Source: Eubacteriales bacterium (GTDB lineage: Bacteria; Bacillota; Clostridia; Lachnospirales; Lachnospiraceae). Taken from it: a stretch of DNA of 64,000 nucleotides. The translations under genes were made by a program, and so were the position numbers. Location of the stretch: positions 68,411-132,410 of the forward strand of contig JAUNHC010000010.1 in NCBI GenBank assembly GCA_030524175.1. Reading direction: 5' to 3'. Every line of letters starts with the position of its first letter. The stretch's first letter is position 1. The notes below the pieces were generated by a model that saw nothing but the letters and a program-made list of their open reading frames with translations, was not told where the DNA came from and searched no databases. Positions 1 through 64,000 of this stretch are shown here, piece after piece.

Positions 1-256
1 CCAAAACCCGGAATGACTTTGTGTTCAGTGTCATCCCAATGGAACGCCGCCCTTTATTACCGCTTAAAAGCCTGGTCTCTACTACTAATTCCCATTTTAT
101 AAAATCATTAATTATATTTGTGATCGTTGCCTGTTTCAAACCTGTAAGGTTCGCCAAATGCACCCGGGAACACTCACCCTCTTCCTGTAACAGATGAAGC
201 AACAGAGAACGGTTCATTTTCTGTATATCATCCTGATTGATTCCTCTGTTATACAA
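1..256 (-). CDS. ROK family (NagC/XylR-like) transcriptional repressor, 5' part; runs off the window
   Basis: Manual minus-strand translation: LYNRGINQDDIQKMNRSLLLHLLQEEGECSRVHLANLTGLKQATITNIINDFIKWELVVE...GRRSIGMTLN, a typical ROK winged HTH. TTG start after GGGAGG; an in-frame ATG lies at 271. Confidence 0.8.
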   Translation of the reverse strand, partial: MYNRGINQDDIQKMNRSLLLHLLQEEGECSRVHLANLTGLKQATITNIINDFIKWELVVETRLLSGNKGRRSIGMTLNTKSFRVL

Positions 257-413
257 TTCTCTTCCTCCCATTTCTTAATCCATTGAAAAAATTATTCGCT
301 TTAATTATATTTTTTCTGCTGTTAATTGTCAATTACTAAAATTCATTAACTTTATATATTAACATTTAAGTCTCTTTTTGCATTTACTTAATTCATTTTA
401 TTTATTATTTCAA

Positions 414-442
414 TTGACACATTAAGTCGTTTGATGTAATAT
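414..442 (+). promoter_or_regulatory. sigma-70/A promoter of aldo/keto reductase
   Basis: TTGACA-17 bp-TAATAT upstream of RBS AAGGAGG. Confidence 0.55.
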
Positions 443-474
443 AAGGCTATAATATAAAAAAGGAGGGGTCACCC

Positions 475-1401
475 ATGAAACAGGTTGAAATTGGAAGCAC
501 TGGTATCACAGCATCAGCAATAGTGCAAGGCTGCATGAGAATCAATACCATGACCATATCTGAAATAGAAAAATTAGTTTATCAGGATTTGGAAAATGGT
601 ATTAACTTTTTTGACCATGCGGACTGCTATACTGACGGGGAATGCGAGCGCCTGTTCGGCGAAGTGTTAAAACTGCACCCTGATTTACGTAATAACATTA
701 AATTACAGACAAAATGCGGAATTCTTACAGGCGAATTATACTATTTTGATTTTTCAAAAAATCATATACTTAAAGCTGTTGATGAAAGTCTCTCACGTCT
801 ATCCACAGACTATATTGATTTCCTGCTGCTTCACCGCCCCGACGCTTTGGTGGAGCCGGAGGATGTAGCTGCTGCTTTTGATATTTTGCAGTCATCCGGC
901 AAAGTTTTGCATTTTGGCGTAAGTAATCAAAATCCCGGTCAAATGGAATTACTTAAAAAGTATGTGAAACAACCTTTGGAAATAAACCAGCTTCAATTCA
1001 GTATTATGCATACCGGTATGATTGATGAAGGGTTCAGTGTCAACACGAAATTTGAGGGTTCCCTCAACCATGACGGAAGCGTTTTAAATTACTGCCGCCT
1101 GCACGATTGCACAATTCAGGCATGGTCACCCTTCCAGTATGGTTTTTTTGACGGTCCATTCCTGGATAACCCCAAATTCCCTGAATTAAACAAAAAAATC
1201 AGTCAGATCGCCGAAAAATATCAAGTATCCGGCGATGCTGTGGCTATTGCATGGATATTAAGACATCCTGCCAACATGCAGGCTGTTATTGGCTCAACTA
1301 ATCTTAAGAGACTCCATAATGCATCAAAGGCTGGTAATATTACCTTAACCCGTAAAGAATGGTATGAAATATATCACGCTGCCGGAAATTTTATTCCTTA
1401 A
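475..1401 (+). CDS. Aldo/keto reductase (YdhF/YcsN-like)
   Basis: FFDHADCY, LQTKCGI, LSTDYIDFLLLHRPD, GVSN, QAWSP and IAWILRHP AKR motifs. Confidence 0.9.
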   Translation: MKQVEIGSTGITASAIVQGCMRINTMTISEIEKLVYQDLENGINFFDHADCYTDGECERLFGEVLKLHPDLRNNIKLQTKCGILTGELYYFDFSKNHILKAVDESLSRLSTDYIDFLLLHRPDALVEPEDVAAAFDILQSSGKVLHFGVSNQNPGQMELLKKYVKQPLEINQLQFSIMHTGMIDEGFSVNTKFEGSLNHDGSVLNYCRLHDCTIQAWSPFQYGFFDGPFLDNPKFPELNKKISQIAEKYQVSGDAVAIAWILRHPANMQAVIGSTNLKRLHNASKAGNITLTRKEWYEIYHAAGNFIP

Positions 1402-1480
1402 AAATTTGTGATACCTTTTACTTTTCCTATGCCATGCATGTAAGTGTTTCCATTAGTACCAGTTTGACCATAATGTCAAA

Positions 1481-1528
1481 AAATAGTGGCCGGATATTCG
1501 TATTTCATCGAAAATCCGGCCACTATTT
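1481..1528 (+). terminator. Probable intrinsic terminator hairpin
   Basis: AAATAGTGGCCGGAT (1481-1495) / ATCCGGCCACTATTT (1514-1528) perfect inverted repeat downstream of the AKR gene. Confidence 0.6.
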
Positions 1529-1617
1529 CATAGGGCATTTTATCCGTATCACATTTCCAAACAAAAATCCCCACATTCTTTTCTGCGGAAACTAAAGTAA
1601 CTCAAGAAATACTCTCC

Positions 1618-1669
1618 TTGACTTTTCCATCACACTATGTTACCATTCATTAAACTGACCGTTGGTCTA
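1618..1669 (+). promoter_or_regulatory. Promoter plus TetR-type operator
   Basis: TTGACT-17 bp-TACCAT followed by imperfect palindrome TAAACTGACCGTTGGTCTA (1651-1669). Confidence 0.6.
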
Positions 1670-1684
1670 AAAGGTGGTAAATGA

Positions 1685-2320
1685 ATGATGCGCAGACATA
1701 AAGAACCAGAAGTAAGAAAAAGTGAATTATTAGATGCGGCACAAAAGCTGTTCATCGAAAAAGGTTATGCAAAAACAACAGTTACTGATATTTTGAACGT
1801 ACACGGGTTATCAAAAGGCGTATTCTACTACTATTTCAAATCCAAAGAAGAAATTATGGACGCAATCATCCAGCGCATGGTGGATGAAATGGTAGTCCAT
1901 GCCAAAAAGATTGCGGCAGATCCTGACATGACTCCGCCCCAAAAGATATTGGCTATTTTGATGGGACAGGGGCAGTCAGAAGAATTGATAAAAGACAAGG
2001 AAAGTATGACTCAACAATTTCATGAGGTCCAAAACGCTGAAATGCACCAAAAAAGTTTATCTCTGAGCATACAGTCTCTTGCACCTGTTATGGCTGAAAT
2101 ATTCAAAGAAGATAAGAGCACTGTCCCATTCTCCGTTCATTATCCTCAGGAGACAATTGCTTTGCTTCTTGCGGCAGGGCAAGTAATTTTCGATGAAGGA
2201 TTATTTCAGTGGAGCGAAGAAGAGCGTACCCGGTATGCTGTTGCTTTCATTGAAATGATGGAGAAAACATTAGGTGTTCCATTGGGATATTTTAATGAAC
2301 TCAAGAAAATGTTTTCATAA
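1685..2320 (+). CDS. TetR/AcrR family transcriptional regulator
   Basis: N-terminal HTH LLDAAQKLFIEKGYAKTTVTDIL...GLSKGVFYYYFKSKEE. Confidence 0.92.
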   Translation: MMRRHKEPEVRKSELLDAAQKLFIEKGYAKTTVTDILNVHGLSKGVFYYYFKSKEEIMDAIIQRMVDEMVVHAKKIAADPDMTPPQKILAILMGQGQSEELIKDKESMTQQFHEVQNAEMHQKSLSLSIQSLAPVMAEIFKEDKSTVPFSVHYPQETIALLLAAGQVIFDEGLFQWSEEERTRYAVAFIEMMEKTLGVPLGYFNELKKMFS

Positions 2321-2362
2321 TTCACACGTCACTGTCTGTCATATTTATTTTTGCGCATAATA

Positions 2363-2381
2363 TAGACTGACGGTCAGTTTA
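2363..2381 (+). promoter_or_regulatory. Second TetR-type operator upstream of the MFS gene
   Basis: TAGACTGACGGTCAGTTTA; its reverse complement matches 1651-1669 at 17/19; follows a CATAAT -10 element. Confidence 0.65.
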
Positions 2382-2397
2382 TATTGGAGGTTTCAGA

Positions 2398-3654
2398 ATG
2401 AAAGAGAAAACTTTAGGTACCCCGTCACCTAAAAATTTTAATTTGATGGTACTGGGGCAGATTATTTCAATTCTAGGGTCGGCACTGTTACGGTTTGCGC
2501 TCTCCCTTTACGTTTTAGATACAACAGGCAGTGAATCTTTATTTGCCACAATGTTCGCCGTATCCAATATACCACTTTTGCTTGCTCCGCTGGGCGGGGC
2601 AATTGCCGACAGATTCAACCGCCGCAACCTGATGGTAATATTTGATTTTACCAGCTGTGCAATTGTATTGTTCTTCATTTTACTTATGAATTGGGGCAGG
2701 ATTTCTGTCTTATTAGTTGGAATAGTCATGGTGCTTCTTTCTGTTGTCAGCGCCTTGTATACCCCCGCTGTAACGGCAAGTATACCTCTGTTGGTTGAGA
2801 AGCAGAAATTAGAGGGTGCAAACGGTGTTGTTCAAGCGGTTCAGTCATTATCAGCTGTTGCAGCCCCTGTCTTGGGCGGGATTTTGTATGGGATTGTAGA
2901 TTTCCCAACTGTTGTAGCTGTTAGCTGTATCTTATTTTTCCTGTCTGCCGTAATGGAGATTTTCATCAAAATACCGTTTGAGGCGAGACAATGGACCGGT
3001 CGCATTATACCGACTATCACAAGTGATATGAAGGAAGGTTTCATATACGTCATCAAGCAGAGATTTATACGGAAAGTCAGTATAATTGCCGTCTTGTTAA
3101 ACCTGATTCTGGTTCCTTATTTTCTTGTAGGCGCGCCCATTGTCTTGCGGGTGACAATGGAAAGCAGTGATACCTTGTACGGGATCGGAATGGGGTTCAT
3201 TAACTTTTCCACCATATTAGGAGCATTATCCATTGGATTTTTTGCGAAAAAAATGAGACTGAAAACATTACACCGCTGGCTTTTTGTCTGCGCTCTGATG
3301 ATGGTACTTATAGCAGTATCATTGATGCCGTTTATGCTGGGGATGGGGTATTACCCTTCCTTTATCCTGTTTATGCTTGGTGCTGTTCCTATTGCGGCAA
3401 GTATGACGATCATTTCTATTTACATCATTACAAAGGTTCAAAAAGTAACGCCCAATCAAAATCTTGGAAAGGTCATGGCAATAATGACGGCAGTTGCCCA
3501 ATGTGCTGCTCCGCTGGGCCAAATACTCTATGGCGTTATCTTTGAAAAATGGAGCACTCAGATATTTATACCAACATTCTTTGCCGGTATTGTGACATTG
3601 CTTCTGGGTATTCTGACATGGCAGCTTTTGAAAAGGGAGGAGGAAAAATCATAA
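2398..3654 (+). CDS. MFS efflux transporter (DHA3/MefA-like)
   Basis: About 12 hydrophobic segments; motif A GGAIADRFNRRNLM; GQIISILGSAL N-terminus. Confidence 0.88.
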   Translation: MKEKTLGTPSPKNFNLMVLGQIISILGSALLRFALSLYVLDTTGSESLFATMFAVSNIPLLLAPLGGAIADRFNRRNLMVIFDFTSCAIVLFFILLMNWGRISVLLVGIVMVLLSVVSALYTPAVTASIPLLVEKQKLEGANGVVQAVQSLSAVAAPVLGGILYGIVDFPTVVAVSCILFFLSAVMEIFIKIPFEARQWTGRIIPTITSDMKEGFIYVIKQRFIRKVSIIAVLLNLILVPYFLVGAPIVLRVTMESSDTLYGIGMGFINFSTILGALSIGFFAKKMRLKTLHRWLFVCALMMVLIAVSLMPFMLGMGYYPSFILFMLGAVPIAASMTIISIYIITKVQKVTPNQNLGKVMAIMTAVAQCAAPLGQILYGVIFEKWSTQIFIPTFFAGIVTLLLGILTWQLLKREEEKS

Positions 3655-3703
3655 TAATAAGAAAAATGAAGTCTGTTCAGATAATGAAGAAGGAGGTAAC
3701 ATC

Positions 3704-6034
3704 ATGTACGGCAAACTGATCATGAACGATATACGGAAAAGCAAACTGATCTCAATAACAATCGCCGCCTTTATTGCGTCTGCAGCGGCATTGACATCGG
3801 TTGCAGCCATGCTGGGTATAAATCTGTCCGGCGGGGTTGGCCATCTGATGGAGGAAGCAAAGGCCGTCCACTTTTTGCAGATGCATTCCGGTGATATTGA
3901 CGAGCTGCAGCTCCAAAAATTTGCAGATACACAGAACAATGTGGAAGCATACCAACTGGCAAGGTTTCTCAATGTGAACGGAGGGGACATTCTCATAGGG
4001 GAAAACTCTCTGGAAGGAAGTGTACAGGATAACGGATTTTCCACACAAAATAAAGAGTTCGACTTTTTATTAGATCTAAACGGCCAGATCATTCATCCGG
4101 CTGACGGCCAGGTCTATGTCCCTCTCTGTTACAGAAAAGACGGCAGCACCAAATTAGGGGATACGCTGACTGTACACGGCGTATCCCTCACAGTGTCCGG
4201 ATTTTTGCGGGATTCTGCAATGAACGCTGATATTACCGGTTCCAAGCGCTTTCTTGTCAGCGAAAATAGTTTTAAAGAGTTGGAAGAGTTGGGCAGTATG
4301 GAATATTTAATCGAGTTCCGTTTGAAAGACCCATCGGCATTCTCTGCATTCCAGTCAGATTATTTTGCAGCCAAACTGCCTGCGAACGGGCCGCCGGTCA
4401 TCAGCCGCCCTCTGCTTACCATGATGAACGCCATAACAGACGGTATCATGATCGCAGTGCTGATCATGATAAGTATCCTCGTGGTTATCGTGTCGTTTCT
4501 CTGCATCCGTTTCACACTTCTCGCCAAAATTGAGGAGGACTACAGGGAAATCGGTGTGCTGAAAGCTATCGGCCTGCGATCTGAGGAAATCGCTAAGCTA
4601 TATTCCGCCAAGTATGGAGCAATTGCCGGGGCAGCCTGTATCTTAGGATTATTATTCTCGTTACCCCTTTGCGCCCCATTGATGGAAAATATGCGAGTTT
4701 ACATGGGCGTTAGCGGCATGGGTATGACTGCCCCGCTCATAGGTGCCCTGGGAGCTTTGATCATCTTCCTTGTAGTAATGTGGTATGTAAAAGCCGTTTT
4801 AAGGCGGTTTCATAAAATACCGGCAGCACAGGCAGTGCGGTTCGGCGCGCCCATGGAAAAAACAAAAGCAGCAAAGGGATTTCGTTTCAGCAGCAACAGC
4901 CTCTTTTCGCCCAATATTTTCCTTGGTATCAAGGATGTACTAACCCGCAAGAAACTCTATATCACCATGTTTGCAGTGCTGGTTATTTCATCCTTCATCC
5001 TGATCGTTCCCCAGAACATCTACAATACCATTTCTGCGAGAAGCTTTATGACATATATGGGGATTGGAGAAAGTGACATATCAGTAAATCTGTCCCAAAC
5101 ACAGACGGACAACGTCGCGCAGGCCGCAGCGGACATCAGCGCTGCACTTGCGGCAGATGAAAATATTGAGAAATATGCGGTGCTTTCCGGCATGGTATTC
5201 AGCATGCCTGCTAAGGACGGCCGCATGGAAAGGCTGCGGGTAGATTTGGGTGACCATAATTCCTTTCCTGTCATGTATTCACAGGGCAGTGCACCGGCAG
5301 CTGATACGGAAATTGCACTTTCCTCCTTGAACGCCGAGGAACTTGATAAGACCCTTGGTGACGAACTTACATTAATTGTGGACGGCAAGGAAAAACTTAT
5401 GACAGTTTGCGGAATTTATTCCGACATCACCAATGCCGGGAAAACGGCAAAGGCCTCCTTTGAGACAGAAGACTCTGATTTAATGCGTGTAGTTATCCCA
5501 ATCGAGCTTCGCCATAAGACAGCAGTATCAGAAACAGCATCTCAGTACCAGGCAGAGTTCCCCTTTGCCATCATTGCTGTTGCCGACGAATATGTTCACC
5601 AGACATTTGGCGGTACCTTGTCCGCTATACAAAAAGCGTCTTACGCTTCCACCGCTGCTGCCCTATTGCTTACCATACTGGTCACATTACTGTTTATGAA
5701 AATGCTCGTGGCAAAAGACCGCTATCCCATCGCAGTCCTGAAATCATTAGGTTTTACCAACAGAGATATCCGCAGACAATATATGACACGTTCTATAATC
5801 GTCACAGCGTTGGGGATAACTGCCGGCGTCATTCTGGCAAACACTTTAGGAGAGGTGATCGGCGGCATCTTGATTTCTTCTTTAGGTGCCACAACCTTCA
5901 CCTTTGTAGTAAACCCATGGTTTGCTTATCTGCTTTCCCCCCTGCTCATCGGGGCGTGTGTGATCATAGCTACAGTTTTCGGCGTATGGGATATTCGCCG
6001 GTTAAAAATTTCGGAATATATTAAGGAGATATAA
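3704..6034 (+). CDS. FtsX/MacB-like ABC transporter permease with duplicated FtsX domains
   Basis: Two EEDYREIGVLKAIG / KDRYPIAVLKSLGF FtsX motifs with large extracellular loops; precedes the ATPase gene. Confidence 0.88.
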   Translation: MYGKLIMNDIRKSKLISITIAAFIASAAALTSVAAMLGINLSGGVGHLMEEAKAVHFLQMHSGDIDELQLQKFADTQNNVEAYQLARFLNVNGGDILIGENSLEGSVQDNGFSTQNKEFDFLLDLNGQIIHPADGQVYVPLCYRKDGSTKLGDTLTVHGVSLTVSGFLRDSAMNADITGSKRFLVSENSFKELEELGSMEYLIEFRLKDPSAFSAFQSDYFAAKLPANGPPVISRPLLTMMNAITDGIMIAVLIMISILVVIVSFLCIRFTLLAKIEEDYREIGVLKAIGLRSEEIAKLYSAKYGAIAGAACILGLLFSLPLCAPLMENMRVYMGVSGMGMTAPLIGALGALIIFLVVMWYVKAVLRRFHKIPAAQAVRFGAPMEKTKAAKGFRFSSNSLFSPNIFLGIKDVLTRKKLYITMFAVLVISSFILIVPQNIYNTISARSFMTYMGIGESDISVNLSQTQTDNVAQAAADISAALAADENIEKYAVLSGMVFSMPAKDGRMERLRVDLGDHNSFPVMYSQGSAPAADTEIALSSLNAEELDKTLGDELTLIVDGKEKLMTVCGIYSDITNAGKTAKASFETEDSDLMRVVIPIELRHKTAVSETASQYQAEFPFAIIAVADEYVHQTFGGTLSAIQKASYASTAAALLLTILVTLLFMKMLVAKDRYPIAVLKSLGFTNRDIRRQYMTRSIIVTALGITAGVILANTLGEVIGGILISSLGATTFTFVVNPWFAYLLSPLLIGACVIIATVFGVWDIRRLKISEYIKEI

Positions 6035-6036
6035 AT

Positions 6037-6795
6037 ATGGTAAACATCATTAGTGGAAAAAACATAGTAAAAACTTTTGGAACCGGAGCAGAACAGGTGA
6101 AGGTATTGGACTCCGTCAATGCAGTGATCGAAAAAGGGGAGTTCGTAGCAGTGATGGGGCCTTCCGGTTCGGGGAAAACCACGCTGCTCCATGCGTTGTC
6201 CGGCATGGATACCATCACAGGCGGATCGGTAAAATTCAAAGATACCCAATTGTCCCAGCTCTCCGAAAATGAGCTTGCAGATGTACGCCGGACAAAAATG
6301 GGTTTCATCTTTCAACAGCCCACCATGTTAAAAAATCTAAACCTCTTAGACAATATCATCCTTCCCGCAGCACGGAACTCCAAAAAAGCCACTGCCAAGC
6401 TCATCCAAAAGGCCAATCTCCTGATGAAGAAAATGGGGATTGACAGTCTTGAATACAGGGATATCACAGAGGTTTCCGGCGGGCAGCTTCAACGTGCGGG
6501 AATCTGCCGCGCCCTGATGAACGACCCGGAGATTCTTTTTGCCGATGAGCCCACCGGTGCCCTTAATTCCAAATCAGCGGGAGAAATCATGGAGCTGCTT
6601 GTGGACATCAACCAAAAAGGTACCGCAATCCTGCTTGTAACTCACGACGCCAAGGTAGCTGCCAAAGCCGACAGGGTACTTTTCACCAAAGACGGCAGCA
6701 TTGTTTCTGAATTACCGCTGAATAAGTTCACCGGAAAGGATATGGAGACAAGAACAGAAAAAGTCCTGGCAAAGATGACTGCCATTGAAATATAA
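6037..6795 (+). CDS. ABC transporter ATP-binding protein (LolD/MacB-like)
   Basis: GPSGSGKT, VSGGQLQR, FADEPTGALN, VTHD. Confidence 0.93.
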   Translation: MVNIISGKNIVKTFGTGAEQVKVLDSVNAVIEKGEFVAVMGPSGSGKTTLLHALSGMDTITGGSVKFKDTQLSQLSENELADVRRTKMGFIFQQPTMLKNLNLLDNIILPAARNSKKATAKLIQKANLLMKKMGIDSLEYRDITEVSGGQLQRAGICRALMNDPEILFADEPTGALNSKSAGEIMELLVDINQKGTAILLVTHDAKVAAKADRVLFTKDGSIVSELPLNKFTGKDMETRTEKVLAKMTAIEI

Positions 6796-6878
6796 GAAAA
6801 TCAATTAAATCCTCTCAAACTGATACGCCATATTTACCAAACCATCTTGATGTAACTCTTCCAATCTAATATAATGAA

Positions 6879-6918
6879 ATGAGGCCGGGACCAAAGCACC
6901 TTTTGACCCCGGCCTCAT
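6879..6918. terminator. Stem-loop after the ABC operon; terminator or 5' leader structure
   Basis: ATGAGGCCGGG / CCCGGCCTCAT inverted repeat; weak U-tract; lies just after a TTGATG-17-TATAAT promoter (6847-6875). Confidence 0.4.
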
Positions 6919-7010
6919 GAAATTCCTCTAACTAAATTCACAATCCCAGCCCGGTGATGAATGCCGGAAAATACCGAAACAAATTGAGAAAGTAAAGCAC
7001 AGGAGAAAGT

Positions 7011-7859
7011 ATGTTCCGAATCGGCGAATTTTCAAAACTCACACAGGTATCCATAAGAATGCTGCGCTATTATGATGAGGCCAGTCTTCTGAAACCTGCA
7101 GAAACCCACCCTTGGACCGGCTACCGCCTGTATTCTGCAGACCAGATTCCTGTCCTGAATAAAATAATCTACCTCCGGGACAGTGGATTTACCGTGGCCG
7201 AGATTGCCCAAGCTCTCAGCAGCCAAAATGACAGCTTCACCCTTCAGCTGCTTCAGAACAAGCACATGGAAATCGAAGAACACATACAGGCAGAAAAAGT
7301 GAAGCTTCAGAAAATCCAAAGGGCAAAACAAGAGCTTCAAGGTGTAAAAGATGAAATGTTCTATCAGATCACAATAAAATCCATCCCCAGCATCAGGGTT
7401 CTGTCTCTGCGAAAAGTAATTCCTGATTATTATGCGGAAGGTGATCTCTGGAAGGAAATGTCAGAATTTGTACGGCAGCATACAATTGAAATATCTCCTG
7501 ACACTTTCTCCATATATCATGACAATGAATATAAGGAAAAAAACGTTGATGTGGAATTATGCGCCCCTGTGAAAAAATCAGGGCAAAGCTCAGGCGCTTT
7601 TACCTTCCGCTGTACAGAAGCGGTCCCCCTCATGGCCTGTACTATGGTCTACGGGGACTTTTCCAACATTGCAGAAGCCTACATTGCCTTCGCAAAGTGG
7701 CTCCAGGATAACAGCCAGTATACAATGGGAGCTACAAGCCGCCAGATTGTACACCGCGGCCCCTGGAATGAAGAAGACCCCGGGAAGTATCTCACAGAAA
7801 TACAGATTCCCTTAGATGAGCATCCCTGCAGAAACAGCTTTGAAAATCCACTGTTATAA
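7011..7859 (+). CDS. MerR family regulator with GyrI-like effector domain (BmrR-like)
   Basis: MFRIGEFSKLTQVSIRMLRYYDEASLLKP...GYRLYS HTH, coiled coil, C-terminal GyrI-like domain. Confidence 0.92.
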   Translation: MFRIGEFSKLTQVSIRMLRYYDEASLLKPAETHPWTGYRLYSADQIPVLNKIIYLRDSGFTVAEIAQALSSQNDSFTLQLLQNKHMEIEEHIQAEKVKLQKIQRAKQELQGVKDEMFYQITIKSIPSIRVLSLRKVIPDYYAEGDLWKEMSEFVRQHTIEISPDTFSIYHDNEYKEKNVDVELCAPVKKSGQSSGAFTFRCTEAVPLMACTMVYGDFSNIAEAYIAFAKWLQDNSQYTMGATSRQIVHRGPWNEEDPGKYLTEIQIPLDEHPCRNSFENPLL

Positions 7860-7870
7860 GGAGAAAACCC

Positions 7871-8563
7871 ATGATACTGATCATAGAAGATAATCCCAAC
7901 ATAAGGCAGGAATTATCCGGTTATCTGCTGGCAAACGGACATCCTTGCGTATGCCCGGAAGACTATTTCTGTACTCAGGAGAATTTGTTTGCTGATGTAT
8001 CAAATTTATTGGATACCTGCCCTATAGAGCTTATACTTCTGGATATCAATCTGGAATCCTGCGACGGTCTGAAGCTTTGCCGTGATATCCGCAGCATATC
8101 CAGTGTACCTGTTATTTTTGTAACAGGAAGGACTAACGATAAGGATGAACTTTCAGGAATTCTTATGGGCGGTGATGATTTTATCAGAAAGCCTTACAGC
8201 CTGCCCATCCTTCTGGCCCGTATCAACCGCATACTTACCAGGCAGAACCAAGCACCCTCTGAAGCTATCTACGCGTCCGGCGTATCCCTCAACGTTCTCA
8301 TGGGCCAGCTTACCTGGAAAGGAGCAACCATGGATTTATCCAAAAATGAGGTCAAAATCCTATATTACCTTTTCCTCAATAAAGGACATGTTGTGACTAA
8401 GGATTCCCTTATAGAATATCTGTGGGAAAATAAGTTCTATGTAGACGAGAATATTTTAAATGTTAATCTGTCCAGGTTACGCCGCAGGCTGAAGGATCTG
8501 GGCGTAGGAAACCTGATCATTACAATCCCTAAAAAGGGACTGATGGTACAAGCGGATGAATAA
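7871..8563 (+). CDS. OmpR-family response regulator (BceR/GraR-like)
   Basis: ILIIED, LLDINL, GGDDFIRKPY receiver domain; C-terminal wHTH NVNLSRLRRRL. Confidence 0.9.
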   Translation: MILIIEDNPNIRQELSGYLLANGHPCVCPEDYFCTQENLFADVSNLLDTCPIELILLDINLESCDGLKLCRDIRSISSVPVIFVTGRTNDKDELSGILMGGDDFIRKPYSLPILLARINRILTRQNQAPSEAIYASGVSLNVLMGQLTWKGATMDLSKNEVKILYYLFLNKGHVVTKDSLIEYLWENKFYVDENILNVNLSRLRRRLKDLGVGNLIITIPKKGLMVQADE

Positions 8564-8581
8564 AGAAGAAAGGACTCCCCC

Positions 8582-9607
8582 ATGACCTTTACCGATTATC
8601 TCTATGACAAACTGATGCTTCTGTTTCTAAATTTATTCTGTGCTGCTGCTCTGTGCATTTATCTGGTGATGTTTGGAAATAAGCTTTCCATTCTCCTGCC
8701 CATTCTGCTTGTCTGGGCAATTATCCTGATCTGTGTCTGGGGAACAGGATACTGCAGACTCCATAAAAAATCTGTCTCCATATCTCATCAATTGGACCAG
8801 CTCGACCAAAAATACCTGATATTTGAAATGCTCGGGAAACCCGGCTCATATGCAGAAAAGCTGTTTCACCGCATCCTTCGCACCGCCTGCAAGTCCATGC
8901 TGGAAAATGTAAACCAGATAAAAAATTCCCAGCGGCAATACAAGGAATATATTGAAGAATGGATCCATGAAATCAAAACTCCCATTACCGCCATTGATCT
9001 CATCTGCAGGAACCACCCGGACAATGACAGCAAACGCATAGGAAAAGAACTTTCCCACATTGACTATCTGGTAGAGCAGGCTTTATACTATGCCCGCAGT
9101 GAGAATGTGGAGAAGGATTACTTTGTAAAGAAATTCCCTCTGGCTGATGCCCTCGGCCCTGCGCTCCTGAACAACAGGACACTGCTGCTGGAAGAAAAAA
9201 TCTCACTGCAGGTTGATGACTTTTCACATATTGTGTGCACAGATGAAAAATGGATCACTTATATACTGAACCAAATTCTTTCAAATGCAATTAAATATCA
9301 CAGGGAAGACGGAGCCTGGATCAAAATCTCCGCCCGGCAGGCAAAAAACGGCGTTTATCTTATGATTGAAGACAACGGGCAAGGTATCCGCCCCCAGGAC
9401 CTCCCCCGCATTTTTGAAAAAGGTTTTACCGGCAGTGCCCGGGACAACAGGAAGTCCACCGGCATGGGACTTTATCTGTGCCGCAAACTATGCTCAAAAC
9501 TGGGGCTGACCATTGAGGCGGATTCTGTATATGGAAAAGGGACCACAATTACTATCGGCTTTCCCTCCGGCAGTTTCACCCATCCGGAACTTCGTGATCA
9601 ACAATGA
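8582..9607 (+). CDS. Intramembrane-sensing histidine kinase (BceS/GraS-like)
   Basis: Two closely spaced TM helices, WIHEIKTP H-box, NAIKY, DNGQG, GMGLYL. Confidence 0.9.
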   Translation: MTFTDYLYDKLMLLFLNLFCAAALCIYLVMFGNKLSILLPILLVWAIILICVWGTGYCRLHKKSVSISHQLDQLDQKYLIFEMLGKPGSYAEKLFHRILRTACKSMLENVNQIKNSQRQYKEYIEEWIHEIKTPITAIDLICRNHPDNDSKRIGKELSHIDYLVEQALYYARSENVEKDYFVKKFPLADALGPALLNNRTLLLEEKISLQVDDFSHIVCTDEKWITYILNQILSNAIKYHREDGAWIKISARQAKNGVYLMIEDNGQGIRPQDLPRIFEKGFTGSARDNRKSTGMGLYLCRKLCSKLGLTIEADSVYGKGTTITIGFPSGSFTHPELRDQQ

Positions 9608-9612
9608 TCCGC

Positions 9613-9630
9613 ACTTACAACTTTGTAAGT
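9613..9630 (+). promoter_or_regulatory. BceR-type response regulator binding site
   Basis: ACTTACA-N4-TGTAAGT perfect inverted repeat matching the TNACA-N4-TGTAA consensus, upstream of extended -10 TGCTATGAT. Confidence 0.75.
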
Positions 9631-9732
9631 ACCAAAAATCTTTCCCTCCTGCTATGATAACAGCATCAGGAACAACAAACTAAACGGACATGTGTGCCGG
9701 AGCACCATCACCGATCATAGAAGGAGTTATTT

Positions 9733-10500
9733 ATGGACACTTTACTCAGAATCAAGGAACTGGAAAAATATTACGGTACGAAAACTCTTGTCACAAAAGC
9801 ACTGGATCAGATCAGCTTTTCTGTGTCAGAAGGAGAATTCCTGGGCATTATGGGCGCCTCCGGAAGCGGCAAGACAACTCTTCTTAACTGTATCTCAACC
9901 ATTGACACTGTATCCGCAGGACATATCTATCTTAAGGATACGGACATCACAGAATTAAAGGATGAGGACCTGGCTCAGTTCCGTCAGAAAAACCTGGGCT
10001 TTGTGTTCCAGGATTTCAATCTCCTGGACACATTGACTATTGAGGAAAATATTGCCCTGGCTCCCGTAATCCAGGGAGAATCTCCGGCAAAAATCTCCCA
10101 GGAGGTTGAAACAGTGGCACAACGGCTGGGAATCGGAGATATCCTTCCCAAATTTCCGTATGAAGTATCAGGGGGCCAACGTCAGCGCTGTGCCTGTGCC
10201 CGCGCATTGATCGCCCGTCCAAGCCTCATACTGGCCGATGAACCTACAGGCGCCCTTGACTCCAAATCTGCGGGAATGCTTCTGGAATGCTTTACCCAGA
10301 TGAACAAGGAAATGCAGGCCACTATCCTTATGGTCACCCACGATATTTTTTCTGCCAGCTACTGCAGCCGGATACTCTTTCTCAGAGACGGTAAAATATT
10401 CAACGAACTGCTGAAAGGAAACAAACCAAGAAGGGTTTTCTTTAATGAAATCATGGATGTGGTTACTCTGTTGGGAGGTGACGTGTCCGATGCTCAGTAA
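9733..10500 (+). CDS. BceA-like ABC ATPase
   Basis: GASGSGKTT, LGFVFQDFNLLD, VSGGQRQR, DEPTGALDS. Confidence 0.92.
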   Translation: MDTLLRIKELEKYYGTKTLVTKALDQISFSVSEGEFLGIMGASGSGKTTLLNCISTIDTVSAGHIYLKDTDITELKDEDLAQFRQKNLGFVFQDFNLLDTLTIEENIALAPVIQGESPAKISQEVETVAQRLGIGDILPKFPYEVSGGQRQRCACARALIARPSLILADEPTGALDSKSAGMLLECFTQMNKEMQATILMVTHDIFSASYCSRILFLRDGKIFNELLKGNKPRRVFFNEIMDVVTLLGGDVSDAQ

Positions 10501-12421
10501 ATTAGCCCTGCGCAATGCCAAGCGATCTATGAGGGATTACAGCATTTATCTTCTCACTGTCACCATTGCTTTTTCTCTCATATACGCGTTCAATATGATC
10601 GTATTTTCAAATGATATCCAAAGCCTTAACCGGATCATGGGAAGCCTGCCTTTTGCTATCGTGTTTATCTCCATCATTGTAATTGCCGTTATCGAATGGC
10701 TGGTCCACTACATGAACCGCTTCATGCTGGAAAAAAGAAGTAAGGAACTGGGAACTTACATGCTTTTAGGTATCAGTAACCGGAAAATATCAAAAATGGT
10801 AATGGTTGAAAACATGATCATGGGCGCCGCCGCTCTCATAGCCGGTCTCATTGCAGGTACTTTTCTCTATGAGATACTGACTATGGTCGTAATGAACGTC
10901 TTTGATGTCAGATATACCGTAAAGGTAGGATTTTCCCTTCCGGCTGTCTTGCTTACGGTATTTTATGCCATACTGATTTATGCTTTCTCAATGATACGCA
11001 TGAGAAAACGGCTGAAGAAGGTTAAGATATGTGATTTAATCTATGCAGAAAAACAGAATGAAACTGCCGTTATTTCCAACAAGAAAGATCATTGGACACT
11101 TTGTGTTGTATCCACTGCACTCATTGTTTCAGGCTGCGCGCTTCTTTACATCACCTTTCATAACCGTGATTTTTTCAGCCCCGTGTTCCTGCTGGTTGCT
11201 TTTGTTCTGATAATCGGCGGACTCTATGGAGTATATATCACATTGGCAGCCTTTCTTGTAAAAGTCTTCCTTGGGAAAAATGAACGGAAATATTCAAAGG
11301 ACAATTTGTTTATTTACCGGAATCTTTCTGCCAAGCTTAAAACCATGAGCATTACCATCGGAACCCTGGCAATGTTGCTTACTCTTACCCTTACCTGCCT
11401 CCAGAGTGCCATGCTCTTTAACCAGTTTTTTGAGCTGTCAGCACTGAACCGCACCAGTTTTGACGTTCAGATTTCCACTAAGGACACTTCCTTATTTGCA
11501 GATGCTGAAAAATATTTCCGGGACACCCGGGGTATTGCAGAAAGTAAGCAGCTTCCCATTTACAGCTGCGGACAGGATACTCTCATTCACACCCTTGGGG
11601 TGGACACTTATGCAGAAACCGATTATGCCATCTCCTATAGCGACTATTCCTCTATCCGTAAGATAATGGGGTATGATCCCGTCAATCTTGATGAAACTCA
11701 TTACATCCTGCACTCCTATGCAGAGTATAAGAGGGTTGCAGACGCAAAAGGAAACATGCCATATACAATAAACGGCGTCACTCTCACCCTGCAGAACACG
11801 GATGACTCTCCGCTCTCATTAAGCGGAAATATCGGAGTTGGCTACATCATCGTCCTGCCGGATGAAATAGCAGCCGGCCTTGAGGTTGACTATACTACCC
11901 TGGTCATTGATACAAAGGAAGAAACCACAGTGGAAGACCAGAAGTACCTTGATGTTCTGTACGAAGAAAACCCGGAGATTGACAGCCTTACAACCGTTGA
12001 GTGGGATACCAAGGGCAGTGCTATTTCCGACAGCAAGGCATCTATCATATTGTTAGGTTTTTGTCTTTACTATACAGGACTCATATTCATCTGTACTGCT
12101 GCCACCATCCTCACCGTCCAGCAGTTAAGCGAAGCATCCAAGCACCGCTTCCGTTACAAAATCCTGTCCAAACTGGGTGTGGAAGACAAAAAAATCAGCA
12201 GGCTTGTGTTCAGACAGCTTTTGCTCTATTTCGGCGTGCCTCTCCTGCTGCCTGTACCGCTGTCCATATTCATCTCTTCATGTATACGGAATTTAATTAT
12301 GTCACTCATCACACCTGCTGTCTTCTGGAGCTCCATCGCCGTTGGGTTGGGGATATTTTTACTGATTTATATACTGTACTTTGCAGCAACATTTGTGGGT
12401 TACAAAAGAAGCGTTTTGTAA
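10490..12421 (+). CDS. BceB-like peptide-resistance ABC permease
   Basis: MLSKLALRNAKRS start after GGAGG, overlapping the ATPase stop; KRSKELGTYMLLG motif; ~10 TM with a large extracellular domain. Confidence 0.88.
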   Translation: MLSKLALRNAKRSMRDYSIYLLTVTIAFSLIYAFNMIVFSNDIQSLNRIMGSLPFAIVFISIIVIAVIEWLVHYMNRFMLEKRSKELGTYMLLGISNRKISKMVMVENMIMGAAALIAGLIAGTFLYEILTMVVMNVFDVRYTVKVGFSLPAVLLTVFYAILIYAFSMIRMRKRLKKVKICDLIYAEKQNETAVISNKKDHWTLCVVSTALIVSGCALLYITFHNRDFFSPVFLLVAFVLIIGGLYGVYITLAAFLVKVFLGKNERKYSKDNLFIYRNLSAKLKTMSITIGTLAMLLTLTLTCLQSAMLFNQFFELSALNRTSFDVQISTKDTSLFADAEKYFRDTRGIAESKQLPIYSCGQDTLIHTLGVDTYAETDYAISYSDYSSIRKIMGYDPVNLDETHYILHSYAEYKRVADAKGNMPYTINGVTLTLQNTDDSPLSLSGNIGVGYIIVLPDEIAAGLEVDYTTLVIDTKEETTVEDQKYLDVLYEENPEIDSLTTVEWDTKGSAISDSKASIILLGFCLYYTGLIFICTAATILTVQQLSEASKHRFRYKILSKLGVEDKKISRLVFRQLLLYFGVPLLLPVPLSIFISSCIRNLIMSLITPAVFWSSIAVGLGIFLLIYILYFAATFVGYKRSVL

Positions 12422-12652
12422 ATCTTCAGCCTCTGACCGCTCTTATTACTACGAAGGATGTTTTACAATGCAGGTGCATGGGTTTAAATATCAATATTTT
12501 CCTGTTATAATAGAGATAGACTAAAAAGATATGTGCGCTGTCCCAGGGTATGACCAGTCATAACAGACTATTGCTCTGCGATAACGTACACACACAAACG
12601 GCACCTGTATTTCCATCCTGAAGGTTTATACGGAGGTGAGAGATTTAACAAT

Positions 12653-13699
12653 ATGAAAACATGGAAAGTAACCCTAGGAAATGATTTTAATCTGAATAAA
12701 CAATCTGAACAGCCAAAGAAAGTAATTGAAATCAACCGTGAATTTCTTTGGGAAGGTGACAGTTTTCGGATTTTGTCCTTATATGAGTTCAATCAAGGCC
12801 TGGTACTAGACTTTTGCAGGCAAGTGGACCGGATGAAATTACAAGCTTATTCAGAAAAGTGGAGAAAAAACACACAGAAACCAGAAAAACTCACTGATGT
12901 TGAATTAGAATTGATGTTGGCAGAAAATCCTGCCGGTGAACCCCCGGAAATAAAACTTACTGTCAATGGTATTTCCCTTGACAGTCTGGGCTGTACCAGT
13001 CTATGGTGGCAGCCTTACAATGAAGACAAAGATCCTGATGCCGCTGATTTTCTGGAGCATTATAGGTTAGACCCGGATTTGGGCTGGATGATGATCCGCA
13101 GCTCTTTCACATGGAAAACAAAAGATAAACCAGAACTTAAACACCTGAAAATGCATTTTAAAGACCAGCCCGTGTCTGTTGCCGGACCACATTTTACTCT
13201 GAATGAAAATGGACAGCAGATAATAGTTTTTACCCATCCGCAGACTGGAACGAAACACAAATTGGAGGTTAAATACCGCACTTTAGAACAGATACCCAAA
13301 AATATAATGCCGTCGAAGGAAATGAAACCCGGGAAGGAGAATATGTCTGCCCCTATAATAGAAAATTGTATTTTCCCCACCAATTATGAAGCTATCCATT
13401 ATACAATATCTCCTGATCTTGAGGACGGTACTTATTTCATCCGAAGTGTTGACTCAAAAGGTGATCAGCCAATTTCAACACTTTCTCACTCTGAACCGGC
13501 CGGCGCACACACGATTACAGTCATAGGCGGTTCCAGCGGCCCAACCTCCGTATTCACAGGAGGAAGATTACTGAGGGAACAGCCGACTCTCCATACTGCC
13601 TATTCGCCCGTATACTTCGAAACTGTAGAAGTAAAAGACTGGTGCATCACCTTCCGGGTTAGAAGAAAAAAAGATTACACACTGACATTTGAGATATAA
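12653..13699 (+). CDS. Hypothetical protein (soluble, 348 aa)
   Basis: Long ORF with GGAGGTG RBS; no recognised catalytic motif. Confidence 0.7.
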   Translation: MKTWKVTLGNDFNLNKQSEQPKKVIEINREFLWEGDSFRILSLYEFNQGLVLDFCRQVDRMKLQAYSEKWRKNTQKPEKLTDVELELMLAENPAGEPPEIKLTVNGISLDSLGCTSLWWQPYNEDKDPDAADFLEHYRLDPDLGWMMIRSSFTWKTKDKPELKHLKMHFKDQPVSVAGPHFTLNENGQQIIVFTHPQTGTKHKLEVKYRTLEQIPKNIMPSKEMKPGKENMSAPIIENCIFPTNYEAIHYTISPDLEDGTYFIRSVDSKGDQPISTLSHSEPAGAHTITVIGGSSGPTSVFTGGRLLREQPTLHTAYSPVYFETVEVKDWCITFRVRRKKDYTLTFEI

Positions 13700-13730
13700 A
13701 ATATATTTTATGTATCAGCCAAATTTCCTC

Positions 13731-13761
13731 TTGACCCTCACACTATGTGAGGGTCTACTCT
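13731..13761 (+). promoter_or_regulatory. MerR-type promoter (19-bp spacer with dyad)
   Basis: TTGACC-19 bp-TACTCT with perfect 10-bp inverted repeat GACCCTCACA-cta-TGTGAGGGTC. Confidence 0.75.
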
Positions 13762-13804
13762 GTATTTACAAAATATATACAAAATATCATATGGAGGAAA
13801 AATC

Positions 13805-14281
13805 ATGGCTACTTATGAAGTAAATCCAATTGGCACTATTATAAACAACGACAGCGGTACATTTATTAGACTGGATCCAAAGTTCATCCCCGCCCTGGAA
13901 GCCCTGAATGGCTTCAGCCACATCAATGTTTTATGGTGGTTCAGCAACTTAGATGACCAGCAATACCGTTCCATACTCAATACACCGCAGCCGTACAAAA
14001 AGGCCCCGGAAAGTATGGGTATCTTTGCCACCAGGTCACCTGTCCGCCCTAACCCTATTGCTTTGACAGCGGTGGAGGTCATTGACATTGACTATCACAA
14101 GGGAATCATCCGCATTGCATATATTGATGCCAATGACAATACCCCTGTCCTTGACATCAAGCCTTACACCCCAAGCCTTGACAGGGTGGAAGCCCCCGCC
14201 GTCCCTGACTGGTGCAGCCACTGGCCCAAAAACGTGGAAGCATCTGGAGATTTTCCTTGGGAGGACGAGTTTAATTTCTAA
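13805..14281 (+). CDS. trmO: TrmO/TsaA (UPF0066)-family SAM-binding methyltransferase, single domain
   Basis: VNPIGTI, GFSHINVLWWF, GIFATRSPVRPNPIALT, IDANDNTPVLDIKPY. Confidence 0.85.
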   Translation: MATYEVNPIGTIINNDSGTFIRLDPKFIPALEALNGFSHINVLWWFSNLDDQQYRSILNTPQPYKKAPESMGIFATRSPVRPNPIALTAVEVIDIDYHKGIIRIAYIDANDNTPVLDIKPYTPSLDRVEAPAVPDWCSHWPKNVEASGDFPWEDEFNF

Positions 14282-14294
14282 ATACACTTTGTTT

Positions 14295-17200
14295 CTATAA
14301 CACCCAGTATACCGGTGCAGTGAGCACTCCTGTTTCTTTCAGCTGGTATTCATAGCTCCACTTATTCCCTGTGGTCCTCCAAAGATTGGGACCGTACCAG
14401 GCTTCTGCGGCATTTGCATTGTGGACGGCGCCGAAAGCATTGATCCTGTTTCCAAATAACCGGATCTGTATCCTATGCGCGCCTTCCTCAATCCTGCCGC
14501 AGTTGATCCTGTAAGGTGCAAGGAAAAGATTTCCTTTCTTTTCGCCGTCTACATATATTTGGAGAAGTGCACCCCTGTAATGAGAAATTTCCAGTATCAA
14601 CTCTCCGGCCTCTGTGTGTATCTCTGATTCATATACAAGGTTTCCTGCATAAAATGCCAAATCCTGTGTCACAAAGTTACCGTAACAGAGTTTTTGGGGC
14701 ATTTTCACAAGTACAGACTCTCTGCCTGCTATGCGGACCCCAAACTCACCCAGAAGATACATCCATTCCACATTTGTCTTTCTTCCAAAGGGGATATATA
14801 CCTCCAGAAGATTTTGTCCCTGCAAAATCTCCGGGATTCTCACCTTTTTAATACATTCATCCACATACCAGCCCACTGTATCTCCGGGAATCTGAACATT
14901 ATTCCAGAAAATATCTGCTGCCTCAGGATGTTCCATGGCAAGATATGCTCCTTCCACCTTTATTTCAGACATAATGTGAAACCTAAGTTTTAACATATGC
15001 CTGTGTGTCTTTTCTTTTTTCTGTGTCCACGGCTGAGCCAATGCTTCCATTCTCAGAGGATATCCCAGCTGCTCCCGGAATAGATTATCAATGCGCAGAA
15101 TTTCTTCCCTCTCCTGCCATTGTCCCTGGTCAAAAGCATACTCCGCCTGATCCAGAAGCATGACATTTTCTTCTTCCAGTGTATATGCTCTTGGCTGCGG
15201 GAGCACCCGTCCTTCCCCAAGAGGAATAAACTTTGCTTCTCTCCCTTCTTTCCTGTCCATAGTTTCCTCTTCCAGTTTCAGAAGCAGGCTGCCATGGACA
15301 GACGTATCGTGCAGAATATAAGTACAGCCATTTCGATACTCTGTTCTCAACTCAAAAATTTCTCCTGTCACAGTATCATAACATGTACACTTACAATGGC
15401 CTTTCATCCGGATTTCCCAGCGTTCTGTATACGCAATATGCTCGTTATCCGGCTTTTTCACATGGCATAAGAACAACCAACGGCAGTCACCGTCCTTACG
15501 AAGCTGGTAAAAAAGATTATCTGACCTGCTGCCCTGTTCCCTGTGTGTCATCCTGGCGGCGTCCACGCCTTCCAAATGAGCTACCTTAACATCCACATCC
15601 CGGTAAGGCTCCAGTTCATCCAGAAGCCGCCCACGGTTAAAGGGGATGCTCACGCAATTTTCCGCCAATACTTTTACACGGGGACTTGGGACAGCATCAA
15701 CAAACTCTGCCGCCTCTCCCATAAAAATCACTTTACCGCCATTCTTTCGGAAGACTTCCAGTTTGTCCAAAGTGCTGCTTCTGAGAGTAATACAGTCCGG
15801 TATGACCACAGCGTCGTATTCCATAGCCCCCATTTTGAAGGTTGTTCCATCCTGTACGGAAACGTCCTCCTCCAACACAGCTTCCGAGATAAAGTCAAAA
15901 TCAAGGAGTCCAAAGAGAAGCCATTGGATCACCTGGTCAAAATCGTCTTCCAGGACCTGTCTTGTTAATGAGGTCTGAACCTTATTGCCCCAGCACATCC
16001 AATATGATTCTATGGGATGAATAACCCCAATGCGTACAACCGGTTCCCCTCTTGTCATTGCGGTGTTTAACCGCGCAAAGTGGTTTTCTACAGCAGGGTA
16101 CTCCTTATACCATGGTGACTGTCTGCCGATACTGGCGGGATAATCACGCTTAGCTTCTCCCTCCATGGATACCCATGTAAGATGGGGCACTCTCAGAGTG
16201 ACGCCTAAAGCAGCCTGCCAGTCCCCCGCCAGCTTATGATTCCGGAAATCAAAATCCCATCCCGTAACTCCGTAGATTTCACACATGACCCCCTCACGCC
16301 CGCACTGCCTGGCTATGCTTTGAGCCTGCTTCAAGGTAGAATATTCCCTCCTGTCACAAAGCATATCCACACCGGGTACGGCAAACTCTTTCATGGGACG
16401 CATTGCTTCCCCGATACCTAAGGTCTGAGAATAGAGAGTCCATTCATTAAGCATGTGTCCTGTCAGGCCGATTCCATGATCACTGCACCACTGCCCTGTC
16501 TGATCTCCAAATGCATTTGCAAACCGTTCTGTCACATGGCGATGGTAATGATACCGCACAGAATAATTTCTTTTGTCAGCCCTTTCCCAGAACAACTCCG
16601 GTAAATAATCCAGGAGAGAATAGCCGTATTCCTTCCGGAAGGTCTGGTCAAAGTCATCCGTATAAGGGGTGATGACCGGAGTTTTATCAAAAGGCGAAGC
16701 AAGCATTCCTTTAAGCGTAGTCTGAGGTTCATCTGTAAAGATCGTTTTAATTTCCATTCCGAATCTTTCTCCGAATTTCTCATAATACTTTTCATGTGTC
16801 ACATTGATAAACTCCCTCACGGCCCGGGGATCTAATGTGTTAACGTAAGCCTGATCATTAAACCAGGGTGTGTCTCCCGATATTTCCAGATATGCCTCCC
16901 ACAGAGTACCCGGGCCTTCTGTATCCCCTTCCCGCTGCCTCTTATAATCTTTCAGGAAGCCTTCCTCATCCAACACCACCCGGTAAAACCCAAGGGATGT
17001 CCTGTTTTTGCTGCGCACCGCTTTAGCGGCCGCCATGTATGTCTGCTCTTGTGTTTCTTCATATCCCGCCGGTGAGAACACCAGAAAGCGTGTCCTGTAT
17101 TTTGGTTCCCTGGTAACAATACCCCCGGCACTGCCTGACGGCCAGCGATCCTCATCATAAAGGTAGCAGAGCAGGCCTTGGGATGCTGCCTCATCCATAC

Positions 17201-17435
17201 AACCCCGGACACAGTCAAAAAATTCGTCTCCCAGATACTCTGTATCCAATCCCACACGGCAGTGGATATGCATTCCCCCCATCCCCATTTCCTGGAATTG
17301 GGATATCTGCCCTATGAGCTTTTCTTTATCTAATTTCTCATTCCAGGCCCAGAATGGTGTGCCTCTGTACTCACTTGTGGGATTTTGAAAAAGCTCCTTG
17401 CTCAATTCCGGTTCCCTTGATTTATGGTATAACAT
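14295..17435 (-). CDS. Large glycoside hydrolase, GH106 (alpha-L-rhamnosidase)-like
   Basis: PFWAWN, GMGGMHIH, YLYDEDRWPSGSAGG, FTDEPQ, PGVDML, LAGDWQAALGV; start re-placed at the ATG after GGAGG. Confidence 0.75.
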   Translation of the reverse strand: MLYHKSREPELSKELFQNPTSEYRGTPFWAWNEKLDKEKLIGQISQFQEMGMGGMHIHCRVGLDTEYLGDEFFDCVRGCMDEAASQGLLCYLYDEDRWPSGSAGGIVTREPKYRTRFLVFSPAGYEETQEQTYMAAAKAVRSKNRTSLGFYRVVLDEEGFLKDYKRQREGDTEGPGTLWEAYLEISGDTPWFNDQAYVNTLDPRAVREFINVTHEKYYEKFGERFGMEIKTIFTDEPQTTLKGMLASPFDKTPVITPYTDDFDQTFRKEYGYSLLDYLPELFWERADKRNYSVRYHYHRHVTERFANAFGDQTGQWCSDHGIGLTGHMLNEWTLYSQTLGIGEAMRPMKEFAVPGVDMLCDRREYSTLKQAQSIARQCGREGVMCEIYGVTGWDFDFRNHKLAGDWQAALGVTLRVPHLTWVSMEGEAKRDYPASIGRQSPWYKEYPAVENHFARLNTAMTRGEPVVRIGVIHPIESYWMCWGNKVQTSLTRQVLEDDFDQVIQWLLFGLLDFDFISEAVLEEDVSVQDGTTFKMGAMEYDAVVIPDCITLRSSTLDKLEVFRKNGGKVIFMGEAAEFVDAVPSPRVKVLAENCVSIPFNRGRLLDELEPYRDVDVKVAHLEGVDAARMTHREQGSRSDNLFYQLRKDGDCRWLFLCHVKKPDNEHIAYTERWEIRMKGHCKCTCYDTVTGEIFELRTEYRNGCTYILHDTSVHGSLLLKLEEETMDRKEGREAKFIPLGEGRVLPQPRAYTLEEENVMLLDQAEYAFDQGQWQEREEILRIDNLFREQLGYPLRMEALAQPWTQKKEKTHRHMLKLRFHIMSEIKVEGAYLAMEHPEAADIFWNNVQIPGDTVGWYVDECIKKVRIPEILQGQNLLEVYIPFGRKTNVEWMYLLGEFGVRIAGRESVLVKMPQKLCYGNFVTQDLAFYAGNLVYESEIHTEAGELILEISHYRGALLQIYVDGEKKGNLFLAPYRINCGRIEEGAHRIQIRLFGNRINAFGAVHNANAAEAWYGPNLWRTTGNKWSYEYQLKETGVLTAPVYWVL

Positions 17436-17436
17436 A

Positions 17437-18960
17437 TTATTTCCTCCGATTGCGGTATTCAATTGGTGTCAAGGTAGTCATCTGCTTAAACATACGGAAA
17501 AAGTATTTAGGATTGGGGTATCCGATTTCTTTGGATATCTGTTCTACACTCATAGTGGTATCATCCAAAAGCTCCTTGGCTTTTGCAATACGGATTTCAC
17601 TTAAATATGTATTCAGGCCCTTTTTCATCCGTTCCTTAAGCAAGCTGCTGCACTGTGCCGCTGATACATAAAACTGGCTTGCCAAGGTCTGCAGGGTGAC
17701 CTTTCTGTAATAATTTTCCTGTATATATTTCACCATCTGCTCATAAAGATAATCATCCCCGTAGCTTTTCCTCTGTATTGACAGCAAAATCAGGTTGATA
17801 TATCCGGAAATTTCTTTTTCCATTTTCTCCAGGCTCTCCAAATAGCGGTAGCGTATATAAAAAACCGCCATAATATCGTCCGTTTCCACATGATTCTGCA
17901 CCGCCCAGTCGTCCACTCTGGTCAGTAACTTTTTGCACGCATTTCCTATGTCCAGCAAGGTATCCCTCTGAATGCAGAATCTTTGGAAAAAGCTTCTCAG
18001 TATACTATTTTGATTTTTATTATTATATTTTAAGTCCACCATAATATTTTGAAGCTCATTATCCGTGACTATGTTCCGGGCTTTATGTATGTAATCTTCT
18101 TCATAAAAAACGCGGAACTTATCTGTGATAAAAATATCCCTCAGTATTTTTTCATTTTTCTGATAGCAATAATTTAATTGGGCTAAACCCTGGAATACTT
18201 TTCCCACAGAAACAAAGCATTTATGCTCCCAGGTTTTCCTCTTGATACCTTCCAGAAAGCCCGGTATCTGCTCATATGCTCTTGATATCTCCTCTTTATC
18301 ACCTGTACACAAAACAAAGAATTGCCCGTTGCCTCCCGGATTCTCAAGGCATACAGGGTATATTTGGGAAAAATAACGGTTGGCGCACTCTCTCAGGATA
18401 TTCAAAGCTTCCGGCTTATTGGTATATATGCTGATCAAAATATGCCATCTGTCCCATAGGAATTTTTCATTTTCTTCCTTCTCCGGATTCCATGGCTTCA
18501 CGATCAGCCTCAGGAACTCATTTCCCTCTGTCTGACGTTCAAGGCTTGTCATCTTCTCTTTCATCCTGGCAATGTTTTTCTGTTGTTCCAGTTTCGTCAC
18601 TGCTTTAAGAAGCTGTTTCTCCAGTTCCTCCGGTGAAAAAGGCTTCAGGACATACCCCACCACACCCTTCTCTATAGCCTGACTCATATAATTAAATGCT
18701 TTATATCCGCTGATCACGATAACCGGCAGTCCCGGATATGATTCGGAAAGTCTCTGCAGGAATTCAACTCCATCCATCTTAGCCATTTTCATATCTGTAA
18801 TGACTATATCCGGATTTTTTTCACCGATCACTGAAAGGCCGTCTGCTCCATTGGCTGCTTCCCCAATGCAGATAAATTCCTCTGCCCTGATTTCTTTGAT
18901 TTTGCTCACCAAGCCTAAGCGTATCAATCTCTCATCATCTATTATGACATATGTATACAT
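17437..18960 (-). CDS. YesN-like response regulator (receiver + AraC HTH)
   Basis: IIDDE, ITDMKM receiver; C-terminal IGYPNPKYFFRMFKQMT AraC motif. Confidence 0.9.
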   Translation of the reverse strand: MYTYVIIDDERLIRLGLVSKIKEIRAEEFICIGEAANGADGLSVIGEKNPDIVITDMKMAKMDGVEFLQRLSESYPGLPVIVISGYKAFNYMSQAIEKGVVGYVLKPFSPEELEKQLLKAVTKLEQQKNIARMKEKMTSLERQTEGNEFLRLIVKPWNPEKEENEKFLWDRWHILISIYTNKPEALNILRECANRYFSQIYPVCLENPGGNGQFFVLCTGDKEEISRAYEQIPGFLEGIKRKTWEHKCFVSVGKVFQGLAQLNYCYQKNEKILRDIFITDKFRVFYEEDYIHKARNIVTDNELQNIMVDLKYNNKNQNSILRSFFQRFCIQRDTLLDIGNACKKLLTRVDDWAVQNHVETDDIMAVFYIRYRYLESLEKMEKEISGYINLILLSIQRKSYGDDYLYEQMVKYIQENYYRKVTLQTLASQFYVSAAQCSSLLKERMKKGLNTYLSEIRIAKAKELLDDTTMSVEQISKEIGYPNPKYFFRMFKQMTTLTPIEYRNRRK

Positions 18961-18972
18961 ATATTCTTCCTC

Positions 18973-20751
18973 TTACATCCACGGAATTGTTAATATAACT
19001 GTGGTTCCCTCATCAGGAATACTTTCTATTCCCAGACCGTATTTTTCCGAATAGAGAAGCTGGATTCTTTGATGGATATTTACAAGCCCGATATTAAAGC
19101 ATTCCATTTCTTCCTCCACCTCTTCAGGCTCATAAATCCTCTTCCGGATTCTTTCCAGATTTGTCTCATCTATGCCTGCTCCACTGTCGCTGATACGGAT
19201 GATAAGATCTTCTTTAAAACGTTCCGTAGAAATTATGATCTCAAAGGGCTTTTCCTGGTCAGTCATTCCATGTTCAATAGCGTTTTCGATAATGGGCTGC
19301 AGCATAAACCTCATTACTTTGCGCTTCTCTGACCCCTCTTCCAGACCCAGCCTCAGATGGATCTCATTGCCGAAACGGACCTCCTGGATATTTAAGTATT
19401 GCCGAATATGGCTGATTTCCCGTTCCAGACGCACAAAGTCACCTTCATAGTCCATACTGTACCTCAGCATATCTCCCAGTGATTTGGACATGATCCCAAT
19501 CTGCTTATTTCCCTCTATCTGTGCAAGGCACGAAATATTCTCCAACGTGTTAAAAATAAAATGTGCATTGATCTGGGATGTAAGATTACGCAGTCTGGAC
19601 TTCAGTATTTTAATTTCATTTTCATATTTTTCCTGGATCAGGCTGTCAATCTGATGAATCATTTTCTCATAATAAGAATATAAAATCCCTATCTCATCCT
19701 GCCGTTCCTTATAATCGTTGTGGAACAAAAAACCCTGCTCTGTGGTATTCCCCATGATCTGCGCCAGCCTTACAATAGGCCGTATATTGCTTTTGTCCAT
19801 ATAGAAGACAATGATGAGGATCACCAGCACATCAATTACTATTAAAACCAGCAGTATCCGGCTGTTCCTAATATAAAAATCATGATAGGATTCAAAGGAT
19901 ATATTAGAAATCACAACCCAGTCATTTATACTCAAGGTTCCGTAAACAAAAGCATTCCTCACATCCTCTGTACGGATGATCCCGCTCTCTTCTCTGGATA
20001 ACCCCTGAATCTGCCCCTTGGTCAAAGGAGTGTCTTCCCAGCTTCCGCAAAGCACATTTCCGTCTCCGTCTACAATAAGGCTGTTTCCCCAGGGAAGATG
20101 ATTGTCACGGCTTACATCGTCGAAAATCCTGTCTCTGCCTACTACTGCCAGGACAGCCTTTTCTGTCCCTTTCACAGACTGGAACTTCCGTGCGGTTAAA
20201 AAGCATTTCCCGCTTTTTCCATACACATTGATTGGGATATCCACCATGTCTGCAATTTCCAGACTGTCTCCGCTTTCCAGCAGATCCTTGTACCACCGGG
20301 CTTCCAGATAATTTTTCTCTATCCCATAGTTTTGGTTTACCATATAGGAATATACATGACCGTTTTCACAGAACAGATATACACCATCCACGTTGCTGGC
20401 ATTCTCCAGAAGGTTTGTACAAATGTACTTAAACATTCTGTAATTTTTCAAACGCTGGCTTTTCGTAATGGATTTGTCACTGCCCTCCTGCTGGCAGAGA
20501 CTTGTCATACAGTTTACGCCATCATAGTTGCTGAAAAGAAGAGATTCCAGAAGCTTCTGTACGTCTGCATAGTTTTCGTTGATCCTTGTTGTGATCCTAC
20601 GGACCTCATTCTTGCTTGCCTGTTCAATCTGATTATTGTAAAAATTGCGGTTACTCTGCAATGTATAAAATGAAAAAAACAAAACCGGCAGAACAGATAC
20701 AGCCAGCAGACTCAAAAAATACTTCATGCGGATTCTCTTAATAAACTTCAT
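18973..20751 (-). CDS. YesM-like sensor histidine kinase
   Basis: 2 TM + HAMP, SQINAHFIFNTLE, LQPIIENAIEHG, GLVNIHQRI. Confidence 0.9.
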   Translation of the reverse strand: MKFIKRIRMKYFLSLLAVSVLPVLFFSFYTLQSNRNFYNNQIEQASKNEVRRITTRINENYADVQKLLESLLFSNYDGVNCMTSLCQQEGSDKSITKSQRLKNYRMFKYICTNLLENASNVDGVYLFCENGHVYSYMVNQNYGIEKNYLEARWYKDLLESGDSLEIADMVDIPINVYGKSGKCFLTARKFQSVKGTEKAVLAVVGRDRIFDDVSRDNHLPWGNSLIVDGDGNVLCGSWEDTPLTKGQIQGLSREESGIIRTEDVRNAFVYGTLSINDWVVISNISFESYHDFYIRNSRILLVLIVIDVLVILIIVFYMDKSNIRPIVRLAQIMGNTTEQGFLFHNDYKERQDEIGILYSYYEKMIHQIDSLIQEKYENEIKILKSRLRNLTSQINAHFIFNTLENISCLAQIEGNKQIGIMSKSLGDMLRYSMDYEGDFVRLEREISHIRQYLNIQEVRFGNEIHLRLGLEEGSEKRKVMRFMLQPIIENAIEHGMTDQEKPFEIIISTERFKEDLIIRISDSGAGIDETNLERIRKRIYEPEEVEEEMECFNIGLVNIHQRIQLLYSEKYGLGIESIPDEGTTVILTIPWM

Positions 20752-20833
20752 ATATGCCTCCATATCTCTTCCAACGTTTCTCAAACACTATCTGTATTAT
20801 ACGGGCATTTATTCTTTTATACAATTTACATTC

Positions 20834-21667
20834 TTATCCCTTTACTGCTCCCACAGTAAGTCCGCTCACAAAATATCTCTGAAGGAAGGAATAAATGATC
20901 AAAATCGGCAGAGCGCTTAAAAAGCATGCGGCAAACAGCATGTTCCACTGGGTAGCATTCTCCATATCCCCGATAAAATTCAGCATCATCAAGGGCAAGG
21001 TCTTTTTCGTGGGCGCTGACAGAAACAGCATTCCGAAAAAGAAGTCATTCCATATAGGAACTCCCTGGGTGATGACCAATGAAGAAAGGGCCGGCTTTGT
21101 CAGAGGAATGACAACCCTTACAAAGGTATAAGGCACACTGGCGCCGTCAATTCTCGCCGCCTCTTCCAGACTGTATGGCACGCCCGACTTTATAAAGTTG
21201 GTATATAAAAAAATGGAAAATGGAAGTGCCGCTGTAACATAGAGTGCAATGGGCGCTGCAATTGTATTACCAATGCCTATTTTATTTATGATCCTGTACA
21301 TAGGAATGATAGACATCTGTGCAGACACGATCATTCCTGCCAAAAAGAAAATCTGAAGGAAACTTCCCAGCTTTCCTTTCAAACGTGCAATTGCATATCC
21401 TGCCATAGAGCAGAAAATCAACAGGAGGATAACGCTGATAATGGTGATCAGCAGACTGTTTTTCAGCGAGCGGAAGTAATTCATTTTTTCAAAAGCAGCC
21501 GCGTAGCTCTCCAGAGTCACACTTCTGAACAACTGAAGATAATTGGAGGTATCCTTTAAATTGCGGAAGGAACCGGACAATGCAATTAATATGGGAGAAA
21601 GAAAAATCAAGAAGAACACGGCAATCCCTGCAGTGACAAATATCTCGGTTCTTGTACTTTTTTTCAT
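20834..21667 (-). CDS. Carbohydrate ABC transporter permease (MalG-like)
   Basis: EEAARIDGAS EAA motif, WNDFF. Confidence 0.92.
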   Translation of the reverse strand: MKKSTRTEIFVTAGIAVFFLIFLSPILIALSGSFRNLKDTSNYLQLFRSVTLESYAAAFEKMNYFRSLKNSLLITIISVILLLIFCSMAGYAIARLKGKLGSFLQIFFLAGMIVSAQMSIIPMYRIINKIGIGNTIAAPIALYVTAALPFSIFLYTNFIKSGVPYSLEEAARIDGASVPYTFVRVVIPLTKPALSSLVITQGVPIWNDFFFGMLFLSAPTKKTLPLMMLNFIGDMENATQWNMLFAACFLSALPILIIYSFLQRYFVSGLTVGAVKG

Positions 21668-22542
21668 CAGGCCTCAAGCTCCTTTCTCTTCATGATCGTG
21701 AGGGCGATCACAGAAACGATCAGAATGAAAATAAAGGCCATGGCTGCCAGAGCCTCTGCTTTTCCATACTGCATTTCAACAAACGCCATCTTATAGATAC
21801 TGTACATCAATGTGGATGAAGATTTTCCAGGGCCTCCGCCTGTAAGTGCAAAAATATAATCAAAGGACTTAAAACCGCCGATGAGGCCAAGCATCACATT
21901 TACAGTAATGGTATTGGACAGCATGGGAATCTTTACATACCGGATCGCCTGCCATCCTGTACACCCATCTATCTTGGCCGATTCTATGACCTCCTCTGAG
22001 ATATTCTGTAATCCGGCAAGATAAATAATGGTCATTGTTCCTGAAGTCTTCCATGTTTCTACAAAAGCCGCTGCGAACAGGGATAACCCTCTGGTGCCCA
22101 GAAGATTAGGTGCTGTCCCAAGATTGAGACTGGTAAACAGTTCAGAAAGAAGTCCATAATGAGGTGCATACACATATCCCCACAAAAACGCAACTACTAT
22201 GGTACTGAACAAGGCGGGTATATAAAATATGGTCCGGAACACACCTCTGGCACGAAGCTTCATATTGAGGATCAAAGCCAGGGTAAGTGCCTGTACATTT
22301 CCCCAAATGACCACAAACAGAGTATATTTAATGGTATTTCCCATAGAATTGAACAATGTTCCCTTCTCAATGAGATTCTGGTAATTCTTTAGTCCGATCA
22401 TCTCATAGGCACCGGTCCCCCTCCAGTCTGTCAGACCGTAAAAAAATGACATGAGAACCGGTGAAATCCAAAATATCAAATAGAATATCAATGCCGGAAC
22501 AATAAACAGCAGAAGCACATTTCTTCTTCTCTTATCGAGCAT
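21667..22542 (-). CDS. Carbohydrate ABC transporter permease (MalF-like)
   Basis: AGLQNI..VIESAKIDG EAA motif, TGGGP. Confidence 0.92.
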   Translation of the reverse strand: MLDKRRRNVLLLFIVPALIFYLIFWISPVLMSFFYGLTDWRGTGAYEMIGLKNYQNLIEKGTLFNSMGNTIKYTLFVVIWGNVQALTLALILNMKLRARGVFRTIFYIPALFSTIVVAFLWGYVYAPHYGLLSELFTSLNLGTAPNLLGTRGLSLFAAAFVETWKTSGTMTIIYLAGLQNISEEVIESAKIDGCTGWQAIRYVKIPMLSNTITVNVMLGLIGGFKSFDYIFALTGGGPGKSSSTLMYSIYKMAFVEMQYGKAEALAAMAFIFILIVSVIALTIMKRKELEA

Positions 22543-22629
22543 ATCCTCTCTCCTTTCTTATAAAGTAAGGCATCTGTAAATGTTGATTTACAAATGCCTT
22601 ACCACTTACTTCATGTATTTATATACCTA

Positions 22630-23955
22630 TTAAGACAACTCTTCAAATTTATCCTGCATTGCCTGGCACACATCCTCCGCAATAGAATCACCTGTGATGA
22701 CTTCCTGGAAAATAGAGCACATTTCATCGGAAACACCTTCCGGCCATGCGTTGTTTAAGTTATAAATATTTTTGTAATCACTGTAACGCTCCAGATATTC
22801 ATTGATCATGTCACGAGGATCAGAAACACCGTCATAACAAATAATATCTGTGGTATTGGCAACCCATTCACTGAAAAGAGGAGAAGTTTCATCAAACCAA
22901 TATTTCATTACTAAATCGCATGCCTGCTGATGCAGTTCATCTGATGTATTGCTTGTAAACAGGGCATTAGCAGGAGTCCAGTTGTATACGAACTCTTCTC
23001 CCTCTCCATTAGACGGAACACAGAACATACCTCTTTCAAAATCTGCTGCCCCTTCATTCATCAATGCTGCATAGCCAAAGCTTCCGTCAAATATCATAGC
23101 AGCTTCACCGTCTACAAAAAGCTGACGGCTCTGATCCTGTGAAAGTCCCAGTGAATCCTCCACTACATAACCATTGTCATATAAATACTGCAGTTTAGAT
23201 ACTGTATCCACCCAGCAGTCATCAGTGAATTTTGTTTCACCTGTGTAAAGCTGTTCATCAAAATCGAAATTCTCACCGTAGATAACGGAGGCTCCAATCT
23301 GATACATTGCAAACTGGATTACAAAGCTTGAGTTGTCGCCGCAGGTTATTGGTGTATATCCCGCATCCTTCAGCTTCGCGCAGATATCAATAAACTCGTC
23401 CCAGTTTGTAGGATAAGAATCATAACCAACTTCCTTAAACATATCCTTGTTATACCATGTGGTAAGGAAGCTTGTTCCCAGAGGAAGACCATAAGTTTTT
23501 CCGTCAAAGGAATAGGTTTCCGTAATAGATGGAGTGAATTTGTCAAGTTTTTCGAACCCTGATAAATCTCTTACATAGTCTGCCGTCACTAAGTCCTCTG
23601 CCTGTTTCTGTGCCCACCAGGTAAATAAATCCGGGCCTTCGCCGCTGGCAAATTTCAGGCGTACTGTTTGCTTATACTGGTCTGTGGGAAGCTGCTCTAC
23701 TTCAATGGTGATATTGGGAAACTTCTCATGAACCAGCTCCGGAAGGATATCCAGATAAAAATCCTTGGCATCTGTACTTGGTCTTGTAGTCACCATCAAA
23801 GACAGAGTAACCGGCTCTGAAACATCCTCCAGCCCATCTCCGGCGCTCTCTGTCTGTGCCGCCGCCTCAGTATTCTCTGCGGCAAAAGCCGTGCTGCACA
23901 TCATGGTTCCCAGCATAACCGTACTAAGCAGAACACTTAACAATTTCCTTTTCAT
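22630..23955 (-). CDS. Carbohydrate ABC solute-binding protein (family 1)
   Basis: Signal peptide MKRKLLSVLL..., WYNKDMFKEVG, GEAAMIFDGS. Confidence 0.9.
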   Translation of the reverse strand: MKRKLLSVLLSTVMLGTMMCSTAFAAENTEAAAQTESAGDGLEDVSEPVTLSLMVTTRPSTDAKDFYLDILPELVHEKFPNITIEVEQLPTDQYKQTVRLKFASGEGPDLFTWWAQKQAEDLVTADYVRDLSGFEKLDKFTPSITETYSFDGKTYGLPLGTSFLTTWYNKDMFKEVGYDSYPTNWDEFIDICAKLKDAGYTPITCGDNSSFVIQFAMYQIGASVIYGENFDFDEQLYTGETKFTDDCWVDTVSKLQYLYDNGYVVEDSLGLSQDQSRQLFVDGEAAMIFDGSFGYAALMNEGAADFERGMFCVPSNGEGEEFVYNWTPANALFTSNTSDELHQQACDLVMKYWFDETSPLFSEWVANTTDIICYDGVSDPRDMINEYLERYSDYKNIYNLNNAWPEGVSDEMCSIFQEVITGDSIAEDVCQAMQDKFEELS

Positions 23956-24007
23956 TAATAAATCCTCCTTTACTTTCGTTTATTTGCATTTGTTTTTCGA
24001 TGAATCT

Positions 24008-24057
24008 ATTCTATCATGCAATAAAGTTACTTTTCTACCTGGCCTTTAGTCACTTTT
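24008..24057 (-). promoter_or_regulatory. Activator-dependent promoter with a direct-repeat pair
   Basis: TGa-TAGAAT extended -10 (24008-24016); AGT(T/C)ACTTTT repeats at 24025 and 24048 (plus strand), same layout as 26807-26856. Confidence 0.65.
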
Positions 24058-24099
24058 TTATAAAAACATTTAAACAGCGTTATTTTTTTGTACAATTCA

Positions 24100-24747
24100 T
24101 TAAATATTTTCCGGAATAAGCTGGCTGAAGGTTCTTCTAAACACAAAGGAAGAGACATAAGCAGTCCCCGAAAACCCCACAAACAGGAACAAAGAGCAAA
24201 ACCAGCCAAAAAGCGACGGAAAAAAAATCCCCAGGAGAACGGCCAATATTGGTCCTGCTGTCAAAATCCCTGCAGCTTGTATAGTACTTGGAAAATACTT
24301 CACCGCAATCACAAAGGAATTCAGGATAGTATACGGCACAGAATTTTCAAACCAGGCTTGGAGAGGAAAAACATAAATACCTGTGAGAATCCACATTATA
24401 CTGAACAAACCGCCTGCAAAAACAAGAATGCTCCCCAACACCTCACTGTCTTTCCCCAGAACAAAGATATCAATTCCCAGAGTGACTGCTACGCCAGCCA
24501 CCAACAGCCATAAAAGTGTTCCTTTTTTTAAATTTTCCTTCCACGCCGTGAGATAACTTCTGACTATGTACGACTCCTCTCCTTTTACAGCCTTTAATGT
24601 CACAGAATAAAGCGCAGAAAATGAAGCACCTATGGTCACTATAGGAATACTCGTGAGTACAAATAGCAAGTTCAGTACAAGCAAATCCCACAGCCGGTCC
24701 AGAAACCGGTATAACCATCCCCTTTCACCAAACCATCGTTCCAGCAT
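24100..24747 (-). CDS. YesL/DUF624-family membrane protein
   Basis: LVLNLLFVLTSIPIVTIGASFSALY, YLTAWKENLKKG, YVFPLQAWFEN. Confidence 0.85.
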   Translation of the reverse strand: MLERWFGERGWLYRFLDRLWDLLVLNLLFVLTSIPIVTIGASFSALYSVTLKAVKGEESYIVRSYLTAWKENLKKGTLLWLLVAGVAVTLGIDIFVLGKDSEVLGSILVFAGGLFSIMWILTGIYVFPLQAWFENSVPYTILNSFVIAVKYFPSTIQAAGILTAGPILAVLLGIFFPSLFGWFCSLFLFVGFSGTAYVSSFVFRRTFSQLIPENI

Positions 24748-24770
24748 ATTCTTGCCTCCGTCACTTTTTA

Positions 24771-25688
24771 TCAGTATATTTTTTCAACAGCATCTGTCAG
24801 ACGTATAAGCTGTTGTGTCTCAAGAACACATGTTGCATTAAACAAGTCTGTATCTTTGGAACGTGTATGTATTCCAGAAAAATTACCGATCTGCCTTTGA
24901 TAAAATTTCGCATTTACCGGATACACCTGTCTCTCAATAAAAGAAGCAATTGTAAGAAAATCTGCAAGTCCTCTCATTCTCTCCCTGTCCTTTGCGTAAG
25001 AATCACAAAGTTCTGCATAAAGCCGGGGATGAAAATTAGCCATTACTCCGCTGTATCCGGCAGCCCCCATTTCCAGACTTTCCAGCAGTGTGGAGGTATT
25101 GGCATTATAAAGCTGCAGCTCCGTACCCCTGATCACTTCCAGCTTCGCCTTAATATTCTCAAGACTGCAGCTTGTATCCTTGATGAAGTAGAATCGCCCT
25201 GTTTCCGCGCACCATCTGAGAAGCTTCGGCGAAATCACACGTTTATAAGGATAGGGACATTCATAAAATCCCAACGGCACATCATCTGGTATCATCTCCA
25301 ACAGTTTTTTCAGATTATCCAGCCATATGTCATCATCATCACATTCTCTTGCCAGACGGTTTGTCAATAAGATCACTGCATCAGCTCCTGTGCTGGCAAT
25401 AGCCGTCAATTCCTCTGCCTGGTCCTTCAGACTGTCAGAAACATGGCCGGAGCTGACGACCGGCACCCTGCCCGCTGCCTTTTCCTTTACAAATCTGCTG
25501 ATGCCTACTCGTTCTTCCAGAGATAAGAAAAACATCTCACTGGACTGACAAACAGCGAAAAGCCCCGCTGCTCCTTGGCTGATATACCATTCTATCAGCC
25601 TTTCCAATGCCTCATAATCAACATGATCGTCCTCCGTAAACGGCGTTAACATTACCGGATATACTCCTTTTGGAAATTTTCTGCACAT
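24771..25688 (-). CDS. Dihydrodipicolinate synthase / N-acetylneuraminate lyase family aldolase
   Basis: GVYPVMLTPF, GLFAVCQSSE, GFYECP, FIKDTS Schiff-base Lys. Confidence 0.85.
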   Translation of the reverse strand: MCRKFPKGVYPVMLTPFTEDDHVDYEALERLIEWYISQGAAGLFAVCQSSEMFFLSLEERVGISRFVKEKAAGRVPVVSSGHVSDSLKDQAEELTAIASTGADAVILLTNRLARECDDDDIWLDNLKKLLEMIPDDVPLGFYECPYPYKRVISPKLLRWCAETGRFYFIKDTSCSLENIKAKLEVIRGTELQLYNANTSTLLESLEMGAAGYSGVMANFHPRLYAELCDSYAKDRERMRGLADFLTIASFIERQVYPVNAKFYQRQIGNFSGIHTRSKDTDLFNATCVLETQQLIRLTDAVEKIY

Positions 25689-25765
25689 ATTGCTCCTCCT
25701 TTTTCTTTATGAGATTATCATGTATGGGCCCAAATTTTTGACGCCATGATCATATTACTAAGCTG

Positions 25766-26782
25766 CTATATTTTCAGATTCTCTGCCTTTAAATGACAGA
25801 ATGCTATATTTTCTCTCCGTAATGTATAGGTAATGTAACAATCATTTCCTTCTGATATGATTGCCGGGTAAGAATATTCCCCTTCTTCCTTTTCCAGATC
25901 AAACACTTTGTTAAAACTTCTACCATTATCCTCAGACACTGACACAGAAAGGGGTGTTCTGGCTCCCCAGCTCTTTCCCACCGGATTGTGGACAAGTACG
26001 ATCCGTCCGTCAGAAAGTCTTGTCAGATCAAGTCCGCTGTTATTATTCAGAACATTTGTCATATACGCCTCACTCCAGTTACTTCCTCCGTCATGGGAAT
26101 CACTTCGGTAAACCCTGCCTTCACTGCTGCGGAGAAGCATATGCACCACACCTTCTGTATCCTCCCACAATGTCGGCTGTATCACACCCCGATGATGAAA
26201 GGACTGAGAGCTTACAGGAATGTCCCCTTCATTTTGGCATTTCTTTTTCTCTATACCAGGAATCCCTATCAGATTACTTTGTGTAAATGTTTCCCCTCCA
26301 TCCTCTGACCAGTCCGCAAAGGCCTTCCAGGTATTTTTCTCCAGTGAACCAGGTGCTAAAACTCTTCCGCTTGTAAGCCGTATAGGTTTATTTTTCACAG
26401 GCCCTCTGCCTCCTGAATCCCCCTTCACCAGTTCCTTCTCTGGTCCAAAAGTATTGCCTCCGTCTTCGGAAATCCTGATATAAGTTCTCCAGTCAGATAT
26501 CTTCTGTCCTGTTTTATAATATAAAATGACCTTGCCACCCCCTGAGGAAAACAGAACAGGATTCCAGTGTGCCTCTGAAGATTCAGCCATACATACAGGC
26601 GGCAGGAAATCTCCGCCCTCTTTCCTCCGGCTCAAATAAATTCCCACATCCGAAGCCCCTTCCTCACTGCCCCCAAACCAGGCACACAAAAACTCACCCG
26701 ACGGAAGCTTCAAAACTGTTGACGCGTGGCATATGGCAGTGGGAGACTTTTTCATTACAAGACTTTTCTCTATCAGTATCAT
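25766..26782 (-). CDS. Sialidase-like BNR/Asp-box protein (GH33-like), no signal peptide
   Basis: Asp boxes SEDGGNTF, SEDGGETF, SHDGGSNW, SEDNGRSF; HASTV, WNPV, QPT, NNNSG, YSYP. Confidence 0.85.
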   Translation of the reverse strand: MILIEKSLVMKKSPTAICHASTVLKLPSGEFLCAWFGGSEEGASDVGIYLSRRKEGGDFLPPVCMAESSEAHWNPVLFSSGGGKVILYYKTGQKISDWRTYIRISEDGGNTFGPEKELVKGDSGGRGPVKNKPIRLTSGRVLAPGSLEKNTWKAFADWSEDGGETFTQSNLIGIPGIEKKKCQNEGDIPVSSQSFHHRGVIQPTLWEDTEGVVHMLLRSSEGRVYRSDSHDGGSNWSEAYMTNVLNNNSGLDLTRLSDGRIVLVHNPVGKSWGARTPLSVSVSEDNGRSFNKVFDLEKEEGEYSYPAIISEGNDCYITYTLRRENIAFCHLKAENLKI

Positions 26783-26806
26783 TCCGATTCCTCCTCAGCT
26801 ACAGTT

Positions 26807-26856
26807 AGTGTATCACAGTCAAAAGTTACTTTTCTGCGCAATAAGGAGTTACTTTT
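26807..26856 (-). promoter_or_regulatory. Activator-dependent promoter with a direct-repeat pair
   Basis: TGa-TACACT extended -10 (26807-26815); AGTTACTTTT at 26824 and 26847. Confidence 0.65.
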
Positions 26857-26943
26857 TACTACTGGGATATATTCGCCGCGTCCGTAGGTCTGCGGAAAAG
26901 AAATGGATATTGTTCTGCACTAAAAATGGGCCTTCCTGATAAT

Positions 26944-26984
26944 AAAAAATCAGGGAGATAAGTAGCTTATCTCCCTGAAAAAAT
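26944..26984. terminator. Bidirectional terminator-like hairpin
   Basis: TCAGGGAGATAAG / CTTATCTCCCTGA inverted repeat with flanking A-tracts. Confidence 0.6.
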
Positions 26985-27090
26985 AACGATTCGCATTTCA
27001 AGCTGCGAAGCAATTAAATTAAAGATTCACATTCAAAGTAGTGAAGCACTTAAATTAAAGGTTTGTACTTAAAGTAGCAACCCACTTAAA
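26983..27090. repeat. Three degenerate 36-bp tandem repeats
   Basis: Units 26983-27018, 27019-27054, 27055-27090; adjacent units match at 27/36 and 26/36. Confidence 0.7.
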
Positions 27091-27215
27091 CTGAGCATTT
27101 TTTTGCTTGGTTTTACCATATGCAAATCCAGCTGGAAAATCAACTATTTTTGTGGTAATAAATCATTTTTTAAAAAGTATCATTACTATCAGCATATTTT
27201 TTCTTAAACGCAACA

Positions 27216-27246
27216 GAAAAACCCCGGAAACCTTGCGGTTCCGGGG
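27216..27246 (-). terminator. Intrinsic terminator of tuf / str operon
   Basis: CCCCGGAA..TTCCGGGG hairpin with a U-tract on the minus strand. Confidence 0.7.
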
Positions 27247-27320
27247 CATCTTATGCTTGGACACACTGGCATCTTCTGACACCAGATTAAATCTATATAT
27301 AATTGGACAATAATCGAGAA

Positions 27321-28514
27321 TTATTCGATAACTGTAGCCACACGGCCTGAACCAACAGTACGTCCACCTTCACGGATAGCGAAAGTAAGACCCTGGCTCA
27401 TAGCGATTGGGTGGATCAGTTCGATTGTCATTTCGATGTTATCTCCAGGCATGCACATCTCAACGCCTTCTGGCAGGTTGCAGACACCTGTTACGTCTGT
27501 TGTTCTGAAGTAGAACTGCGGACGGTAGTTGTTGAAGAATGGTGTATGACGGCCACCCTCGTCTTTAGTCAGTACGTAAACCTGAGCGGTGAATTTTGTA
27601 TGGCAGGTGATTGTACCTGGTTTTGCAAGAACCTGTCCTCTTTCGATTTCAGTTCTCTGAACACCACGAAGCAGAGCACCGATGTTATCACCAGCCTGAG
27701 CCTCATCCAGTAATTTACGGAACATTTCGATACCAGTTACGACAACTTTACGTGTCTCTTCTTTGATACCAACGATTTCAACTTCTTCAGATACGTGAAG
27801 AACACCAGCCTCTACTCTACCAGTAGCAACTGTACCACGTCCGGTAATGGAGAATACGTCCTCTACAGGCATAACGAAAGGTTTGTCAGTTTCACGCTGT
27901 GGATCCGGAACATAGTCATCAACAGCATCCATCAGTTCAAGGATCTTGTCTCCCCATGCGCTGCTTGGATCTTCCAGAGCTTTCAGAGCAGAACCCTGGA
28001 TAACCGGGATGTCATCTCCTGGGAAGTCATACTCGCTTAACAGCTCGCGGATTTCCATCTCTACTAATTCAAGAAGTTCTTCATCGTCTACCATGTCACA
28101 TTTGTTCATGAATACAACGATGTAAGGAACACCTACCTGACGGGAAAGAAGGATGTGCTCTTTTGTCTGAGCCATAACACCGTCTGTAGCAGCAACAACA
28201 AGGATAGCGCCGTCCATCTGAGCAGCACCAGTGATCATGTTCTTAACGTAGTCAGCATGTCCTGGGCAGTCAACGTGTGCGTAGTGTCTCTTATTTGTCT
28301 CATACTCAACGTGAGCTGTGGAGATTGTGATACCACGCTCTCTTTCTTCCGGAGCCTTATCGATGTTCTCGAATGCAACTTCTTCACCGGTTCCTAATCT
28401 CTCATGCAGAGTTTTGGTGATAGCAGCTGTTAATGTTGTTTTACCATGGTCAACGTGGCCGATGGTACCAATGTTACAATGCGGTTTTGTTCTCTCAAAC
28501 TTAGCTTTTGCCAT
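27321..28514 (-). CDS. tuf: Elongation factor Tu
   Basis: [36 protein letters not shown]. Confidence 0.99.
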
Positions 28515-28589
28515 TTTAAAACGTCCTCCTTAAAACTTGGCTCTTTCTATCAGAGCATATTATTTTCGGTTTTAAACTTGCTATCCTTG

Positions 28590-28618
28590 ATTATATTGCA
28601 AATCAAGGATATTTGCAA
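28590..28618 (-). promoter_or_regulatory. Internal tuf promoter
   Basis: TTGCAA-17 bp-TATAAT on the minus strand; overlapped by an ATCCTTGAT/ATCAAGGAT dyad. Confidence 0.7.
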
Positions 28619-28750
28619 GTATTTCTTTTGTATGCGGAATCCCGATTCACTTATCCGGTGCCTTCGGCTTACCTTTATCAAGTCACCTCGAGAGACCTTT
28701 ACACTAAACTCGCTTTTGGCCTAAGGGCTTGTGCTTATCAGTGCTTTAAA

Positions 28751-30874
28751 TCAGTCTTTTTTGCTGAGGATTTTTTCCTGTACAGACTTCGGTACCGGCT
28801 CGTATTTCTCGAAGAACATAGAGTAGTTACCACGTCCCTGCGTTCTGGAACGTAAGTCTGTTGCATAACCGAACATCTCGGAAAGCGGAACGAATCCACG
28901 GATCATCTTACCTCCGCCGATGTCGTCCATACCTTCGATACGGCCGCGTCGGGAGTTGATATCACCGATTACGTCACCCATGTAATCTTCCGGTGTAGTA
29001 ACTTCGACTCTCATGATAGGCTCAAGAAGAATCGGAGCTGCTTTACGCATAGCATCCTTGAATGCAAGAGAACCTGCAATGTGGAATGCCATCTCGGAGG
29101 AGTCGACTTCATGGTAAGAACCATCGTATACATTTGCATGTATGCCGACTACCGGGTAACCGCCTAAGATACCGGCTTTCATAGCTTCTTCGATACCTTC
29201 GCCTACTGCCGGGATATATTCCTTAGGAATAGCACCGCCGACAACTGTGGTTTCAAACTTGTACAGTTCTTCACCATTGGCATCCATAGGCTCGAATTTA
29301 ACTTTACAGTGACCATACTGTCCACGTCCACCAGACTGTTTTGCGTACTTGCTGTCCACATCCACATTCTTGGTGATGGTTTCTTTGTAAGCAACCTGAG
29401 GAGCACCAACGTTTGCCTCTACTTTGAATTCACGAAGCAGACGGTCTACGATGATTTCCAGATGAAGCTCACCCATACCTGCGATGATGGTCTGTCCTGT
29501 TTCATGGTCTGTATGAGCACGGAAGGTCGGGTCTTCTTCTGCAAGTTTTGCAAGAGCCTCACCCAATTTGCCCTGTCCTGCTTTTGTTTTAGGCTCGATA
29601 GCCAGCTCGATAACTGGTTCCGGGAATTCCATGGATTCCAGGATTACCGGATGCTGGTCATCACAGATGGTATCACCTGTTGTAGTAAATTTGAAACCAA
29701 TTGCTGCTGCGATATCGCCGGAGTATACTTTATCCAGCTCCATACGCTTATTAGCGTGCATCTGCAGGATACGTCCGACACGTTCTTTCTTGTTCTTAGT
29801 AGCGTTTAATACATAAGAACCGGAATTCATAGTACCGGAGTATACGCGGAAATATGCCAGCTTACCAACAAATGGGTCTGTCATGATCTTAAATGCAAGG
29901 GCTGCAAATGGTTCGTCATCTGATGAATGTCTCACGATCGGATTACCGTCAATATCAGTTCCCTCAATAGCAGGGATGTCGATAGGAGCCGGCATGAACT
30001 CGATCACTGCATCCAAAAGCTTCTGAACACCTTTGTTCCTGTAAGCTGTACCACAGCAGACCGGAACTGCTGAACAGTCACAGGTTCCTTTGCGGAGTGC
30101 CTCTTTCAGCTTCTCAACGGTCGGTTCTTCACCTTCCAGATACTCCATCATAAGATCATCATCTAACTCGCAGATTTTCTCTACAAGTTCTGTATGATAA
30201 AGTTCAGCATCATCTGCCATGTCTTCCGGGATATCAGTGATAGAAATATCTTCACCCTTGTCGTCATTGTAGATGTATGCTTTCATTTCGAATAAGTCAA
30301 TGATTCCTTTAAACTCATCTTCTTTTCCGATTGGCAGCTGCAGGCAGATCGCGTTTTTACCGAGACGGGTTTTAATCTGTTCTACAGCACCGTAAAAGTC
30401 TGCACCCAGGATATCCATCTTATTGATGAATGCCATACGGGGTACATTGTAGGTGTCAGCCTGGCGCCATACGTTTTCAGACTGCGGCTCAACGCCTCCC
30501 TTTGCACAGAAGACGCCGACAGCGCCGTCAAGTACACGTAAGGAACGCTCAACCTCTACTGTAAAGTCAACGTGTCCCGGGGTATCGATAATGTTAATAC
30601 GATGCTCCTGGGCACCTGCCTTGGGCTGGCAGTTTTCCTGCAAAGTCCAGTGACATGTGGTAGCCGCTGATGTGATGGTGATACCTCTCTCCTGTTCCTG
30701 CTCCATCCAGTCCATGGTAGCAGTACCTTCATGGGTATCTCCGATTTTATAGTTGACACCTGTATAATAAAGGATACGTTCTGTAAGAGTTGTTTTACCC
30801 GCATCGATATGAGCCATAATACCAATATTTCTGGTTCTCTCTAATGGGTACTCTCTTCCTTCTTTTCCAGCCAA
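28751..30874 (-). CDS. fusA: Elongation factor G
   Basis: [37 protein letters not shown]; TTG start with GAGGAGG RBS. Confidence 0.99.
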
Positions 30875-30891
30875 TGGGTTTTCCTCCTCTA

Positions 30892-31530
<639 letters not shown>

Positions 31531-31610
31531 TCAATGCTTCGGCCTTTTCTTTCCGATCACTCAATGATCGGAAGCAGCAAAAATTACTTCACTGCGCCGG
31601 GCAAATTTCT

Positions 31611-32027
31611 TTATTTCTTTTTCGGTCTCTTAGCGCCGTATTTGGAACGGGCCTGTTTTCTGTTAGCGACACCTGCGGTATCCAGAGTACCTCTGATGAT
31701 ATGATATCTGGTACCAGGTAAGTCCTTAACCCTTCCTCCACGGATCAGAACAACGCTATGCTCCTGAAGGTTGTGACCTTCTCCTGGGATGTAGCTTGTT
31801 ACTTCGATACCGTTGGAAAGACGAACTCTGGCGATTTTTCTAAGAGCTGAGTTAGGCTTCTTAGGGGTAGCTGTTTTAACAGCTGTGCACACACCACGTT
31901 TCTGTGGTGCAGACTGTTCTACTGATTTTTTTCTTAATGAGTTAAAAGTCTTCTGCAGAGCCGGAGCTGTAGATTTCTTTACAGTTGTCTGACGTCCTTT
32001 TCTTACTAACTGGTTGAATGTTGGCAT
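31611..32027 (-). CDS. rpsL: 30S ribosomal protein S12
   Basis: [22 protein letters not shown] (wild-type Lys), RVKDLPG. Confidence 0.99.
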
Positions 32028-32138
32028 TCCATTTCACCTCCCGATTTATTTCTCCATAAGCTTCTTATGGGGCCTTGCGGTTGCTATTGTCAATTTTATG
32101 CGCACCAAAAAACTTGCGTCTCTTTTGCACGCTTGCTC

Positions 32139-32167
32139 ATTATATCCCGTAAATTTCTTGATGTCAA
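32139..32167 (-). promoter_or_regulatory. str operon promoter
   Basis: Consensus TTGACA-17 bp-TATAAT on the minus strand. Confidence 0.85.
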
Positions 32168-32221
32168 GGGATTTTACGAGGTTTTTACAATTTCTGCGGG
32201 GAGCCCGGAAAGTTGTCGAAC

Positions 32222-32621
32222 GGTGAGGAGAAGGAACTCCGGTGCGGGGGCTATCGCTTGCGGCGGACAGATCTAGTGTACTGACCGGACTACTTTCAGC
32301 CAGACAGTGCGGCATATTAGGTCAGTCTGCAAGGCGGCGGAAGGAAGCGTAGCGGTGGCTACGCTGACTGACAACAACGCAGCAGATGACAAAATATGCC
32401 GTGCTGTCTGGCTGAAAGTAGTCCGGTCAGTGCACTGGCTTTCATTTGTCGCTGGGGACGGAAAAGGCGTGCGGCAACTCGCAGCGTTTGCTGATGCAAA
32501 CGCTGCTCAGACAGGCCTTACTCCGTGCCAGGGCACGGCTTTTCCTGATCGCTCCAACTGAAAGCCAAGATCTGTCTCGTCCTCGCTCAACGCCCCCGCA
32601 CCGGAGTTCCTTCTCCTCACC
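32222..32621. repeat. 400-bp non-coding palindromic element A (REP/MITE-like)
   Basis: Perfect 29-bp terminal inverted repeat (32222-32250 / 32593-32621); inner 43-bp inverted repeat (32276-32318 / 32393-32435). Confidence 0.8.
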
Positions 32622-32761
32622 TTCCTCTACATTTCCACCCCTTTATGGCGTACGTATTCACCAGAATATTTCTTAAAAGGCGGAACATAACATAGTCTAT
32701 CGCCCACGTTACGCCAATAAAAGTTACGCATACAATAGGTACGTACCGCCTTGAAACGTCA

Positions 32762-33054
32762 GCTTTGGCGTAAGGCTGCGGGTGGGGCGGGGTGGGGGAG
32801 AACGGGCGGAGGTGCTTTGAGCAAGCATTTGGAATCACTTAGCGGGTGAGGCGGCCTGCGCCGAGGTGATTTTGTGCCACAAGCACAAAATCAAGGGAGC
32901 CCTGTTTGAGCTAAATTCTCATCAGAGAATTTAGCGAGTTGGCGACCGCTCCGACAAAACAGACCGCCTCAGCCGCTTAGTGATTCCATGCGAAGCGAAC
33001 GTACCGCCGCCCGTTCTCCCACGCCCCGTCCCACCCGCAGCCTTACGCCAAAGC
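32762..33054. repeat. 293-bp non-coding palindromic element B (REP/MITE-like)
   Basis: ~52-bp near-perfect terminal inverted repeat, a second ~28-bp stem and two internal hairpins. Confidence 0.8.
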
Positions 33055-33108
33055 GTCCCTCCCCTAAAACCCCCAAAATTATTTCTTCCTATATAAATGC
33101 AAACCTCA

Positions 33109-33137
33109 TTGCTTTTTCTCCAAACCTTCATTATAAT
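33109..33137 (+). promoter_or_regulatory. Promoter of the amidase gene
   Basis: TTGCTT-17 bp-TATAAT. Confidence 0.55.
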
Positions 33138-33220
33138 AACAACCATAACCAAATTGCCAAATACATAGGAATTATCCCCAATCATCATATAACCTATACA
33201 CATAAAAGAAAGGAATTGCC

Positions 33221-34216
33221 ATGAAAAAAAAGCCTAACATTATGCCGGTCATTTTATTCCTCACCGGCCTTCTGTGTATCGCTGCGCTTTTATTCTTCAG
33301 CTATACCACCTATGAGCAGATGGAAAGCACGGAAAAAGATTTGGCCGCATCCGCAGAGTATATTACAAAAATACAGCAGGAAATAAAAGAGGATGAAGAG
33401 ATTTTTACCGCTGCAGTAGAAAAGAAACAGGCTGCCCTTAAGTATCAGCAGCAGAAAGCTTTGACTGCCCATCAGAAAAAATCTCAGGAACGTGCTCCCG
33501 AATACGAAAATGAAGAGACTTCCCCTTCTGTTTTCAGCCGGGCCGGAGCCGATGAGTTCAGTGATACTCCTGCTGCCGAAAACGGACATGTAATAGGTAT
33601 CGACCCCGGACACCAAAGTGAGTCAGTTGATATGAGCGAACTGGAACCTAACGGGCCCGGTTCCTCGGAGATGAAAGCCAAAGCAAGCACCGGCACTCAG
33701 GGCTCCTACACAGGGGTTCTTGAATATGAACTGAATCTCCAGGTTTCTCTGAAACTGAGGGATATTCTGGAGCAGCGGGGATATCAGGTGGTAATGACAA
33801 GGACTGACAATGACACTGCCATAAGCAATAAGGAACGGGCCCAGTATGTGGCTGAACAGGGCGCTGAGATTTATGTGCGTATTCATGCAAACGGTGATGA
33901 TTCCCACACTGTCTCAGGAGCATTGTCCATGTCTCCTTCGTCCCAGAATCCTTATATCCCCCAGCTCTATGATGCTTCCAACCGCCTGTCCCAATGCATT
34001 CTTGACTCTTACTGCCAGGCAACAGGCTTCCAGAATCTGGGCATACAATACTATGATAACATGACAGGGATCAATTGGAGCAGTGTTCCTGTCACTATCC
34101 TGGAAATGGGATTTATGACATATGAAAGTGATGACCGTCAGATGAATGATGCATCATTCCAAGACACAATGGCTGAAGGAATCGCCAATGGAATAGACGC
34201 CTATTTCAATTCATAA
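33221..34216 (+). CDS. Membrane-anchored N-acetylmuramoyl-L-alanine amidase (Amidase_3)
   Basis: IGIDPGH, EYELNL, SNKERA, RIHAN, ILEMGFMT; N-terminal TM + coiled coil. Confidence 0.92.
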   Translation: MKKKPNIMPVILFLTGLLCIAALLFFSYTTYEQMESTEKDLAASAEYITKIQQEIKEDEEIFTAAVEKKQAALKYQQQKALTAHQKKSQERAPEYENEETSPSVFSRAGADEFSDTPAAENGHVIGIDPGHQSESVDMSELEPNGPGSSEMKAKASTGTQGSYTGVLEYELNLQVSLKLRDILEQRGYQVVMTRTDNDTAISNKERAQYVAEQGAEIYVRIHANGDDSHTVSGALSMSPSSQNPYIPQLYDASNRLSQCILDSYCQATGFQNLGIQYYDNMTGINWSSVPVTILEMGFMTYESDDRQMNDASFQDTMAEGIANGIDAYFNS

Positions 34217-34272
34217 AAACTTTGCATCCAAAATGTTTTTTACTGTTGATATTCCAGAAGGGAGTAATTGAT

Positions 34273-35367
34273 ATGAGTGATAATAATTTAGAACCGAAAA
34301 AACCTGTTTTTCTTTATGTGGTCATCGCCGTACTGACAGCCGCCCTTATTTCTCTTGGAGTGCTGACTTTCTTTTCTCTTGACAAGCTTGCCTCCCTCCA
34401 GGCAAAGGTGGTGGCGCTTCAGGATACTGTCCAGGAAATCTCCTCCTCCGCAGCCGCCTTAAGCCAGCAGGCAGATGAGCTTGCGAAGCTTCAGGAGCAG
34501 GAGGCAGCCACGCCCCAAGAACCTGAACAGCAGGCACAGACCGGCCAGGAACAGACGGATCAGCCCCAGGGTGAGGGAACACTTTCCCCCTCAAACGGAA
34601 GTACCTTCACAGAGAATACTGACGAAAGTATGGACAATCTCCTCTCACAGATCAACGGATTATTGCCCCAGAATAACGGTACCTGGTCTGTGTATGTGTG
34701 CAATCTTCTGAAACATTCAGAGGGAACCATCAATGAAACAGCAATGCAGGCGGCCAGTCTGATCAAACTGTACATCATGGGGACAGTGTATGAGAACTAT
34801 GACCAGCTCTCCCAGCAATATGGCGCAGAAAGCCTGGACGGAAACCTGAATTCCATGATCACCGTAAGCGACAACGATGCTGCCAACACCCTGGTAAACT
34901 GGCTGGGCGGGGGAGACGACGCATCAGGTATGGCTAAAGTAAATGCCTTTTGTCAGGCCCACGGCTATACCAGCACGTCCATGGGACGGCTTCTCCTTCA
35001 AAGTAATGAAAACGGAGACAACTATACTTCTGTGAGAGACTGCGGTGCATTTTTAAGGGAGATATATGAGATCAGCAACGGTACAGCGGAAAATCCCACT
35101 CTTTCCAAAGCAGAGAATATGTATTATCTCCTGAAACTTCAGACCCTTAAAAATAAAATCCCCGCTCAAATGCCGGAGGGTGTACATGTTGCCAATAAAA
35201 CAGGAGAACTGAGCAATGTGGAAAATGACGCCGGGATCATCTATGATACGGCTAACGGAATTGATCTTGTGATATGCTTTATGTCCGAGAACGTAGCAGA
35301 CACAGGGGCTGCCCAGGCAAGCATTGCCCAGAACAGCCGCCTGATCTATGGGTATTATAACGAATAA
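34273..35367 (+). CDS. Membrane-anchored class A beta-lactamase-like serine hydrolase
   Basis: SLIK (SxxK), SDN and KTG motifs; N-terminal TM, coiled coil and Q/E-rich linker. Confidence 0.85.
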   Translation: MSDNNLEPKKPVFLYVVIAVLTAALISLGVLTFFSLDKLASLQAKVVALQDTVQEISSSAAALSQQADELAKLQEQEAATPQEPEQQAQTGQEQTDQPQGEGTLSPSNGSTFTENTDESMDNLLSQINGLLPQNNGTWSVYVCNLLKHSEGTINETAMQAASLIKLYIMGTVYENYDQLSQQYGAESLDGNLNSMITVSDNDAANTLVNWLGGGDDASGMAKVNAFCQAHGYTSTSMGRLLLQSNENGDNYTSVRDCGAFLREIYEISNGTAENPTLSKAENMYYLLKLQTLKNKIPAQMPEGVHVANKTGELSNVENDAGIIYDTANGIDLVICFMSENVADTGAAQASIAQNSRLIYGYYNE

Positions 35368-35372
35368 AATTT

Positions 35373-36374
35373 TTACCGCGTAGTGCCTCCATCTACAAAT
35401 TTTACAGGCAGGATTGTAAGGATATCTGTGTCCTCACCGCGGATCTTCCTGAGAACAAGCTCCACGCTTTTTTGCGCCATTTCCTCCACAGGCTGGGCGA
35501 TACTGGAAACCATATATTCCCCCCTGTTCATCATGCGCAAACCATCATGGCCGATAATCTGAACCTCCTTGGGAACCTGGATGCCAAGCTTGCGCATCTG
35601 TGTGAGAAGGACCCAAGCCAGGGAGTCTGTACTGGTATAGATGCCGTCATAGCGCATCCTTCCAGTACGCCTGCAGGAGATCAGGAAATCACATAGAGCA
35701 TGGTCTATAGAGGAATGGCCGTTCTCAAATATCTGGAAATCATCTCCCAGATCAACAGTTTCACAGGGAATTCCGCTGGCCTTACAGCAATCCGCAAACC
35801 CTGTTCCTCTTTTCAAAGTTTCTCCGGAAACAACAGAGCCGCTTCGAAGATAGAGAAGACTCTTACTTCCTGTAGAAATCATTTTCTGAGCTGCCAGTTC
35901 CCCGCCGTGATAGTTGTCGGAACTGATGCAGCTCACTTTTTTTTCAAAATGCCGGTCAAGGGAAACTAAAGGAATCTCCTCTGATACATAAGGCTCTGCA
36001 TCACGGTAGGTTACGCAGATGATCCCGTCAACCTTATTCTGCGCGGCCATGCGGAAATAATACTCTTCCTTCTCAATGGTGCCCTGAGTGTTGCACAGGA
36101 GCATTTTATATCCGTTTTTGTATAGTTCCTGCTCAATATGGTAAACCCAGATTGCAAAAAACGGATTCAGGATCTCTGGTACAATAGCTGCAACAGTACA
36201 AGTATTCCTGGTCTTCAGTCCGCGGGCATAGAAATTCATCTGATATCCCAGCTTCTTAACGGACTCTTCCACCTTCATTCTATTCTTCTCGCTTACATAC
36301 TGACCGTTGATCACTTTTGAAACAGTACCAACTGCAACGCCGGCGTCTTGTGCTACATCCTTAATGGTTACCAT
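35373..36374 (-). CDS. LacI family transcriptional regulator
   Basis: TIKDVAQDAGVAVGTVSKVING HTH; periplasmic-binding-protein-like C-terminus. Confidence 0.93.
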   Translation of the reverse strand: MVTIKDVAQDAGVAVGTVSKVINGQYVSEKNRMKVEESVKKLGYQMNFYARGLKTRNTCTVAAIVPEILNPFFAIWVYHIEQELYKNGYKMLLCNTQGTIEKEEYYFRMAAQNKVDGIICVTYRDAEPYVSEEIPLVSLDRHFEKKVSCISSDNYHGGELAAQKMISTGSKSLLYLRSGSVVSGETLKRGTGFADCCKASGIPCETVDLGDDFQIFENGHSSIDHALCDFLISCRRTGRMRYDGIYTSTDSLAWVLLTQMRKLGIQVPKEVQIIGHDGLRMMNRGEYMVSSIAQPVEEMAQKSVELVLRKIRGEDTDILTILPVKFVDGGTTR

Positions 36375-36429
36375 ATTATTCTCCAAACTCTCAGCAATTC
36401 ATATTTTCAGGCTTCACTGCCATTGACCC

Positions 36430-37974
36430 TTACACTGAATAAGAGCACCATCGGCAGACAGCATCCAGATTTTTAGATACCGTCAGGTTCCATACTTTTC
36501 CCAGGATATCCTCTTCCGTTTCTGCTATACCATAAATTGTACCATTTCCCCCGAAAAATTCAATGGCCTCCTGATCTATAATAATGATTATTTCCTGAGA
36601 TTTTTCCCTGTCAAAACCCACATTTGCAATATCCATATGGGTATTCTGATCCCCAATATTAAATATTCCTCTCCCGAAATCCACATTTATTACAAGATTT
36701 CCTATCTGAAGCTTCCATTCTCCCTCAGATTTTTCCTTTGTTGTAAGATAAAGACGCACTGCCTTGCCTTCCGGCGCAAATGTCTCCCCTGTAAGTTCCT
36801 GAGATTCTCCCTCTGCTCCGGATATTTCTTCAGCAGGCCGGAATCCTGTTACGTATTCTCCATTTTCATTGATAAGGAAAAGCTCTGTGGGCAGAGACAT
36901 CAGCCCCCTGTAATTTCCCCTGTCATTATTCATGCGCAGCCATGCCATACTGATCACACGGCCCGGAGTTCCGCTGAAAGTCTGGGCTGCATAGGGAAGC
37001 CTGGTACTGTAGGCCATCTTGCGGTCACCTTCAGCCGCAAACCGGAAGCCGTCAAAATTCCCCACCACATAATAGCCGTCGGCAGACCAAAACACCCATT
37101 TACTCTGTCCCGGCATATTCTCAACCTTCAGTTCAAATAAATCAGGACATTCCCACATTCCCGGAATCTCCAGTCTCTGCGTCTCTTTCCACTCCAGCAG
37201 GTTCTCTGAACGGTACAGCGCAAATTCATTTCCATCCAGATATAAAACCATGATGTATGCTTTGCTCTTATCATGGTAGAAAACCTTAGGATCCCGATTT
37301 TCATTTACCATATGTTCCATAAGAAATTTGTCTGAGGGAATAAGAGTCTCTCCTCCATCCACTGAATAAGCAAGTCGCTGGGTAAAAAGATTTCCAGCAT
37401 CCCTGGACCACTGGTTTCTTCCTCCTGCCGCTGTGTAATAAAAGAGCAATGCATTCTCCCCGCAGCCGGCAAGATTATCCTTGTCCACGATTCCGCAGCC
37501 GGAGTACATGGTACCCAGCTCATTTGGCACAAGAGCAGCCGGCTTGTATTCCCAATGGATGAGGTCTATACTCTGCACATGTCCCCAATGCATATTCCCC
37601 CAGTGAACCCCATAGGGATTCCACTGATAATACAGATGGTACACTCCGTCTGCATACACCATTCCGTTAGGGTCGTTGTGCCACCCCACCTCCGGACTGA
37701 AATGAAGCTTTGGCCGGAAGGGATAAACATTTCCGGGCTTTTCCGTCCAGCAGAAAATCCCTCTGAGCAATGTCTCATCTTCCCCTTCAATGGTCATTTC
37801 TTTTCCCAAGTATGGCGATGTATCCATTGCTGTATAGAAGCCTCTGCCTGTTTCCCCCAGACGGATATCTATTTCCTGGATCTTTTTTCCTTCTATATAT
37901 AAGTGGAGCTTTTGTTCCTTTGCATTTTTGTCCACAGGCATCCACAAATACGGTCCCGTAATTTTCAAAATCAT
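36430..37974 (-). CDS. GH32 beta-fructosidase/levanase
   Basis: WHNDPNG, RDP and WECPD catalytic motifs; start re-placed after GGAGG. Confidence 0.92.
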   Translation of the reverse strand: MILKITGPYLWMPVDKNAKEQKLHLYIEGKKIQEIDIRLGETGRGFYTAMDTSPYLGKEMTIEGEDETLLRGIFCWTEKPGNVYPFRPKLHFSPEVGWHNDPNGMVYADGVYHLYYQWNPYGVHWGNMHWGHVQSIDLIHWEYKPAALVPNELGTMYSGCGIVDKDNLAGCGENALLFYYTAAGGRNQWSRDAGNLFTQRLAYSVDGGETLIPSDKFLMEHMVNENRDPKVFYHDKSKAYIMVLYLDGNEFALYRSENLLEWKETQRLEIPGMWECPDLFELKVENMPGQSKWVFWSADGYYVVGNFDGFRFAAEGDRKMAYSTRLPYAAQTFSGTPGRVISMAWLRMNNDRGNYRGLMSLPTELFLINENGEYVTGFRPAEEISGAEGESQELTGETFAPEGKAVRLYLTTKEKSEGEWKLQIGNLVINVDFGRGIFNIGDQNTHMDIANVGFDREKSQEIIIIIDQEAIEFFGGNGTIYGIAETEEDILGKVWNLTVSKNLDAVCRWCSYSV

Positions 37975-38054
37975 TCTGATTCCTCCTGTAAAACATATTA
38001 TAGTAAAAGCAGGGCAGAAAACAGTTGTTCCGCCCTGCACAGCAGCACTCATTC

Positions 38055-38900
38055 TTAGTTCTTTGCACCTGTAGACGCGATTCCGGCCACATAATATTTC
38101 TGCATGGCCAAAAACAGGATCAACACCGGAATAGTGACTATTGTAAGACCTGCCATAACATTGCCATAGTTCACAGGCTGTATATTAAACAGACTGCTGA
38201 GAGCCATTTGGATTGTCTGTTTGGCGGTATCCGAAATGACCATAACAGGCCATACGAAATCATTCCAATAAGCAATAAACACAAGAATAGTAACAGTTGC
38301 GTACACCGGTTTTGCCAAAGGTACGATCAATTGAAAAAAGGTTCTCAATGCACTGGCTCCGTCAAGCTTTGCCGCCTCCTCAATACTCTCCGGAATCCCC
38401 ATAAAATTCTGTCTGAAGAGAAAAATATACATGGGACTGGCAATTGCCGGGAGAATCAGGGCAAGATAAGAGTTAGACAACCCCATCTTGTAAACAATGG
38501 AAAACTGAGGCAGCATAACAGTCTGTGCCGGTATGATCATGACAGCAAGGATAATAGAAAAAATCAAATTCTTTTTTGGAAATTTCAATCTTGCAAAAGC
38601 ATAGCCTGCCATGGAATTTACCACCAGTCCTAAAACAATGATCACTGCTATATATCCGAAGGAGTTAAGCATTGCCTGAAGCAGCGGTAATTTGTTGATC
38701 ACCTCTTTATAGTTGAAGAAAATATCCTGCTGAAAGCTGGGTATGAATGCCTTAAGGCTTGTAATATCTGTAAAGATCGCGGAATCATCCTTAAACGAAC
38801 TCATGATCATCCAAAGGAGAGGAAACATAAATACCAGTGCAGTGACGATAAGCACAAGATAATTGACCGCTTTTCTGGATGTTGTCATTTTTCTCTGCAT
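38055..38900 (-). CDS. Carbohydrate ABC permease
   Basis: EEAAKLDGAS, WNDFVWP. Confidence 0.92.
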   Translation of the reverse strand: MQRKMTTSRKAVNYLVLIVTALVFMFPLLWMIMSSFKDDSAIFTDITSLKAFIPSFQQDIFFNYKEVINKLPLLQAMLNSFGYIAVIIVLGLVVNSMAGYAFARLKFPKKNLIFSIILAVMIIPAQTVMLPQFSIVYKMGLSNSYLALILPAIASPMYIFLFRQNFMGIPESIEEAAKLDGASALRTFFQLIVPLAKPVYATVTILVFIAYWNDFVWPVMVISDTAKQTIQMALSSLFNIQPVNYGNVMAGLTIVTIPVLILFLAMQKYYVAGIASTGAKN

Positions 38901-38918
38901 CTATAGCACTCTCCTTTC

Positions 38919-39821
38919 TTAATCTTCGTTGCTTTTTGATGTAAGCTTATTTTGTATCAAAGTAATTATCAAAACCAGTACTGTAAATACAAATGCCATG
39001 GCTGAAGCATATCCCATCTGGCTGTATTTGAACCCAGTCTGATAGATTTCATAAACGATGGTCATTGTGGAGTTCTGAGGGCCGCCGCCTGTCATCATCA
39101 TCGGCTGCACAATAAGCTGGAAGGCGCTTACCACAATGGAAAGACTGATAAACACTGTAATATTCCGAAGGCCCGGTATGGTGATATTTCGGAACTGCTG
39201 AAAGGGTGTTGCCCCGTCCACCGCTGCTGCCTCGTACAGATAAGCCGGTATATCCTGAAGCCCTGACAGAAAAATCATCATCTGGAAACCGCAGCCCTGC
39301 CAGGCCGAGAGTATGACAATACAAAGCATTGCCGTTTTAGGATCATTCAGGAACTTAAACGGCCCAATCCCCACACTCCCCAAAAGGGAGTTCAAAAGGC
39401 CGTTATTCGGATTATAAATATAAGTCCACAGAATAGACACTACAACCAGGGAAAGCACTGTTGGTGCGAAAAATGCCATACGGAAAACAGAAATCCCTTT
39501 TAACTTCTTATTGATCAGCAGCGCCAGTCCCAGAGCCAGGCATACCTGAAGCGGAACTACCAATAATACAAATACAAAGGTATTGATAATGCTCTTCATA
39601 AAAACTGTATCCTGGGTAAGCTTTATGAAGTTTTTCAACCCTACAAATTCCATTGCCTGAGGTTTCAGAATATTGTAATTGGTAAAGCTGTAGCCAAGAG
39701 TCATCAGAAACGGAATAAACAGGAAAATAAACAGCAGGATGGCTGCGGGAGTGATAAACGCAAGCCCTGTCCAATTCTCCTTGGTCAGCTTTTTTCTTTT
39801 TGCTGCGGCCGGTGATTTCAT
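38919..39821 (-). CDS. Carbohydrate ABC permease
   Basis: SGLQDIP..YEAAAVDGA, TGGGP. Confidence 0.92.
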   Translation of the reverse strand: MKSPAAAKRKKLTKENWTGLAFITPAAILLFIFLFIPFLMTLGYSFTNYNILKPQAMEFVGLKNFIKLTQDTVFMKSIINTFVFVLLVVPLQVCLALGLALLINKKLKGISVFRMAFFAPTVLSLVVVSILWTYIYNPNNGLLNSLLGSVGIGPFKFLNDPKTAMLCIVILSAWQGCGFQMMIFLSGLQDIPAYLYEAAAVDGATPFQQFRNITIPGLRNITVFISLSIVVSAFQLIVQPMMMTGGGPQNSTMTIVYEIYQTGFKYSQMGYASAMAFVFTVLVLIITLIQNKLTSKSNED

Positions 39822-39909
39822 AGGTCACATCCCCCTTTCTCTTTCTTATTGTAACCAGGAGGTGCAAAGGGAAAGCTCTATTCTTCCCCTTGTACCCCTG
39901 CAGAAGATG

Positions 39910-41235
39910 TTATTCAGTATCGGTCTGGAAATTATACTGAGTAACTGCCTCGTCCAGTGCTTCCTTCGGTTCCATTCCTGTCAGCACATTCTGGACTGCA
40001 GTTGCAAACTGGTTGCTCAATACTGCGTAATTCACAGATACCGGTCTGGACTGCGCTGTATTCCCAAGCTGATACTGGAATACATCAAGAGGCTCTTTGC
40101 TGAAAGCTTCAATTTCATTGAATGCAGACTGTCTTGCAGGCGGCATTGCATTTGCTTCATACATTCTCTTTCCTGCATCGGCACTTGTCATGAACTTGAT
40201 CAGCTCTGCGGCACCTTCTCTTTTCTCTTCCGCACAATTACCGGACATTGCAAAGGTCCATGAACCGCAGGCGGAAACTGCCTGTGAATCAGAGTCATAT
40301 TTTGCCATAGGCATAAGGCCCCAGTTTATATCGTATTTAGCCAGGTTTCCCGGTTCCCAGGATCCGGAAACTGCCATTGCACACTGGCCCAGGCCAAAGC
40401 AATTATCAGCCGGTGTGGCACTGGCATATCCCTTGTCAACCATTTCTTTGATCCATGTCAAAGTATTTACTGCTGCGTCTCCGTTGAGATATCCTTCCGC
40501 CTTCTCTCCTGCATCGTCAATGACATTGCTGTTCTGAGACTGGATCAGCGGCAGGAAAAAGTAAATAAGAGTTTCGTCCTTAGAGCCTAAAGACATTGTG
40601 AGACCGTAGCAGTCCTCTGTGGTAAGTTTTTCCGCCGCCTGGGTCAAATCCTCAAGTGTCCACGGATTTTCCTTTGTTGCCGGTGTGATCCCTGCTTCTT
40701 CAAACATATCTTTATTGTAGAAGAGTCCTACAGAGGAATCCATAGCGCCCAAAGTGTAGAGCTTACTGTCATAAGTGCCCTGCTGGATGATCGACGGGTT
40801 GAAATCCTTCAAATCGTCCTCCTGAAAATAATCACCGATAGGAACAATTGCCTCAGCCTCTGCATATTTTGCTACCGTAACTCCATCTACCGTAAATACG
40901 TCAGGAAGACCGCCGTTGCTGATTGCAGCATTGACCTTATCATCATAACCGCCTGCATCCCCGCTTCTGGCGATCTGAGTGAGTTCAGCGTGGTATTTTC
41001 CCTGGTTCTGCTCATTGAATTCCTCTACCAAAGCTTTGTATAACTGTCCTTCCGCACTGTCTGTCTCGTGAACCCAAATAGACAATTCCTGAGCACCGTC
41101 TGCTCCGTCCTCTGCCTTAGCTGTATCTTCTGTATTTGCATCTCCTTTACTGCTGTTTCCACTGTCTCCGCAGCCCGCCAGCAGGCTTCCTGCCATAACT
41201 GCCGCCAATGTGATACCTAATAACCGTTTCTTCAT
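39910..41235 (-). CDS. Carbohydrate ABC solute-binding lipoprotein
   Basis: Lipobox LLAGC, FYNKDMFEEAG. Confidence 0.92.
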   Translation of the reverse strand: MKKRLLGITLAAVMAGSLLAGCGDSGNSSKGDANTEDTAKAEDGADGAQELSIWVHETDSAEGQLYKALVEEFNEQNQGKYHAELTQIARSGDAGGYDDKVNAAISNGGLPDVFTVDGVTVAKYAEAEAIVPIGDYFQEDDLKDFNPSIIQQGTYDSKLYTLGAMDSSVGLFYNKDMFEEAGITPATKENPWTLEDLTQAAEKLTTEDCYGLTMSLGSKDETLIYFFLPLIQSQNSNVIDDAGEKAEGYLNGDAAVNTLTWIKEMVDKGYASATPADNCFGLGQCAMAVSGSWEPGNLAKYDINWGLMPMAKYDSDSQAVSACGSWTFAMSGNCAEEKREGAAELIKFMTSADAGKRMYEANAMPPARQSAFNEIEAFSKEPLDVFQYQLGNTAQSRPVSVNYAVLSNQFATAVQNVLTGMEPKEALDEAVTQYNFQTDTE

Positions 41236-41304
41236 TTTCTGATCCTCCCTGATTTTCTCTGTTTTCACTTTTGGGGTTTTATTTTTCTTTGATTGCTTCG
41301 TGTT

Positions 41305-41446
41305 TTGAAACGTTTCAACTTATTTCATTTTTTTATGCACCATCTTGATTCCAGGTGCATTTAGTAAATTACTTTTTAGGCTATTCATAATTTGAATCGT
41401 TTCAACTTTATGAGCTTATTATATATTTGAAATTTGCTAATGTCAA
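41305..41446 (-). promoter_or_regulatory. Fructan operon promoter with two LacI-type operators
   Basis: TTGACA(41441-46)-17 bp-TATAAT(41418-23); palindromes TTGAAACGTTTCAA (41305-18) and TTGAATCGTTTCAA (41392-405). Confidence 0.8.
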
Positions 41447-41530
41447 TAGTGATAGGCACAATTTTTTGCGTGCGTGACATTTTCAGTTATTTCTCATAAA
41501 TTTATTATTACAATTTTATGGGAATTACAC

Positions 41531-41576
41531 AAAAAAAGAAGCCTTAGACTCTTAGTTAAGAGCAGCGCTTCTTTTT
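41531..41576. terminator. Terminator-like hairpin downstream of the kinase operon
   Basis: AAAAAGAAGC ... GCTTCTTTTT inverted repeat. Confidence 0.45.
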
Positions 41577-41600
41577 AAGCATACTGAGATTCGCAGTTTG

Positions 41601-42824
41601 TTATTCCCCTGCCTCCTCGTAAGATCTCTCCCAAATCTCTGCAAAAACAGCCAGGGGACAGTCTGTGAGAAGACACATCAATAAAAATGATTCATATGGA
41701 TTTACTATGTATATTTCACTCATACCGCAACTCTGGAGGATTTCCTGTATTTCCTCCAGAAAATGCCTGTATCTTGTATACGGGTCCTCATCCTCCATCT
41801 CCTGTGACACGATAAAAAATTCCAGGGTTATGAGATCGAACCGTTCCACAGGGAATTTGTGGTTGAGAATATTGGTGATCCTCTGCCTGCTGAAACGCTT
41901 CTGGCTGAAATGGCGGGCCAAAATAGAGGCCGACATTTTTTTCAGATTTCCCATCTTATTAATGGGGATCCCGCTGCAGATTACCTTTTCCACATCCGAG
42001 GGAGTAATATTCTCCGCTTTCCACAATTTATTCCTGCCCTTTTCTTCCTCATCTTTCTGGTACATTGCCGCAATGATTTCCTTTGCCCGGTACAAAAGCT
42101 TCAAAAATTCCTGGAAGGCCTGGCTTTTCTCTGACCTGGGATCATCTCTCCCCGCCTTCAGATACGCCAGATAAGTAAAGAGCTTCTCCTCGCTGTCAAG
42201 GCATAAACCGCCTCCGTAAATCATAGAAGCCGGGCGAGGTTCCTGGGCAGGGGGTAATTCTTCATATCTTTTCCTGTATTCTTCAGCCTTATAATATCCA
42301 TACTGACGGCAAAAACAATACCAGTAAATGACCTCCTCAGGATTATGGAAGTCAAAATCTTGCTCCCGGAGAACTCTTGTAAGGAAATCCGACACATCCT
42401 CAGAGCTCATCCTGAGTCCGAAGCCCAGCAGAAAAACAGTCTCACGCTTCACAGATGCCTGATTCAGCCAGTTGTTCACAAGGGAGGCAAGCTTGGCAGA
42501 GGTAGGATTCATAGATTTCGGTGTACAGGTTTCCTTGAAGGATTCCAGCACAATATCTCTGTAAATCTCATTAGTAACTTCTCCAAAGGGCTCCTCAAGC
42601 CCTGCCCTTTCATACACATAACGTTTCAGATGATCTCCGAAAGACACCAGTTCCATTTCCTTATAGAGATAATGAAAAATCACATCCGCATCTTCATCCT
42701 CAAAACTCTCCAGGCTTACAACCTGCCTGAATTTCTGAGCAGCTCTTCTTGTAAACTCAAAGTCCTTTACCGCGTCAAAGGCCACAGTCTGCTCAAAATC
42801 CAAATCCTGCATTCGGTTTTTCAT
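41601..42824 (-). CDS. Hypothetical protein with two HTH-like repeats ending in NPxE
   Basis: 407-aa ORF overlapping the PP2C stop; internal repeat RETVFLLGFGL...HNPEE / RFDLITLEFF...VNPYE. Confidence 0.7.
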   Translation of the reverse strand: MKNRMQDLDFEQTVAFDAVKDFEFTRRAAQKFRQVVSLESFEDEDADVIFHYLYKEMELVSFGDHLKRYVYERAGLEEPFGEVTNEIYRDIVLESFKETCTPKSMNPTSAKLASLVNNWLNQASVKRETVFLLGFGLRMSSEDVSDFLTRVLREQDFDFHNPEEVIYWYCFCRQYGYYKAEEYRKRYEELPPAQEPRPASMIYGGGLCLDSEEKLFTYLAYLKAGRDDPRSEKSQAFQEFLKLLYRAKEIIAAMYQKDEEEKGRNKLWKAENITPSDVEKVICSGIPINKMGNLKKMSASILARHFSQKRFSRQRITNILNHKFPVERFDLITLEFFIVSQEMEDEDPYTRYRHFLEEIQEILQSCGMSEIYIVNPYESFLLMCLLTDCPLAVFAEIWERSYEEAGE

Positions 42825-43654
42825 GATACATCACCTTCACTAATAACTTTCTTATGCCGTTTAAATAACATTCTCAGCGGATTCTTTTCTTCATGGTCAG
42901 ACACCTGGCAGAGAACAATCGTAACATTGTCCTTTCCGCCCTTTTTCAGAGTACGTTCCAGCAGAAGCTCCACAGTCTCACCAACAGGAATCTCCCTTGT
43001 AAGAATATCTGCGATCTCACCGTCCGACAGCATATCTGTCATTCCATCAGAACAGAGAAGATAACGGCTTCCGCTTATATAATCCAATTGCGTCACATCC
43101 GGGTCCAATGCTATCTCATCATTGGGAATCCCCAGATATTGGGTGAGAGGTGCCTTTCCAAACATATTCGCCTTTACCACATGATCCGTAGAAATCTGCC
43201 GGAACTGTCCCTGAAATGATTGGTAAATACGGCTGTCGCCTAAATTACAGATATACACAGATCCCGGGGTAAAAGCAGCCATAGCCATGGTGGTTCCCAT
43301 ACTTCTGACCTTATTTTCTGCACCGTATATACAAATAGCTTCATTCATACTGAAACAGGCGTCCTCCAAGAACTGTCCCGGATTCTTTTTCAGCCCTTTC
43401 TTATTCATACTGTAATATCTGCCGAACTCCTCCGCAGCCAAAAAGGCTGCTATCTCGCCGCAGCTCTCCCCGCCCATGCCGTCAAAGACGGACAGAACAG
43501 GCAGCCTGGTATTATGTACGCTTCCGGAATGAACACCTTCAATCCCCTGGTTCTCTGCAGGAAGTGTTTCTCCGCAGCACCAGAAATTGTCTTCATTGTT
43601 GGCCCGTACATTACCAATATGGCATGTATATGCATAATCAATCTGATAGGACAT
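42821..43654 (-). CDS. PP2C/PPM family Ser/Thr protein phosphatase
   Basis: GNVRANNED, VFDGMGG, GTT, NLGDSRIY, LCSDGM, GGKDNVT. Confidence 0.93.
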   Translation of the reverse strand: MSYQIDYAYTCHIGNVRANNEDNFWCCGETLPAENQGIEGVHSGSVHNTRLPVLSVFDGMGGESCGEIAAFLAAEEFGRYYSMNKKGLKKNPGQFLEDACFSMNEAICIYGAENKVRSMGTTMAMAAFTPGSVYICNLGDSRIYQSFQGQFRQISTDHVVKANMFGKAPLTQYLGIPNDEIALDPDVTQLDYISGSRYLLCSDGMTDMLSDGEIADILTREIPVGETVELLLERTLKKGGKDNVTIVLCQVSDHEEKNPLRMLFKRHKKVISEGDVS

Positions 43655-44459
43655 GCTCTACCTCTTCCGTTTTCGATTTTAATTTTGATTCTTCATAAAA
43701 TGATGTTTTATATTCAGGATTACTATTTATTCCCTCAGCAACACTGGCTGTGTTCTGCTCTGCTTTAGACATTAGAAGCTGTGTCTCTGCCTTACTCAGG
43801 TATTTCTCTCCCCGCTTAACAAATTCGCTGTTGTCTGTCTCATTGTCATGGCAAACTTTCTGGCTATCAATCCATCGGATCAGCTTTCCCTCGTCATAAT
43901 AATAAAGATTTGGCTCCTTGCCGCTTTCCCAGATATATGCAAAAAATACTTCTTCATCCCAATAATAATATTCCTCATAAACATTATCTTCTGACTGTGA
44001 AGGATAAATAAGTGCCTTCATAAGCTGGTTCTTATCAGGATCCGTATAATAAATTATATCTCCTTCCATTCCCTGCCAGCTGTATTCATTCAAATTATTT
44101 ACTATAGTTGTTGCGTGTTCCTTGATTTCCTGGATAGCCTTACTAAACTCATCAGATGCCTCACCATTTTGGCTGTAGCTCTGATCTCCCATAATGTGAA
44201 CCATTTCTGCCTGCTGTGTGTCTGAATCTTCATCCAACAGCAATTTTATGTAAACCCCTGTTATAATACAAGCAGCAACTGCCACCACTATAACTGCTAC
44301 CGTCCACGGGGAAACTGTCTTCTTTTTTCTTCTTCGCCTGACAGGCTGAGAGCCTCTTTGAGGAATAGAAATCCTCTGCTGAATGCTTGTACCGCTGCTT
44401 TGGACAACATCTTTGTCCGGCTGTGTCTTTTGAACCTGTGTTTTTTGAGCCTTTGTAAA
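43638..44459 (-). pseudogene. Out-of-frame C-terminal part (linker, basic patch, TM, extracellular domain) of the Ser/Thr kinase
   Basis: +1 frame is open from ~44565 to 43638 and reads ...RRRRKKKTVSPWTVAVIVVAVAACIITGVYIKLL...; no RBS or plausible start of its own. Confidence 0.65.
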
Positions 44460-45651
44460 TCTGGCCTCCCTGTGTATGACCTTTCTGTATCCGGCCTGCC
44501 TGTAGCTGGCTGTTTTGAGCCGTTGATTTTGTCACCTGCGTGGCCTGAGCCTGCCCATTGCTTATATTCCCGCTGCCGTTCTCCTGTGTTTTACCGGAAG
44601 TATAAGGGGGAAGCCCCCATGCCTTGGCCGCCCAGTTCTCTGGAGATGTTCTCTGGACATTCTGCACCGGAGTCTCTGACCCTGAAGCAGGTTCCCGGCC
44701 CACACCCATTAAGTCATCAATGACTCCCTGAGGCAGGATACCTCTCTGAAGATCCTCCAAATCCTGACGGAACTCACTTGCATCCTGATACCGTTCCTCA
44801 GGCTTGTAAGCACAGGCTTTCAGTATGATGAGAGAAAAACCCTCTCCTGCATCAGCCGGTTTTGACAATGCTTCTCCCGACATCCTTCTTGCCAGTGCAT
44901 TCTCCTTGTCTCTATATGTGATCAGCTGCTTTTCCAGATTGACAAAAGGCAGTCTGTTATGATTCATCAGTTTATACAGTACAATACCCAGGGAATAGAT
45001 GTCCACTCTGTTGTCATACTGCTCCCCCCGGTACATCTCCGGCGCCATATAGGAATAAGTTCCCTTTTTGGAAAGGCCGCTCATGGTTCTCTCCAATTCT
45101 CTGGCAATGCCGAAATCACCGATTTTGAATTCCCCGAAACGGGATACAAAAATATTCTCCGGCTTAATATCCCTGTGGATGATATTCAGCTGCCTGCAGT
45201 GCTCCAATGCCTTGCACAGATCAACTCCCAGCTGAATCACTTCCATTTCTGAAAGACTCTTTTCCGTACAGTAATCCATAAAACTGGTGAGATATTCCAT
45301 ACGTATGTAAATATCCCAGCCAATCTCATCAAGATACTCCACCACTTTAAAATCCTCGACAGAAACAACATGAGAATTGCCCCGGAAATGCTCCATTGTA
45401 CTGACTTCCTGAATACATTCCTCCATCAGTCCATGAAAATACTCCCTGGCTGAGCTTTCATCAGCTGTCTCTGAACGTACACTGTTCAACTCACTTTGGC
45501 TGGCAGGGATGGTGATGATCTTAATTGCGGAGTAAAAGGTCTTGCCTTGCTCACACCGCTGGGCTTTATATACTCTTCCGAAAGAGCCCTCGCCGATTTT
45601 CTCAATAATCTTCCATTCCGGCCAGACAGAAACCGGCATTTCCTTATCCAT
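44230..45651 (-). CDS. Hanks-type Ser/Thr protein kinase (frameshift-truncated as sequenced)
   Basis: IGEGSFGRVY, AIK, HRDIKPEN, DFG, GTYSYMAPE, DIYSLG. Confidence 0.9.
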   Translation of the reverse strand: MDKEMPVSVWPEWKIIEKIGEGSFGRVYKAQRCEQGKTFYSAIKIITIPASQSELNSVRSETADESSAREYFHGLMEECIQEVSTMEHFRGNSHVVSVEDFKVVEYLDEIGWDIYIRMEYLTSFMDYCTEKSLSEMEVIQLGVDLCKALEHCRQLNIIHRDIKPENIFVSRFGEFKIGDFGIARELERTMSGLSKKGTYSYMAPEMYRGEQYDNRVDIYSLGIVLYKLMNHNRLPFVNLEKQLITYRDKENALARRMSGEALSKPADAGEGFSLIILKACAYKPEERYQDASEFRQDLEDLQRGILPQGVIDDLMGVGREPASGSETPVQNVQRTSPENWAAKAWGLPPYTSGKTQENGSGNISNGQAQATQVTKSTAQNSQLQAGRIQKGHTQGGQIYKGSKNTGSKDTAGQRCCPKQRYKHSAEDFYSSKRLSACQAKKKKEDSFPVDGSSYSGGSCCLYYNRGLHKIAVG

Positions 45652-45687
45652 ACGTTCCCTCCCCTCTTGTACTTTTCAAAATCCAAC

Positions 45688-45849
45688 ACTCGCTCTACGG
45701 CTCGTTCCTCTTCTGGAACCTGCTTGACCTTACGGTCAATCAGTAGCGAATAACAACTCGCTCTACGGCTCGTTCCTCTTCTGGAACCTGCTTGACCTTA
45801 CGGTCAATCAGTAGCGAATAACAACTCGCTCTACGGCTCGTTGTTATTC
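45688..45849. repeat. 68-bp exact tandem repeat (2 full + 1 partial copy) with internal hairpins
   Basis: Copies start at 45688, 45756 and 45824; terminal GAATAACAAC..GTTGTTATTC hairpin. Confidence 0.85.
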
Positions 45850-46040
45850 TTCATTATACTTAAATTCTAGCATAAATGGTAGGTTTTCCTGTATTTTTCT
45901 TTTGCTATCCAGAAATTCCCTGACCAATAACCCCATAAATCAACATAAAACGGTCGGCGTGTGAACCGGGTATGCTGCTGTCTTATAGCGAAAAATGCTG
46001 CCAGACAGCAATAATGCACTGTCATGGCAGCATACCAATA

Positions 46041-46838
46041 TTATTTGTCCCTGTATTCTTCTAAATTCCCGATCATAAACTCAGCCCAGCTGTAATCACT
46101 TAAATAGTCATGGCGATAGCTGTTAACTGCCCTGGTGTTGCCTTCTATAAAAAGATAACTGTCACATTCAAACTGTGAGGTATCCACTGCCAGGCTGTTG
46201 CGGCTGCGCACTAAAAGTCCTTCAATCCCGGCGGCTTTCAGTGTCCTGCGCAAATCTAAAACAATACTTTGAAAGTAATTCTTGCGTTTCCTGTCATAGG
46301 GCTGCTCCTCCCAAAGTATTGCGCATGCCTGAGGTGTAGTGATCGCCGCCCCGCGTTTATTCACAAGATAAGCAAGCAGCTCCTTGGATTTTGCCCTGGT
46401 AAAGCGCAGAGGTTTTTCATCTACAAATACGGCAAAGCCTCCGAATGTCTGAATACGGATTTTCTTTTTACAGCTCTGTGAAATATCACCGTATATAAAT
46501 TCTAACTCCCGCCGTATATCTTCCGCTGTAACAGGCTTCAGTAAATATCCGGCGGCGTGTATCTGAAACGCCCTCAACGCATAATGCTCGTAGCTGGTAA
46601 CCAAAATAATATGTACTTTAGGCTGAATATCCTTAATCTCCTTTGCAAGAATAAGCCCATTCATGCTTCCCAGTTCAATATCAATAAAAGCCACATCTAC
46701 CGCATTATTCCCGGCATACTCCAATGCCTTGCCGGGCAATGTAAAGCTTATTAACTCACAGTCCGGCTGAGCCTCGAGCAAGGATTCCTCCAAATCCTTT
46801 AATACCAATGCTTCATCATCCACCGCAAGAATTTTCAT
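46041..46838 (-). CDS. Response regulator (receiver + SARP-like winged helix)
   Basis: AVDDE, FIDIEL, YLLKP receiver; IQTFGGF...KSKELLAYLV output domain. Confidence 0.85.
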   Translation of the reverse strand: MKILAVDDEALVLKDLEESLLEAQPDCELISFTLPGKALEYAGNNAVDVAFIDIELGSMNGLILAKEIKDIQPKVHIILVTSYEHYALRAFQIHAAGYLLKPVTAEDIRRELEFIYGDISQSCKKKIRIQTFGGFAVFVDEKPLRFTRAKSKELLAYLVNKRGAAITTPQACAILWEEQPYDRKRKNYFQSIVLDLRRTLKAAGIEGLLVRSRNSLAVDTSQFECDSYLFIEGNTRAVNSYRHDYLSDYSWAEFMIGNLEEYRDK

Positions 46839-46840
46839 AA

Positions 46841-48121
46841 TTATTTTTCTCCTTTAGGAATAGAAATAACAACAGTAGTTCCGATTCCACGAACGCTATG
46901 GATTTCTATTTTGCCCTTACACAAAATTTCAAGGCGCTCCCGTACGTTCTGGATTCCTATATGGCTGCGGCCATCCTTTACATCCCCAGAATCAAATCCA
47001 ACACCGTCGTCCTCAACACTAATCCGATATTCCTCTTCTGTTTCCACAGTACAGACTGTAACCGTACCACCCTCCTCACGTCTGAGTACGCCATGACGAA
47101 CAGCATTTTCTACAATTGGCTGCAAGGTCAGGGGCGGTACGAAAAAGTCTACAGTGCTAATATTATAAACCACTTTAAGTCTGCTCTGAAACCTTCTACC
47201 TTCCAGTTCAAGATAGTTTTTAGCGTAAAAAAGCTCCTGTTCAAAGGGGATTGGCTCTTTACTTTTAAGAAATTCCATGTTGGCCCTGAGAAATAATGAA
47301 AATTCCCGAATAGCCTGTTTCGCCTCTTTTGGGTCCACATCACAGAGCTGACGGATAGTTGTAAGGGTATTATAAAGAAAATGAGGCTGAATCTGACTGA
47401 GCATGATTTCAATACGCGAGTCTGCCAGTTCCCTCTCCTGCTGCTGTATGACTAACTCTCTCTCCCACTGAATATTGACAAAAATCAACAACAGATTAAC
47501 GGTTATCGCAGCATTTAAAAGGGCCACTCCATAATTTGCAATCTGTATCACCTCGGCTGCTACAGGTAATATAATATAACTCAGCAGACACCAAAAGTCT
47601 CTGGAACGCTGGTATTTTCTGTAGATGATCACTATTGATACGCCAATAAAATATAAAACAAAAGGAATGAACTGAGACATCCAGAACCACTTACCTCTTA
47701 TATAAATATTATCCTTATTGAAATAGTAAAACATACCGTTAAACTGAGACAGGATAATTAAGACGGCATGTACAGCTGCAAGTACCACTGATACTCTCCA
47801 AAAAGTTTTATACACCTTCACTTTTGCAGAAAGATATTCAATAATATATGCTGTAAATGCAAGCAGCAATGGCGCAGAACAAATATAAAAAATGAACATA
47901 CCAAGGCGGAGCAGTACCGGAAACCATGGATATCTATATCCTTCACAAGTCCAGTTTGCAACATCACCCAATAACATCCCTATATTAAACAAAGACATAT
48001 AAATATATAAACGGTTCAGACGGATACGCTGCCTGTTTCCTATCATAAGATAGAGTACCGGGATAAGACAGATAATGATGCTGAATATGTCCAATGTCAC
48101 ATTAATCTGCTGCAATGTCAC
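46841..48121 (-). CDS. Multi-TM sensor histidine kinase (LytS/YesM-type kinase core)
   Basis: ~7 TM N-terminus; SQIQPHFLYNTL, LQPIVENAVRHG, DDGVG, GIQNVRERL. Confidence 0.9.
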   Translation of the reverse strand: MTLQQINVTLDIFSIIICLIPVLYLMIGNRQRIRLNRLYIYMSLFNIGMLLGDVANWTCEGYRYPWFPVLLRLGMFIFYICSAPLLLAFTAYIIEYLSAKVKVYKTFWRVSVVLAAVHAVLIILSQFNGMFYYFNKDNIYIRGKWFWMSQFIPFVLYFIGVSIVIIYRKYQRSRDFWCLLSYIILPVAAEVIQIANYGVALLNAAITVNLLLIFVNIQWERELVIQQQERELADSRIEIMLSQIQPHFLYNTLTTIRQLCDVDPKEAKQAIREFSLFLRANMEFLKSKEPIPFEQELFYAKNYLELEGRRFQSRLKVVYNISTVDFFVPPLTLQPIVENAVRHGVLRREEGGTVTVCTVETEEEYRISVEDDGVGFDSGDVKDGRSHIGIQNVRERLEILCKGKIEIHSVRGIGTTVVISIPKGEK

Positions 48122-48142
48122 ACCCCCTTTATATGTTTTTGT

Positions 48143-48210
48143 ATTATAATAGAATTCCCTGTAAATTTCAGCACTTCTGCAAAACTGGGCAGAAACATGT
48201 CAAAACTGGG
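48143..48210 (-). promoter_or_regulatory. Promoter of the two-component system with a 21-bp-period direct repeat
   Basis: TATAAT at 48143-48 (minus), weak -35 CTGAAA; CAAAACTGGG at 48180 and 48201. Confidence 0.55.
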
Positions 48211-48317
48211 AATTCTAAATTTTGCATTTTTATTCAATGGAAACGGAACACCGCACAGAACGTGCGGTTTTCTCCGCATAGAACAGATAATAGATGTAAA
48301 AAAACATTGGATACGGA

Positions 48318-49055
48318 TTATATCATTCCGCCGTCAATACAGATCACTTGCCCTGTTATATAAGCTGCCTTTTCTGAAGCGAGGTACGCCACCAGATCAG
48401 CCACTTCCTCCGGTTCCCCTATACGGCCCATGGGAACCGTATTAATTGCCTTGGTTAAAATCTGTTCCGGTACAGCAGCAGCCATATCTGTCCGTATAAA
48501 TCCCGGGGCAACAGCATTCACGGTAATACCTTTACGTGCCAGTTCCTTAGCTGCTGTTTTTGTAAGACCTATAATTCCTGCCTTGGAAGCAGCATAATTA
48601 GCCTGTCCTGCATTTCCTGTAATACCTGTCACTGAAGTTATGTTAATTATCCGTCCTTCTTTCTGTCGCACCATCTGACGGGCAGTATACCGGATAGTAT
48701 AGAAGGTCCCCATCAAGTTCGTTTCAATAACCTTACTGAAGTCCTCCTGTGTCATCCTGGCCAACAGTCCGTCCCTCGCAACTCCTGCATTATTCACAAG
48801 TATATCAAGCCTTCCGTAACGTGCAATAAGCCCATCCACCATGCTCCGGACAGCTTCATGATCCGACACGTCACAGCATATGATTTCTCCTGTCCCCTGC
48901 TTCTCCTGTATCAGCCGGAGTGTCTCCAGTGCTGCCTCCCGGGAACTTTGGTAATTTACTGCAACAACAGCCCCTTCTTTTGCCAGTGCAAGAGCAATGG
49001 CCCTGCCGATTCCTTTCCCTGCTCCTGTTACAAGAGCCACTTTTCCAACTAACAT
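48318..49055 (-). CDS. fabG: 3-oxoacyl-ACP reductase (KR), cluster-specific paralog
   Basis: TGAGKGIG, NNAG, YAASK, VNAVAPGFIRT. Confidence 0.9.
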   Translation of the reverse strand: MLVGKVALVTGAGKGIGRAIALALAKEGAVVAVNYQSSREAALETLRLIQEKQGTGEIICCDVSDHEAVRSMVDGLIARYGRLDILVNNAGVARDGLLARMTQEDFSKVIETNLMGTFYTIRYTARQMVRQKEGRIINITSVTGITGNAGQANYAASKAGIIGLTKTAAKELARKGITVNAVAPGFIRTDMAAAVPEQILTKAINTVPMGRIGEPEEVADLVAYLASEKAAYITGQVICIDGGMI

Positions 49056-49064
49056 AATGTCCTC

Positions 49065-50489
49065 CTATAAGGGAATATTTCCATGCTTCCCACCATTACT
49101 TTCAATACAGCCGTCAAGCTCCCTGATCATAGTCTGCCGTGTATTCACCGGCTCCAGAATCCTATCTATCCATCCCTTTTCCACTGCTTTTTCTAAATTC
49201 AGGAAATTATTCCGGTACTCCTGACTTTTTTCCAGGTATGTACTCTTATAGTTTCCTGATTCCTGTGCAGCTTTCAACTCCTTTTTATACAGAACACCAA
49301 GAGCACTTTCTTCTCCCATTACCGCAACCTTTGCGCCAGGCCAGGCAAAAACCCGGTCAGCTCCAAGTGTTTTGCATCCCATAGCAATATATGCACCCCC
49401 AAAGGATTTTCTTATGATAGTGGTGATCCTCATCACGGATGCCTCTCCAAAAGCATAAAGCAGTTTCGCTCCCTCACGGATAATACCCTTCATTTCCTGT
49501 TCTACTCCCGGCATGAACCCTGGCGTATCAACAAAAGACAATATAGGTATCCCAAAGGAATCACAGGTACGTATAAATCTGCCGCCTTTCATTCCTGCTG
49601 CACAATCCAGCACACCGCCCATGAAGGCCGGCTGGTTTGCAAGAATTCCCACGGTTTTTCCTCCGATTCGCCCAAAGCCTGTAATCAGATTCTCCGCGTA
49701 ACCCTCCATATATTCCAAAAAACTGCTCTCATCCAATATTCTCATAAGGAGTGATTTCATATCATAAATCTGATTTTCCCGTTCCGGTAAAATAGAATAT
49801 GGATCATCCAAAGACGCAAGCGCCTGACAGCTATTGGCTTCACCGGAACCTCCTGTCTCTTTACAAGTCAGAAGCTGTATGAGCTGCTGCACTTTCTTCA
49901 AGCATTCTTCTAAGGTTTCACAGCAAAAATGAGACACACCGCTTTTTTTCCTATGCCCTGCCGCACCTCCTAACTCCTCGTGGGAAACTTTCTGGCCGAT
50001 TGCCGTCCTGACTACACTTGGTCCTGTAATATATAAATGGCTAAGATTTTCCACCGTAAAAACAAAGTCGCATAAACCAGGACCATAGGCAGCACCTCCG
50101 GCACAGTTACCTGCAATAACAGAAATCTGAGGAATTTTCCCTGATGCCTGGATGTGTTCCCTGAAAATCGCACCATAGGCAAGCAAGGCGCCCATACCGT
50201 CCTGAATTTTTGCTCCTGCCGAATCATTGATACAGATCAGAGGACACCCTTCCTGGCCTGCCTGTCTCACAAGGGCCGCAATTTTTTCTCCCTGGTCCCA
50301 TCCAAGAGCTGCTCCATGTATGCAGAAATCCTGAGCATAGGCAAACACCTTTTTTCCTGCGATCGTTCCCGTTGCCGTAATCACTCCAAGCTCATTCTCT
50401 TCTTTTTTCTCCCGAAGATCCACTTCCCTGAAGCTGCCCATGTCCACAAGAAATTCAAGCCACGCTCTTGCTTTTTTTTCATTTTTCAT
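49065..50489 (-). CDS. Acyl-CoA carboxylase/decarboxylase carboxyltransferase subunit (PccB/MmdA-like)
   Basis: DSAGAKIQDG, SGKIPQIS, CAGGAAY, ITGPSVV, ELGGA, DTPGFMPG, FGGAYIAM. Confidence 0.9.
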   Translation of the reverse strand: MKNEKKARAWLEFLVDMGSFREVDLREKKEENELGVITATGTIAGKKVFAYAQDFCIHGAALGWDQGEKIAALVRQAGQEGCPLICINDSAGAKIQDGMGALLAYGAIFREHIQASGKIPQISVIAGNCAGGAAYGPGLCDFVFTVENLSHLYITGPSVVRTAIGQKVSHEELGGAAGHRKKSGVSHFCCETLEECLKKVQQLIQLLTCKETGGSGEANSCQALASLDDPYSILPERENQIYDMKSLLMRILDESSFLEYMEGYAENLITGFGRIGGKTVGILANQPAFMGGVLDCAAGMKGGRFIRTCDSFGIPILSFVDTPGFMPGVEQEMKGIIREGAKLLYAFGEASVMRITTIIRKSFGGAYIAMGCKTLGADRVFAWPGAKVAVMGEESALGVLYKKELKAAQESGNYKSTYLEKSQEYRNNFLNLEKAVEKGWIDRILEPVNTRQTMIRELDGCIESNGGKHGNIPL

Positions 50490-50503
50490 CTGCTGACCAC
50501 ATC

Positions 50504-51529
50504 CTATCTCTTAAGTAACATACACATATAATTCCCTGCCGTATCAAGACCGGTTACCAGTATTGATGATATCTTCTCTTCCTTTCGGCTTAATCCCTTT
50601 GGCAGCCGTCCTTTTTTGAGACATAAAGCTCCTATACATATACTCAATGCAAAGGATGCCCCCAAAGTTTCCCCCAGCATGCTCTTTAATCCGGAAACAG
50701 CTATACTGTTGGGAAACCTTCTGCATACTGTCTCAGCTTCCGCCGCATCAAAGGATGTTCCGTTATCACACATAAGCACCGCTTCCGGTATCTCGTCCTG
50801 CACACATTGGGATAATGCCTGCTCTATAAGCTCGCCTGCGTTTTCATCCAGCTTTTCCAATACAGGATATTGTCCAAGGCTGCTGATACCGCTGCCTTCC
50901 ACGCTGCAGTAGGCTGGCTCCGAATTTTCCCCGCACGTGAGATAAACCACCCCGGCACCTTCATACAGAGGTGCTTTCATACCCGCTGAAGCATTTTCTA
51001 TCAATGAAAACAATTCGTCATGAAATTCATCTAAAGACCCAGTCAATATTCCGTGAGCCTTTCCCCTGGACAGAAGAAGCTTACTGTAAGCAATAGGGTT
51101 TCCTGCTGTGAGCATGGTGCTGACTCCCTTAAGCTTCAGCAAAATACAAGTCTGCCCCACGCATGCGTTGGGTACTGTTCTGGTAAACTCTGTCGGACTG
51201 CATAAATCCGGATTTCCCTGGGCAACCTCATGGCAGAATTTAAGATTGGACGTAATTCCCCTGTACCCGGTAGAAAAAATAGTTCCTATGGAAAAATCAT
51301 CTTCCTCTCTTTCCGCACCTGTGTCCTGCAGCGCCCTGACGGATGCACCAAGACAGAGCTTAGCGTACCGGTTCATCCGCCTCAGCTTTGCAGGCGGCAG
51401 CGAAACATTTAAAGGAAGGGCTTCTCTCTGCCTGGCTGCAGGTTTTCCCGCCTCCAATGCCGCCCACACCATATCCTTGTCATCCCCAAGTGCACTGATC
51501 ATGCCAATTCCCGTTATTACTGTTTTCAT
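50504..51529 (-). CDS. Catalytically inactive ketosynthase homolog (chain-length factor / KS-beta-like)
   Basis: VITGIGMISALG start and SPTEFTRTVPNA motif; no ACAS cysteine; His positions read DNGT and GE. Confidence 0.75.
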   Translation of the reverse strand: MKTVITGIGMISALGDDKDMVWAALEAGKPAARQREALPLNVSLPPAKLRRMNRYAKLCLGASVRALQDTGAEREEDDFSIGTIFSTGYRGITSNLKFCHEVAQGNPDLCSPTEFTRTVPNACVGQTCILLKLKGVSTMLTAGNPIAYSKLLLSRGKAHGILTGSLDEFHDELFSLIENASAGMKAPLYEGAGVVYLTCGENSEPAYCSVEGSGISSLGQYPVLEKLDENAGELIEQALSQCVQDEIPEAVLMCDNGTSFDAAEAETVCRRFPNSIAVSGLKSMLGETLGASFALSICIGALCLKKGRLPKGLSRKEEKISSILVTGLDTAGNYMCMLLKR

Positions 51530-51532
51530 ACC

Positions 51533-51961
51533 CTATTTCTCCTGTCTGCGCATACAGCAAGTGATAGTTCCCTTTGCCACCGCCATATTGTCCAAATAAG
51601 CAACACATCTTATCTTCCAGAATCCACATACCTCACTTAACCGTACCGCATCAATTTTCAATAAGTCACCTGGCACACAGGGGTGCAGAAATTTCATATC
51701 CTCTACCCGGGCCAGCACCGGGTAAGTGTGCGTATCACACTGAGATCCCATTAGGATCAGGGCCGTCTGTGCCATAGTCTCTATTAAAAGAACGCCGGGG
51801 AACACAGGATTTTCCGGAAAATGTCCGGCGCACCAGAATTCATTTTCTGTAATCTTTTTAGTCCCCTGCACTTTTTCCCCGGGAATTAAAATTTCCACCT
51901 GGTCAGGCATAAGCATAGGTTCCCGGTAAGGAAGTACCTTTTTCAATTCCTCTCTGTTCAT
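51533..51961 (-). CDS. fabZ: 3-hydroxyacyl-ACP dehydratase (DH)
   Basis: LPYREPML, GHFPENPVFPGVLLIETMAQ. Confidence 0.9.
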   Translation of the reverse strand: MNREELKKVLPYREPMLMPDQVEILIPGEKVQGTKKITENEFWCAGHFPENPVFPGVLLIETMAQTALILMGSQCDTHTYPVLARVEDMKFLHPCVPGDLLKIDAVRLSEVCGFWKIRCVAYLDNMAVAKGTITCCMRRQEK

Positions 51962-53169
51962 ACACTGCCTCCTTTTCCTATCAGAAGGCTGGCTGTATTC
52001 CCGCCAAAGGCAAAAGAATTTGACAACGCATATTCAATGACGCAAGGTTCTGAATCACTGTTTATATTGATTCCTTGCCCTTCCTCCAGCTTTGTTTCCA
52101 GGTGAGGCATGGGAAAAAGGAGCTGGTGTCCCATCATCAATAAGATCGCAGCCAGTTCAACAGCACCGCTGGCCCCCATGCAATGGCCGGTCAGAGCCTT
52201 GGTTGAATTCATATGGACTCCCTTGGGAAATAAGCTTTGTACCGCTTTAGACTCCATAGCATCATTCAACGCTGTCCCTGTACCGTGTGCATTGATATAA
52301 TCAATTTGATCCGGTGCAATACCGCCCTCTTCCAACGCCATTTTCATAGATGCTTTTGCACCTGAACCGTCAGGGTCAGGACTGGTTACGTGGTAGGCAT
52401 CGTTATTTAATCCATATCCTAATATCTCTGCATAAACCGGGACTCCTCTTTTTTGGGCTGATTCCATGGTTTCCATAAGAAAAAATGCACTTCCTTCCCC
52501 AATATTGATCCCATCCCGGTTCTGATCCATAGGGTTTGTAATTCCGCAGCTTAATGCTTTCAGCACATGAAATCCTGCTGCGCCCACTTCCGTAAGGGGA
52601 TCAGTACCTCCTGCCACAGCCATGTCACATATTCCCTCCTTGAGGAAATCATATGCCATACCCAATGCAGTAGTTCCCGAAGCACAGGCTGCCTCACAGG
52701 CATACACACCGCCCCTTACACCTACATTTTTCTGAAGCCAGTACAAATACTGAGACTCACGTTCAATCCAGCCGCCGGCATCCTTTCCTTCCATGCATTT
52801 TTGGGTATATCCCATAAATCTGGACGTGGTCCCCAGAAGAGAACCACAGAAAACAGACGCCTTAGGCCCCAATTTTTCCATCTCTTCGCTGGAAAACCTT
52901 CCATCCTGAAACATTTCCTTGAGCGCTTTCTCCATGAGCCATTCCATACGGCTCTCTTCATACGGTTCCTGGGGAGTACAGGGCAAAGGAATATCTGCCT
53001 GTCCGAAATAGGAGGTACGCAGCTGCTCCACCGGGTAAATATCTGCCTTCCGGATTCCCAAGACTCCTCTCCGGCAATTTTCAAAAAACCTTTCTTTCCC
53101 TATCCCGTTGCTTGCCGCAACACCGAATCCGGTAATTACAATCCGTCTGTCAGATATCATATCTGTCAC
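51958..53169 (-). CDS. Active beta-ketoacyl-ACP synthase (FabF / KS-alpha-like)
   Basis: ACASG (Cys), AHGTGT (His), TGHCMGASG (His), SNSFAFGGN. Confidence 0.92.
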   Translation of the reverse strand: MTDMISDRRIVITGFGVAASNGIGKERFFENCRRGVLGIRKADIYPVEQLRTSYFGQADIPLPCTPQEPYEESRMEWLMEKALKEMFQDGRFSSEEMEKLGPKASVFCGSLLGTTSRFMGYTQKCMEGKDAGGWIERESQYLYWLQKNVGVRGGVYACEAACASGTTALGMAYDFLKEGICDMAVAGGTDPLTEVGAAGFHVLKALSCGITNPMDQNRDGINIGEGSAFFLMETMESAQKRGVPVYAEILGYGLNNDAYHVTSPDPDGSGAKASMKMALEEGGIAPDQIDYINAHGTGTALNDAMESKAVQSLFPKGVHMNSTKALTGHCMGASGAVELAAILLMMGHQLLFPMPHLETKLEEGQGININSDSEPCVIEYALSNSFAFGGNTASLLIGKGGSV

Positions 53170-53444
53170 CCTTTCCTTGCTTCAATGAAATCCGCCACCT
53201 GATCAATGGAGCGCAGGATTTTAAAATCCTCATCCTTTACCTTTATTTCATATTTTGTCTCAATGAGAACAGCAAGTTCCAGAGAATCTATGGAATCCAG
53301 TCCCATCCCGTCATCTCCGTCCTCCATGTCGCTGGAAAACAACGGCCAGTCATACTGGTAATTTTCCTTATCAAAATCTTCCATCTCCACCGCTTCAAGG
53401 ATCCCCTCAAGCAGCTCTTCTTTTAATTTCATATTCGTACTCAT
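53166..53444 (-). CDS. Acyl carrier protein
   Basis: Acidic 92 aa protein with GLDSIDSLEL phosphopantetheine site. Confidence 0.9.
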   Translation of the reverse strand: MSTNMKLKEELLEGILEAVEMEDFDKENYQYDWPLFSSDMEDGDDGMGLDSIDSLELAVLIETKYEIKVKDEDFKILRSIDQVADFIEARKG

Positions 53445-53553
53445 ATTTTACCTCCTGGTTTTAATCACACTTTCCAGTTTGAGAAAAGCGGTATATGCCG
53501 CCGATTGAACATACACCGCTTTTAAGTTTTAACTCATTTCTTAAATATGTATC

Positions 53554-53856
53554 TTATAATATGTCAATATTTCCGGCACCATTAGAACAGCTTACGTATG
53601 ACCCTTTGCCGCCTGCAACATTGTCCAAATCATCTTCAGACATCTCAGCTTCGCCGCCTAAGTATTCTTTTGCTTCTGCTGCTGAAATTTCAAATCCCAT
53701 TTTTTTTGCCAAAGGCTCCAACGCCTCCAGTGTTTCCTCTGTTACATTTTCAAGAGCGGTTCCCGGTGCATTGTATTTTAATACAATCTCCTTGAATTCC
53801 TTGAAGCTTTCCTCATCGGCTGTTACTTTGCTGTAAAAATCCATAAATTTACTCAT
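53554..53856 (-). CDS. Nif11-like RiPP precursor A5 (core KGSYVSCSNGAGNIDIL)
   Basis: Leader KFMDFY...AKKMGFEIS...EMSEDDLDNVAGG. Confidence 0.88.
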   Translation of the reverse strand: MSKFMDFYSKVTADEESFKEFKEIVLKYNAPGTALENVTEETLEALEPLAKKMGFEISAAEAKEYLGGEAEMSEDDLDNVAGGKGSYVSCSNGAGNIDIL

Positions 53857-53935
53857 GTTTCTTCCTCCTTATCGGTTTTGTCTTTTTTATTATAAAAATC
53901 TATGAAAGATTTTTATATCGTTGTAATTTACAAAT

Positions 53936-55315
53936 CTATTCCAATATTCTCTCTATTTTCTCTTTATAGTGTCCCTGCCAAAAAGTGCAGGCAATGGCAT
54001 CTTTCCCAAAATAGTCATTGGCTGAACACAGCGGATTTGCCCTGCAGCTTTTACACTGCAACCGGTTTTCACAGTTTCCGCATTCGGGATTATGCTCAAA
54101 TAAATCTTCCTGAGCTTTATCCACCAGCTCTGTATAGGAAGAATTGGTAAGAAGCTCCTCTAATGAATATTCCCAAACATCAGGCGCCTCATCTTCAACA
54201 GATGTACCGCTCATGGCAATACATGGAATAAAACGGCCGTCTGCCATTAAATATGGATGACGCCGTGCACTCTGGCAAAGATACTGACTACCATTCTCTC
54301 CTTGTTCAGACGGAAGCTTCCAGGAGCCGTCTTTATACCCAAAATAAAATCCCATAATTCCTATTCCGATGGGATATTCATCTTTTTTATAAAGAGACAG
54401 TAATTGTAAATAGTTATCGAAAAGCACCTCTGTACTTAATTTTCTTTTATTTTCTTCCTTTTTCCAATTTCCTGCATCCATAACAGGACCTAGCTTCCAC
54501 ATATCCACATCAAGTTCTTTCATAAGCTCGTAAGTGGCAAAAAGCGAGTCTATATTATTTTCATGAAAAACAGTTGTGACAATAACTCTGTACCCTTCTT
54601 TTTTTAAAAGTCTGACAGCATCAATAGCTTTTTTTTCGCTTCCCTCTACTCTGCGAAGCCATTCATGGCAGCCAACTCCGTCAAAGCTGATCAAAAAAAT
54701 AGGATTAAATTCCCTGACCCTGCATTGTTCTACAAACTCATCATCTATCAGCATGCCGTTGGTAAACAAATTGATGATATGTATTTTTCGTTTCAACAGC
54801 ATATCAACAATTGTCCAGAAATCTTTTCTGACCAATGGCTCTCCGCCTGTAAGAGCAACTGCAGAAATATTTGCTTCAACCATTTGTTCAATGATCTCCT
54901 CACACTTTTCCAAAGGTAGCTCTCCGTATTTATTCTCTCCACTGCAAACATAACAATGCCTGCAGCGGAGATTGCATTTCCCTGTTATAGACCAGAGGAC
55001 AGAATGGATATACCTGGCCGATGTTTTGTGGTATCTCTGCCAGGAACTCAGCATTGTCTTTTCGCCGGAATATTCCAGGATTCCCAGCTCGACAGCTTTC
55101 TCTGCCAGTCTCCGGTATCTGCGTGGAAAAAAGGGAGAATCTGCCTCAACACCTGAAGCGGCCAACTCCAACGCATAAAACTGCTCCTTGCTTAACATCA
55201 GCCGATTACGTCCCTGACTGCCAATATCAGTTAATCCATAGGGTTCATTTTCCCATCCTCTTAATGCAAACTGATTCTTAAGGTGATAGTACTTCTTGTT
55301 CCTCTCCATTTCCAC
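53936..55315 (-). CDS. Radical SAM/SPASM peptide maturase
   Basis: CNLRCRHC, LTGGEP, SFDG; SPASM Cx12Gx4C...Cx2Cx5Cx2C-x18-C; ~100-aa N-terminal extension (RRE-like). Confidence 0.9.
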   Translation of the reverse strand: MEMERNKKYYHLKNQFALRGWENEPYGLTDIGSQGRNRLMLSKEQFYALELAASGVEADSPFFPRRYRRLAEKAVELGILEYSGEKTMLSSWQRYHKTSARYIHSVLWSITGKCNLRCRHCYVCSGENKYGELPLEKCEEIIEQMVEANISAVALTGGEPLVRKDFWTIVDMLLKRKIHIINLFTNGMLIDDEFVEQCRVREFNPIFLISFDGVGCHEWLRRVEGSEKKAIDAVRLLKKEGYRVIVTTVFHENNIDSLFATYELMKELDVDMWKLGPVMDAGNWKKEENKRKLSTEVLFDNYLQLLSLYKKDEYPIGIGIMGFYFGYKDGSWKLPSEQGENGSQYLCQSARRHPYLMADGRFIPCIAMSGTSVEDEAPDVWEYSLEELLTNSSYTELVDKAQEDLFEHNPECGNCENRLQCKSCRANPLCSANDYFGKDAIACTFWQGHYKEKIERILE

Positions 55316-55357
55316 CTTCTCATCTTCTCCTTTTATACATAAACGTATATTGTAAAC

Positions 55358-55642
55358 TTAATAATAGACATAGACATCGCCTTTCCCGCCTGCTACTGAA
55401 TCAAGCTCATTCTCTGAAAGTTCCATCTCATCCACACTGAAAAACTCTGCTGCTTCCTCTGCTGTTATATCAAACCCGCACCTCGAACAAAGTGGTACCA
55501 GATCTTCAAAGGTTTCCCTGGAAACTTTATTCATAGGCGTGCCCTTTTTATTATGCCGAAGATATATATTTTTGAATTCTTCTTCAAGTTCTTTATCAGC
55601 TGTAATTGTGTTATAAAACTCCATGAACTTATTATCTCTCAT
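55358..55642 (-). CDS. Nif11-like RiPP precursor A4 (core KGDVYVYY)
   Basis: Leader ends ELSENELDSVAGG; ATG after GGAGG. Confidence 0.88.
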   Translation of the reverse strand: MRDNKFMEFYNTITADKELEEEFKNIYLRHNKKGTPMNKVSRETFEDLVPLCSRCGFDITAEEAAEFFSVDEMELSENELDSVAGGKGDVYVYY

Positions 55643-55994
55643 GTAAATAGCCTCCAATCGTAATTTTTCGCTTTCCCTTCAACGAACCAATCTCAATTTC
55701 TATTGATTGTGCCCCCTCACCATCGTAGACATAGTTCTTACCTTTACCTCCAGCAACAGAATCCAGATCATCCTCGTCAAGTTCTATCTCTTCTCCGGAA
55801 AAATACTCCACCGCTTCCTCAGGCTTAATGGAATATCCCATATCTTCTGCCATTTTTCCTACTTCCTTCCATGCCTCTTCCCCAATATCGGCAAAAGATG
55901 CTGCATTAGGGTGGTATTTCAGTAAAATCTCCTGAAATTCCTTTTCTTTGCCTGACTCTGTAAGCTTTTCATAAAACTGCTGAAATTTATCCAT
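55632..55994 (-). CDS. Nif11-like RiPP precursor A3 (core KGKNYVYDGEGAQSIEI...)
   Basis: Leader ends ELDEDDLDSVAGG. Confidence 0.85.
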   Translation of the reverse strand: MDKFQQFYEKLTESGKEKEFQEILLKYHPNAASFADIGEEAWKEVGKMAEDMGYSIKPEEAVEYFSGEEIELDEDDLDSVAGGKGKNYVYDGEGAQSIEIEIGSLKGKRKITIGGYLHER

Positions 55995-56005
55995 TTAATC
56001 TCCTT

Positions 56006-56296
56006 TCACGGATAATGATGGTATGTATTATATTTGCCACCAGCAATACTATCCAGTTCTTCATCACATAGTTCCCGTTCATCTTCGCTGAAAAATTTGT
56101 TCAGATCCTCTTTTGTTATGGTATATCCGGCCGCCTCCGCCAACTTCAAAAATCCTTCTTTGGTTTCTTCAGATGCGTGATTAATGGACTTTCCAGAGTC
56201 TCCGCTGTCTTTTACAATCTGTTTAAACTGTCTCCAGATTTCAGGATTTTTCTCCATGTCCTGATAAAATGCCTGGACCTGATTCATATTTTTCAC
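56006..56296 (-). CDS. Nif11-like RiPP precursor A2 (core KYNTYHHYP)
   Basis: Leader ...LAEAAGYTIT...ELCDEELDSIAGG. Confidence 0.88.
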   Translation of the reverse strand: MKNMNQVQAFYQDMEKNPEIWRQFKQIVKDSGDSGKSINHASEETKEGFLKLAEAAGYTITKEDLNKFFSEDERELCDEELDSIAGGKYNTYHHYP

Positions 56297-56607
56297 CCCC
56301 AGCTTTCACTTGTCACATTACCATTTGCATCATAATAAATATCATGGTCGCCTTTACCGCCTCCGGCCACAGCATCTAACTCGCTTTCCTCCAGCTGTCT
56401 CTCGCCCTGGAAATATTCAATAGCTTCTTCAGATGTGATATGAAACCCAAGTTTTTCAGCCAAAGGCTCCAATGCGTTAAAGGTTTCAGCCGAAGCATCC
56501 TGAATAGGTGTATCAGATGAATTGTACTTAAGGAATATCTCTGCAAATTCCTTCCTTGCTGCCACATCATCGGAAATCCTTTTATAAAACTCTTTATACT
56601 TGTCCAT
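56293..56607 (-). CDS. Nif11-like RiPP precursor A1 (core GKGDHDIYYDANGNVTSESWG)
   Basis: Leader ...LAEKLGFHIT...QLEESELDAVAGG. Confidence 0.88.
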   Translation of the reverse strand: MDKYKEFYKRISDDVAARKEFAEIFLKYNSSDTPIQDASAETFNALEPLAEKLGFHITSEEAIEYFQGERQLEESELDAVAGGGKGDHDIYYDANGNVTSESWG

Positions 56608-56624
56608 TTCTACCTCCTTTTTTC

Positions 56625-57521
56625 CTATTCTGCTGCTTTTATAAAGTTATATTGAAGTTTTTCTTTTACAGTTACCTGCTTTAATATTTTGTCTGCAAAA
56701 GCAAGTGCCGGAAGATTCCCCTCATACATAGCATAGACTCCCCGCCTGCATCCCTCATTCCAGAACTGTTCCATGGTTTTTGCAAACGGCAGAAGCACAG
56801 TACCTTGGCTGATCATCTTCTGACAGGTTGAAATCTGCTCGAAGACAACACTGCTTTTGTCCACTTTGGATACCAGGCTGTATGCTGCGATCTCATCTCC
56901 CCGCACACACAGAAAACTCATGGTATCTGATACAGGCGTCCGTTTGCCTTCCAGAAATCCTCTGACATGAAGCTGATTACCATATTCATTTCCCTCTGAT
57001 CTCCGCAGCTTTTCCAGCCATTCCTCTCCGCATTCCCGGAATGATATTGTTACAAATCCTTGCTGTTCCAGCCAGGCGGCCAGCCGCTTTCCCTTACGGT
57101 CCATGTACTCATTCCAATGTATGAAGTCATCCCTCACACAAGTAAATAAGTGTACCTTATCTTTAATCATAAAGCCTTCCTGCTCAACCAATTTCTTTAG
57201 ACAGTCATACCATTCAGACTCTTCCTGTATTGAAAATTTCCACTCCTTCGTGCCTTTCTTTTCCCTAAGCTCATTGCGAAGCAGCATACCTGCATATCCT
57301 TTTCTGCGGAATTCCTCTCTCACAAACAGAAAACGGATATTCCTGTATTCACGTTCGTCTGTGACCAGGCAAAATCCCGCCGGCAAATGTTCTGCAAAAA
57401 GTACATGGAGACTTCCTTGAGTCAACTGTGCCTCTCTTGCAATTAAATCAACAAAGCGGCTTCTTAAATCCAGGAACAGAATCTGAAATTCCAGATATGA
57501 AACTTCTCTAAATGAAATCAT
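56625..57521 (-). CDS. Tandem GNAT-fold acyltransferase
   Basis: Motif A LFVREEFRRKGYAGMLL in the N-domain; second degenerate GNAT-like domain (EIAAYSLV..VFEQIS..EGNLPALAF); ATGA overlap with upstream gene. Confidence 0.75.
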   Translation of the reverse strand: MISFREVSYLEFQILFLDLRSRFVDLIAREAQLTQGSLHVLFAEHLPAGFCLVTDEREYRNIRFLFVREEFRRKGYAGMLLRNELREKKGTKEWKFSIQEESEWYDCLKKLVEQEGFMIKDKVHLFTCVRDDFIHWNEYMDRKGKRLAAWLEQQGFVTISFRECGEEWLEKLRRSEGNEYGNQLHVRGFLEGKRTPVSDTMSFLCVRGDEIAAYSLVSKVDKSSVVFEQISTCQKMISQGTVLLPFAKTMEQFWNEGCRRGVYAMYEGNLPALAFADKILKQVTVKEKLQYNFIKAAE

Positions 57522-58378
57522 TCTAACCCCCCTTGACACCATTCACATATGGAACGGCTGCACAGCCAAAGTTTCCTCCGGTAATCATCCATTTCACTGA
57601 ATATTTTGCTCCGGCTCCACTTCTCCAGGCTCTCGGCTGCCAGTACTGCTGTCCTGGAAACCACCTCATGAGTTTCCTCCGGAAGTTCATTCATATAAAA
57701 TTTAAGCCGCCTTCCCGAAATCCCTCTTAATCCCAGAAAACTTAGAAACCATTCCGCCCGATATTCTCCAAATGCATATAATATTCCGAAAAAATCTGCA
57801 ATACACTCGTCATAAAGGTTATTTCTGGAGGATCCCAATACCTGTTTCGTAAAATAATGAGTACATTCATGCTCCAGCCTTATTTTCATAGATTTGTCTT
57901 TCCATTCCTCTTCGGTTATGCCTATTTCTTCAGCCGGAACATTGCTATAATCCTTGTTTGACAGAATAATAAATCGTGTTTTTTTGCCGTACGCAAAGGA
58001 TGCTCCTGTACTTTCCAGTCCCTGGGGACGCTTACCCTTATATATGATCTGTACTACCAATGTCTCAAAATCCTTCTGACATCCTGCCTTGATCACCGGT
58101 ATCCCGCCAACTGGTGTATGGTGTAAGACCAGCTCTACCAAGTCCGGTTCTTCAAAAGTCATATAACGTTCCACAGGCACCATATAACGGTTCAGAGCAT
58201 CTGCCGCCGACTTTGCTGCTGCATGATCAAAGATTCTTTCCCACGCCTTTAGGAACTCAATGTCACATGCTGGTTCTTTCCCCGGTTCAGGTATAATAAA
58301 AGGGTTGCGGAAATACTCCTCCAGAATAGAAATATCTTTTTCCCTTGCCCCCAAACTTTTCAAAAATTCCTTTTCCAT
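57518..58378 (-). CDS. HExxH-containing protein (gluzincin-like metal site), function unknown
   Basis: HECTH followed by NNLYDECIAD. Confidence 0.7.
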   Translation of the reverse strand: MEKEFLKSLGAREKDISILEEYFRNPFIIPEPGKEPACDIEFLKAWERIFDHAAAKSAADALNRYMVPVERYMTFEEPDLVELVLHHTPVGGIPVIKAGCQKDFETLVVQIIYKGKRPQGLESTGASFAYGKKTRFIILSNKDYSNVPAEEIGITEEEWKDKSMKIRLEHECTHYFTKQVLGSSRNNLYDECIADFFGILYAFGEYRAEWFLSFLGLRGISGRRLKFYMNELPEETHEVVSRTAVLAAESLEKWSRSKIFSEMDDYRRKLWLCSRSICEWCQGGLE

Positions 58379-58389
58379 GTTTATACTCC

Positions 58390-60552
58390 TTATACCAGCT
58401 GCCGTTTAGCCATTTGTGCAAACATGCCGTCCATACTCATCAACTCCTCATAAGTTCCGGATTCAGCAACCTTCCCCTGATGAAGATATACAATGCGCGA
58501 ACAGTTTCTTATGGTAGACAGGCGATGGGCGATCACAATTCTTGTACACCTGGTCTCCTCCAATGACTTCACCACTATAGCCTGGGTAATATTATCCAAA
58601 GCGGATGTGGCCTCATCAAACATGAGAATACTAGGATCTGCCACCAAAGCCCTGGCTATGAGCAGTCTCTGCTGCTGTCCGCCGGAAAGGCCCCCGCCGC
58701 CTTCGGAAATCATAGTAAACATGCCCATAGGCATATTTCGGATATCTTCAGCAAAACCGGCCTTTTCCGCTGCATTCCAGGCATCCTCTATGGTCAGCCA
58801 GGGCGCACAGATTACAATATTGGAATAAATATCACCGGAAAAGAGCTTTCCGTTTTGAAGTACCACTCCAATTTTCTGCCGTACGCTGCGCACATCAACT
58901 CCGGCCAAGTCATTTCCGTCAAAGTACACAGCGCCTGATTCCGGTTTTTCGAATCCAAGCAGCAGACGGAACAAGGTTGATTTTCCGCAGCCTGAGGAAC
59001 CTACTATCCCAAGATACTCTCCCGGCTTAATATGCAGGCTTAGTTCATCCAGGACATACGGCATGTCCTCGTTATAACGGAACCTTACCTGGTTTACTTC
59101 TATTTCACCCTCTAATTCCCCTATCTGTTTTTTTATCCCGTCCGATTCCGGCGCCGCTTCCAGGATTGGCTTAAGCATATCCACTGCAGGCCGCAGAGAG
59201 GAAATCTGTGACGCAAGTCCAGACAGAGCAAGCACACTTGCTGTAAACGCTGCAAAAGCAGAGTTAAATGCGATGTACTGGGATGTACTCATCTCCCTGC
59301 TGTAAGCTGTTAAATACAATACAATAGTGCCTCCAAAAGATACAAAATTCGTAAGGGCCGTGGACATCTGAAGAAATTTTCCCGGAATCAAGGGCTGTCT
59401 GCTGTACAAATCTGCCCATTTCCGAAATGCTCTTACTTCTGCCCCTGCCACCTTTATTTTTGTGATTCCGTCTAAAAACTGGAAGACCATGCCGGAAAGC
59501 TTATTGCTCACTTCGTTTTCCGCTTTTGTCTGTATCATCTGGTAATATGCTGTCAGCAATGACACACCCAGCAGTAAAATAATGATCACCAGTGACGGCA
59601 GAAGCATTGAGGAATGTATCTGTGTAATCTGAAACAAATACAGGAAAGAGAACATGGAACCTAGTAAAGTAGGTATCATAGCTCCGCCCAAAATTGTGCA
59701 GATCTGATTGACTGAGTTCGCCCTTGAAGTCATTTCACCGGAATCATATTCCTTGAAAAAGCCTGTGGGAAGACTCATGATCCTGGCCCATACAGCCCCT
59801 TGGGCATTCAATTCCAATTTATTGCCTATACGCATCACCCACAAGGTTCTGGACAGTCCCATAATTGCAGAAATAACGGTTGTTCCTACCAGAAGAACCG
59901 TGATTCCGAAAAGTGTGTCAGGTGTGCCTGATGGAACCACAAAATTAAAGATAAACTGCGTAATGGAAGGAAGGATCAATCCGATCAGTCCGACCACCAG
60001 GCTTATTCCCAGCAGACATAAAATATCAGCACGTGAAAATGACTGCGCCAGAAATCTCCAGAAATCTTTAATTGTCAGACTCCGGCTTTCAAAGGGCCGG
60101 TAAATACAGTAGGCTGTATCCCTGAATCCTCCTGCATTTTTCTTGGTAACCTTAACTGTATCCTCTCCCTGTATCCAGATATAGCCTCCGCCTGCTGCCG
60201 GAATCAATGCACGTATTTCTCCTGTCTCATGCCAGCATAAAAGAGGCATGGAACCATCCTTCCACCATTTCCCCTCCAGGGAAATTTTTCTTCTGAGAAT
60301 TCCCGTGACGGACATAGCGTACTGAACTTGTTCTTCATCACCGCTGATATCTTCAGGAATCTCAATAGGCTTCATTTGAAAAAAATCCAAAATCCGGTTT
60401 ATTTCCTGGCCAAGAGATGTGCTTGAATCTCCTTTTTCATTTTCCTTCGGCTGCAGCGAATGATAAACGTGCGTAGAAGAATATTGAAACATTTCTCTGT
60501 CAATGCGCTTTTTTTCTTTTAGTTTTTGAGAAAAATCATTCAAATATCTCAC
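58390..60552 (-). CDS. NHLM/NHLP-type bacteriocin ABC transporter, subunit without active peptidase
   Basis: Degenerate C39-like N-domain without Cys, 6 TM, GSSGCGKST, LSGGQQQR, FDEATSALD. Confidence 0.9.
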   Translation of the reverse strand: MRYLNDFSQKLKEKKRIDREMFQYSSTHVYHSLQPKENEKGDSSTSLGQEINRILDFFQMKPIEIPEDISGDEEQVQYAMSVTGILRRKISLEGKWWKDGSMPLLCWHETGEIRALIPAAGGGYIWIQGEDTVKVTKKNAGGFRDTAYCIYRPFESRSLTIKDFWRFLAQSFSRADILCLLGISLVVGLIGLILPSITQFIFNFVVPSGTPDTLFGITVLLVGTTVISAIMGLSRTLWVMRIGNKLELNAQGAVWARIMSLPTGFFKEYDSGEMTSRANSVNQICTILGGAMIPTLLGSMFSFLYLFQITQIHSSMLLPSLVIIILLLGVSLLTAYYQMIQTKAENEVSNKLSGMVFQFLDGITKIKVAGAEVRAFRKWADLYSRQPLIPGKFLQMSTALTNFVSFGGTIVLYLTAYSREMSTSQYIAFNSAFAAFTASVLALSGLASQISSLRPAVDMLKPILEAAPESDGIKKQIGELEGEIEVNQVRFRYNEDMPYVLDELSLHIKPGEYLGIVGSSGCGKSTLFRLLLGFEKPESGAVYFDGNDLAGVDVRSVRQKIGVVLQNGKLFSGDIYSNIVICAPWLTIEDAWNAAEKAGFAEDIRNMPMGMFTMISEGGGGLSGGQQQRLLIARALVADPSILMFDEATSALDNITQAIVVKSLEETRCTRIVIAHRLSTIRNCSRIVYLHQGKVAESGTYEELMSMDGMFAQMAKRQLV

Positions 60553-60555
60553 CCC

Positions 60556-62736
60556 TTATTCGCTTTTTACCAATGCGGCATATTTGCCGTCAAGTGCAGT
60601 AAGTTCTTCATGTGTGCCGCGTTCCATCTCCTGCCCGTATTCCAAAAGGATGATCTCGTCCGCATCACGGATCGTTGACAGCCTGTGTGCAATTACGAGA
60701 CATGTAATTCCCCTGCGCTTTACCGCATCCATGATCTTTTTCTCTGTATAGGGATCCAGCGCTGATGTTGCTTCATCCATGATCAGCACAGACGGCTCCG
60801 CCGCAAAAGCCCTGGCAATTTCAAGACGCTGACGCTGCCCTCCTGAAAAATTGCTTCCGCCCTCTTGTATCACGAAATCATATCCATTTTTTCTTCCGAC
60901 GATCTCATCATGTATACAGGCATCTCTGCAGGCCTCAACAATGGTTTCCTCACTCATTGTCTCATCCCACATAGAAATATTTTCCCGTATGGTTCCTTCA
61001 AACAAAGAGATACTCTGGTCCACCATTGCAACAGAATTTAGTATGACATAATGATCCACCTCACTTCTGTCTTTACCGTCAAGGAGGACTTTGCCGCTGT
61101 TTGGAGGATATAAACCTGCTATGATCTTTGCCACTGTTGATTTACCGCTTCCGCTGCCTCCCACCAACGCGATCATATCGCCTGGCTTTGCGTGAAAGCT
61201 CAGGTTCTTGATAAGAGGCTCTGCCAGCGGGCTGTATCCGAAGGTAAGATCTGAAAGAGTTACGTCACCTTTTAATTTCTCGTATACAGTTTGGGTTTCA
61301 CGCTCCTCATCCAGTTGACCCTCTTCTTCAAAACTGATGTCAACATCTGTAGGGTAATTCATTACATCTTCCACTCTTTCCATATTCCCGCCCATATCCT
61401 GAAAAGCCTGCATGGAATTTACAACCGCTCCAACGGGCTGAAGAAAAAGACTTACAAATCCCTGAAAAGCCATCAATGTTCCGATTGTGAACTTACCCAC
61501 AAAAATCTGATATACACCCATGACTAAAATAGCGCAATTGCACAGACCTGTAAGTATCTGGGGGGCAATCCCGATATAGGCATTATTTTTTTTGAGCACA
61601 AGCAATGAATTATTATATTTTGTCTGGTATCCTGATATCTTTTCAAAGAAACCGAATTCTGCACCGCTTGCCTTAATGGTTTCTATCATGGAAATACCTG
61701 CAACCATGATTCCTGAAAGCTTTCCTGAATCCCTCTGGATGTTTTTCACTGCGTTAGCGTTCTGTTTTGACACCTGTTTCATTATCACCACGTTTATGAC
61801 AGCCATACCCATTCCCACTAATGCCATGGGTATATCATAATAAAGCATTAGAATGAAATACATTCCGATCATTACAACATTCAATGCTACAGGAGCTATG
61901 GTCACGCACAAAGTATCCGCAATTGCGTCAATGCTGGTCAAACGTGCGGAGATATCTCCGGCAAAACGCTGGGCAAAAAAGCCTATCGGAAGACGAAGTA
62001 TATGCCATATAAAAGATGAGGAAGAACCTATGCTCATTTTTGCCCTGATCTTATAGAGATAAATGCTCTGCAGTGCCTCAAACAGAAAACCCGCAAACAA
62101 TACAAGGATCATCCCCTGAATCATAGGCATCATCCACTCCGGTGCATTATTCAGAAGGATACTGTCAGTAAACATTTGATAAAATACCGGTTTGATCATG
62201 CCGATCACAGCCAGCAGGAAACCCATGGTAAGGACAAAACCCAACGGAGCCTTGGAGCCGTCAAGCCTTTTTTTCAAAAAGCCCATAATACTTTTTGGTT
62301 TACCCTCAGGTTTAAAATCAGCCATTGGCTTAAACGTCATGGATACGCCGGTAAAAGATTTGTCAAACACCTCCATCGGTACTTTCACAGTCCCGCCTGC
62401 GGGATCATTGAGAATTGCATAATCCTTCCTGAAACCGCACAGCACTACAAAGTGATTAAAGTTCCAATGGATGATCATAGGAAAATCTTCCGGTTTCTTT
62501 TCCTTTAGTTTTTGTACGCCGATCCGGAAGCCTCTCGCCTCAAGGCCGTGATGTCTGGCCGCCTTTAATATATATTTAGCTGTGCTTCCATCTCTGGATA
62601 CATTGCAGTCCACCCTCAACTGCTCAAGGGGAACAAACTTTTTATAGTAGGCCAGAATCATCGCTAAAGATGCTGCCCCGCACTCCAGGGCCTCCATCTG
62701 CAGAATCACCGGCACTTTTACGATTTTTCTTCCCAT
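60556..62736 (-). CDS. NHLM/NHLP-type peptidase-containing ABC transporter (C39 + TMD + NBD)
   Basis: QMEALECGAASL (Cys), HWNFNHFVV (His), NDP (Asp), GGSGSGKST, FSGGQRQR. Confidence 0.93.
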   Translation of the reverse strand: MGRKIVKVPVILQMEALECGAASLAMILAYYKKFVPLEQLRVDCNVSRDGSTAKYILKAARHHGLEARGFRIGVQKLKEKKPEDFPMIIHWNFNHFVVLCGFRKDYAILNDPAGGTVKVPMEVFDKSFTGVSMTFKPMADFKPEGKPKSIMGFLKKRLDGSKAPLGFVLTMGFLLAVIGMIKPVFYQMFTDSILLNNAPEWMMPMIQGMILVLFAGFLFEALQSIYLYKIRAKMSIGSSSSFIWHILRLPIGFFAQRFAGDISARLTSIDAIADTLCVTIAPVALNVVMIGMYFILMLYYDIPMALVGMGMAVINVVIMKQVSKQNANAVKNIQRDSGKLSGIMVAGISMIETIKASGAEFGFFEKISGYQTKYNNSLLVLKKNNAYIGIAPQILTGLCNCAILVMGVYQIFVGKFTIGTLMAFQGFVSLFLQPVGAVVNSMQAFQDMGGNMERVEDVMNYPTDVDISFEEEGQLDEERETQTVYEKLKGDVTLSDLTFGYSPLAEPLIKNLSFHAKPGDMIALVGGSGSGKSTVAKIIAGLYPPNSGKVLLDGKDRSEVDHYVILNSVAMVDQSISLFEGTIRENISMWDETMSEETIVEACRDACIHDEIVGRKNGYDFVIQEGGSNFSGGQRQRLEIARAFAAEPSVLIMDEATSALDPYTEKKIMDAVKRRGITCLVIAHRLSTIRDADEIILLEYGQEMERGTHEELTALDGKYAALVKSE

Positions 62737-62757
62737 TATGTCCTCCTGTGTGGGTAT

Positions 62758-63678
62758 TTACGGCATTAAAAGCCGAATAGGATTGACCTCACTTGTTATC
62801 ACAATAATAGAGCATCTTGTACCAAGCTCTACAGCCAGTTCTTCTCCTTTTTTGTTAGACCATTCATAAGAATTTTTTGAGTCGGGATTCAAGTTTATTT
62901 TAATATGTACTTCCACACAGGACGTATCCGGAAGAAAGTCCTTTACATATGACATTGTGCCCATATGACGTATAATACTGTCCTCCGTGGCAGGAATGCT
63001 TCCTACAGAAGTAACCACCCCGGACATATACCCATATTCTTCTCTCGGGGCATAATTGGGAGAAATCTGAGCCTGCATACCTGCGCGGATTCCTTTTGCC
63101 TGTTCCATAGGAACAAATGCAATGATTTCGTTATATCCTCCATTGGAAGTTTCGCCTATGATAGAAGATACGATTGCTCCGTCGGTAATATCGGTTCCCA
63201 CTGCTGCAATACTCTGGACAGATCCTGAGTAACTGCTTCGCAATACTGTTTCTGCCTGGTATTCCTCAATCTTACGCTGTATCTTTTGTTCCATTAACAG
63301 CTGCTCATCTGTATTTTTCTCCATGACAGCCATCTCATCTTTCATATTCTGGATTTCTTCCAAGACAGCTTCATTTGACAGAGTCATCAAAATGTCACCG
63401 GTGGCCACAACCTGGCCCTCCTGCACCAAAACATCACTGACGATTCCGTCACACATAGCGTAAACATTCTGGATATCCCTGTTACTGAACAAAACACCTT
63501 CTATATTGACTCCATTTGTGATCGTATAGGTAAAGGCCCATACAACAAAGGACACTGCACCTGCCAGAATTGCCAAATACAACAGCCAGGTTGCCGGTCT
63601 CATGATTTTTACCTGCTGATTAAGCTGTTCCGGCGTGGCCACATGGTCCGTCGCCGTTTTCCTGAAAATATCTGCCAT
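62758..63678 (-). CDS. NHLM/NHLP bacteriocin system secretion protein (HlyD-like)
   Basis: IFRKTA...TPEQLNQ N-terminus, TM, biotinyl-lipoyl-like GIVSDVLVQEGQVV, SPNYAPREEYGYMSG. Confidence 0.88.
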   Translation of the reverse strand: MADIFRKTATDHVATPEQLNQQVKIMRPATWLLYLAILAGAVSFVVWAFTYTITNGVNIEGVLFSNRDIQNVYAMCDGIVSDVLVQEGQVVATGDILMTLSNEAVLEEIQNMKDEMAVMEKNTDEQLLMEQKIQRKIEEYQAETVLRSSYSGSVQSIAAVGTDITDGAIVSSIIGETSNGGYNEIIAFVPMEQAKGIRAGMQAQISPNYAPREEYGYMSGVVTSVGSIPATEDSIIRHMGTMSYVKDFLPDTSCVEVHIKINLNPDSKNSYEWSNKKGEELAVELGTRCSIIVITSEVNPIRLLMP

Positions 63679-63721
63679 AATCTCTTCCTCATTTCAATAT
63701 TTAGAGCAAAACCCAAAACAA

Positions 63722-64000
63722 TCAAATCTCATAAAGCACAATTTTCGCCCCGCATTTACAGTTGCTTTTGCACAAGGGACAATATACATCATTGGATTCA
63801 ATTCCCTTATAGAACTGCAAATCTGTTATTATCCCAATTTCTCTGGAAAAATGATTCTTCAAAGAATATTCCGGTTCTTTCCTGTCATAGGGAATCCACT
63901 GCTCTGCCAGGAGAAATGACGCTTTCTTCTCTATCAGCCTGGCTTTTGCCAATTCCGTCATTTCCTTTTGCATACCGCGGTTTCTCATTTTCTTTTTGGT
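63722..64000 (-). CDS. 3' end of an upstream ORF with a Cys-rich C-terminus (probably truncated by the window edge)
   Basis: Frame is open to position 64000; ends YCPLCKSNCKCGAKIVLYEI. Confidence 0.45.
   Translation of the reverse strand, partial: TKKKMRNRGMQKEMTELAKARLIEKKASFLLAEQWIPYDRKEPEYSLKNHFSREIGIITDLQFYKGIESNDVYCPLCKSNCKCGAKIVLYEI

Follow-up and report, generated by a model that had tools for sequence, protein, structure and literature searches.

The closest described relatives of the locus presented here are ribosomal peptide (RiPP) pathways in which a GNAT enzyme attaches an acyl chain. In selidamides, the GNAT places the acyl chain on a Lys or Orn side chain, which belongs to the first core residue in both kamptornamide and nostolysamide (PMC13647313; PMC8784127), and the goadvionin enzyme GdvG takes an acyl-ACP as its donor (PMC8784127; PMC11685415). 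The selidamides (kamptornamide, phaeornamide, and the nostolysamides; enzymes KspN, PhaN, and NpuN) resemble our locus in their NHLP/Nif11-type leader with a GG site, in having a GNAT-superfamily enzyme within the cluster, and in the acylated Lys or Orn at core position 1, which matches a conserved N-terminal core Lys here. Goadvionins and lipolanthines share with it their own polyketide/fatty-acid machinery and a GNAT that joins an ACP-bound chain to the peptide (PMC11685415), and in the lipoavitides of Streptomyces discrete fatty acid synthase (FAS) enzymes of the cluster build an acyl unit that the GNAT LpvE attaches (bioRxiv 10.1101/2023.10.25.564083).

We analyzed a 64,000-nucleotide stretch of the genome of a gut bacterium of the Lachnospiraceae (the window), the minus strand of which encodes 18 co-oriented, tightly packed ORFs between positions 48318 and 64000 (ORF calling, Pfam, and NCBIfam). 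All ORFs of the 18-gene series that a sequence-only reading of this DNA had described were recovered on this strand in the order it gave. The overlaps and short gaps it reported also held, with intergenic distances from -26 to +43 bp apart from three wide gaps: 79 bp between the radical SAM gene and precursor A5, 109 bp between A5 and the ACP gene, and 196 bp between the FabG gene and a histidine kinase gene. Judging from gene content and comparison with related loci, the operon most likely makes small secreted ribosomal peptides that carry a self-built lipid on a Lys near the core start, and we consider it probable that the whole serves as one operon in making lipidated ribosomal peptides. 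A search for RNA-seq runs containing this region returned none.

The proposed NHLM exporter trio is borne out by matches above the NCBIfam cut-offs for all three genes: a 306-aa HlyD-family secretion adaptor (62758..63678; TIGR03794, 169.2 bits, cut-off 156.2; PF13437), a 726-aa ABC exporter with an N-terminal C39 leader peptidase (60556..62736; TIGR03796, 940.6 bits, cut-off 853.3; PF03412, 7e-32), and a 720-aa permease/ATPase without peptidase (58390..60552; TIGR03797, 739.1 bits, cut-off 709.4). The C39 catalytic residues are present in the translation as Gln/Cys (ECGAASL), His (NHFVVL), and Asp (NDPAGG). The edge ORF (63722..64000) is likewise present, 43 bp upstream of the HlyD gene; extended about 300 bp beyond the window end it encodes 192 aa (C70:132132-132710) that had no match in Pfam, and none of the related loci examined had a homologue ahead of its exporter genes, so that its membership in the cluster is uncertain. 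At the other end, a terminator-like hairpin lies 3' of the FabG gene (48268-48250), followed by a LytS-type histidine kinase (46841-48121, minus strand; PF06580/PF02518) and a response regulator (46041-46838, minus strand; PF00072). Homologues of this pair occur directly upstream of the radical SAM gene in one related locus (L009; 8.7e-51 and 3.2e-59), and the two are probable cluster regulators.

The five Nif11-like precursors that had been claimed are supported by matches at or above the TIGR03798 cut-off of 32.3 bits for two of them and by paralogy for the other three (33-50% identity). A2 (56006..56296; ...LDSIAGG followed by core KYNTYHHYP) scores 46.8 bits and also matches PF07862 (1.2e-8), and A4 (55358..55657; ...LDSVAGG, core KGDVYVYY) scores 32.3 bits, exactly at the cut-off; its listed start is a TTG 26 nt inside A3, and the true start is probably a downstream ATG. 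A1 (56293..56607; ...LDAVAGG, core GKGDHDIYYDANGNVTSESWG) and A3 (55632..55994; ...LDSVAGG, core KGKNYVYDGEGAQSIEIEIGSLKGKRKITIGGYLHER) match the model weakly (19 bits for A1, a paralogue of A2-A5), and A5 (53554..53856; ...LDNVAGG, core KGSYVSCSNGAGNIDIL) joins them as a paralogue. Nearly every precursor in cassette-bearing loci matches A5 best by phmmer, and A5 has the only Cys among the cores; we counted the lack of Cys in the other four against the lipopeptide reading.

The maturase (53936..55315) is a 459-aa radical SAM protein (PF04055, 2.7e-23) with an N-terminal extension, a CNLRCRHC motif, and a Cys-rich C-terminal domain with seven invariant Cys. Its earlier assignment as a radical SAM/SPASM enzyme holds for the radical SAM part; the Pfam SPASM model did not match the protein, and a SPASM-type domain is suggested instead by the seven C-terminal Cys and a full-length alignment to SuiB. 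Against PDB, its profile matched SkfB (6efn, 9e-24) and, over residues 34-441, SuiB (5v1q, 4e-14), and all named NCBIfam maturase families fell far below cut-off. The HExxH protein noted earlier is a DUF7005 protein (57518..58378; PF22541, 1.6e-55), with motifs R..HECxH and DE..AD invariant among 40 homologues and a confident AlphaFold2 model (pLDDT 95) that had no significant match among PDB folds. DUF7005 also occurs in a YcaO-type Nif11 cluster and, by its distribution, is a predicted accessory of Nif11-leader RiPP clusters. Its fusions to radical SAM proteins (P0017 and P0023) and to the GNAT (P0131) appear to tie the peptide half of the system to the lipid half.

The lipid half begins with a 92-aa acyl carrier protein (53166..53444; PF00550, GLDSID motif), whose best NCBIfam match was PRK09184 (50 bits, under the cut-off of 70) and of which tblastn found no second copy in the genome (E ≤ 1e-5). 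The 403-aa ketosynthase (KS; 51958..53169; PF00109/PF02801) had been called active, and its translation retains the Cys-His-His triad in AACASG, HGTGT, and GH motifs; it is only 33% identical to the housekeeping FabF. The KS partner (50504..51529; 341 aa, weak matches to the KS N- and C-domains) is indeed CLF-like and predicted to be inactive, with all three catalytic residues replaced in the alignment to E. coli FabF (Cys163 to Leu, His303 to Asn, His340 to Glu). In classical type II PKSs, a Gln of the CLF serves decarboxylative priming; the Leu in place of Gln at this position was counted against the lipopeptide reading. Domain matches support the remaining lipid genes as named, comprising a 142-aa FabZ-type dehydratase (51533..51961; PF07977; NF000582, 114.6 bits, cut-off 113), a 474-aa acyl-CoA carboxyltransferase/decarboxylase alpha-type subunit (49065..50489; PF01039, 2.7e-132, 442 bits; TIGR01117 mmdA, 484 bits, under the cut-off of 999), and a 245-aa FabG-type reductase (48318..49055; TIGR01830, 314 bits, cut-off 298) that is 59% identical to the housekeeping FabG. 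The cluster KS, FabZ, FabG, and ACP are additional to the housekeeping FAS II genes on another contig (C108), FabD and phosphopantetheinyl transferases (PPTases) are encoded only in trans, and neither an enoyl reductase nor, by Pfam and NCBIfam, a thioesterase is encoded in the cluster.

Between the two halves in function stands a 305-aa protein (56625..57542) whose Pfam matches are weak and confined to the N-terminal half (residues 39-109). The claim that it is a tandem GNAT was confirmed by an AlphaFold2 model (pLDDT 93.7) with a two-domain GNAT fold, the best Foldseek matches of which are the tandem GNATs MAB_4324c, 2wpw, VipF, and MshD. These neighbors are acetyl-CoA enzymes at a TM of about 0.6, which we counted against the lipopeptide reading, and no sequence link to a characterized peptide acyltransferase was detectable. 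The family comprises about 150 representative clusters, nearly all of 290-320 aa. We propose that the protein is an acyl-ACP:peptide-Lys N-acyltransferase.

Comparison with related loci supports the proposed RiPP-PKS/FAS hybrid. GNAT and ACP genes occur together in eight of them (L001, L003, L085, L086, L118, L122, L123, and G422), with the ACP gene directly after the GNAT gene in all but G422, where about 430 bp separate them; the GNAT stop and ACP start overlap in six of the eight, L001 being the other exception. KS and CLF genes are also found in seven of these loci, usually with a KR, L118 being a short contig on which only the ACP is visible beside the GNAT. The CLF-like gene lies beside the KS gene in those seven and in G421, which shows ACP-KS-CLF along with precursors on short contigs. 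The lipid genes of relatives are limited to KS-CLF with or without KR, except that G422 adds FabZ and the carboxyltransferase. Wherever flanking sequence sufficed, the cassette sat within Nif11/NHLM peptide clusters, and in four loci the lipid set is interleaved between the exporter genes and the precursors and radical SAM gene in an order unlike that of the window. All examined loci of radical SAM relatives at 41-48% identity (L001, L003, L086, L122, and L123) carry GNAT-ACP-KS-CLF; thus, the absence of PKS/FAS genes from homologous RiPP clusters, which the sequence-only reading had said would count against it, was not seen in close relatives.

A Lys is present at core positions 1 to 3 after GG in 21/21 cores from nine cassette-bearing loci (17 at +1; at +3 or +2 in L123 and A1), compared with 1/17 in eight loci without the cassette; the association is strong by core (Fisher P = 8e-10) and by locus (P = 4e-4), although these counts are not independent events, since the cassette-bearing loci may share ancestry. 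Clusters whose radical SAM protein is only 31-37% identical lack both the cassette and the N-terminal Lys, which fits a lipidation module added onto an older peptide system. Two genomes of the same genus pair the cassette with Lys-first Nif11 precursors; one of them, G422, also encodes a YcaO protein and a methyltransferase and has no radical SAM gene on its 22-kb contig, so that the core Lys appears to follow the GNAT/ACP arm and not the radical SAM enzyme. Taken together, the recurring cassette, the fusions, the Lys covariation, and the YcaO-coupled relative suggest that the lipid arm moves between peptide clusters as a unit and goes together with the N-terminal Lys.

We hypothesize that the cluster makes five precursors, each with a Nif11-type leader of ∼85 residues, the last of them AGG, and a short core with Lys at or near its start. 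The cluster ACP would be primed by a PPTase and loaded by FabD, both encoded elsewhere in the genome. The active KS, paired with the dead CLF-like subunit, would elongate the chain, FabG and FabZ would process the beta-carbon, and the carboxyltransferase may supply or trim malonyl units; lacking an enoyl reductase, the cluster may leave double bonds in the chain. With a thioesterase missing, the tandem GNAT would free the chain by transfer from ACP to peptide, the likeliest acceptor being the Lys epsilon-amine at core position 1 with the leader still on: a site as in selidamides and an acyl-ACP donor as in goadvionins. The SPASM-like radical SAM enzyme would crosslink the core, possibly through a thioether in the Cys-bearing A5, and DUF7005 may act as a metal-site accessory protein. 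The exporter would then cleave after GG and export the lipopeptides, probably under control of the neighboring two-component system.

A different division of labor, which we judge unlikely, is that the lipid genes make a separate small lipid (a free polyene or N-acyl amino acid), or that the GNAT is a malonyl-ACP decarboxylase priming the KS like the GNAT-like domains in CurA and GphF, with unlipidated peptides that are merely coregulated. Some priming activity is needed because the CLF lacks the priming Gln, and distant GNAT family members do occur outside a RiPP/ACP context (L119), but no other cluster enzyme could off-load the chain, and the position of the cassette inside Nif11/NHLM clusters wherever flanking sequence sufficed, the covarying core Lys, and the fusions of DUF7005 with GNAT and radical SAM proteins all link the lipid genes to peptide processing. 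Slightly less probable still is acylation of the N-terminal alpha-amine after cytoplasmic removal of the leader by DUF7005, in which case the conserved Lys would have another role, such as charge or crosslinking. Outside the selidamides, GNAT lipidation of published RiPPs takes place at the N terminus once the leader is gone (PMC13647313), and DUF7005, with its invariant HExxH and DE motifs and its GNAT fusion in one relative, would be the candidate peptidase. Yet no protease fold matched its model significantly, it occurs in clusters lacking a GNAT and is missing from two cassette-bearing loci (L003 and L122), the exporter's own C39 peptidase is intact and leader-requiring, and alpha-amine acylation does not need a conserved Lys, which sits at +3 or +2 in L123 and A1. 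That a radical SAM RiPP cluster merely adjoins an unrelated small FAS-like cluster is very improbable and already disfavored: lipid-free radical SAM/Nif11/NHLM clusters exist (L005-L014) and the two widest gaps within the series fall at the junction, but in the window such a boundary would part the GNAT, among the RiPP genes, from its ACP, among the FAS genes, relatives interleave the lipid genes in other orders, and the Lys covariation and fusion proteins speak against chance.

The lipidation reading thus places the locus among the systems introduced above, from each of which it differs. Selidamide clusters, from cyanobacteria and proteobacteria, have no ACP, KS, or CLF, taking their acyl-CoA from primary metabolism, and modify the core with LanM and arginase where ours has a radical SAM enzyme; the GNAT of our locus is a ∼300-aa tandem protein that may or may not be akin to KspN, PhaN, and NpuN. 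Goadvionins and lipolanthines use an actinobacterial type I PKS and an avionin-containing class III lanthipeptide core acylated at the alpha-amine after leader removal, with no KS-CLF pair, radical SAM enzyme, or NHLM exporter. The lipoavitides depend on FabH-type KS III chemistry leading to a short branched acyl-CoA, and have an AviMeCys macrocycle, N-terminal acylation, and an aerobic actinomycete host. An active KS beside a partner lacking the catalytic residues recalls ApeO/ApeC of aryl-polyene clusters, Iga11/Iga12, and cispentacin AmcF/AmcG, as do the discrete ACP, KR, and DH and the missing ER of highly reducing type II PKSs. PRK09184 and PRK09185, the best NCBIfam neighbors of the ACP and near-best of the KS (under cut-offs), are models that we take to belong with aryl-polyene clusters; cispentacin models matched weakly, under cut-offs, and PDB relatives include 6kxd, 6qsp, and 7f28. 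However, the cluster KS is about equally close to ordinary FabF, aryl-starter, cyclase, and lipid-anchoring genes are lacking, and we propose a peptide as the final carrier of the chain. Like SuiB (streptide) and SkfB (sactipeptide), the maturase combines a CxxxCxxC core with a peptide-binding extension at its N terminus and Cys-rich domains for auxiliary clusters, but it has a variant SPASM motif (CX2CX5CX2C) and Lys-first substrates that are mostly Tyr rich, with Cys in one only. The literature searched contained no paper or characterized pathway with such an architecture, in agreement with the sequence-only reading, which knew of no characterized pathway in gut Clostridia combining Nif11 precursors, SPASM chemistry, and a KS/CLF pair. 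Measured against that literature, a GNAT/ACP/KS/CLF cassette within a Nif11/NHLM RiPP cluster appears to be a new type within the lipidated RiPPs.

The putative minus-strand operon at 48318-64000 contains 18 co-oriented ORFs in the order that a sequence-only reading had given them (edge ORF, HlyD-like protein, C39-ABC, second ABC, HExxH protein, tandem GNAT, four Nif11-like precursors, radical SAM/SPASM-like maturase [rSAM], fifth precursor, ACP, active KS, DH [FabZ], inactive CLF-like KS, carboxyltransferase, and KR [FabG]), and each assignment is backed by family scans. The genes are as tightly packed as described, with gaps of -26 to +43 bp and exceptions of 79 bp (rSAM to the fifth precursor, A5), 109 bp (A5 to ACP), and 196 bp (FabG to a histidine kinase); promoter and terminator scans of the operon gave no enrichment over shuffles. 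All three exporter genes score above the equivalog (trusted) cut-offs of the NHLM family, at 169.2 versus 156.2 for TIGR03794 (HlyD), 940.6 versus 853.3 for TIGR03796 (C39-ABC), and 739.1 versus 709.4 for TIGR03797 (ABC2), and the C39 domain retains its Cys and His. Taken with the evidence from related loci and precursor cores presented below, these features support the view that the lipid genes belong to the peptide pathway and that this is a lipidated RiPP operon.

The condensing enzymes form the active and inactive pair that the same reading had proposed. The active KS has intact AACASG, HGTGT, and GH motifs (Cys-His-His), and its partner is CLF-like yet without the Gln of a classical CLF, because Leu, Asn, and Glu stand where the KS has Cys, His, and His. 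The Leu aligns with FabF Cys163, so that the Gln of classical aromatic type II PKS, which serves decarboxylative priming, is missing. The reductive set consists of a KR and a DH with no ER, a content that would fit an aryl-polyene or highly reducing type II PKS. In NCBIfam, the ACP reaches 50 against PRK09184 (cut-off, 70) and the KS 270 against PRK09185 (cut-off, 407), both below cut-off, with models that we take to be linked to aryl-polyene clusters. The carboxyltransferase, a divergent subunit of the MmdA/PccB type (484 bits versus a cut-off of 999), is shared with G422, a genome of the same genus, and missing from most relatives. Compared with their housekeeping counterparts, the KS is 33% identical (to FabF on contig C108), FabZ 33%, and FabG 59%, and no other match to the cluster ACP or CLF was found in the window's genome. 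FabD-type transacylases and PPTases are encoded in that genome solely outside the cluster, so ACP loading and phosphopantetheinylation must occur in trans. The cluster also encodes neither a thioesterase nor an enoyl reductase.

A second acyl-carrier locus in the same genome (contig C51:91700-106100) encodes a FabH-like KS III, two small ACPs, an AMP-ligase, SDRs, a malonyl transacylase, a carboxyltransferase 42% identical to that of the cluster, an AcpS-type PPTase, and apparent sugar-modifying genes; search matches back the transacylase, PPTase, carboxyltransferase, and one SDR, and the remaining labels were read from ORFs. The transacylase or PPTase acting in trans may come from this locus.

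The GNAT gives a weak PF00583 signal in Pfam that is confined to the first third of the protein, and a word-indexed homology search matched only the query itself. A full HMMER search against 1.84 billion representatives recovered ~150 clusters of homologues, nearly all 290 to 320 aa in length and 20 to 38% identical. An AlphaFold2 model built from an alignment of 40 homologues (pLDDT, 93.7) has as its best PDB neighbors MAB_4324c, the clavulanate tandem GNAT, VipF, and MshD, all of them tandem-repeat GNATs, which bears out the label of tandem GNAT; a further neighbor is a histidine acetyltransferase solved with N-myristoyl-histidine. The full-length family is rare: among 399 scored same-class genomes, the GNAT profile detected no full-length member besides that of the window's own genome, the other matches being generic single-domain GNATs.

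Lipid genes recur in homologous RiPP clusters, so the absence that the sequence-only reading had named as a refutation does not apply to the close relatives. All examined loci with an rSAM 41 to 48% identical to that of the window carry the GNAT, ACP, KS, and CLF (here, the cassette) inside the cluster, usually together with a KR. In four of them (L001, L003, L086 [21 contigs], and L122 [a Ruminococcus sp. MAG]) the cassette lies between the exporter genes and the precursors and rSAM, in L123 it directly precedes the precursors and rSAM, and a search that started from GNAT homologues instead of the rSAM arrived at the same cassette (L085). The GNAT gene adjoins the ACP gene in eight related loci, with the GNAT stop overlapping the ACP start in six of these; in the window the precursors and rSAM gene stand between the two, which is another permutation of the same parts. 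Fusion proteins were also found, one of them a 600-aa DUF7005::GNAT protein followed by an ACP (P0131, L118:5473-7275), the others rSAM::DUF7005 proteins of 760 to 784 aa (P0017 and P0023), DUF7005 being the family of the HExxH protein. More distant rSAM clusters from rumen and gut MAGs (L005 to L014, 31 to 37% identity) have Nif11 precursors and NHLM exporters without lipid genes. A scan of genome contigs with the rSAM alignment returned mostly generic rSAM genes, and among the matches listed were at least ~10 true relatives, all lacking the cassette.

Distribution of the cassette is patchy. Beyond the window's own genome, the CLF occurs in 2 of 24 genomes of the genus that were searched, as well as in rumen and gut metagenome contigs. 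Sequencing runs labeled gut metagenome contain the window's sequence, and no RNA-seq run containing the locus was found. The G422 cluster (L128/L131, contig C43) has a GNAT, ACP, KS, FabZ, CLF, FabG, carboxyltransferase, DUF7005, and NHLM exporter along with two Lys-first, bacteriocin-IIc-like Nif11 precursors, and its partner enzymes are a YcaO protein and a methyltransferase, with no rSAM gene on the 22-kb contig. The assembly that holds the window measures 5.95 Mb in 119 contigs with a stated contamination of 2.7%, and the 24 same-genus genomes searched span 2.0 to 4.1 Mb; the genome is either unusually large or a mixed bin.

The five precursors (A1 to A5) are Nif11-like, as had been proposed: against the TIGR03798 cut-off of 32.3, A2 (46.8) and A4 (32.3) pass, and A5 (29.1), A1 (19.1), and A3 (17.6) fall below it yet are paralogues with 33 to 50% identity. 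With its listed TTG start, A4 shares 26 nt with the end of A3 (window 55632-55657), and an internal ATG (MRDNKFMEFY...) is the likelier start. Every leader ends in (V/I)AGG, followed by a short variable core, and Lys occupies the first core position in four of the five and the second in the remaining one. Across nine cassette-bearing loci, all 21 cores have a Lys within their first three residues, 17 of them at the first position and typically as AGG followed by KG, compared with a single core among the 17 from eight loci without the cassette (Fisher P = 8e-10 by core and 4e-4 by locus, both values being inflated by shared ancestry). Since G422 combines the cassette and Lys-first precursors with the lack of an rSAM gene on its 22-kb contig, the Lys follows the GNAT and ACP arm and not the rSAM. 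We set aside an rSAM-made Lys-Tyr crosslink as the cause of the conserved Lys, which is kept in the rSAM-less cluster and missing from rSAM clusters without the GNAT.

We hypothesize that an acyl chain, possibly unsaturated, would be built on the private ACP by the KS/CLF pair, FabG, and FabZ, and that the tandem GNAT would off-load it onto the side chain of Lys1 in the leader-bearing precursors. The rSAM would add a crosslink to the cores, and the C39-ABC exporter would cut after the GG and secrete the product. The lipid genes might instead make a separate lipid product, or the GNAT might be a priming decarboxylase, readings that we consider improbable; the chain would then be left without a release enzyme, with both the covariation of Lys with the cassette and the fusion proteins unexplained. 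Slightly less probable still is acylation of the alpha-amine after removal of the leader by DUF7005, for which the conserved Lys would not be needed and which is at odds with the dispensability of DUF7005 in L003 and L122. Chance adjacency of two clusters is contradicted by the interleaving of lipid and peptide genes, and we give it very little credence.

For the maturase that would act alongside this side-chain acylation, the rSAM/SPASM assignment held in large part: the 459-aa protein has a CxxxCxxC motif (C114, C118, and C121), seven C-terminal Cys that are invariant among 40 homologues, and a full-length alignment to SuiB, but the Pfam SPASM model (PF13186), which matches some of its homologues, misses it. 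SkfB and SuiB are its nearest solved relatives. Against the named rSAM maturase families (StsB sactipeptide, WgkB, Nif11-class maturase 3, and others) its best score is 115 bits versus cut-offs of 515 to 725. Only one core, that of A5, contains Cys, and those of A1 to A4 are Tyr-rich.

The HExxH protein (57518-58378) belongs to DUF7005 (PF22541, 1.6e-55), a family that comprises 576 or more clusters at the 90% identity level and occurs mostly in gut and rumen anaerobes, and its R..HECxH and DE..AD motifs, of the kind looked for in a zincin-type metallopeptidase, are invariant. Its AlphaFold2 model (pLDDT, 95; pTM, 0.92) has no PDB fold match with an E value of <0.9, and the sequence has no match in the PDB; judging from the model, the fold around the HExxH/DE metal site may be an undescribed one. 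DUF7005 also stands at the head of a YcaO-type Nif11 cluster without GNAT or lipid genes (L120:10001-20846), on a contig with a protein that one source names Robinsoniella peoriensis DUF7005. In that cluster it is followed by small ORFs, four of which read as Nif11-type precursors with Gly/Ala-rich cores, and by a methyltransferase, two YcaO proteins, a small rSAM/SPASM protein, and a C39-ABC exporter. We read DUF7005 as a putative general accessory protein of Nif11 systems with a metal site, which could be a peptidase or something new.

A LytS-type kinase and a response regulator lie 3' of FabG and are probably the regulators of the operon; in L009, homologues of both immediately precede the rSAM gene. 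Downstream of this two-component system, on the same strand (window 43638-45651), are a Ser/Thr protein kinase (473 aa, PF00069) and a 216-aa ORF without a family. At the other end, the edge ORF runs beyond the window, with a full length of 192 aa and no family match in the Pfam scan. The contig past the window end, where further genes had been suspected, encodes a 1,005-aa protein (C70:134081-137098, plus strand, equivalent to L132:1682-4699) with an N-terminal region of ~600 aa that faintly matches NHL repeats and a C-terminal MFS_1 domain, and a 385-aa Peripla_BP_6 lipoprotein sits between it and the edge ORF. The protein is homologous (tblastn, 9e-38) to MFS proteins of ~1,000 aa that L001, L086, and L122 keep just 3' of the rSAM gene. 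An extension of the cluster beyond the window end is probable, and the MFS protein might act in immunity or transport.

Those three loci share further conserved genes, namely, a DUF2807 protein between the KR and the precursors, an LPG_synthase_C protein whose C-terminal domain resembles that of MprF, and a 290-aa GNAT-like ORF 3' of the rSAM gene. None of the three was found next to the window's cluster, and the genome's matches to the LPG_synthase_C protein and the 290-aa ORF are only weak ones on contig C26. These genes may provide self-protection against a membrane-active product.

We see evenly divided chances that these clusters share a portable and previously undescribed lipidation module of gut and rumen anaerobes, whose tandem GNAT, private ACP, and KS/dead-KS pair may be accompanied by a KR, DH, and carboxyltransferase, and which would join Nif11-leader clusters of differing chemistry (rSAM here and YcaO in the sister species) and place an ACP-built, possibly unsaturated acyl chain on the side chain of a first-position Lys. 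If so, lipo-RiPPs of anaerobes made with this module would count as a new family, whose clusters also carry DUF7005. Fatty-acylated peptide drugs such as daptomycin and polymyxin come from giant nonribosomal enzymes that are hard to engineer. To our knowledge, few ribosomal routes to lipopeptides have been described, none of them with a type II-style KS/CLF, an acyl-ACP-coupled GNAT, and an rSAM, and none from strict gut anaerobes. In line with the sequence-only reading, a full-text literature search, whose coverage of subscription journals is thin, found no characterized pathway of this combination and no mention of DUF7005. The Lys-first rule and the reuse of the cassette with YcaO or rSAM partners make the hypothesis directly testable by coexpression. 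Confirmation would offer a compact, gene-encoded means of attaching a lipid of choice to one defined Lys in nearly any short peptide. It would also provide a new family of membrane-active peptides from the microbiome, whose roles in gut competition could be examined, and two uncharacterized enzyme families, the tandem GNAT and DUF7005, for study.

Several known systems resemble parts of this one. In selidamides, the GNAT acylates a Lys or Orn side chain, which in kamptornamide and nostolysamide is that of the first core residue (PMC13647313), and the core Lys pattern here would match that regiochemistry, the likeness to selidamides being drawn from the leader type (Nif11/NHLP) and the position of an acylatable Lys at the core start, together with the GNAT. 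Goadvionins share a cluster-encoded chain bound to a carrier protein and a GNAT genetically coupled to that carrier, for which this cluster has its own ACP and KS; they differ in their avionin/lanthipeptide core, class III synthetase, and type I PKS, and none of the 18 genes here encodes a LanKC, a decarboxylase, or a modular PKS. The chain factory would be of the KS/CLF type known from highly reducing type II PKS and aryl-polyene systems, and it shares with type II KS-CLF systems in general a triad-bearing KS and a partner without the catalytic Cys, differing in the Leu that replaces the Gln of the CLF. By analogy, the system would work like a cross of selidamide and goadvionin logic, with a KS/CLF chain factory and an rSAM core modifier.

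Follow-up and report, generated by a model that had tools for sequence, protein, structure and literature searches.

The ribosomal lipopeptides known to date either borrow ordinary fatty acids, as the selidamides do, or rely on actinomycete polyketide synthase (PKS) or FabH machinery. In selidamide biosynthesis, GNAT-type maturases (KspN, PhaN and NpuN) act on precursors with GG leaders and acylate Lys or Orn side chains with C10-C16 groups drawn from primary metabolism; the clusters encode no acyl carrier protein (ACP), ketosynthase (KS), ketoreductase (KR) or dehydratase (DH), and one product, phaeornamide, bears a 3-hydroxyacyl (3-hydroxydecanoyl) group (PMC8784127). Goadvionins, lipolanthines and lipoavitides are RiPP/PKS or RiPP/fatty acid synthase (FAS) hybrids in which the acyl-building enzymes are cluster-encoded and an acyltransferase passes the ACP-bound chain to the peptide (PMC8784127, bioRxiv 10.1101/2023.10.25.564083). 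These actinomycete hybrids draw on a type I PKS or on FAS components centred on FabH, and none has been described with a pair formed by a KS and a catalytically dead KS, with Nif11 precursors or with a Firmicute host.

Pairs of an active KS and a dead partner, or chain length factor (CLF), are known from other pathways. The highly reducing type II PKS for ishigamide (Iga10-13 and Iga16; PDB 6KXD) consists of a KS, a CLF, an ACP, a KR and a DH, and has no enoyl reductase (ER). The aryl-polyene core (ApeO-ApeC, ApeE, ApeQ and ApeI/ApeP; PDB 6QSP, 7F28), for which the E. coli CFT073 cluster (read as L030) served as our reference, likewise joins an active KS to a dead partner and has a dedicated ACP, a KR and a DH but no ER. 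Chains B and C of PDB 9S5H again combine an active KS and a dead partner in a ‘3-oxoacyl-ACP synthase’ pair; a literature search on this entry, and on the cluster type described here, returned nothing relevant. Finally, the AmcF-AmcG heterodimer of cispentacin biosynthesis, a type II KS with a CLF-like protein, performs a single C2 elongation (PMC10698177) and thus sets a precedent for pairs of this kind that do not build long chains.

Here we describe a related arrangement in a Lachnospiraceae bacterium, a Firmicute of the gut type. Within the window (the whole 64,000-nt stretch of DNA analysed), six minus-strand genes at 48318-53444 encode an ACP, a KS, a FabZ-type DH, a dead KS partner, a carboxyltransferase (CT) and a FabG-type KR (Table 1). 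Adjacent genes share 4 bp or are separated by gaps of 3-14 bp, and they are translationally coupled. Because the gene order recurs in 22 loci of other organisms, these are not chance open reading frames (ORFs). The ORFs for the ACP, KS, DH and KS paralog lie exactly where the initial annotation had placed them. The FabG that it also listed is present, but at 48318-49055, outside the 50504-53444 segment that it had described, and its inventory had missed the CT gene between those for the paralog and the KR.

Table 1. Genes of the acyl cassette and of the surrounding RiPP operon (window positions)
Feature	Position	Strand	Details
FabG-type 3-ketoacyl-ACP reductase (KR)	48318-49055	-	245 aa; Tyr154, Lys158
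12S/MmdA-type carboxyltransferase (CT)	49065-50489	-	474 aa; PF01039, E 3e-132
CLF-like KS paralog, catalytically dead	50504-51529	-	341 aa; Met139, Cys254, Glu287
FabZ-type 3-hydroxyacyl-ACP dehydratase (DH)	51533-51961	-	142 aa; FabA/FabZ fold; catalytic pair His47 and Glu61 present
Predicted active elongating ketosynthase (KS)	51958-53169	-	403 aa; Cys162, His295, Lys324, His329, Phe388
Dedicated acyl carrier (ACP)	53166-53444	-	92 aa; PP-binding; Ser51 in LDSIDS
Fifth Nif11-leader precursor	53554-53856	-	core KGSYVSCSNGAGNIDIL
Radical SAM/SPASM peptide maturase	53936-55315	-	459 aa
Four Nif11-leader precursor genes	55358-56607	-	cores start with Lys after GG cleavage site
GNAT-type acyltransferase, presumed acyl-ACP user	56625-57542	-	305 aa; kept alongside cassette in RiPP clade
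DUF7005 protein of RiPP operon	57518-58378	-	286 aa
ABC exporter, C39-peptidase ABC exporter, HlyD-type adaptor	58390-63678	-	

The surrounding operon resembles selidamide clusters in pairing a GNAT with GG-leader precursors, here five Nif11 peptides in which Lys follows the GG site, KGDVYVYY being one of the cores. It differs in the source of the acyl donor, which selidamides take from primary metabolism, whereas this cluster encodes its own ACP, KS, DH, KR and CT. Since the cassette resides within a lipidating RiPP operon, the dedicated acyl chain that had been suggested for it is a sensible reading, and its product is most likely the fatty chain for the first lysine of the peptides.

We propose, with about even confidence, that the genes constitute a self-contained type II FAS/PKS-like cassette without an ER that makes acyl-ACP for GNAT-mediated lysine lipidation. 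The KS would pair with its dead paralog as a heterodimer, the acyl pocket being shaped by the paralog. Malonyl would be loaded onto the dedicated ACP by host FabD, the CT would top up malonyl-CoA with a host biotin carrier, and each new beta-keto group would be processed by the KR and the DH; chain growth could start from acetyl or from an acyl thioester of the host. The GNAT would then move the chain from the ACP to the conserved N-terminal Lys of the five Nif11 cores. In the present cluster the chain is predicted to be alpha,beta-unsaturated, that is 2-enoyl and possibly 2,4-dienoyl or short polyenoyl, whereas sister clusters that lack the DH are expected to make a 3-hydroxyacyl chain.

Several lines of evidence suggest that the KS and the dead partner act as a unit, as the initial annotation had assumed. 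The two genes are directly adjacent, or have the DH gene alone between them, in 16 loci, and only a few non-RiPP loci carry additional genes at this place. Their trees are congruent, their pairwise identities correlate (r=0.92), and there are natural KS::partner fusions (P0104 and P0115) in which the partner domain occupies about residues 414-770 (E 1e-76 and 6e-68). The dead-partner family is rare and mostly Firmicute, with 278 representatives among 1.84 billion, and the cassette bearers are gut, rumen and oral Firmicutes. Cassettes linked to a GNAT and precursors all fall in one clade (100/99). Among the non-RiPP loci, seven have a full or partial aminotransferase/amine-oxidase/BtrH-type gene set, and one (L013) has an NRPS fragment.

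Every complete cassette has a KR, and an ER has been recruited in none of the 22 loci, while the presence of CT, FabD, thioesterase and DH varies. The DH is missing from eight of the 11 related loci of the RiPP clade, among them L004, a syntenic sister RiPP cluster that also lacks the CT, and from the NRPS-linked L016 and L017, which makes 10 of 22 loci. The unassigned ORFs of these DH-less relatives (sigma factor, MatE, GNAT, SpoIIE, OEP, HlyD and PBP) include no substitute DH or ER. The tree points to an ancestral DH, situated between KS and partner as it is here, for which two losses suffice; a tree of the DH itself gave no resolution, the protein being too short. Because its own KR is always kept, an ER is never present and only the DH is kept or lost, the cassette appears to fix the state of the last beta-carbon. 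Host enzymes may be unable to use the dedicated ACP, since the cassette always brings its own FabG.

One consideration against an enoyl product is that a host ER could reduce the enoyl-ACP in trans. The absence of ER and FabD from the window, reported initially, holds: FabD, FabV, NMO/FabK, MDR-type and acyl-CoA-dehydrogenase-type reductases are all missing from the 64,000 nt. An ER gene upstream had been named beforehand as grounds for abandoning the proposal, and the 9 kb between the window end and the contig end contain neither an ER nor a FabD but a 192-aa ORF, a periplasmic binding protein, an MFS protein and rpoC. FabD is carried by two of the 22 related loci. As the cluster lacks one, FabD must be supplied by the host, and the host does encode it, as had been supposed, along with its own FabF, FabG and FabZ (the FabF on another contig), two PPTases and biotin carriers. 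The further suggestion that host FabK acts in trans does not survive, for the host ER is a complete FabV/TER-type enzyme of 414 aa with three domains, encoded at 25798-27042 of contig C76. A FabK search (TIGR03151) yielded only an NMO protein at 93 bits, whose nearest solved relatives are 7E1Q-type ‘2-nitropropane dioxygenases’ (227 bits, versus about 60 bits for FabK), which we take to be H. pylori FabX. No ORF has the Y-x6-K motif of FabI, acyl-CoA dehydrogenases are absent genome-wide, and none of the 31 MDR reductases in the genome lies on the contig of the window.

With this FabV-type ER and FabD acting in trans, the cassette could be a specialized offshoot of ordinary fatty acid synthesis whose saturated product has its length set by the KS and partner. 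The KR and DH are indeed close to the primary enzymes. The KR is 59% identical to host FabG, scores 314.4 bits on TIGR01830 (cut-off 297.75) and has YAASK at residue 154, and the DH passes the NF000582 cut-off (114.6 bits versus 113) while reaching 110.6 of the 155 bits needed on TIGR01750. Moreover, DH-less relatives could borrow host FabZ, and characterized selidamides bear plain C10-C16 acyl groups (PMC8784127). However, a borrowed pathway leaves the universal private FabG unexplained, no locus has recruited an ER even though other accessory genes vary, and the ACP has diverged strongly from host AcpP (32 versus 96 bits on TIGR00517). We consider a saturated chain rather unlikely.

The initial annotation had reasoned from the missing ER to a polyene. 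In the sense of the aryl-polyene and ishigamide pathways, the KS-CLF pair would iterate de novo from a short primer and deliver a long conjugated polyenoyl-ACP to the peptides, which we judge unlikely. The gene content favours such a route, in that a KS and a dead partner are encoded together with a KR and a DH and without an ER, a minimal set equal to Iga10-13/16 and to the Ape core. Polyene chemistry nevertheless cannot be the conserved function of the family, because the DH is absent from most RiPP-clade loci and from L016/L017; in this the sister cassettes also depart from ishigamide. In addition, the DH and KR here are of the FabZ and FabG types rather than the ApeI/ApeP and ApeQ/FabG2 types, and the cluster is devoid of the ApeR, ligase, LolA/MMPL and glycosyl/acyltransferase set of aryl-polyene loci. 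The Firmicute host and the proposed destination of the chain, a ribosomal peptide, are further differences. Overall, the related clusters offer little support for a long polyene chain.

Aligned with the FabFs of the host and of Listeria and with E. coli ApeO, the 403-aa KS shows the intact Cys-His-His triad first noted (Cys162/His295/His329), with Lys324 and the gating Phe388 also kept, and both ketoacyl-synt domains are detected (E 2e-34 and 2e-21). The best or joint-best specialized family matches of the ACP and KS are the ApeE and ApeO models. For the ACP, ApeE-type NF006617 is the top NCBIfam match at 50 bits versus 31 for the generic ACP model, though under its cut-off of 70 (ApeE itself scores 89.5). 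The KS scores 270 bits on the ApeO model NF006618 and 271.8 on the fabF model TIGR03150, whereas host FabF scores 240 and 614.8. Both KS scores fall under the respective cut-offs of 407 and 493.75, and E. coli ApeO reaches 556 on its own model. In the tree ApeO is the sister of the KS family with weak support (SH-aLRT 87). Against PDB sequences (phmmer), the KS matches Firmicute FabF (207 bits) ahead of ApeO (160), Iga11 (155) and the act KS 1TQY_A (144), scores by which Iga11/12 and the act KS/CLF were placed, outside the labelled phylogeny. On the AmcF model the KS obtains 189 bits (cut-off 325), lower than host FabF, and there is no cyclizing AmcE-type enzyme. By these comparisons the KS is derived from FabF, and its affinities to ApeO, like those of the ACP to ApeE, are weak.

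As first described, the 341-aa dead paralog has a KS-like N-terminus (MKTVITGIGMISALG) and a SPTEFTRTVPNA motif (residues 111-122) and has lost all three catalytic residues, the alignment placing Met139 at the Cys site, Cys254 and Glu287 at the first and second His sites and Thr in place of the gating Phe; Lys282 is retained. Gln at the Cys position, the hallmark of act-type CLFs, is absent here and from all 21 family members aligned (M, I, V, L, A or S), and the cluster genes scanned include no cyclase or aromatase. The paralog, about 65 residues shorter than FabF, scores 65.5 bits on TIGR03150 and just misses the cut-off of the ApeC-type CLF model PF13723 (23.4 versus 25 bits). It shares an SPTxF...V.N..VG stretch with ApeC, which sits within the partner family in the tree yet on a branch of 3.6 units. 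ApeC has 240 aa whereas the paralog is FabF-like, and hhalign gives the partner profile a 43% probability for ApeC versus 99% for FabF; the same profile gives Iga12 35 bits. Modelled with AF2 (pLDDT 88), the paralog retrieved only FabF/FabB-type ketosynthases and no solved CLF among its best 50 Foldseek matches, but this search does not discriminate between classes for the paralog, the nearest solved structures to both KS and paralog being FabF at a fold TM of about 0.85. The best match outside its own family, among the reference sequences compared, is the 9S5H dead partner, in which Glu occupies the second His position and the FPNTVxNA motif occurs, as in the partner family, although it is 23% identical to the paralog and nearer FabF (34%). 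The partner is not demonstrably ApeC- or Iga12-like.

A further possibility is that in this anaerobic Firmicute a FabF-derived KS/dead-KS pair, independent of or very distant from the aryl-polyene and ishigamide lineages, works iteratively with the KR and DH, in the absence of an ER, to build a conjugated polyenoyl-ACP whose chain the GNAT transfers to Lys1 of the radical-SAM-modified Nif11 peptides. We regard this as quite unlikely; if true, it would be the first case of a ribosomal peptide bearing a polyene lipid, and it would add to the highly reducing type II PKSs a third lineage, this one Gram-positive. That the cassette is an independent lipid or polyketide pathway merely located beside RiPP genes is very improbable, for although eight loci have it without RiPP genes and it adjoins an NRPS in L016 and L017, here it is flanked by precursor 5 and the regulators, shares their strand and has 4-bp gene overlaps, and the 11 loci where GNAT, precursors and C39-ABC exporters accompany it group in a single clade with good support.

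Two points about the proposed ER-less acyl-ACP cassette call for comment. The CT, a variable accessory among cassettes, probably supplies malonyl-CoA. No biotin-carrier partner for it is encoded in the operon, and a lone CT might instead be a decarboxylase. A role as a decarboxylative primer-maker is only a minor alternative, given that the homologous CT of L013 stands alongside a 5S/biotin subunit and FabD and that the CT of L016 is of the AccDA type. Initiation is a weak point of the proposal, because the cassette has no primer-loading enzyme (KAS III, AT or ligase) and the partner lacks the Gln for decarboxylative priming.

A compact, portable module of ACP, KS, dead KS and KR, with or without a DH and with or without a CT, thus appears to equip ribosomal peptides, and in relatives an NRPS, with tailor-made acyl chains. 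Its partner family, marked by Glu at the second His position, adds an uncharacterized group to the few CLF-like proteins known. Sister clusters with and without the DH constitute a natural experiment, for which enoyl and 3-hydroxy lipid tails, respectively, are predicted. Should chain length prove to be set by the dead partner, the two proteins would offer a small, genetically encodable means of attaching defined lipids to peptides.

The acyl-building cassette forms the distal portion of a single operon, in which its co-directional genes share 4-bp overlaps or leave gaps of 3-14 bp between them. Lying 5ʹ of the cassette are five precursors with Nif11 leaders, each with a core that begins with Lys after GG, together with genes for a radical SAM/SPASM enzyme, a GNAT, a DUF7005 protein, an HlyD adaptor and two ABC exporters, one of which has a C39 peptidase. 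This layout is similar to that of the selidamides, RiPPs lipidated by a GNAT-type maturase, except that the window operon brings its own acyl-building genes. That the cassette has no link to the peptides appears very improbable. In the third precursor, the ORF (window 55632-55994) extends past its KGKNYVYDG core by a putative tail of ~30 residues and into the 5ʹ end of the fourth precursor gene.

Locations of the cassette genes, host fatty acid genes and comparison clusters
Feature	Location	Strand	Basis or content
ACP	53166-53444	minus	Pfam + NCBIfam
Ketosynthase (KS), 403 aa	51958-53169	minus	Pfam + NCBIfam
FabZ-type dehydratase (DH), 142 aa	51533-51961	minus	Pfam + NCBIfam
KS paralog (partner), 341 aa	50504-51529	minus	Pfam + NCBIfam
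12S/MmdA-type carboxyltransferase (CT), 474 aa	49065-50489	minus	between paralog and KR
FabG-type KR	48318-49055	minus	Pfam + NCBIfam
Host primary fatty acid cluster	C108 (L020:3132-10606)		acpP-fabD-fabG-fabF-accB-fabZ-accC-accDA
Host FabV/TER-type enoyl reductase (ER)	C76:25798-27042		complete, three domains; stands alone
Host NMO-family protein, 369 aa	C82 (L027:5433-6542)		
Non-RiPP cluster on the same KS/partner pair	L008:4606-18283		Enterococcus sp. BWB1-3
Genes directly 5ʹ of the L013 cassette	L013:18-7722		NRPS condensation fragment, MFS, LGT-like, carboxyltransferase, 5S/biotin protein, FabD
NRPS-linked region with DH-less ACP-KS-partner-KR cassette	L016:2588-20779; also L017		L016 from Lachnospiraceae bacterium YSD2013

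The initial annotation described a KS with an intact Cys-His-His triad beside a paralog lacking all three catalytic residues, and both descriptions hold when the proteins are aligned with host FabF, Listeria FabF and E. coli ApeO. The KS retains Cys162, His295, Lys324, His329 and the gating Phe388. In its partner, the triad positions are occupied by Met139, Cys254 and Glu287, and Thr replaces the gating Phe; Lys282, a KS-like N-terminus and SPTEFTRTVPNA (residues 111-122) are retained. The ACP, DH and KR were also correctly listed, with the KR located just beyond the interval originally flagged, and the CT was missing from that gene list. No biotin partner for this lone CT is present in the operon. 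For priming, the cassette contains no KAS III, AT or ligase, and its partner protein has no Gln for decarboxylative priming. Elsewhere in the host, a CT paralog (42% identical) adjoins an AcpS-type PPTase in a polysaccharide cluster (contig C51, L026:7695-18020) that also includes an AMP-binding enzyme, two SDRs, an 81-aa ORF and KAS III; carrier-protein-linked genes appear to be repeated neighbours of this CT subfamily.

Among 5.8 billion clustered proteins, the partner has 52 full-length relatives (30-43% identity), all from Firmicute-like sources, and an exhaustive profile search of 1.84 billion proteins returned 278 representatives at E<=1e-30. We compared 22 related loci. In every locus holding both genes, the partner lies 3ʹ of an active KS with Cys-His-His, with at most the DH gene between the two in 16 loci. 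The KS and partner trees are congruent (r=0.92 between pairwise identities), and two representatives, P0104 (767 aa) and P0115 (770 aa), are natural fusions with an N-terminal KS half and a C-terminal partner half. The conserved pairing, congruent trees, correlated identities and fusions thus support a model in which KS and partner would form a physical unit. Further fusion representatives of 740-860 aa also combine an active KS with a dead partner, and those of the P0150 type resemble PDB 9S5H_C (FPNTVVNA, GECW).

The window KS falls below every equivalog cut-off: the fabF model gives it 272 bits (cut-off 494) and the ApeO family model NF006618 gives it 270 bits (cut-off 407), compared with 615 and 240 bits, respectively, for host FabF. 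The identities of NF006618 and of the ApeE family NF006617 were confirmed with the aryl polyene (APE) cluster of E. coli CFT073. Ranked against solved structures, the KS matches Firmicute FabF (207 bits) ahead of 9S5H_B (198), ApeO 6QSP (160), the ishigamide protein Iga11 6KXD (155) and the act KS (144). The window ACP is closest to the ApeE-type family (50 bits, cut-off 70). In a phylogeny constructed without Iga and act sequences, the KS family has ApeO as its sister with weak support (SH-aLRT 87), and ApeC is placed inside the partner family on a very long branch. With the partner profile, FabF (100 bits) and 9S5H_C (95) score well ahead of AntE (42) and Iga12 (35), hhalign gives probabilities of 99% for FabF and 43% for ApeC, and the top 50 Foldseek matches of its AF2 model (pLDDT 88) are all FabF/FabB-type ketosynthases, with no solved CLF among them. 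9S5H_C resembles the partner family in its FPNTVxNA motif and in having Glu where the second His would be, but is only 23% identical to the window partner. From these sequence and model comparisons, we conclude that the pair probably represents a lineage derived from FabF, shows faint APE affinities and probably lies outside the act, APE and ishigamide families.

On a tree of concatenated KS and partner sequences, all cassettes linked to a GNAT, Nif11 precursors and C39 exporters form a single clade (100/99). Within it, L028 and L029 fall beside the window and have the order ACP-KS-DH-partner-KR, with CT next in L028; L035, a locus from the same genus outside the tree, has this order plus CT. 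In L028 (5920-8030) and L029 (5930-8051), whose cassettes are the nearest kin of that in the window, the GNAT homolog is surrounded by genes for a SAM methyltransferase and a STAS-domain protein, and the stretch examined showed no precursor genes. The sister group (L004, L005, L006, L010, L011, L012, L015 and L018) has ACP-KS-partner-KR without DH or CT. L004 lacks DH despite being syntenic with the window across the flanking binding protein to HlyD, both ABC proteins (61-66% identity), DUF7005 and GNAT. No substitute DH or ER was found among the unassigned ORFs scanned in L004, L005, L015 and L018.

DH-bearing cassettes also occur in seven non-RiPP loci, from Enterococcus, Roseburia, Lachnoclostridium, S. 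oralis and others. Extra genes separate KS from DH in L002, L003, L007 and L008. In L008, the order is ACP, KS, a 408-aa ORF, a 4HBT thioesterase, a 256-aa ORF, a BtrH-like (BtrH_N/DUF4872) protein, DH, partner, KR, a second SDR, a class-III aminotransferase, an FAD amine oxidase and an ABC/FtsX exporter, and the product could be an amino-lipid; partial versions are found in L001, L002, L003, L007, L009, L014 (S. oralis) and L019. The eighth non-RiPP locus, L013, whose cassette also has DH, pairs a homolog of the window CT with a 5S/biotin protein (PYC_OADA, HMGL and biotinyl domains), and the genes upstream of that cassette together make up a full transcarboxylase-type line for malonyl-CoA supply. 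In L016 and L017, the DH-less cassette is flanked on one side by an AccDA-type carboxyltransferase, an Sfp PPTase, a glycosyltransferase and a thioesterase, and on the other by a nitroreductase and a 2797-aa NRPS, which looks like an NRPS lipopeptide cluster sharing the same acyl module. Two changes in DH state suffice on the tree, and are read as losses because DH-bearing lineages are basal. Across the 22 loci, FabD occurs in two (L002 and L013), KR in every complete cassette and ER in none.

The absence of ER and FabD from the window, as initially annotated, was borne out: it contains no homolog of host FabD, FabV or the NMO-family protein and no MDR-type reductase (31 in the genome, none on this contig), and the genome has no acyl-CoA dehydrogenase. 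The 9 kb between the window end and the contig end encodes a 192-aa ORF, a periplasmic binding protein, an MFS protein and rpoC, and thus no ER lies upstream of the window in this flank. The host primary cluster, on another contig, lacks fabH and fabK; the genome also carries two PPTases and two KAS III genes. FabK and FabD had been proposed to act in trans. A host FabD does exist, but FabK is absent from the genome, where the single NMO-family protein scores 93 bits (cut-off 453) and is nearest to 7E1Q-type '2-nitropropane dioxygenases', which we take to be H. pylori FabX. No FabI motif was found, and the FabV/TER-type protein is the sole recognisable ER of the host. The assembly (G000; 5.95 Mb, 119 contigs) exceeds the 2.0-4.1 Mb of 36 same-genus species genomes, and is either an unusually large genus member or a bin of mixed origin; its stated contamination is 2.7%.

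In the proposed pathway, host FabD would load the dedicated ACP with malonyl, with CT raising malonyl-CoA supply; the KS/partner pair would elongate the chain, KR and DH would process the β-carbon, and the GNAT would transfer the product onto Lys1. The DH-less RiPP-clade loci would most simply yield 3-hydroxyacyl-ACP. Such chains are the usual lipid in Firmicute NRPS lipopeptides. One selidamide carries a 3-hydroxyacyl lipid (PMC8784127). On the same reasoning, the product of the DH-bearing window would be a 2-enoyl chain, which might grow into a dienoyl or short polyenoyl chain should KS take the enoyl intermediate back. There is precedent in AmcF-AmcG, the KS/CLF-like cispentacin pair, which performs one elongation only (PMC10698177). 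We consider the chances that the cassette determines the β-carbon state in this manner to be evenly balanced.

Saturation of the chain in trans by host FabV is unlikely, given that no cassette has an ER. Every cassette retains a private FabG although host FabG is 59% identical, and the ACP has strongly diverged from AcpP, which suggests that host enzymes do not serve the cluster ACP; FabV would then be excluded too. A true iterative long polyene is distinctly unlikely. The initial annotation had reasoned from a missing ER to a polyene, and the ER is indeed missing, but eight RiPP-clade loci work without any DH and therefore polyene building cannot be the conserved job of the KS pair.

The partner family is present in only 3 of the 37 species genomes of the window's genus, and is therefore an accessory, patchily distributed element. 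In the literature searched, we found neither this family described nor a Nif11/GNAT RiPP cluster that contains a KS/dead-KS cassette. Rather than a categorically new system, the cassette is a variation on two established themes: KS partners of the CLF type, and lipopeptides of the RiPP/FAS hybrid kind.
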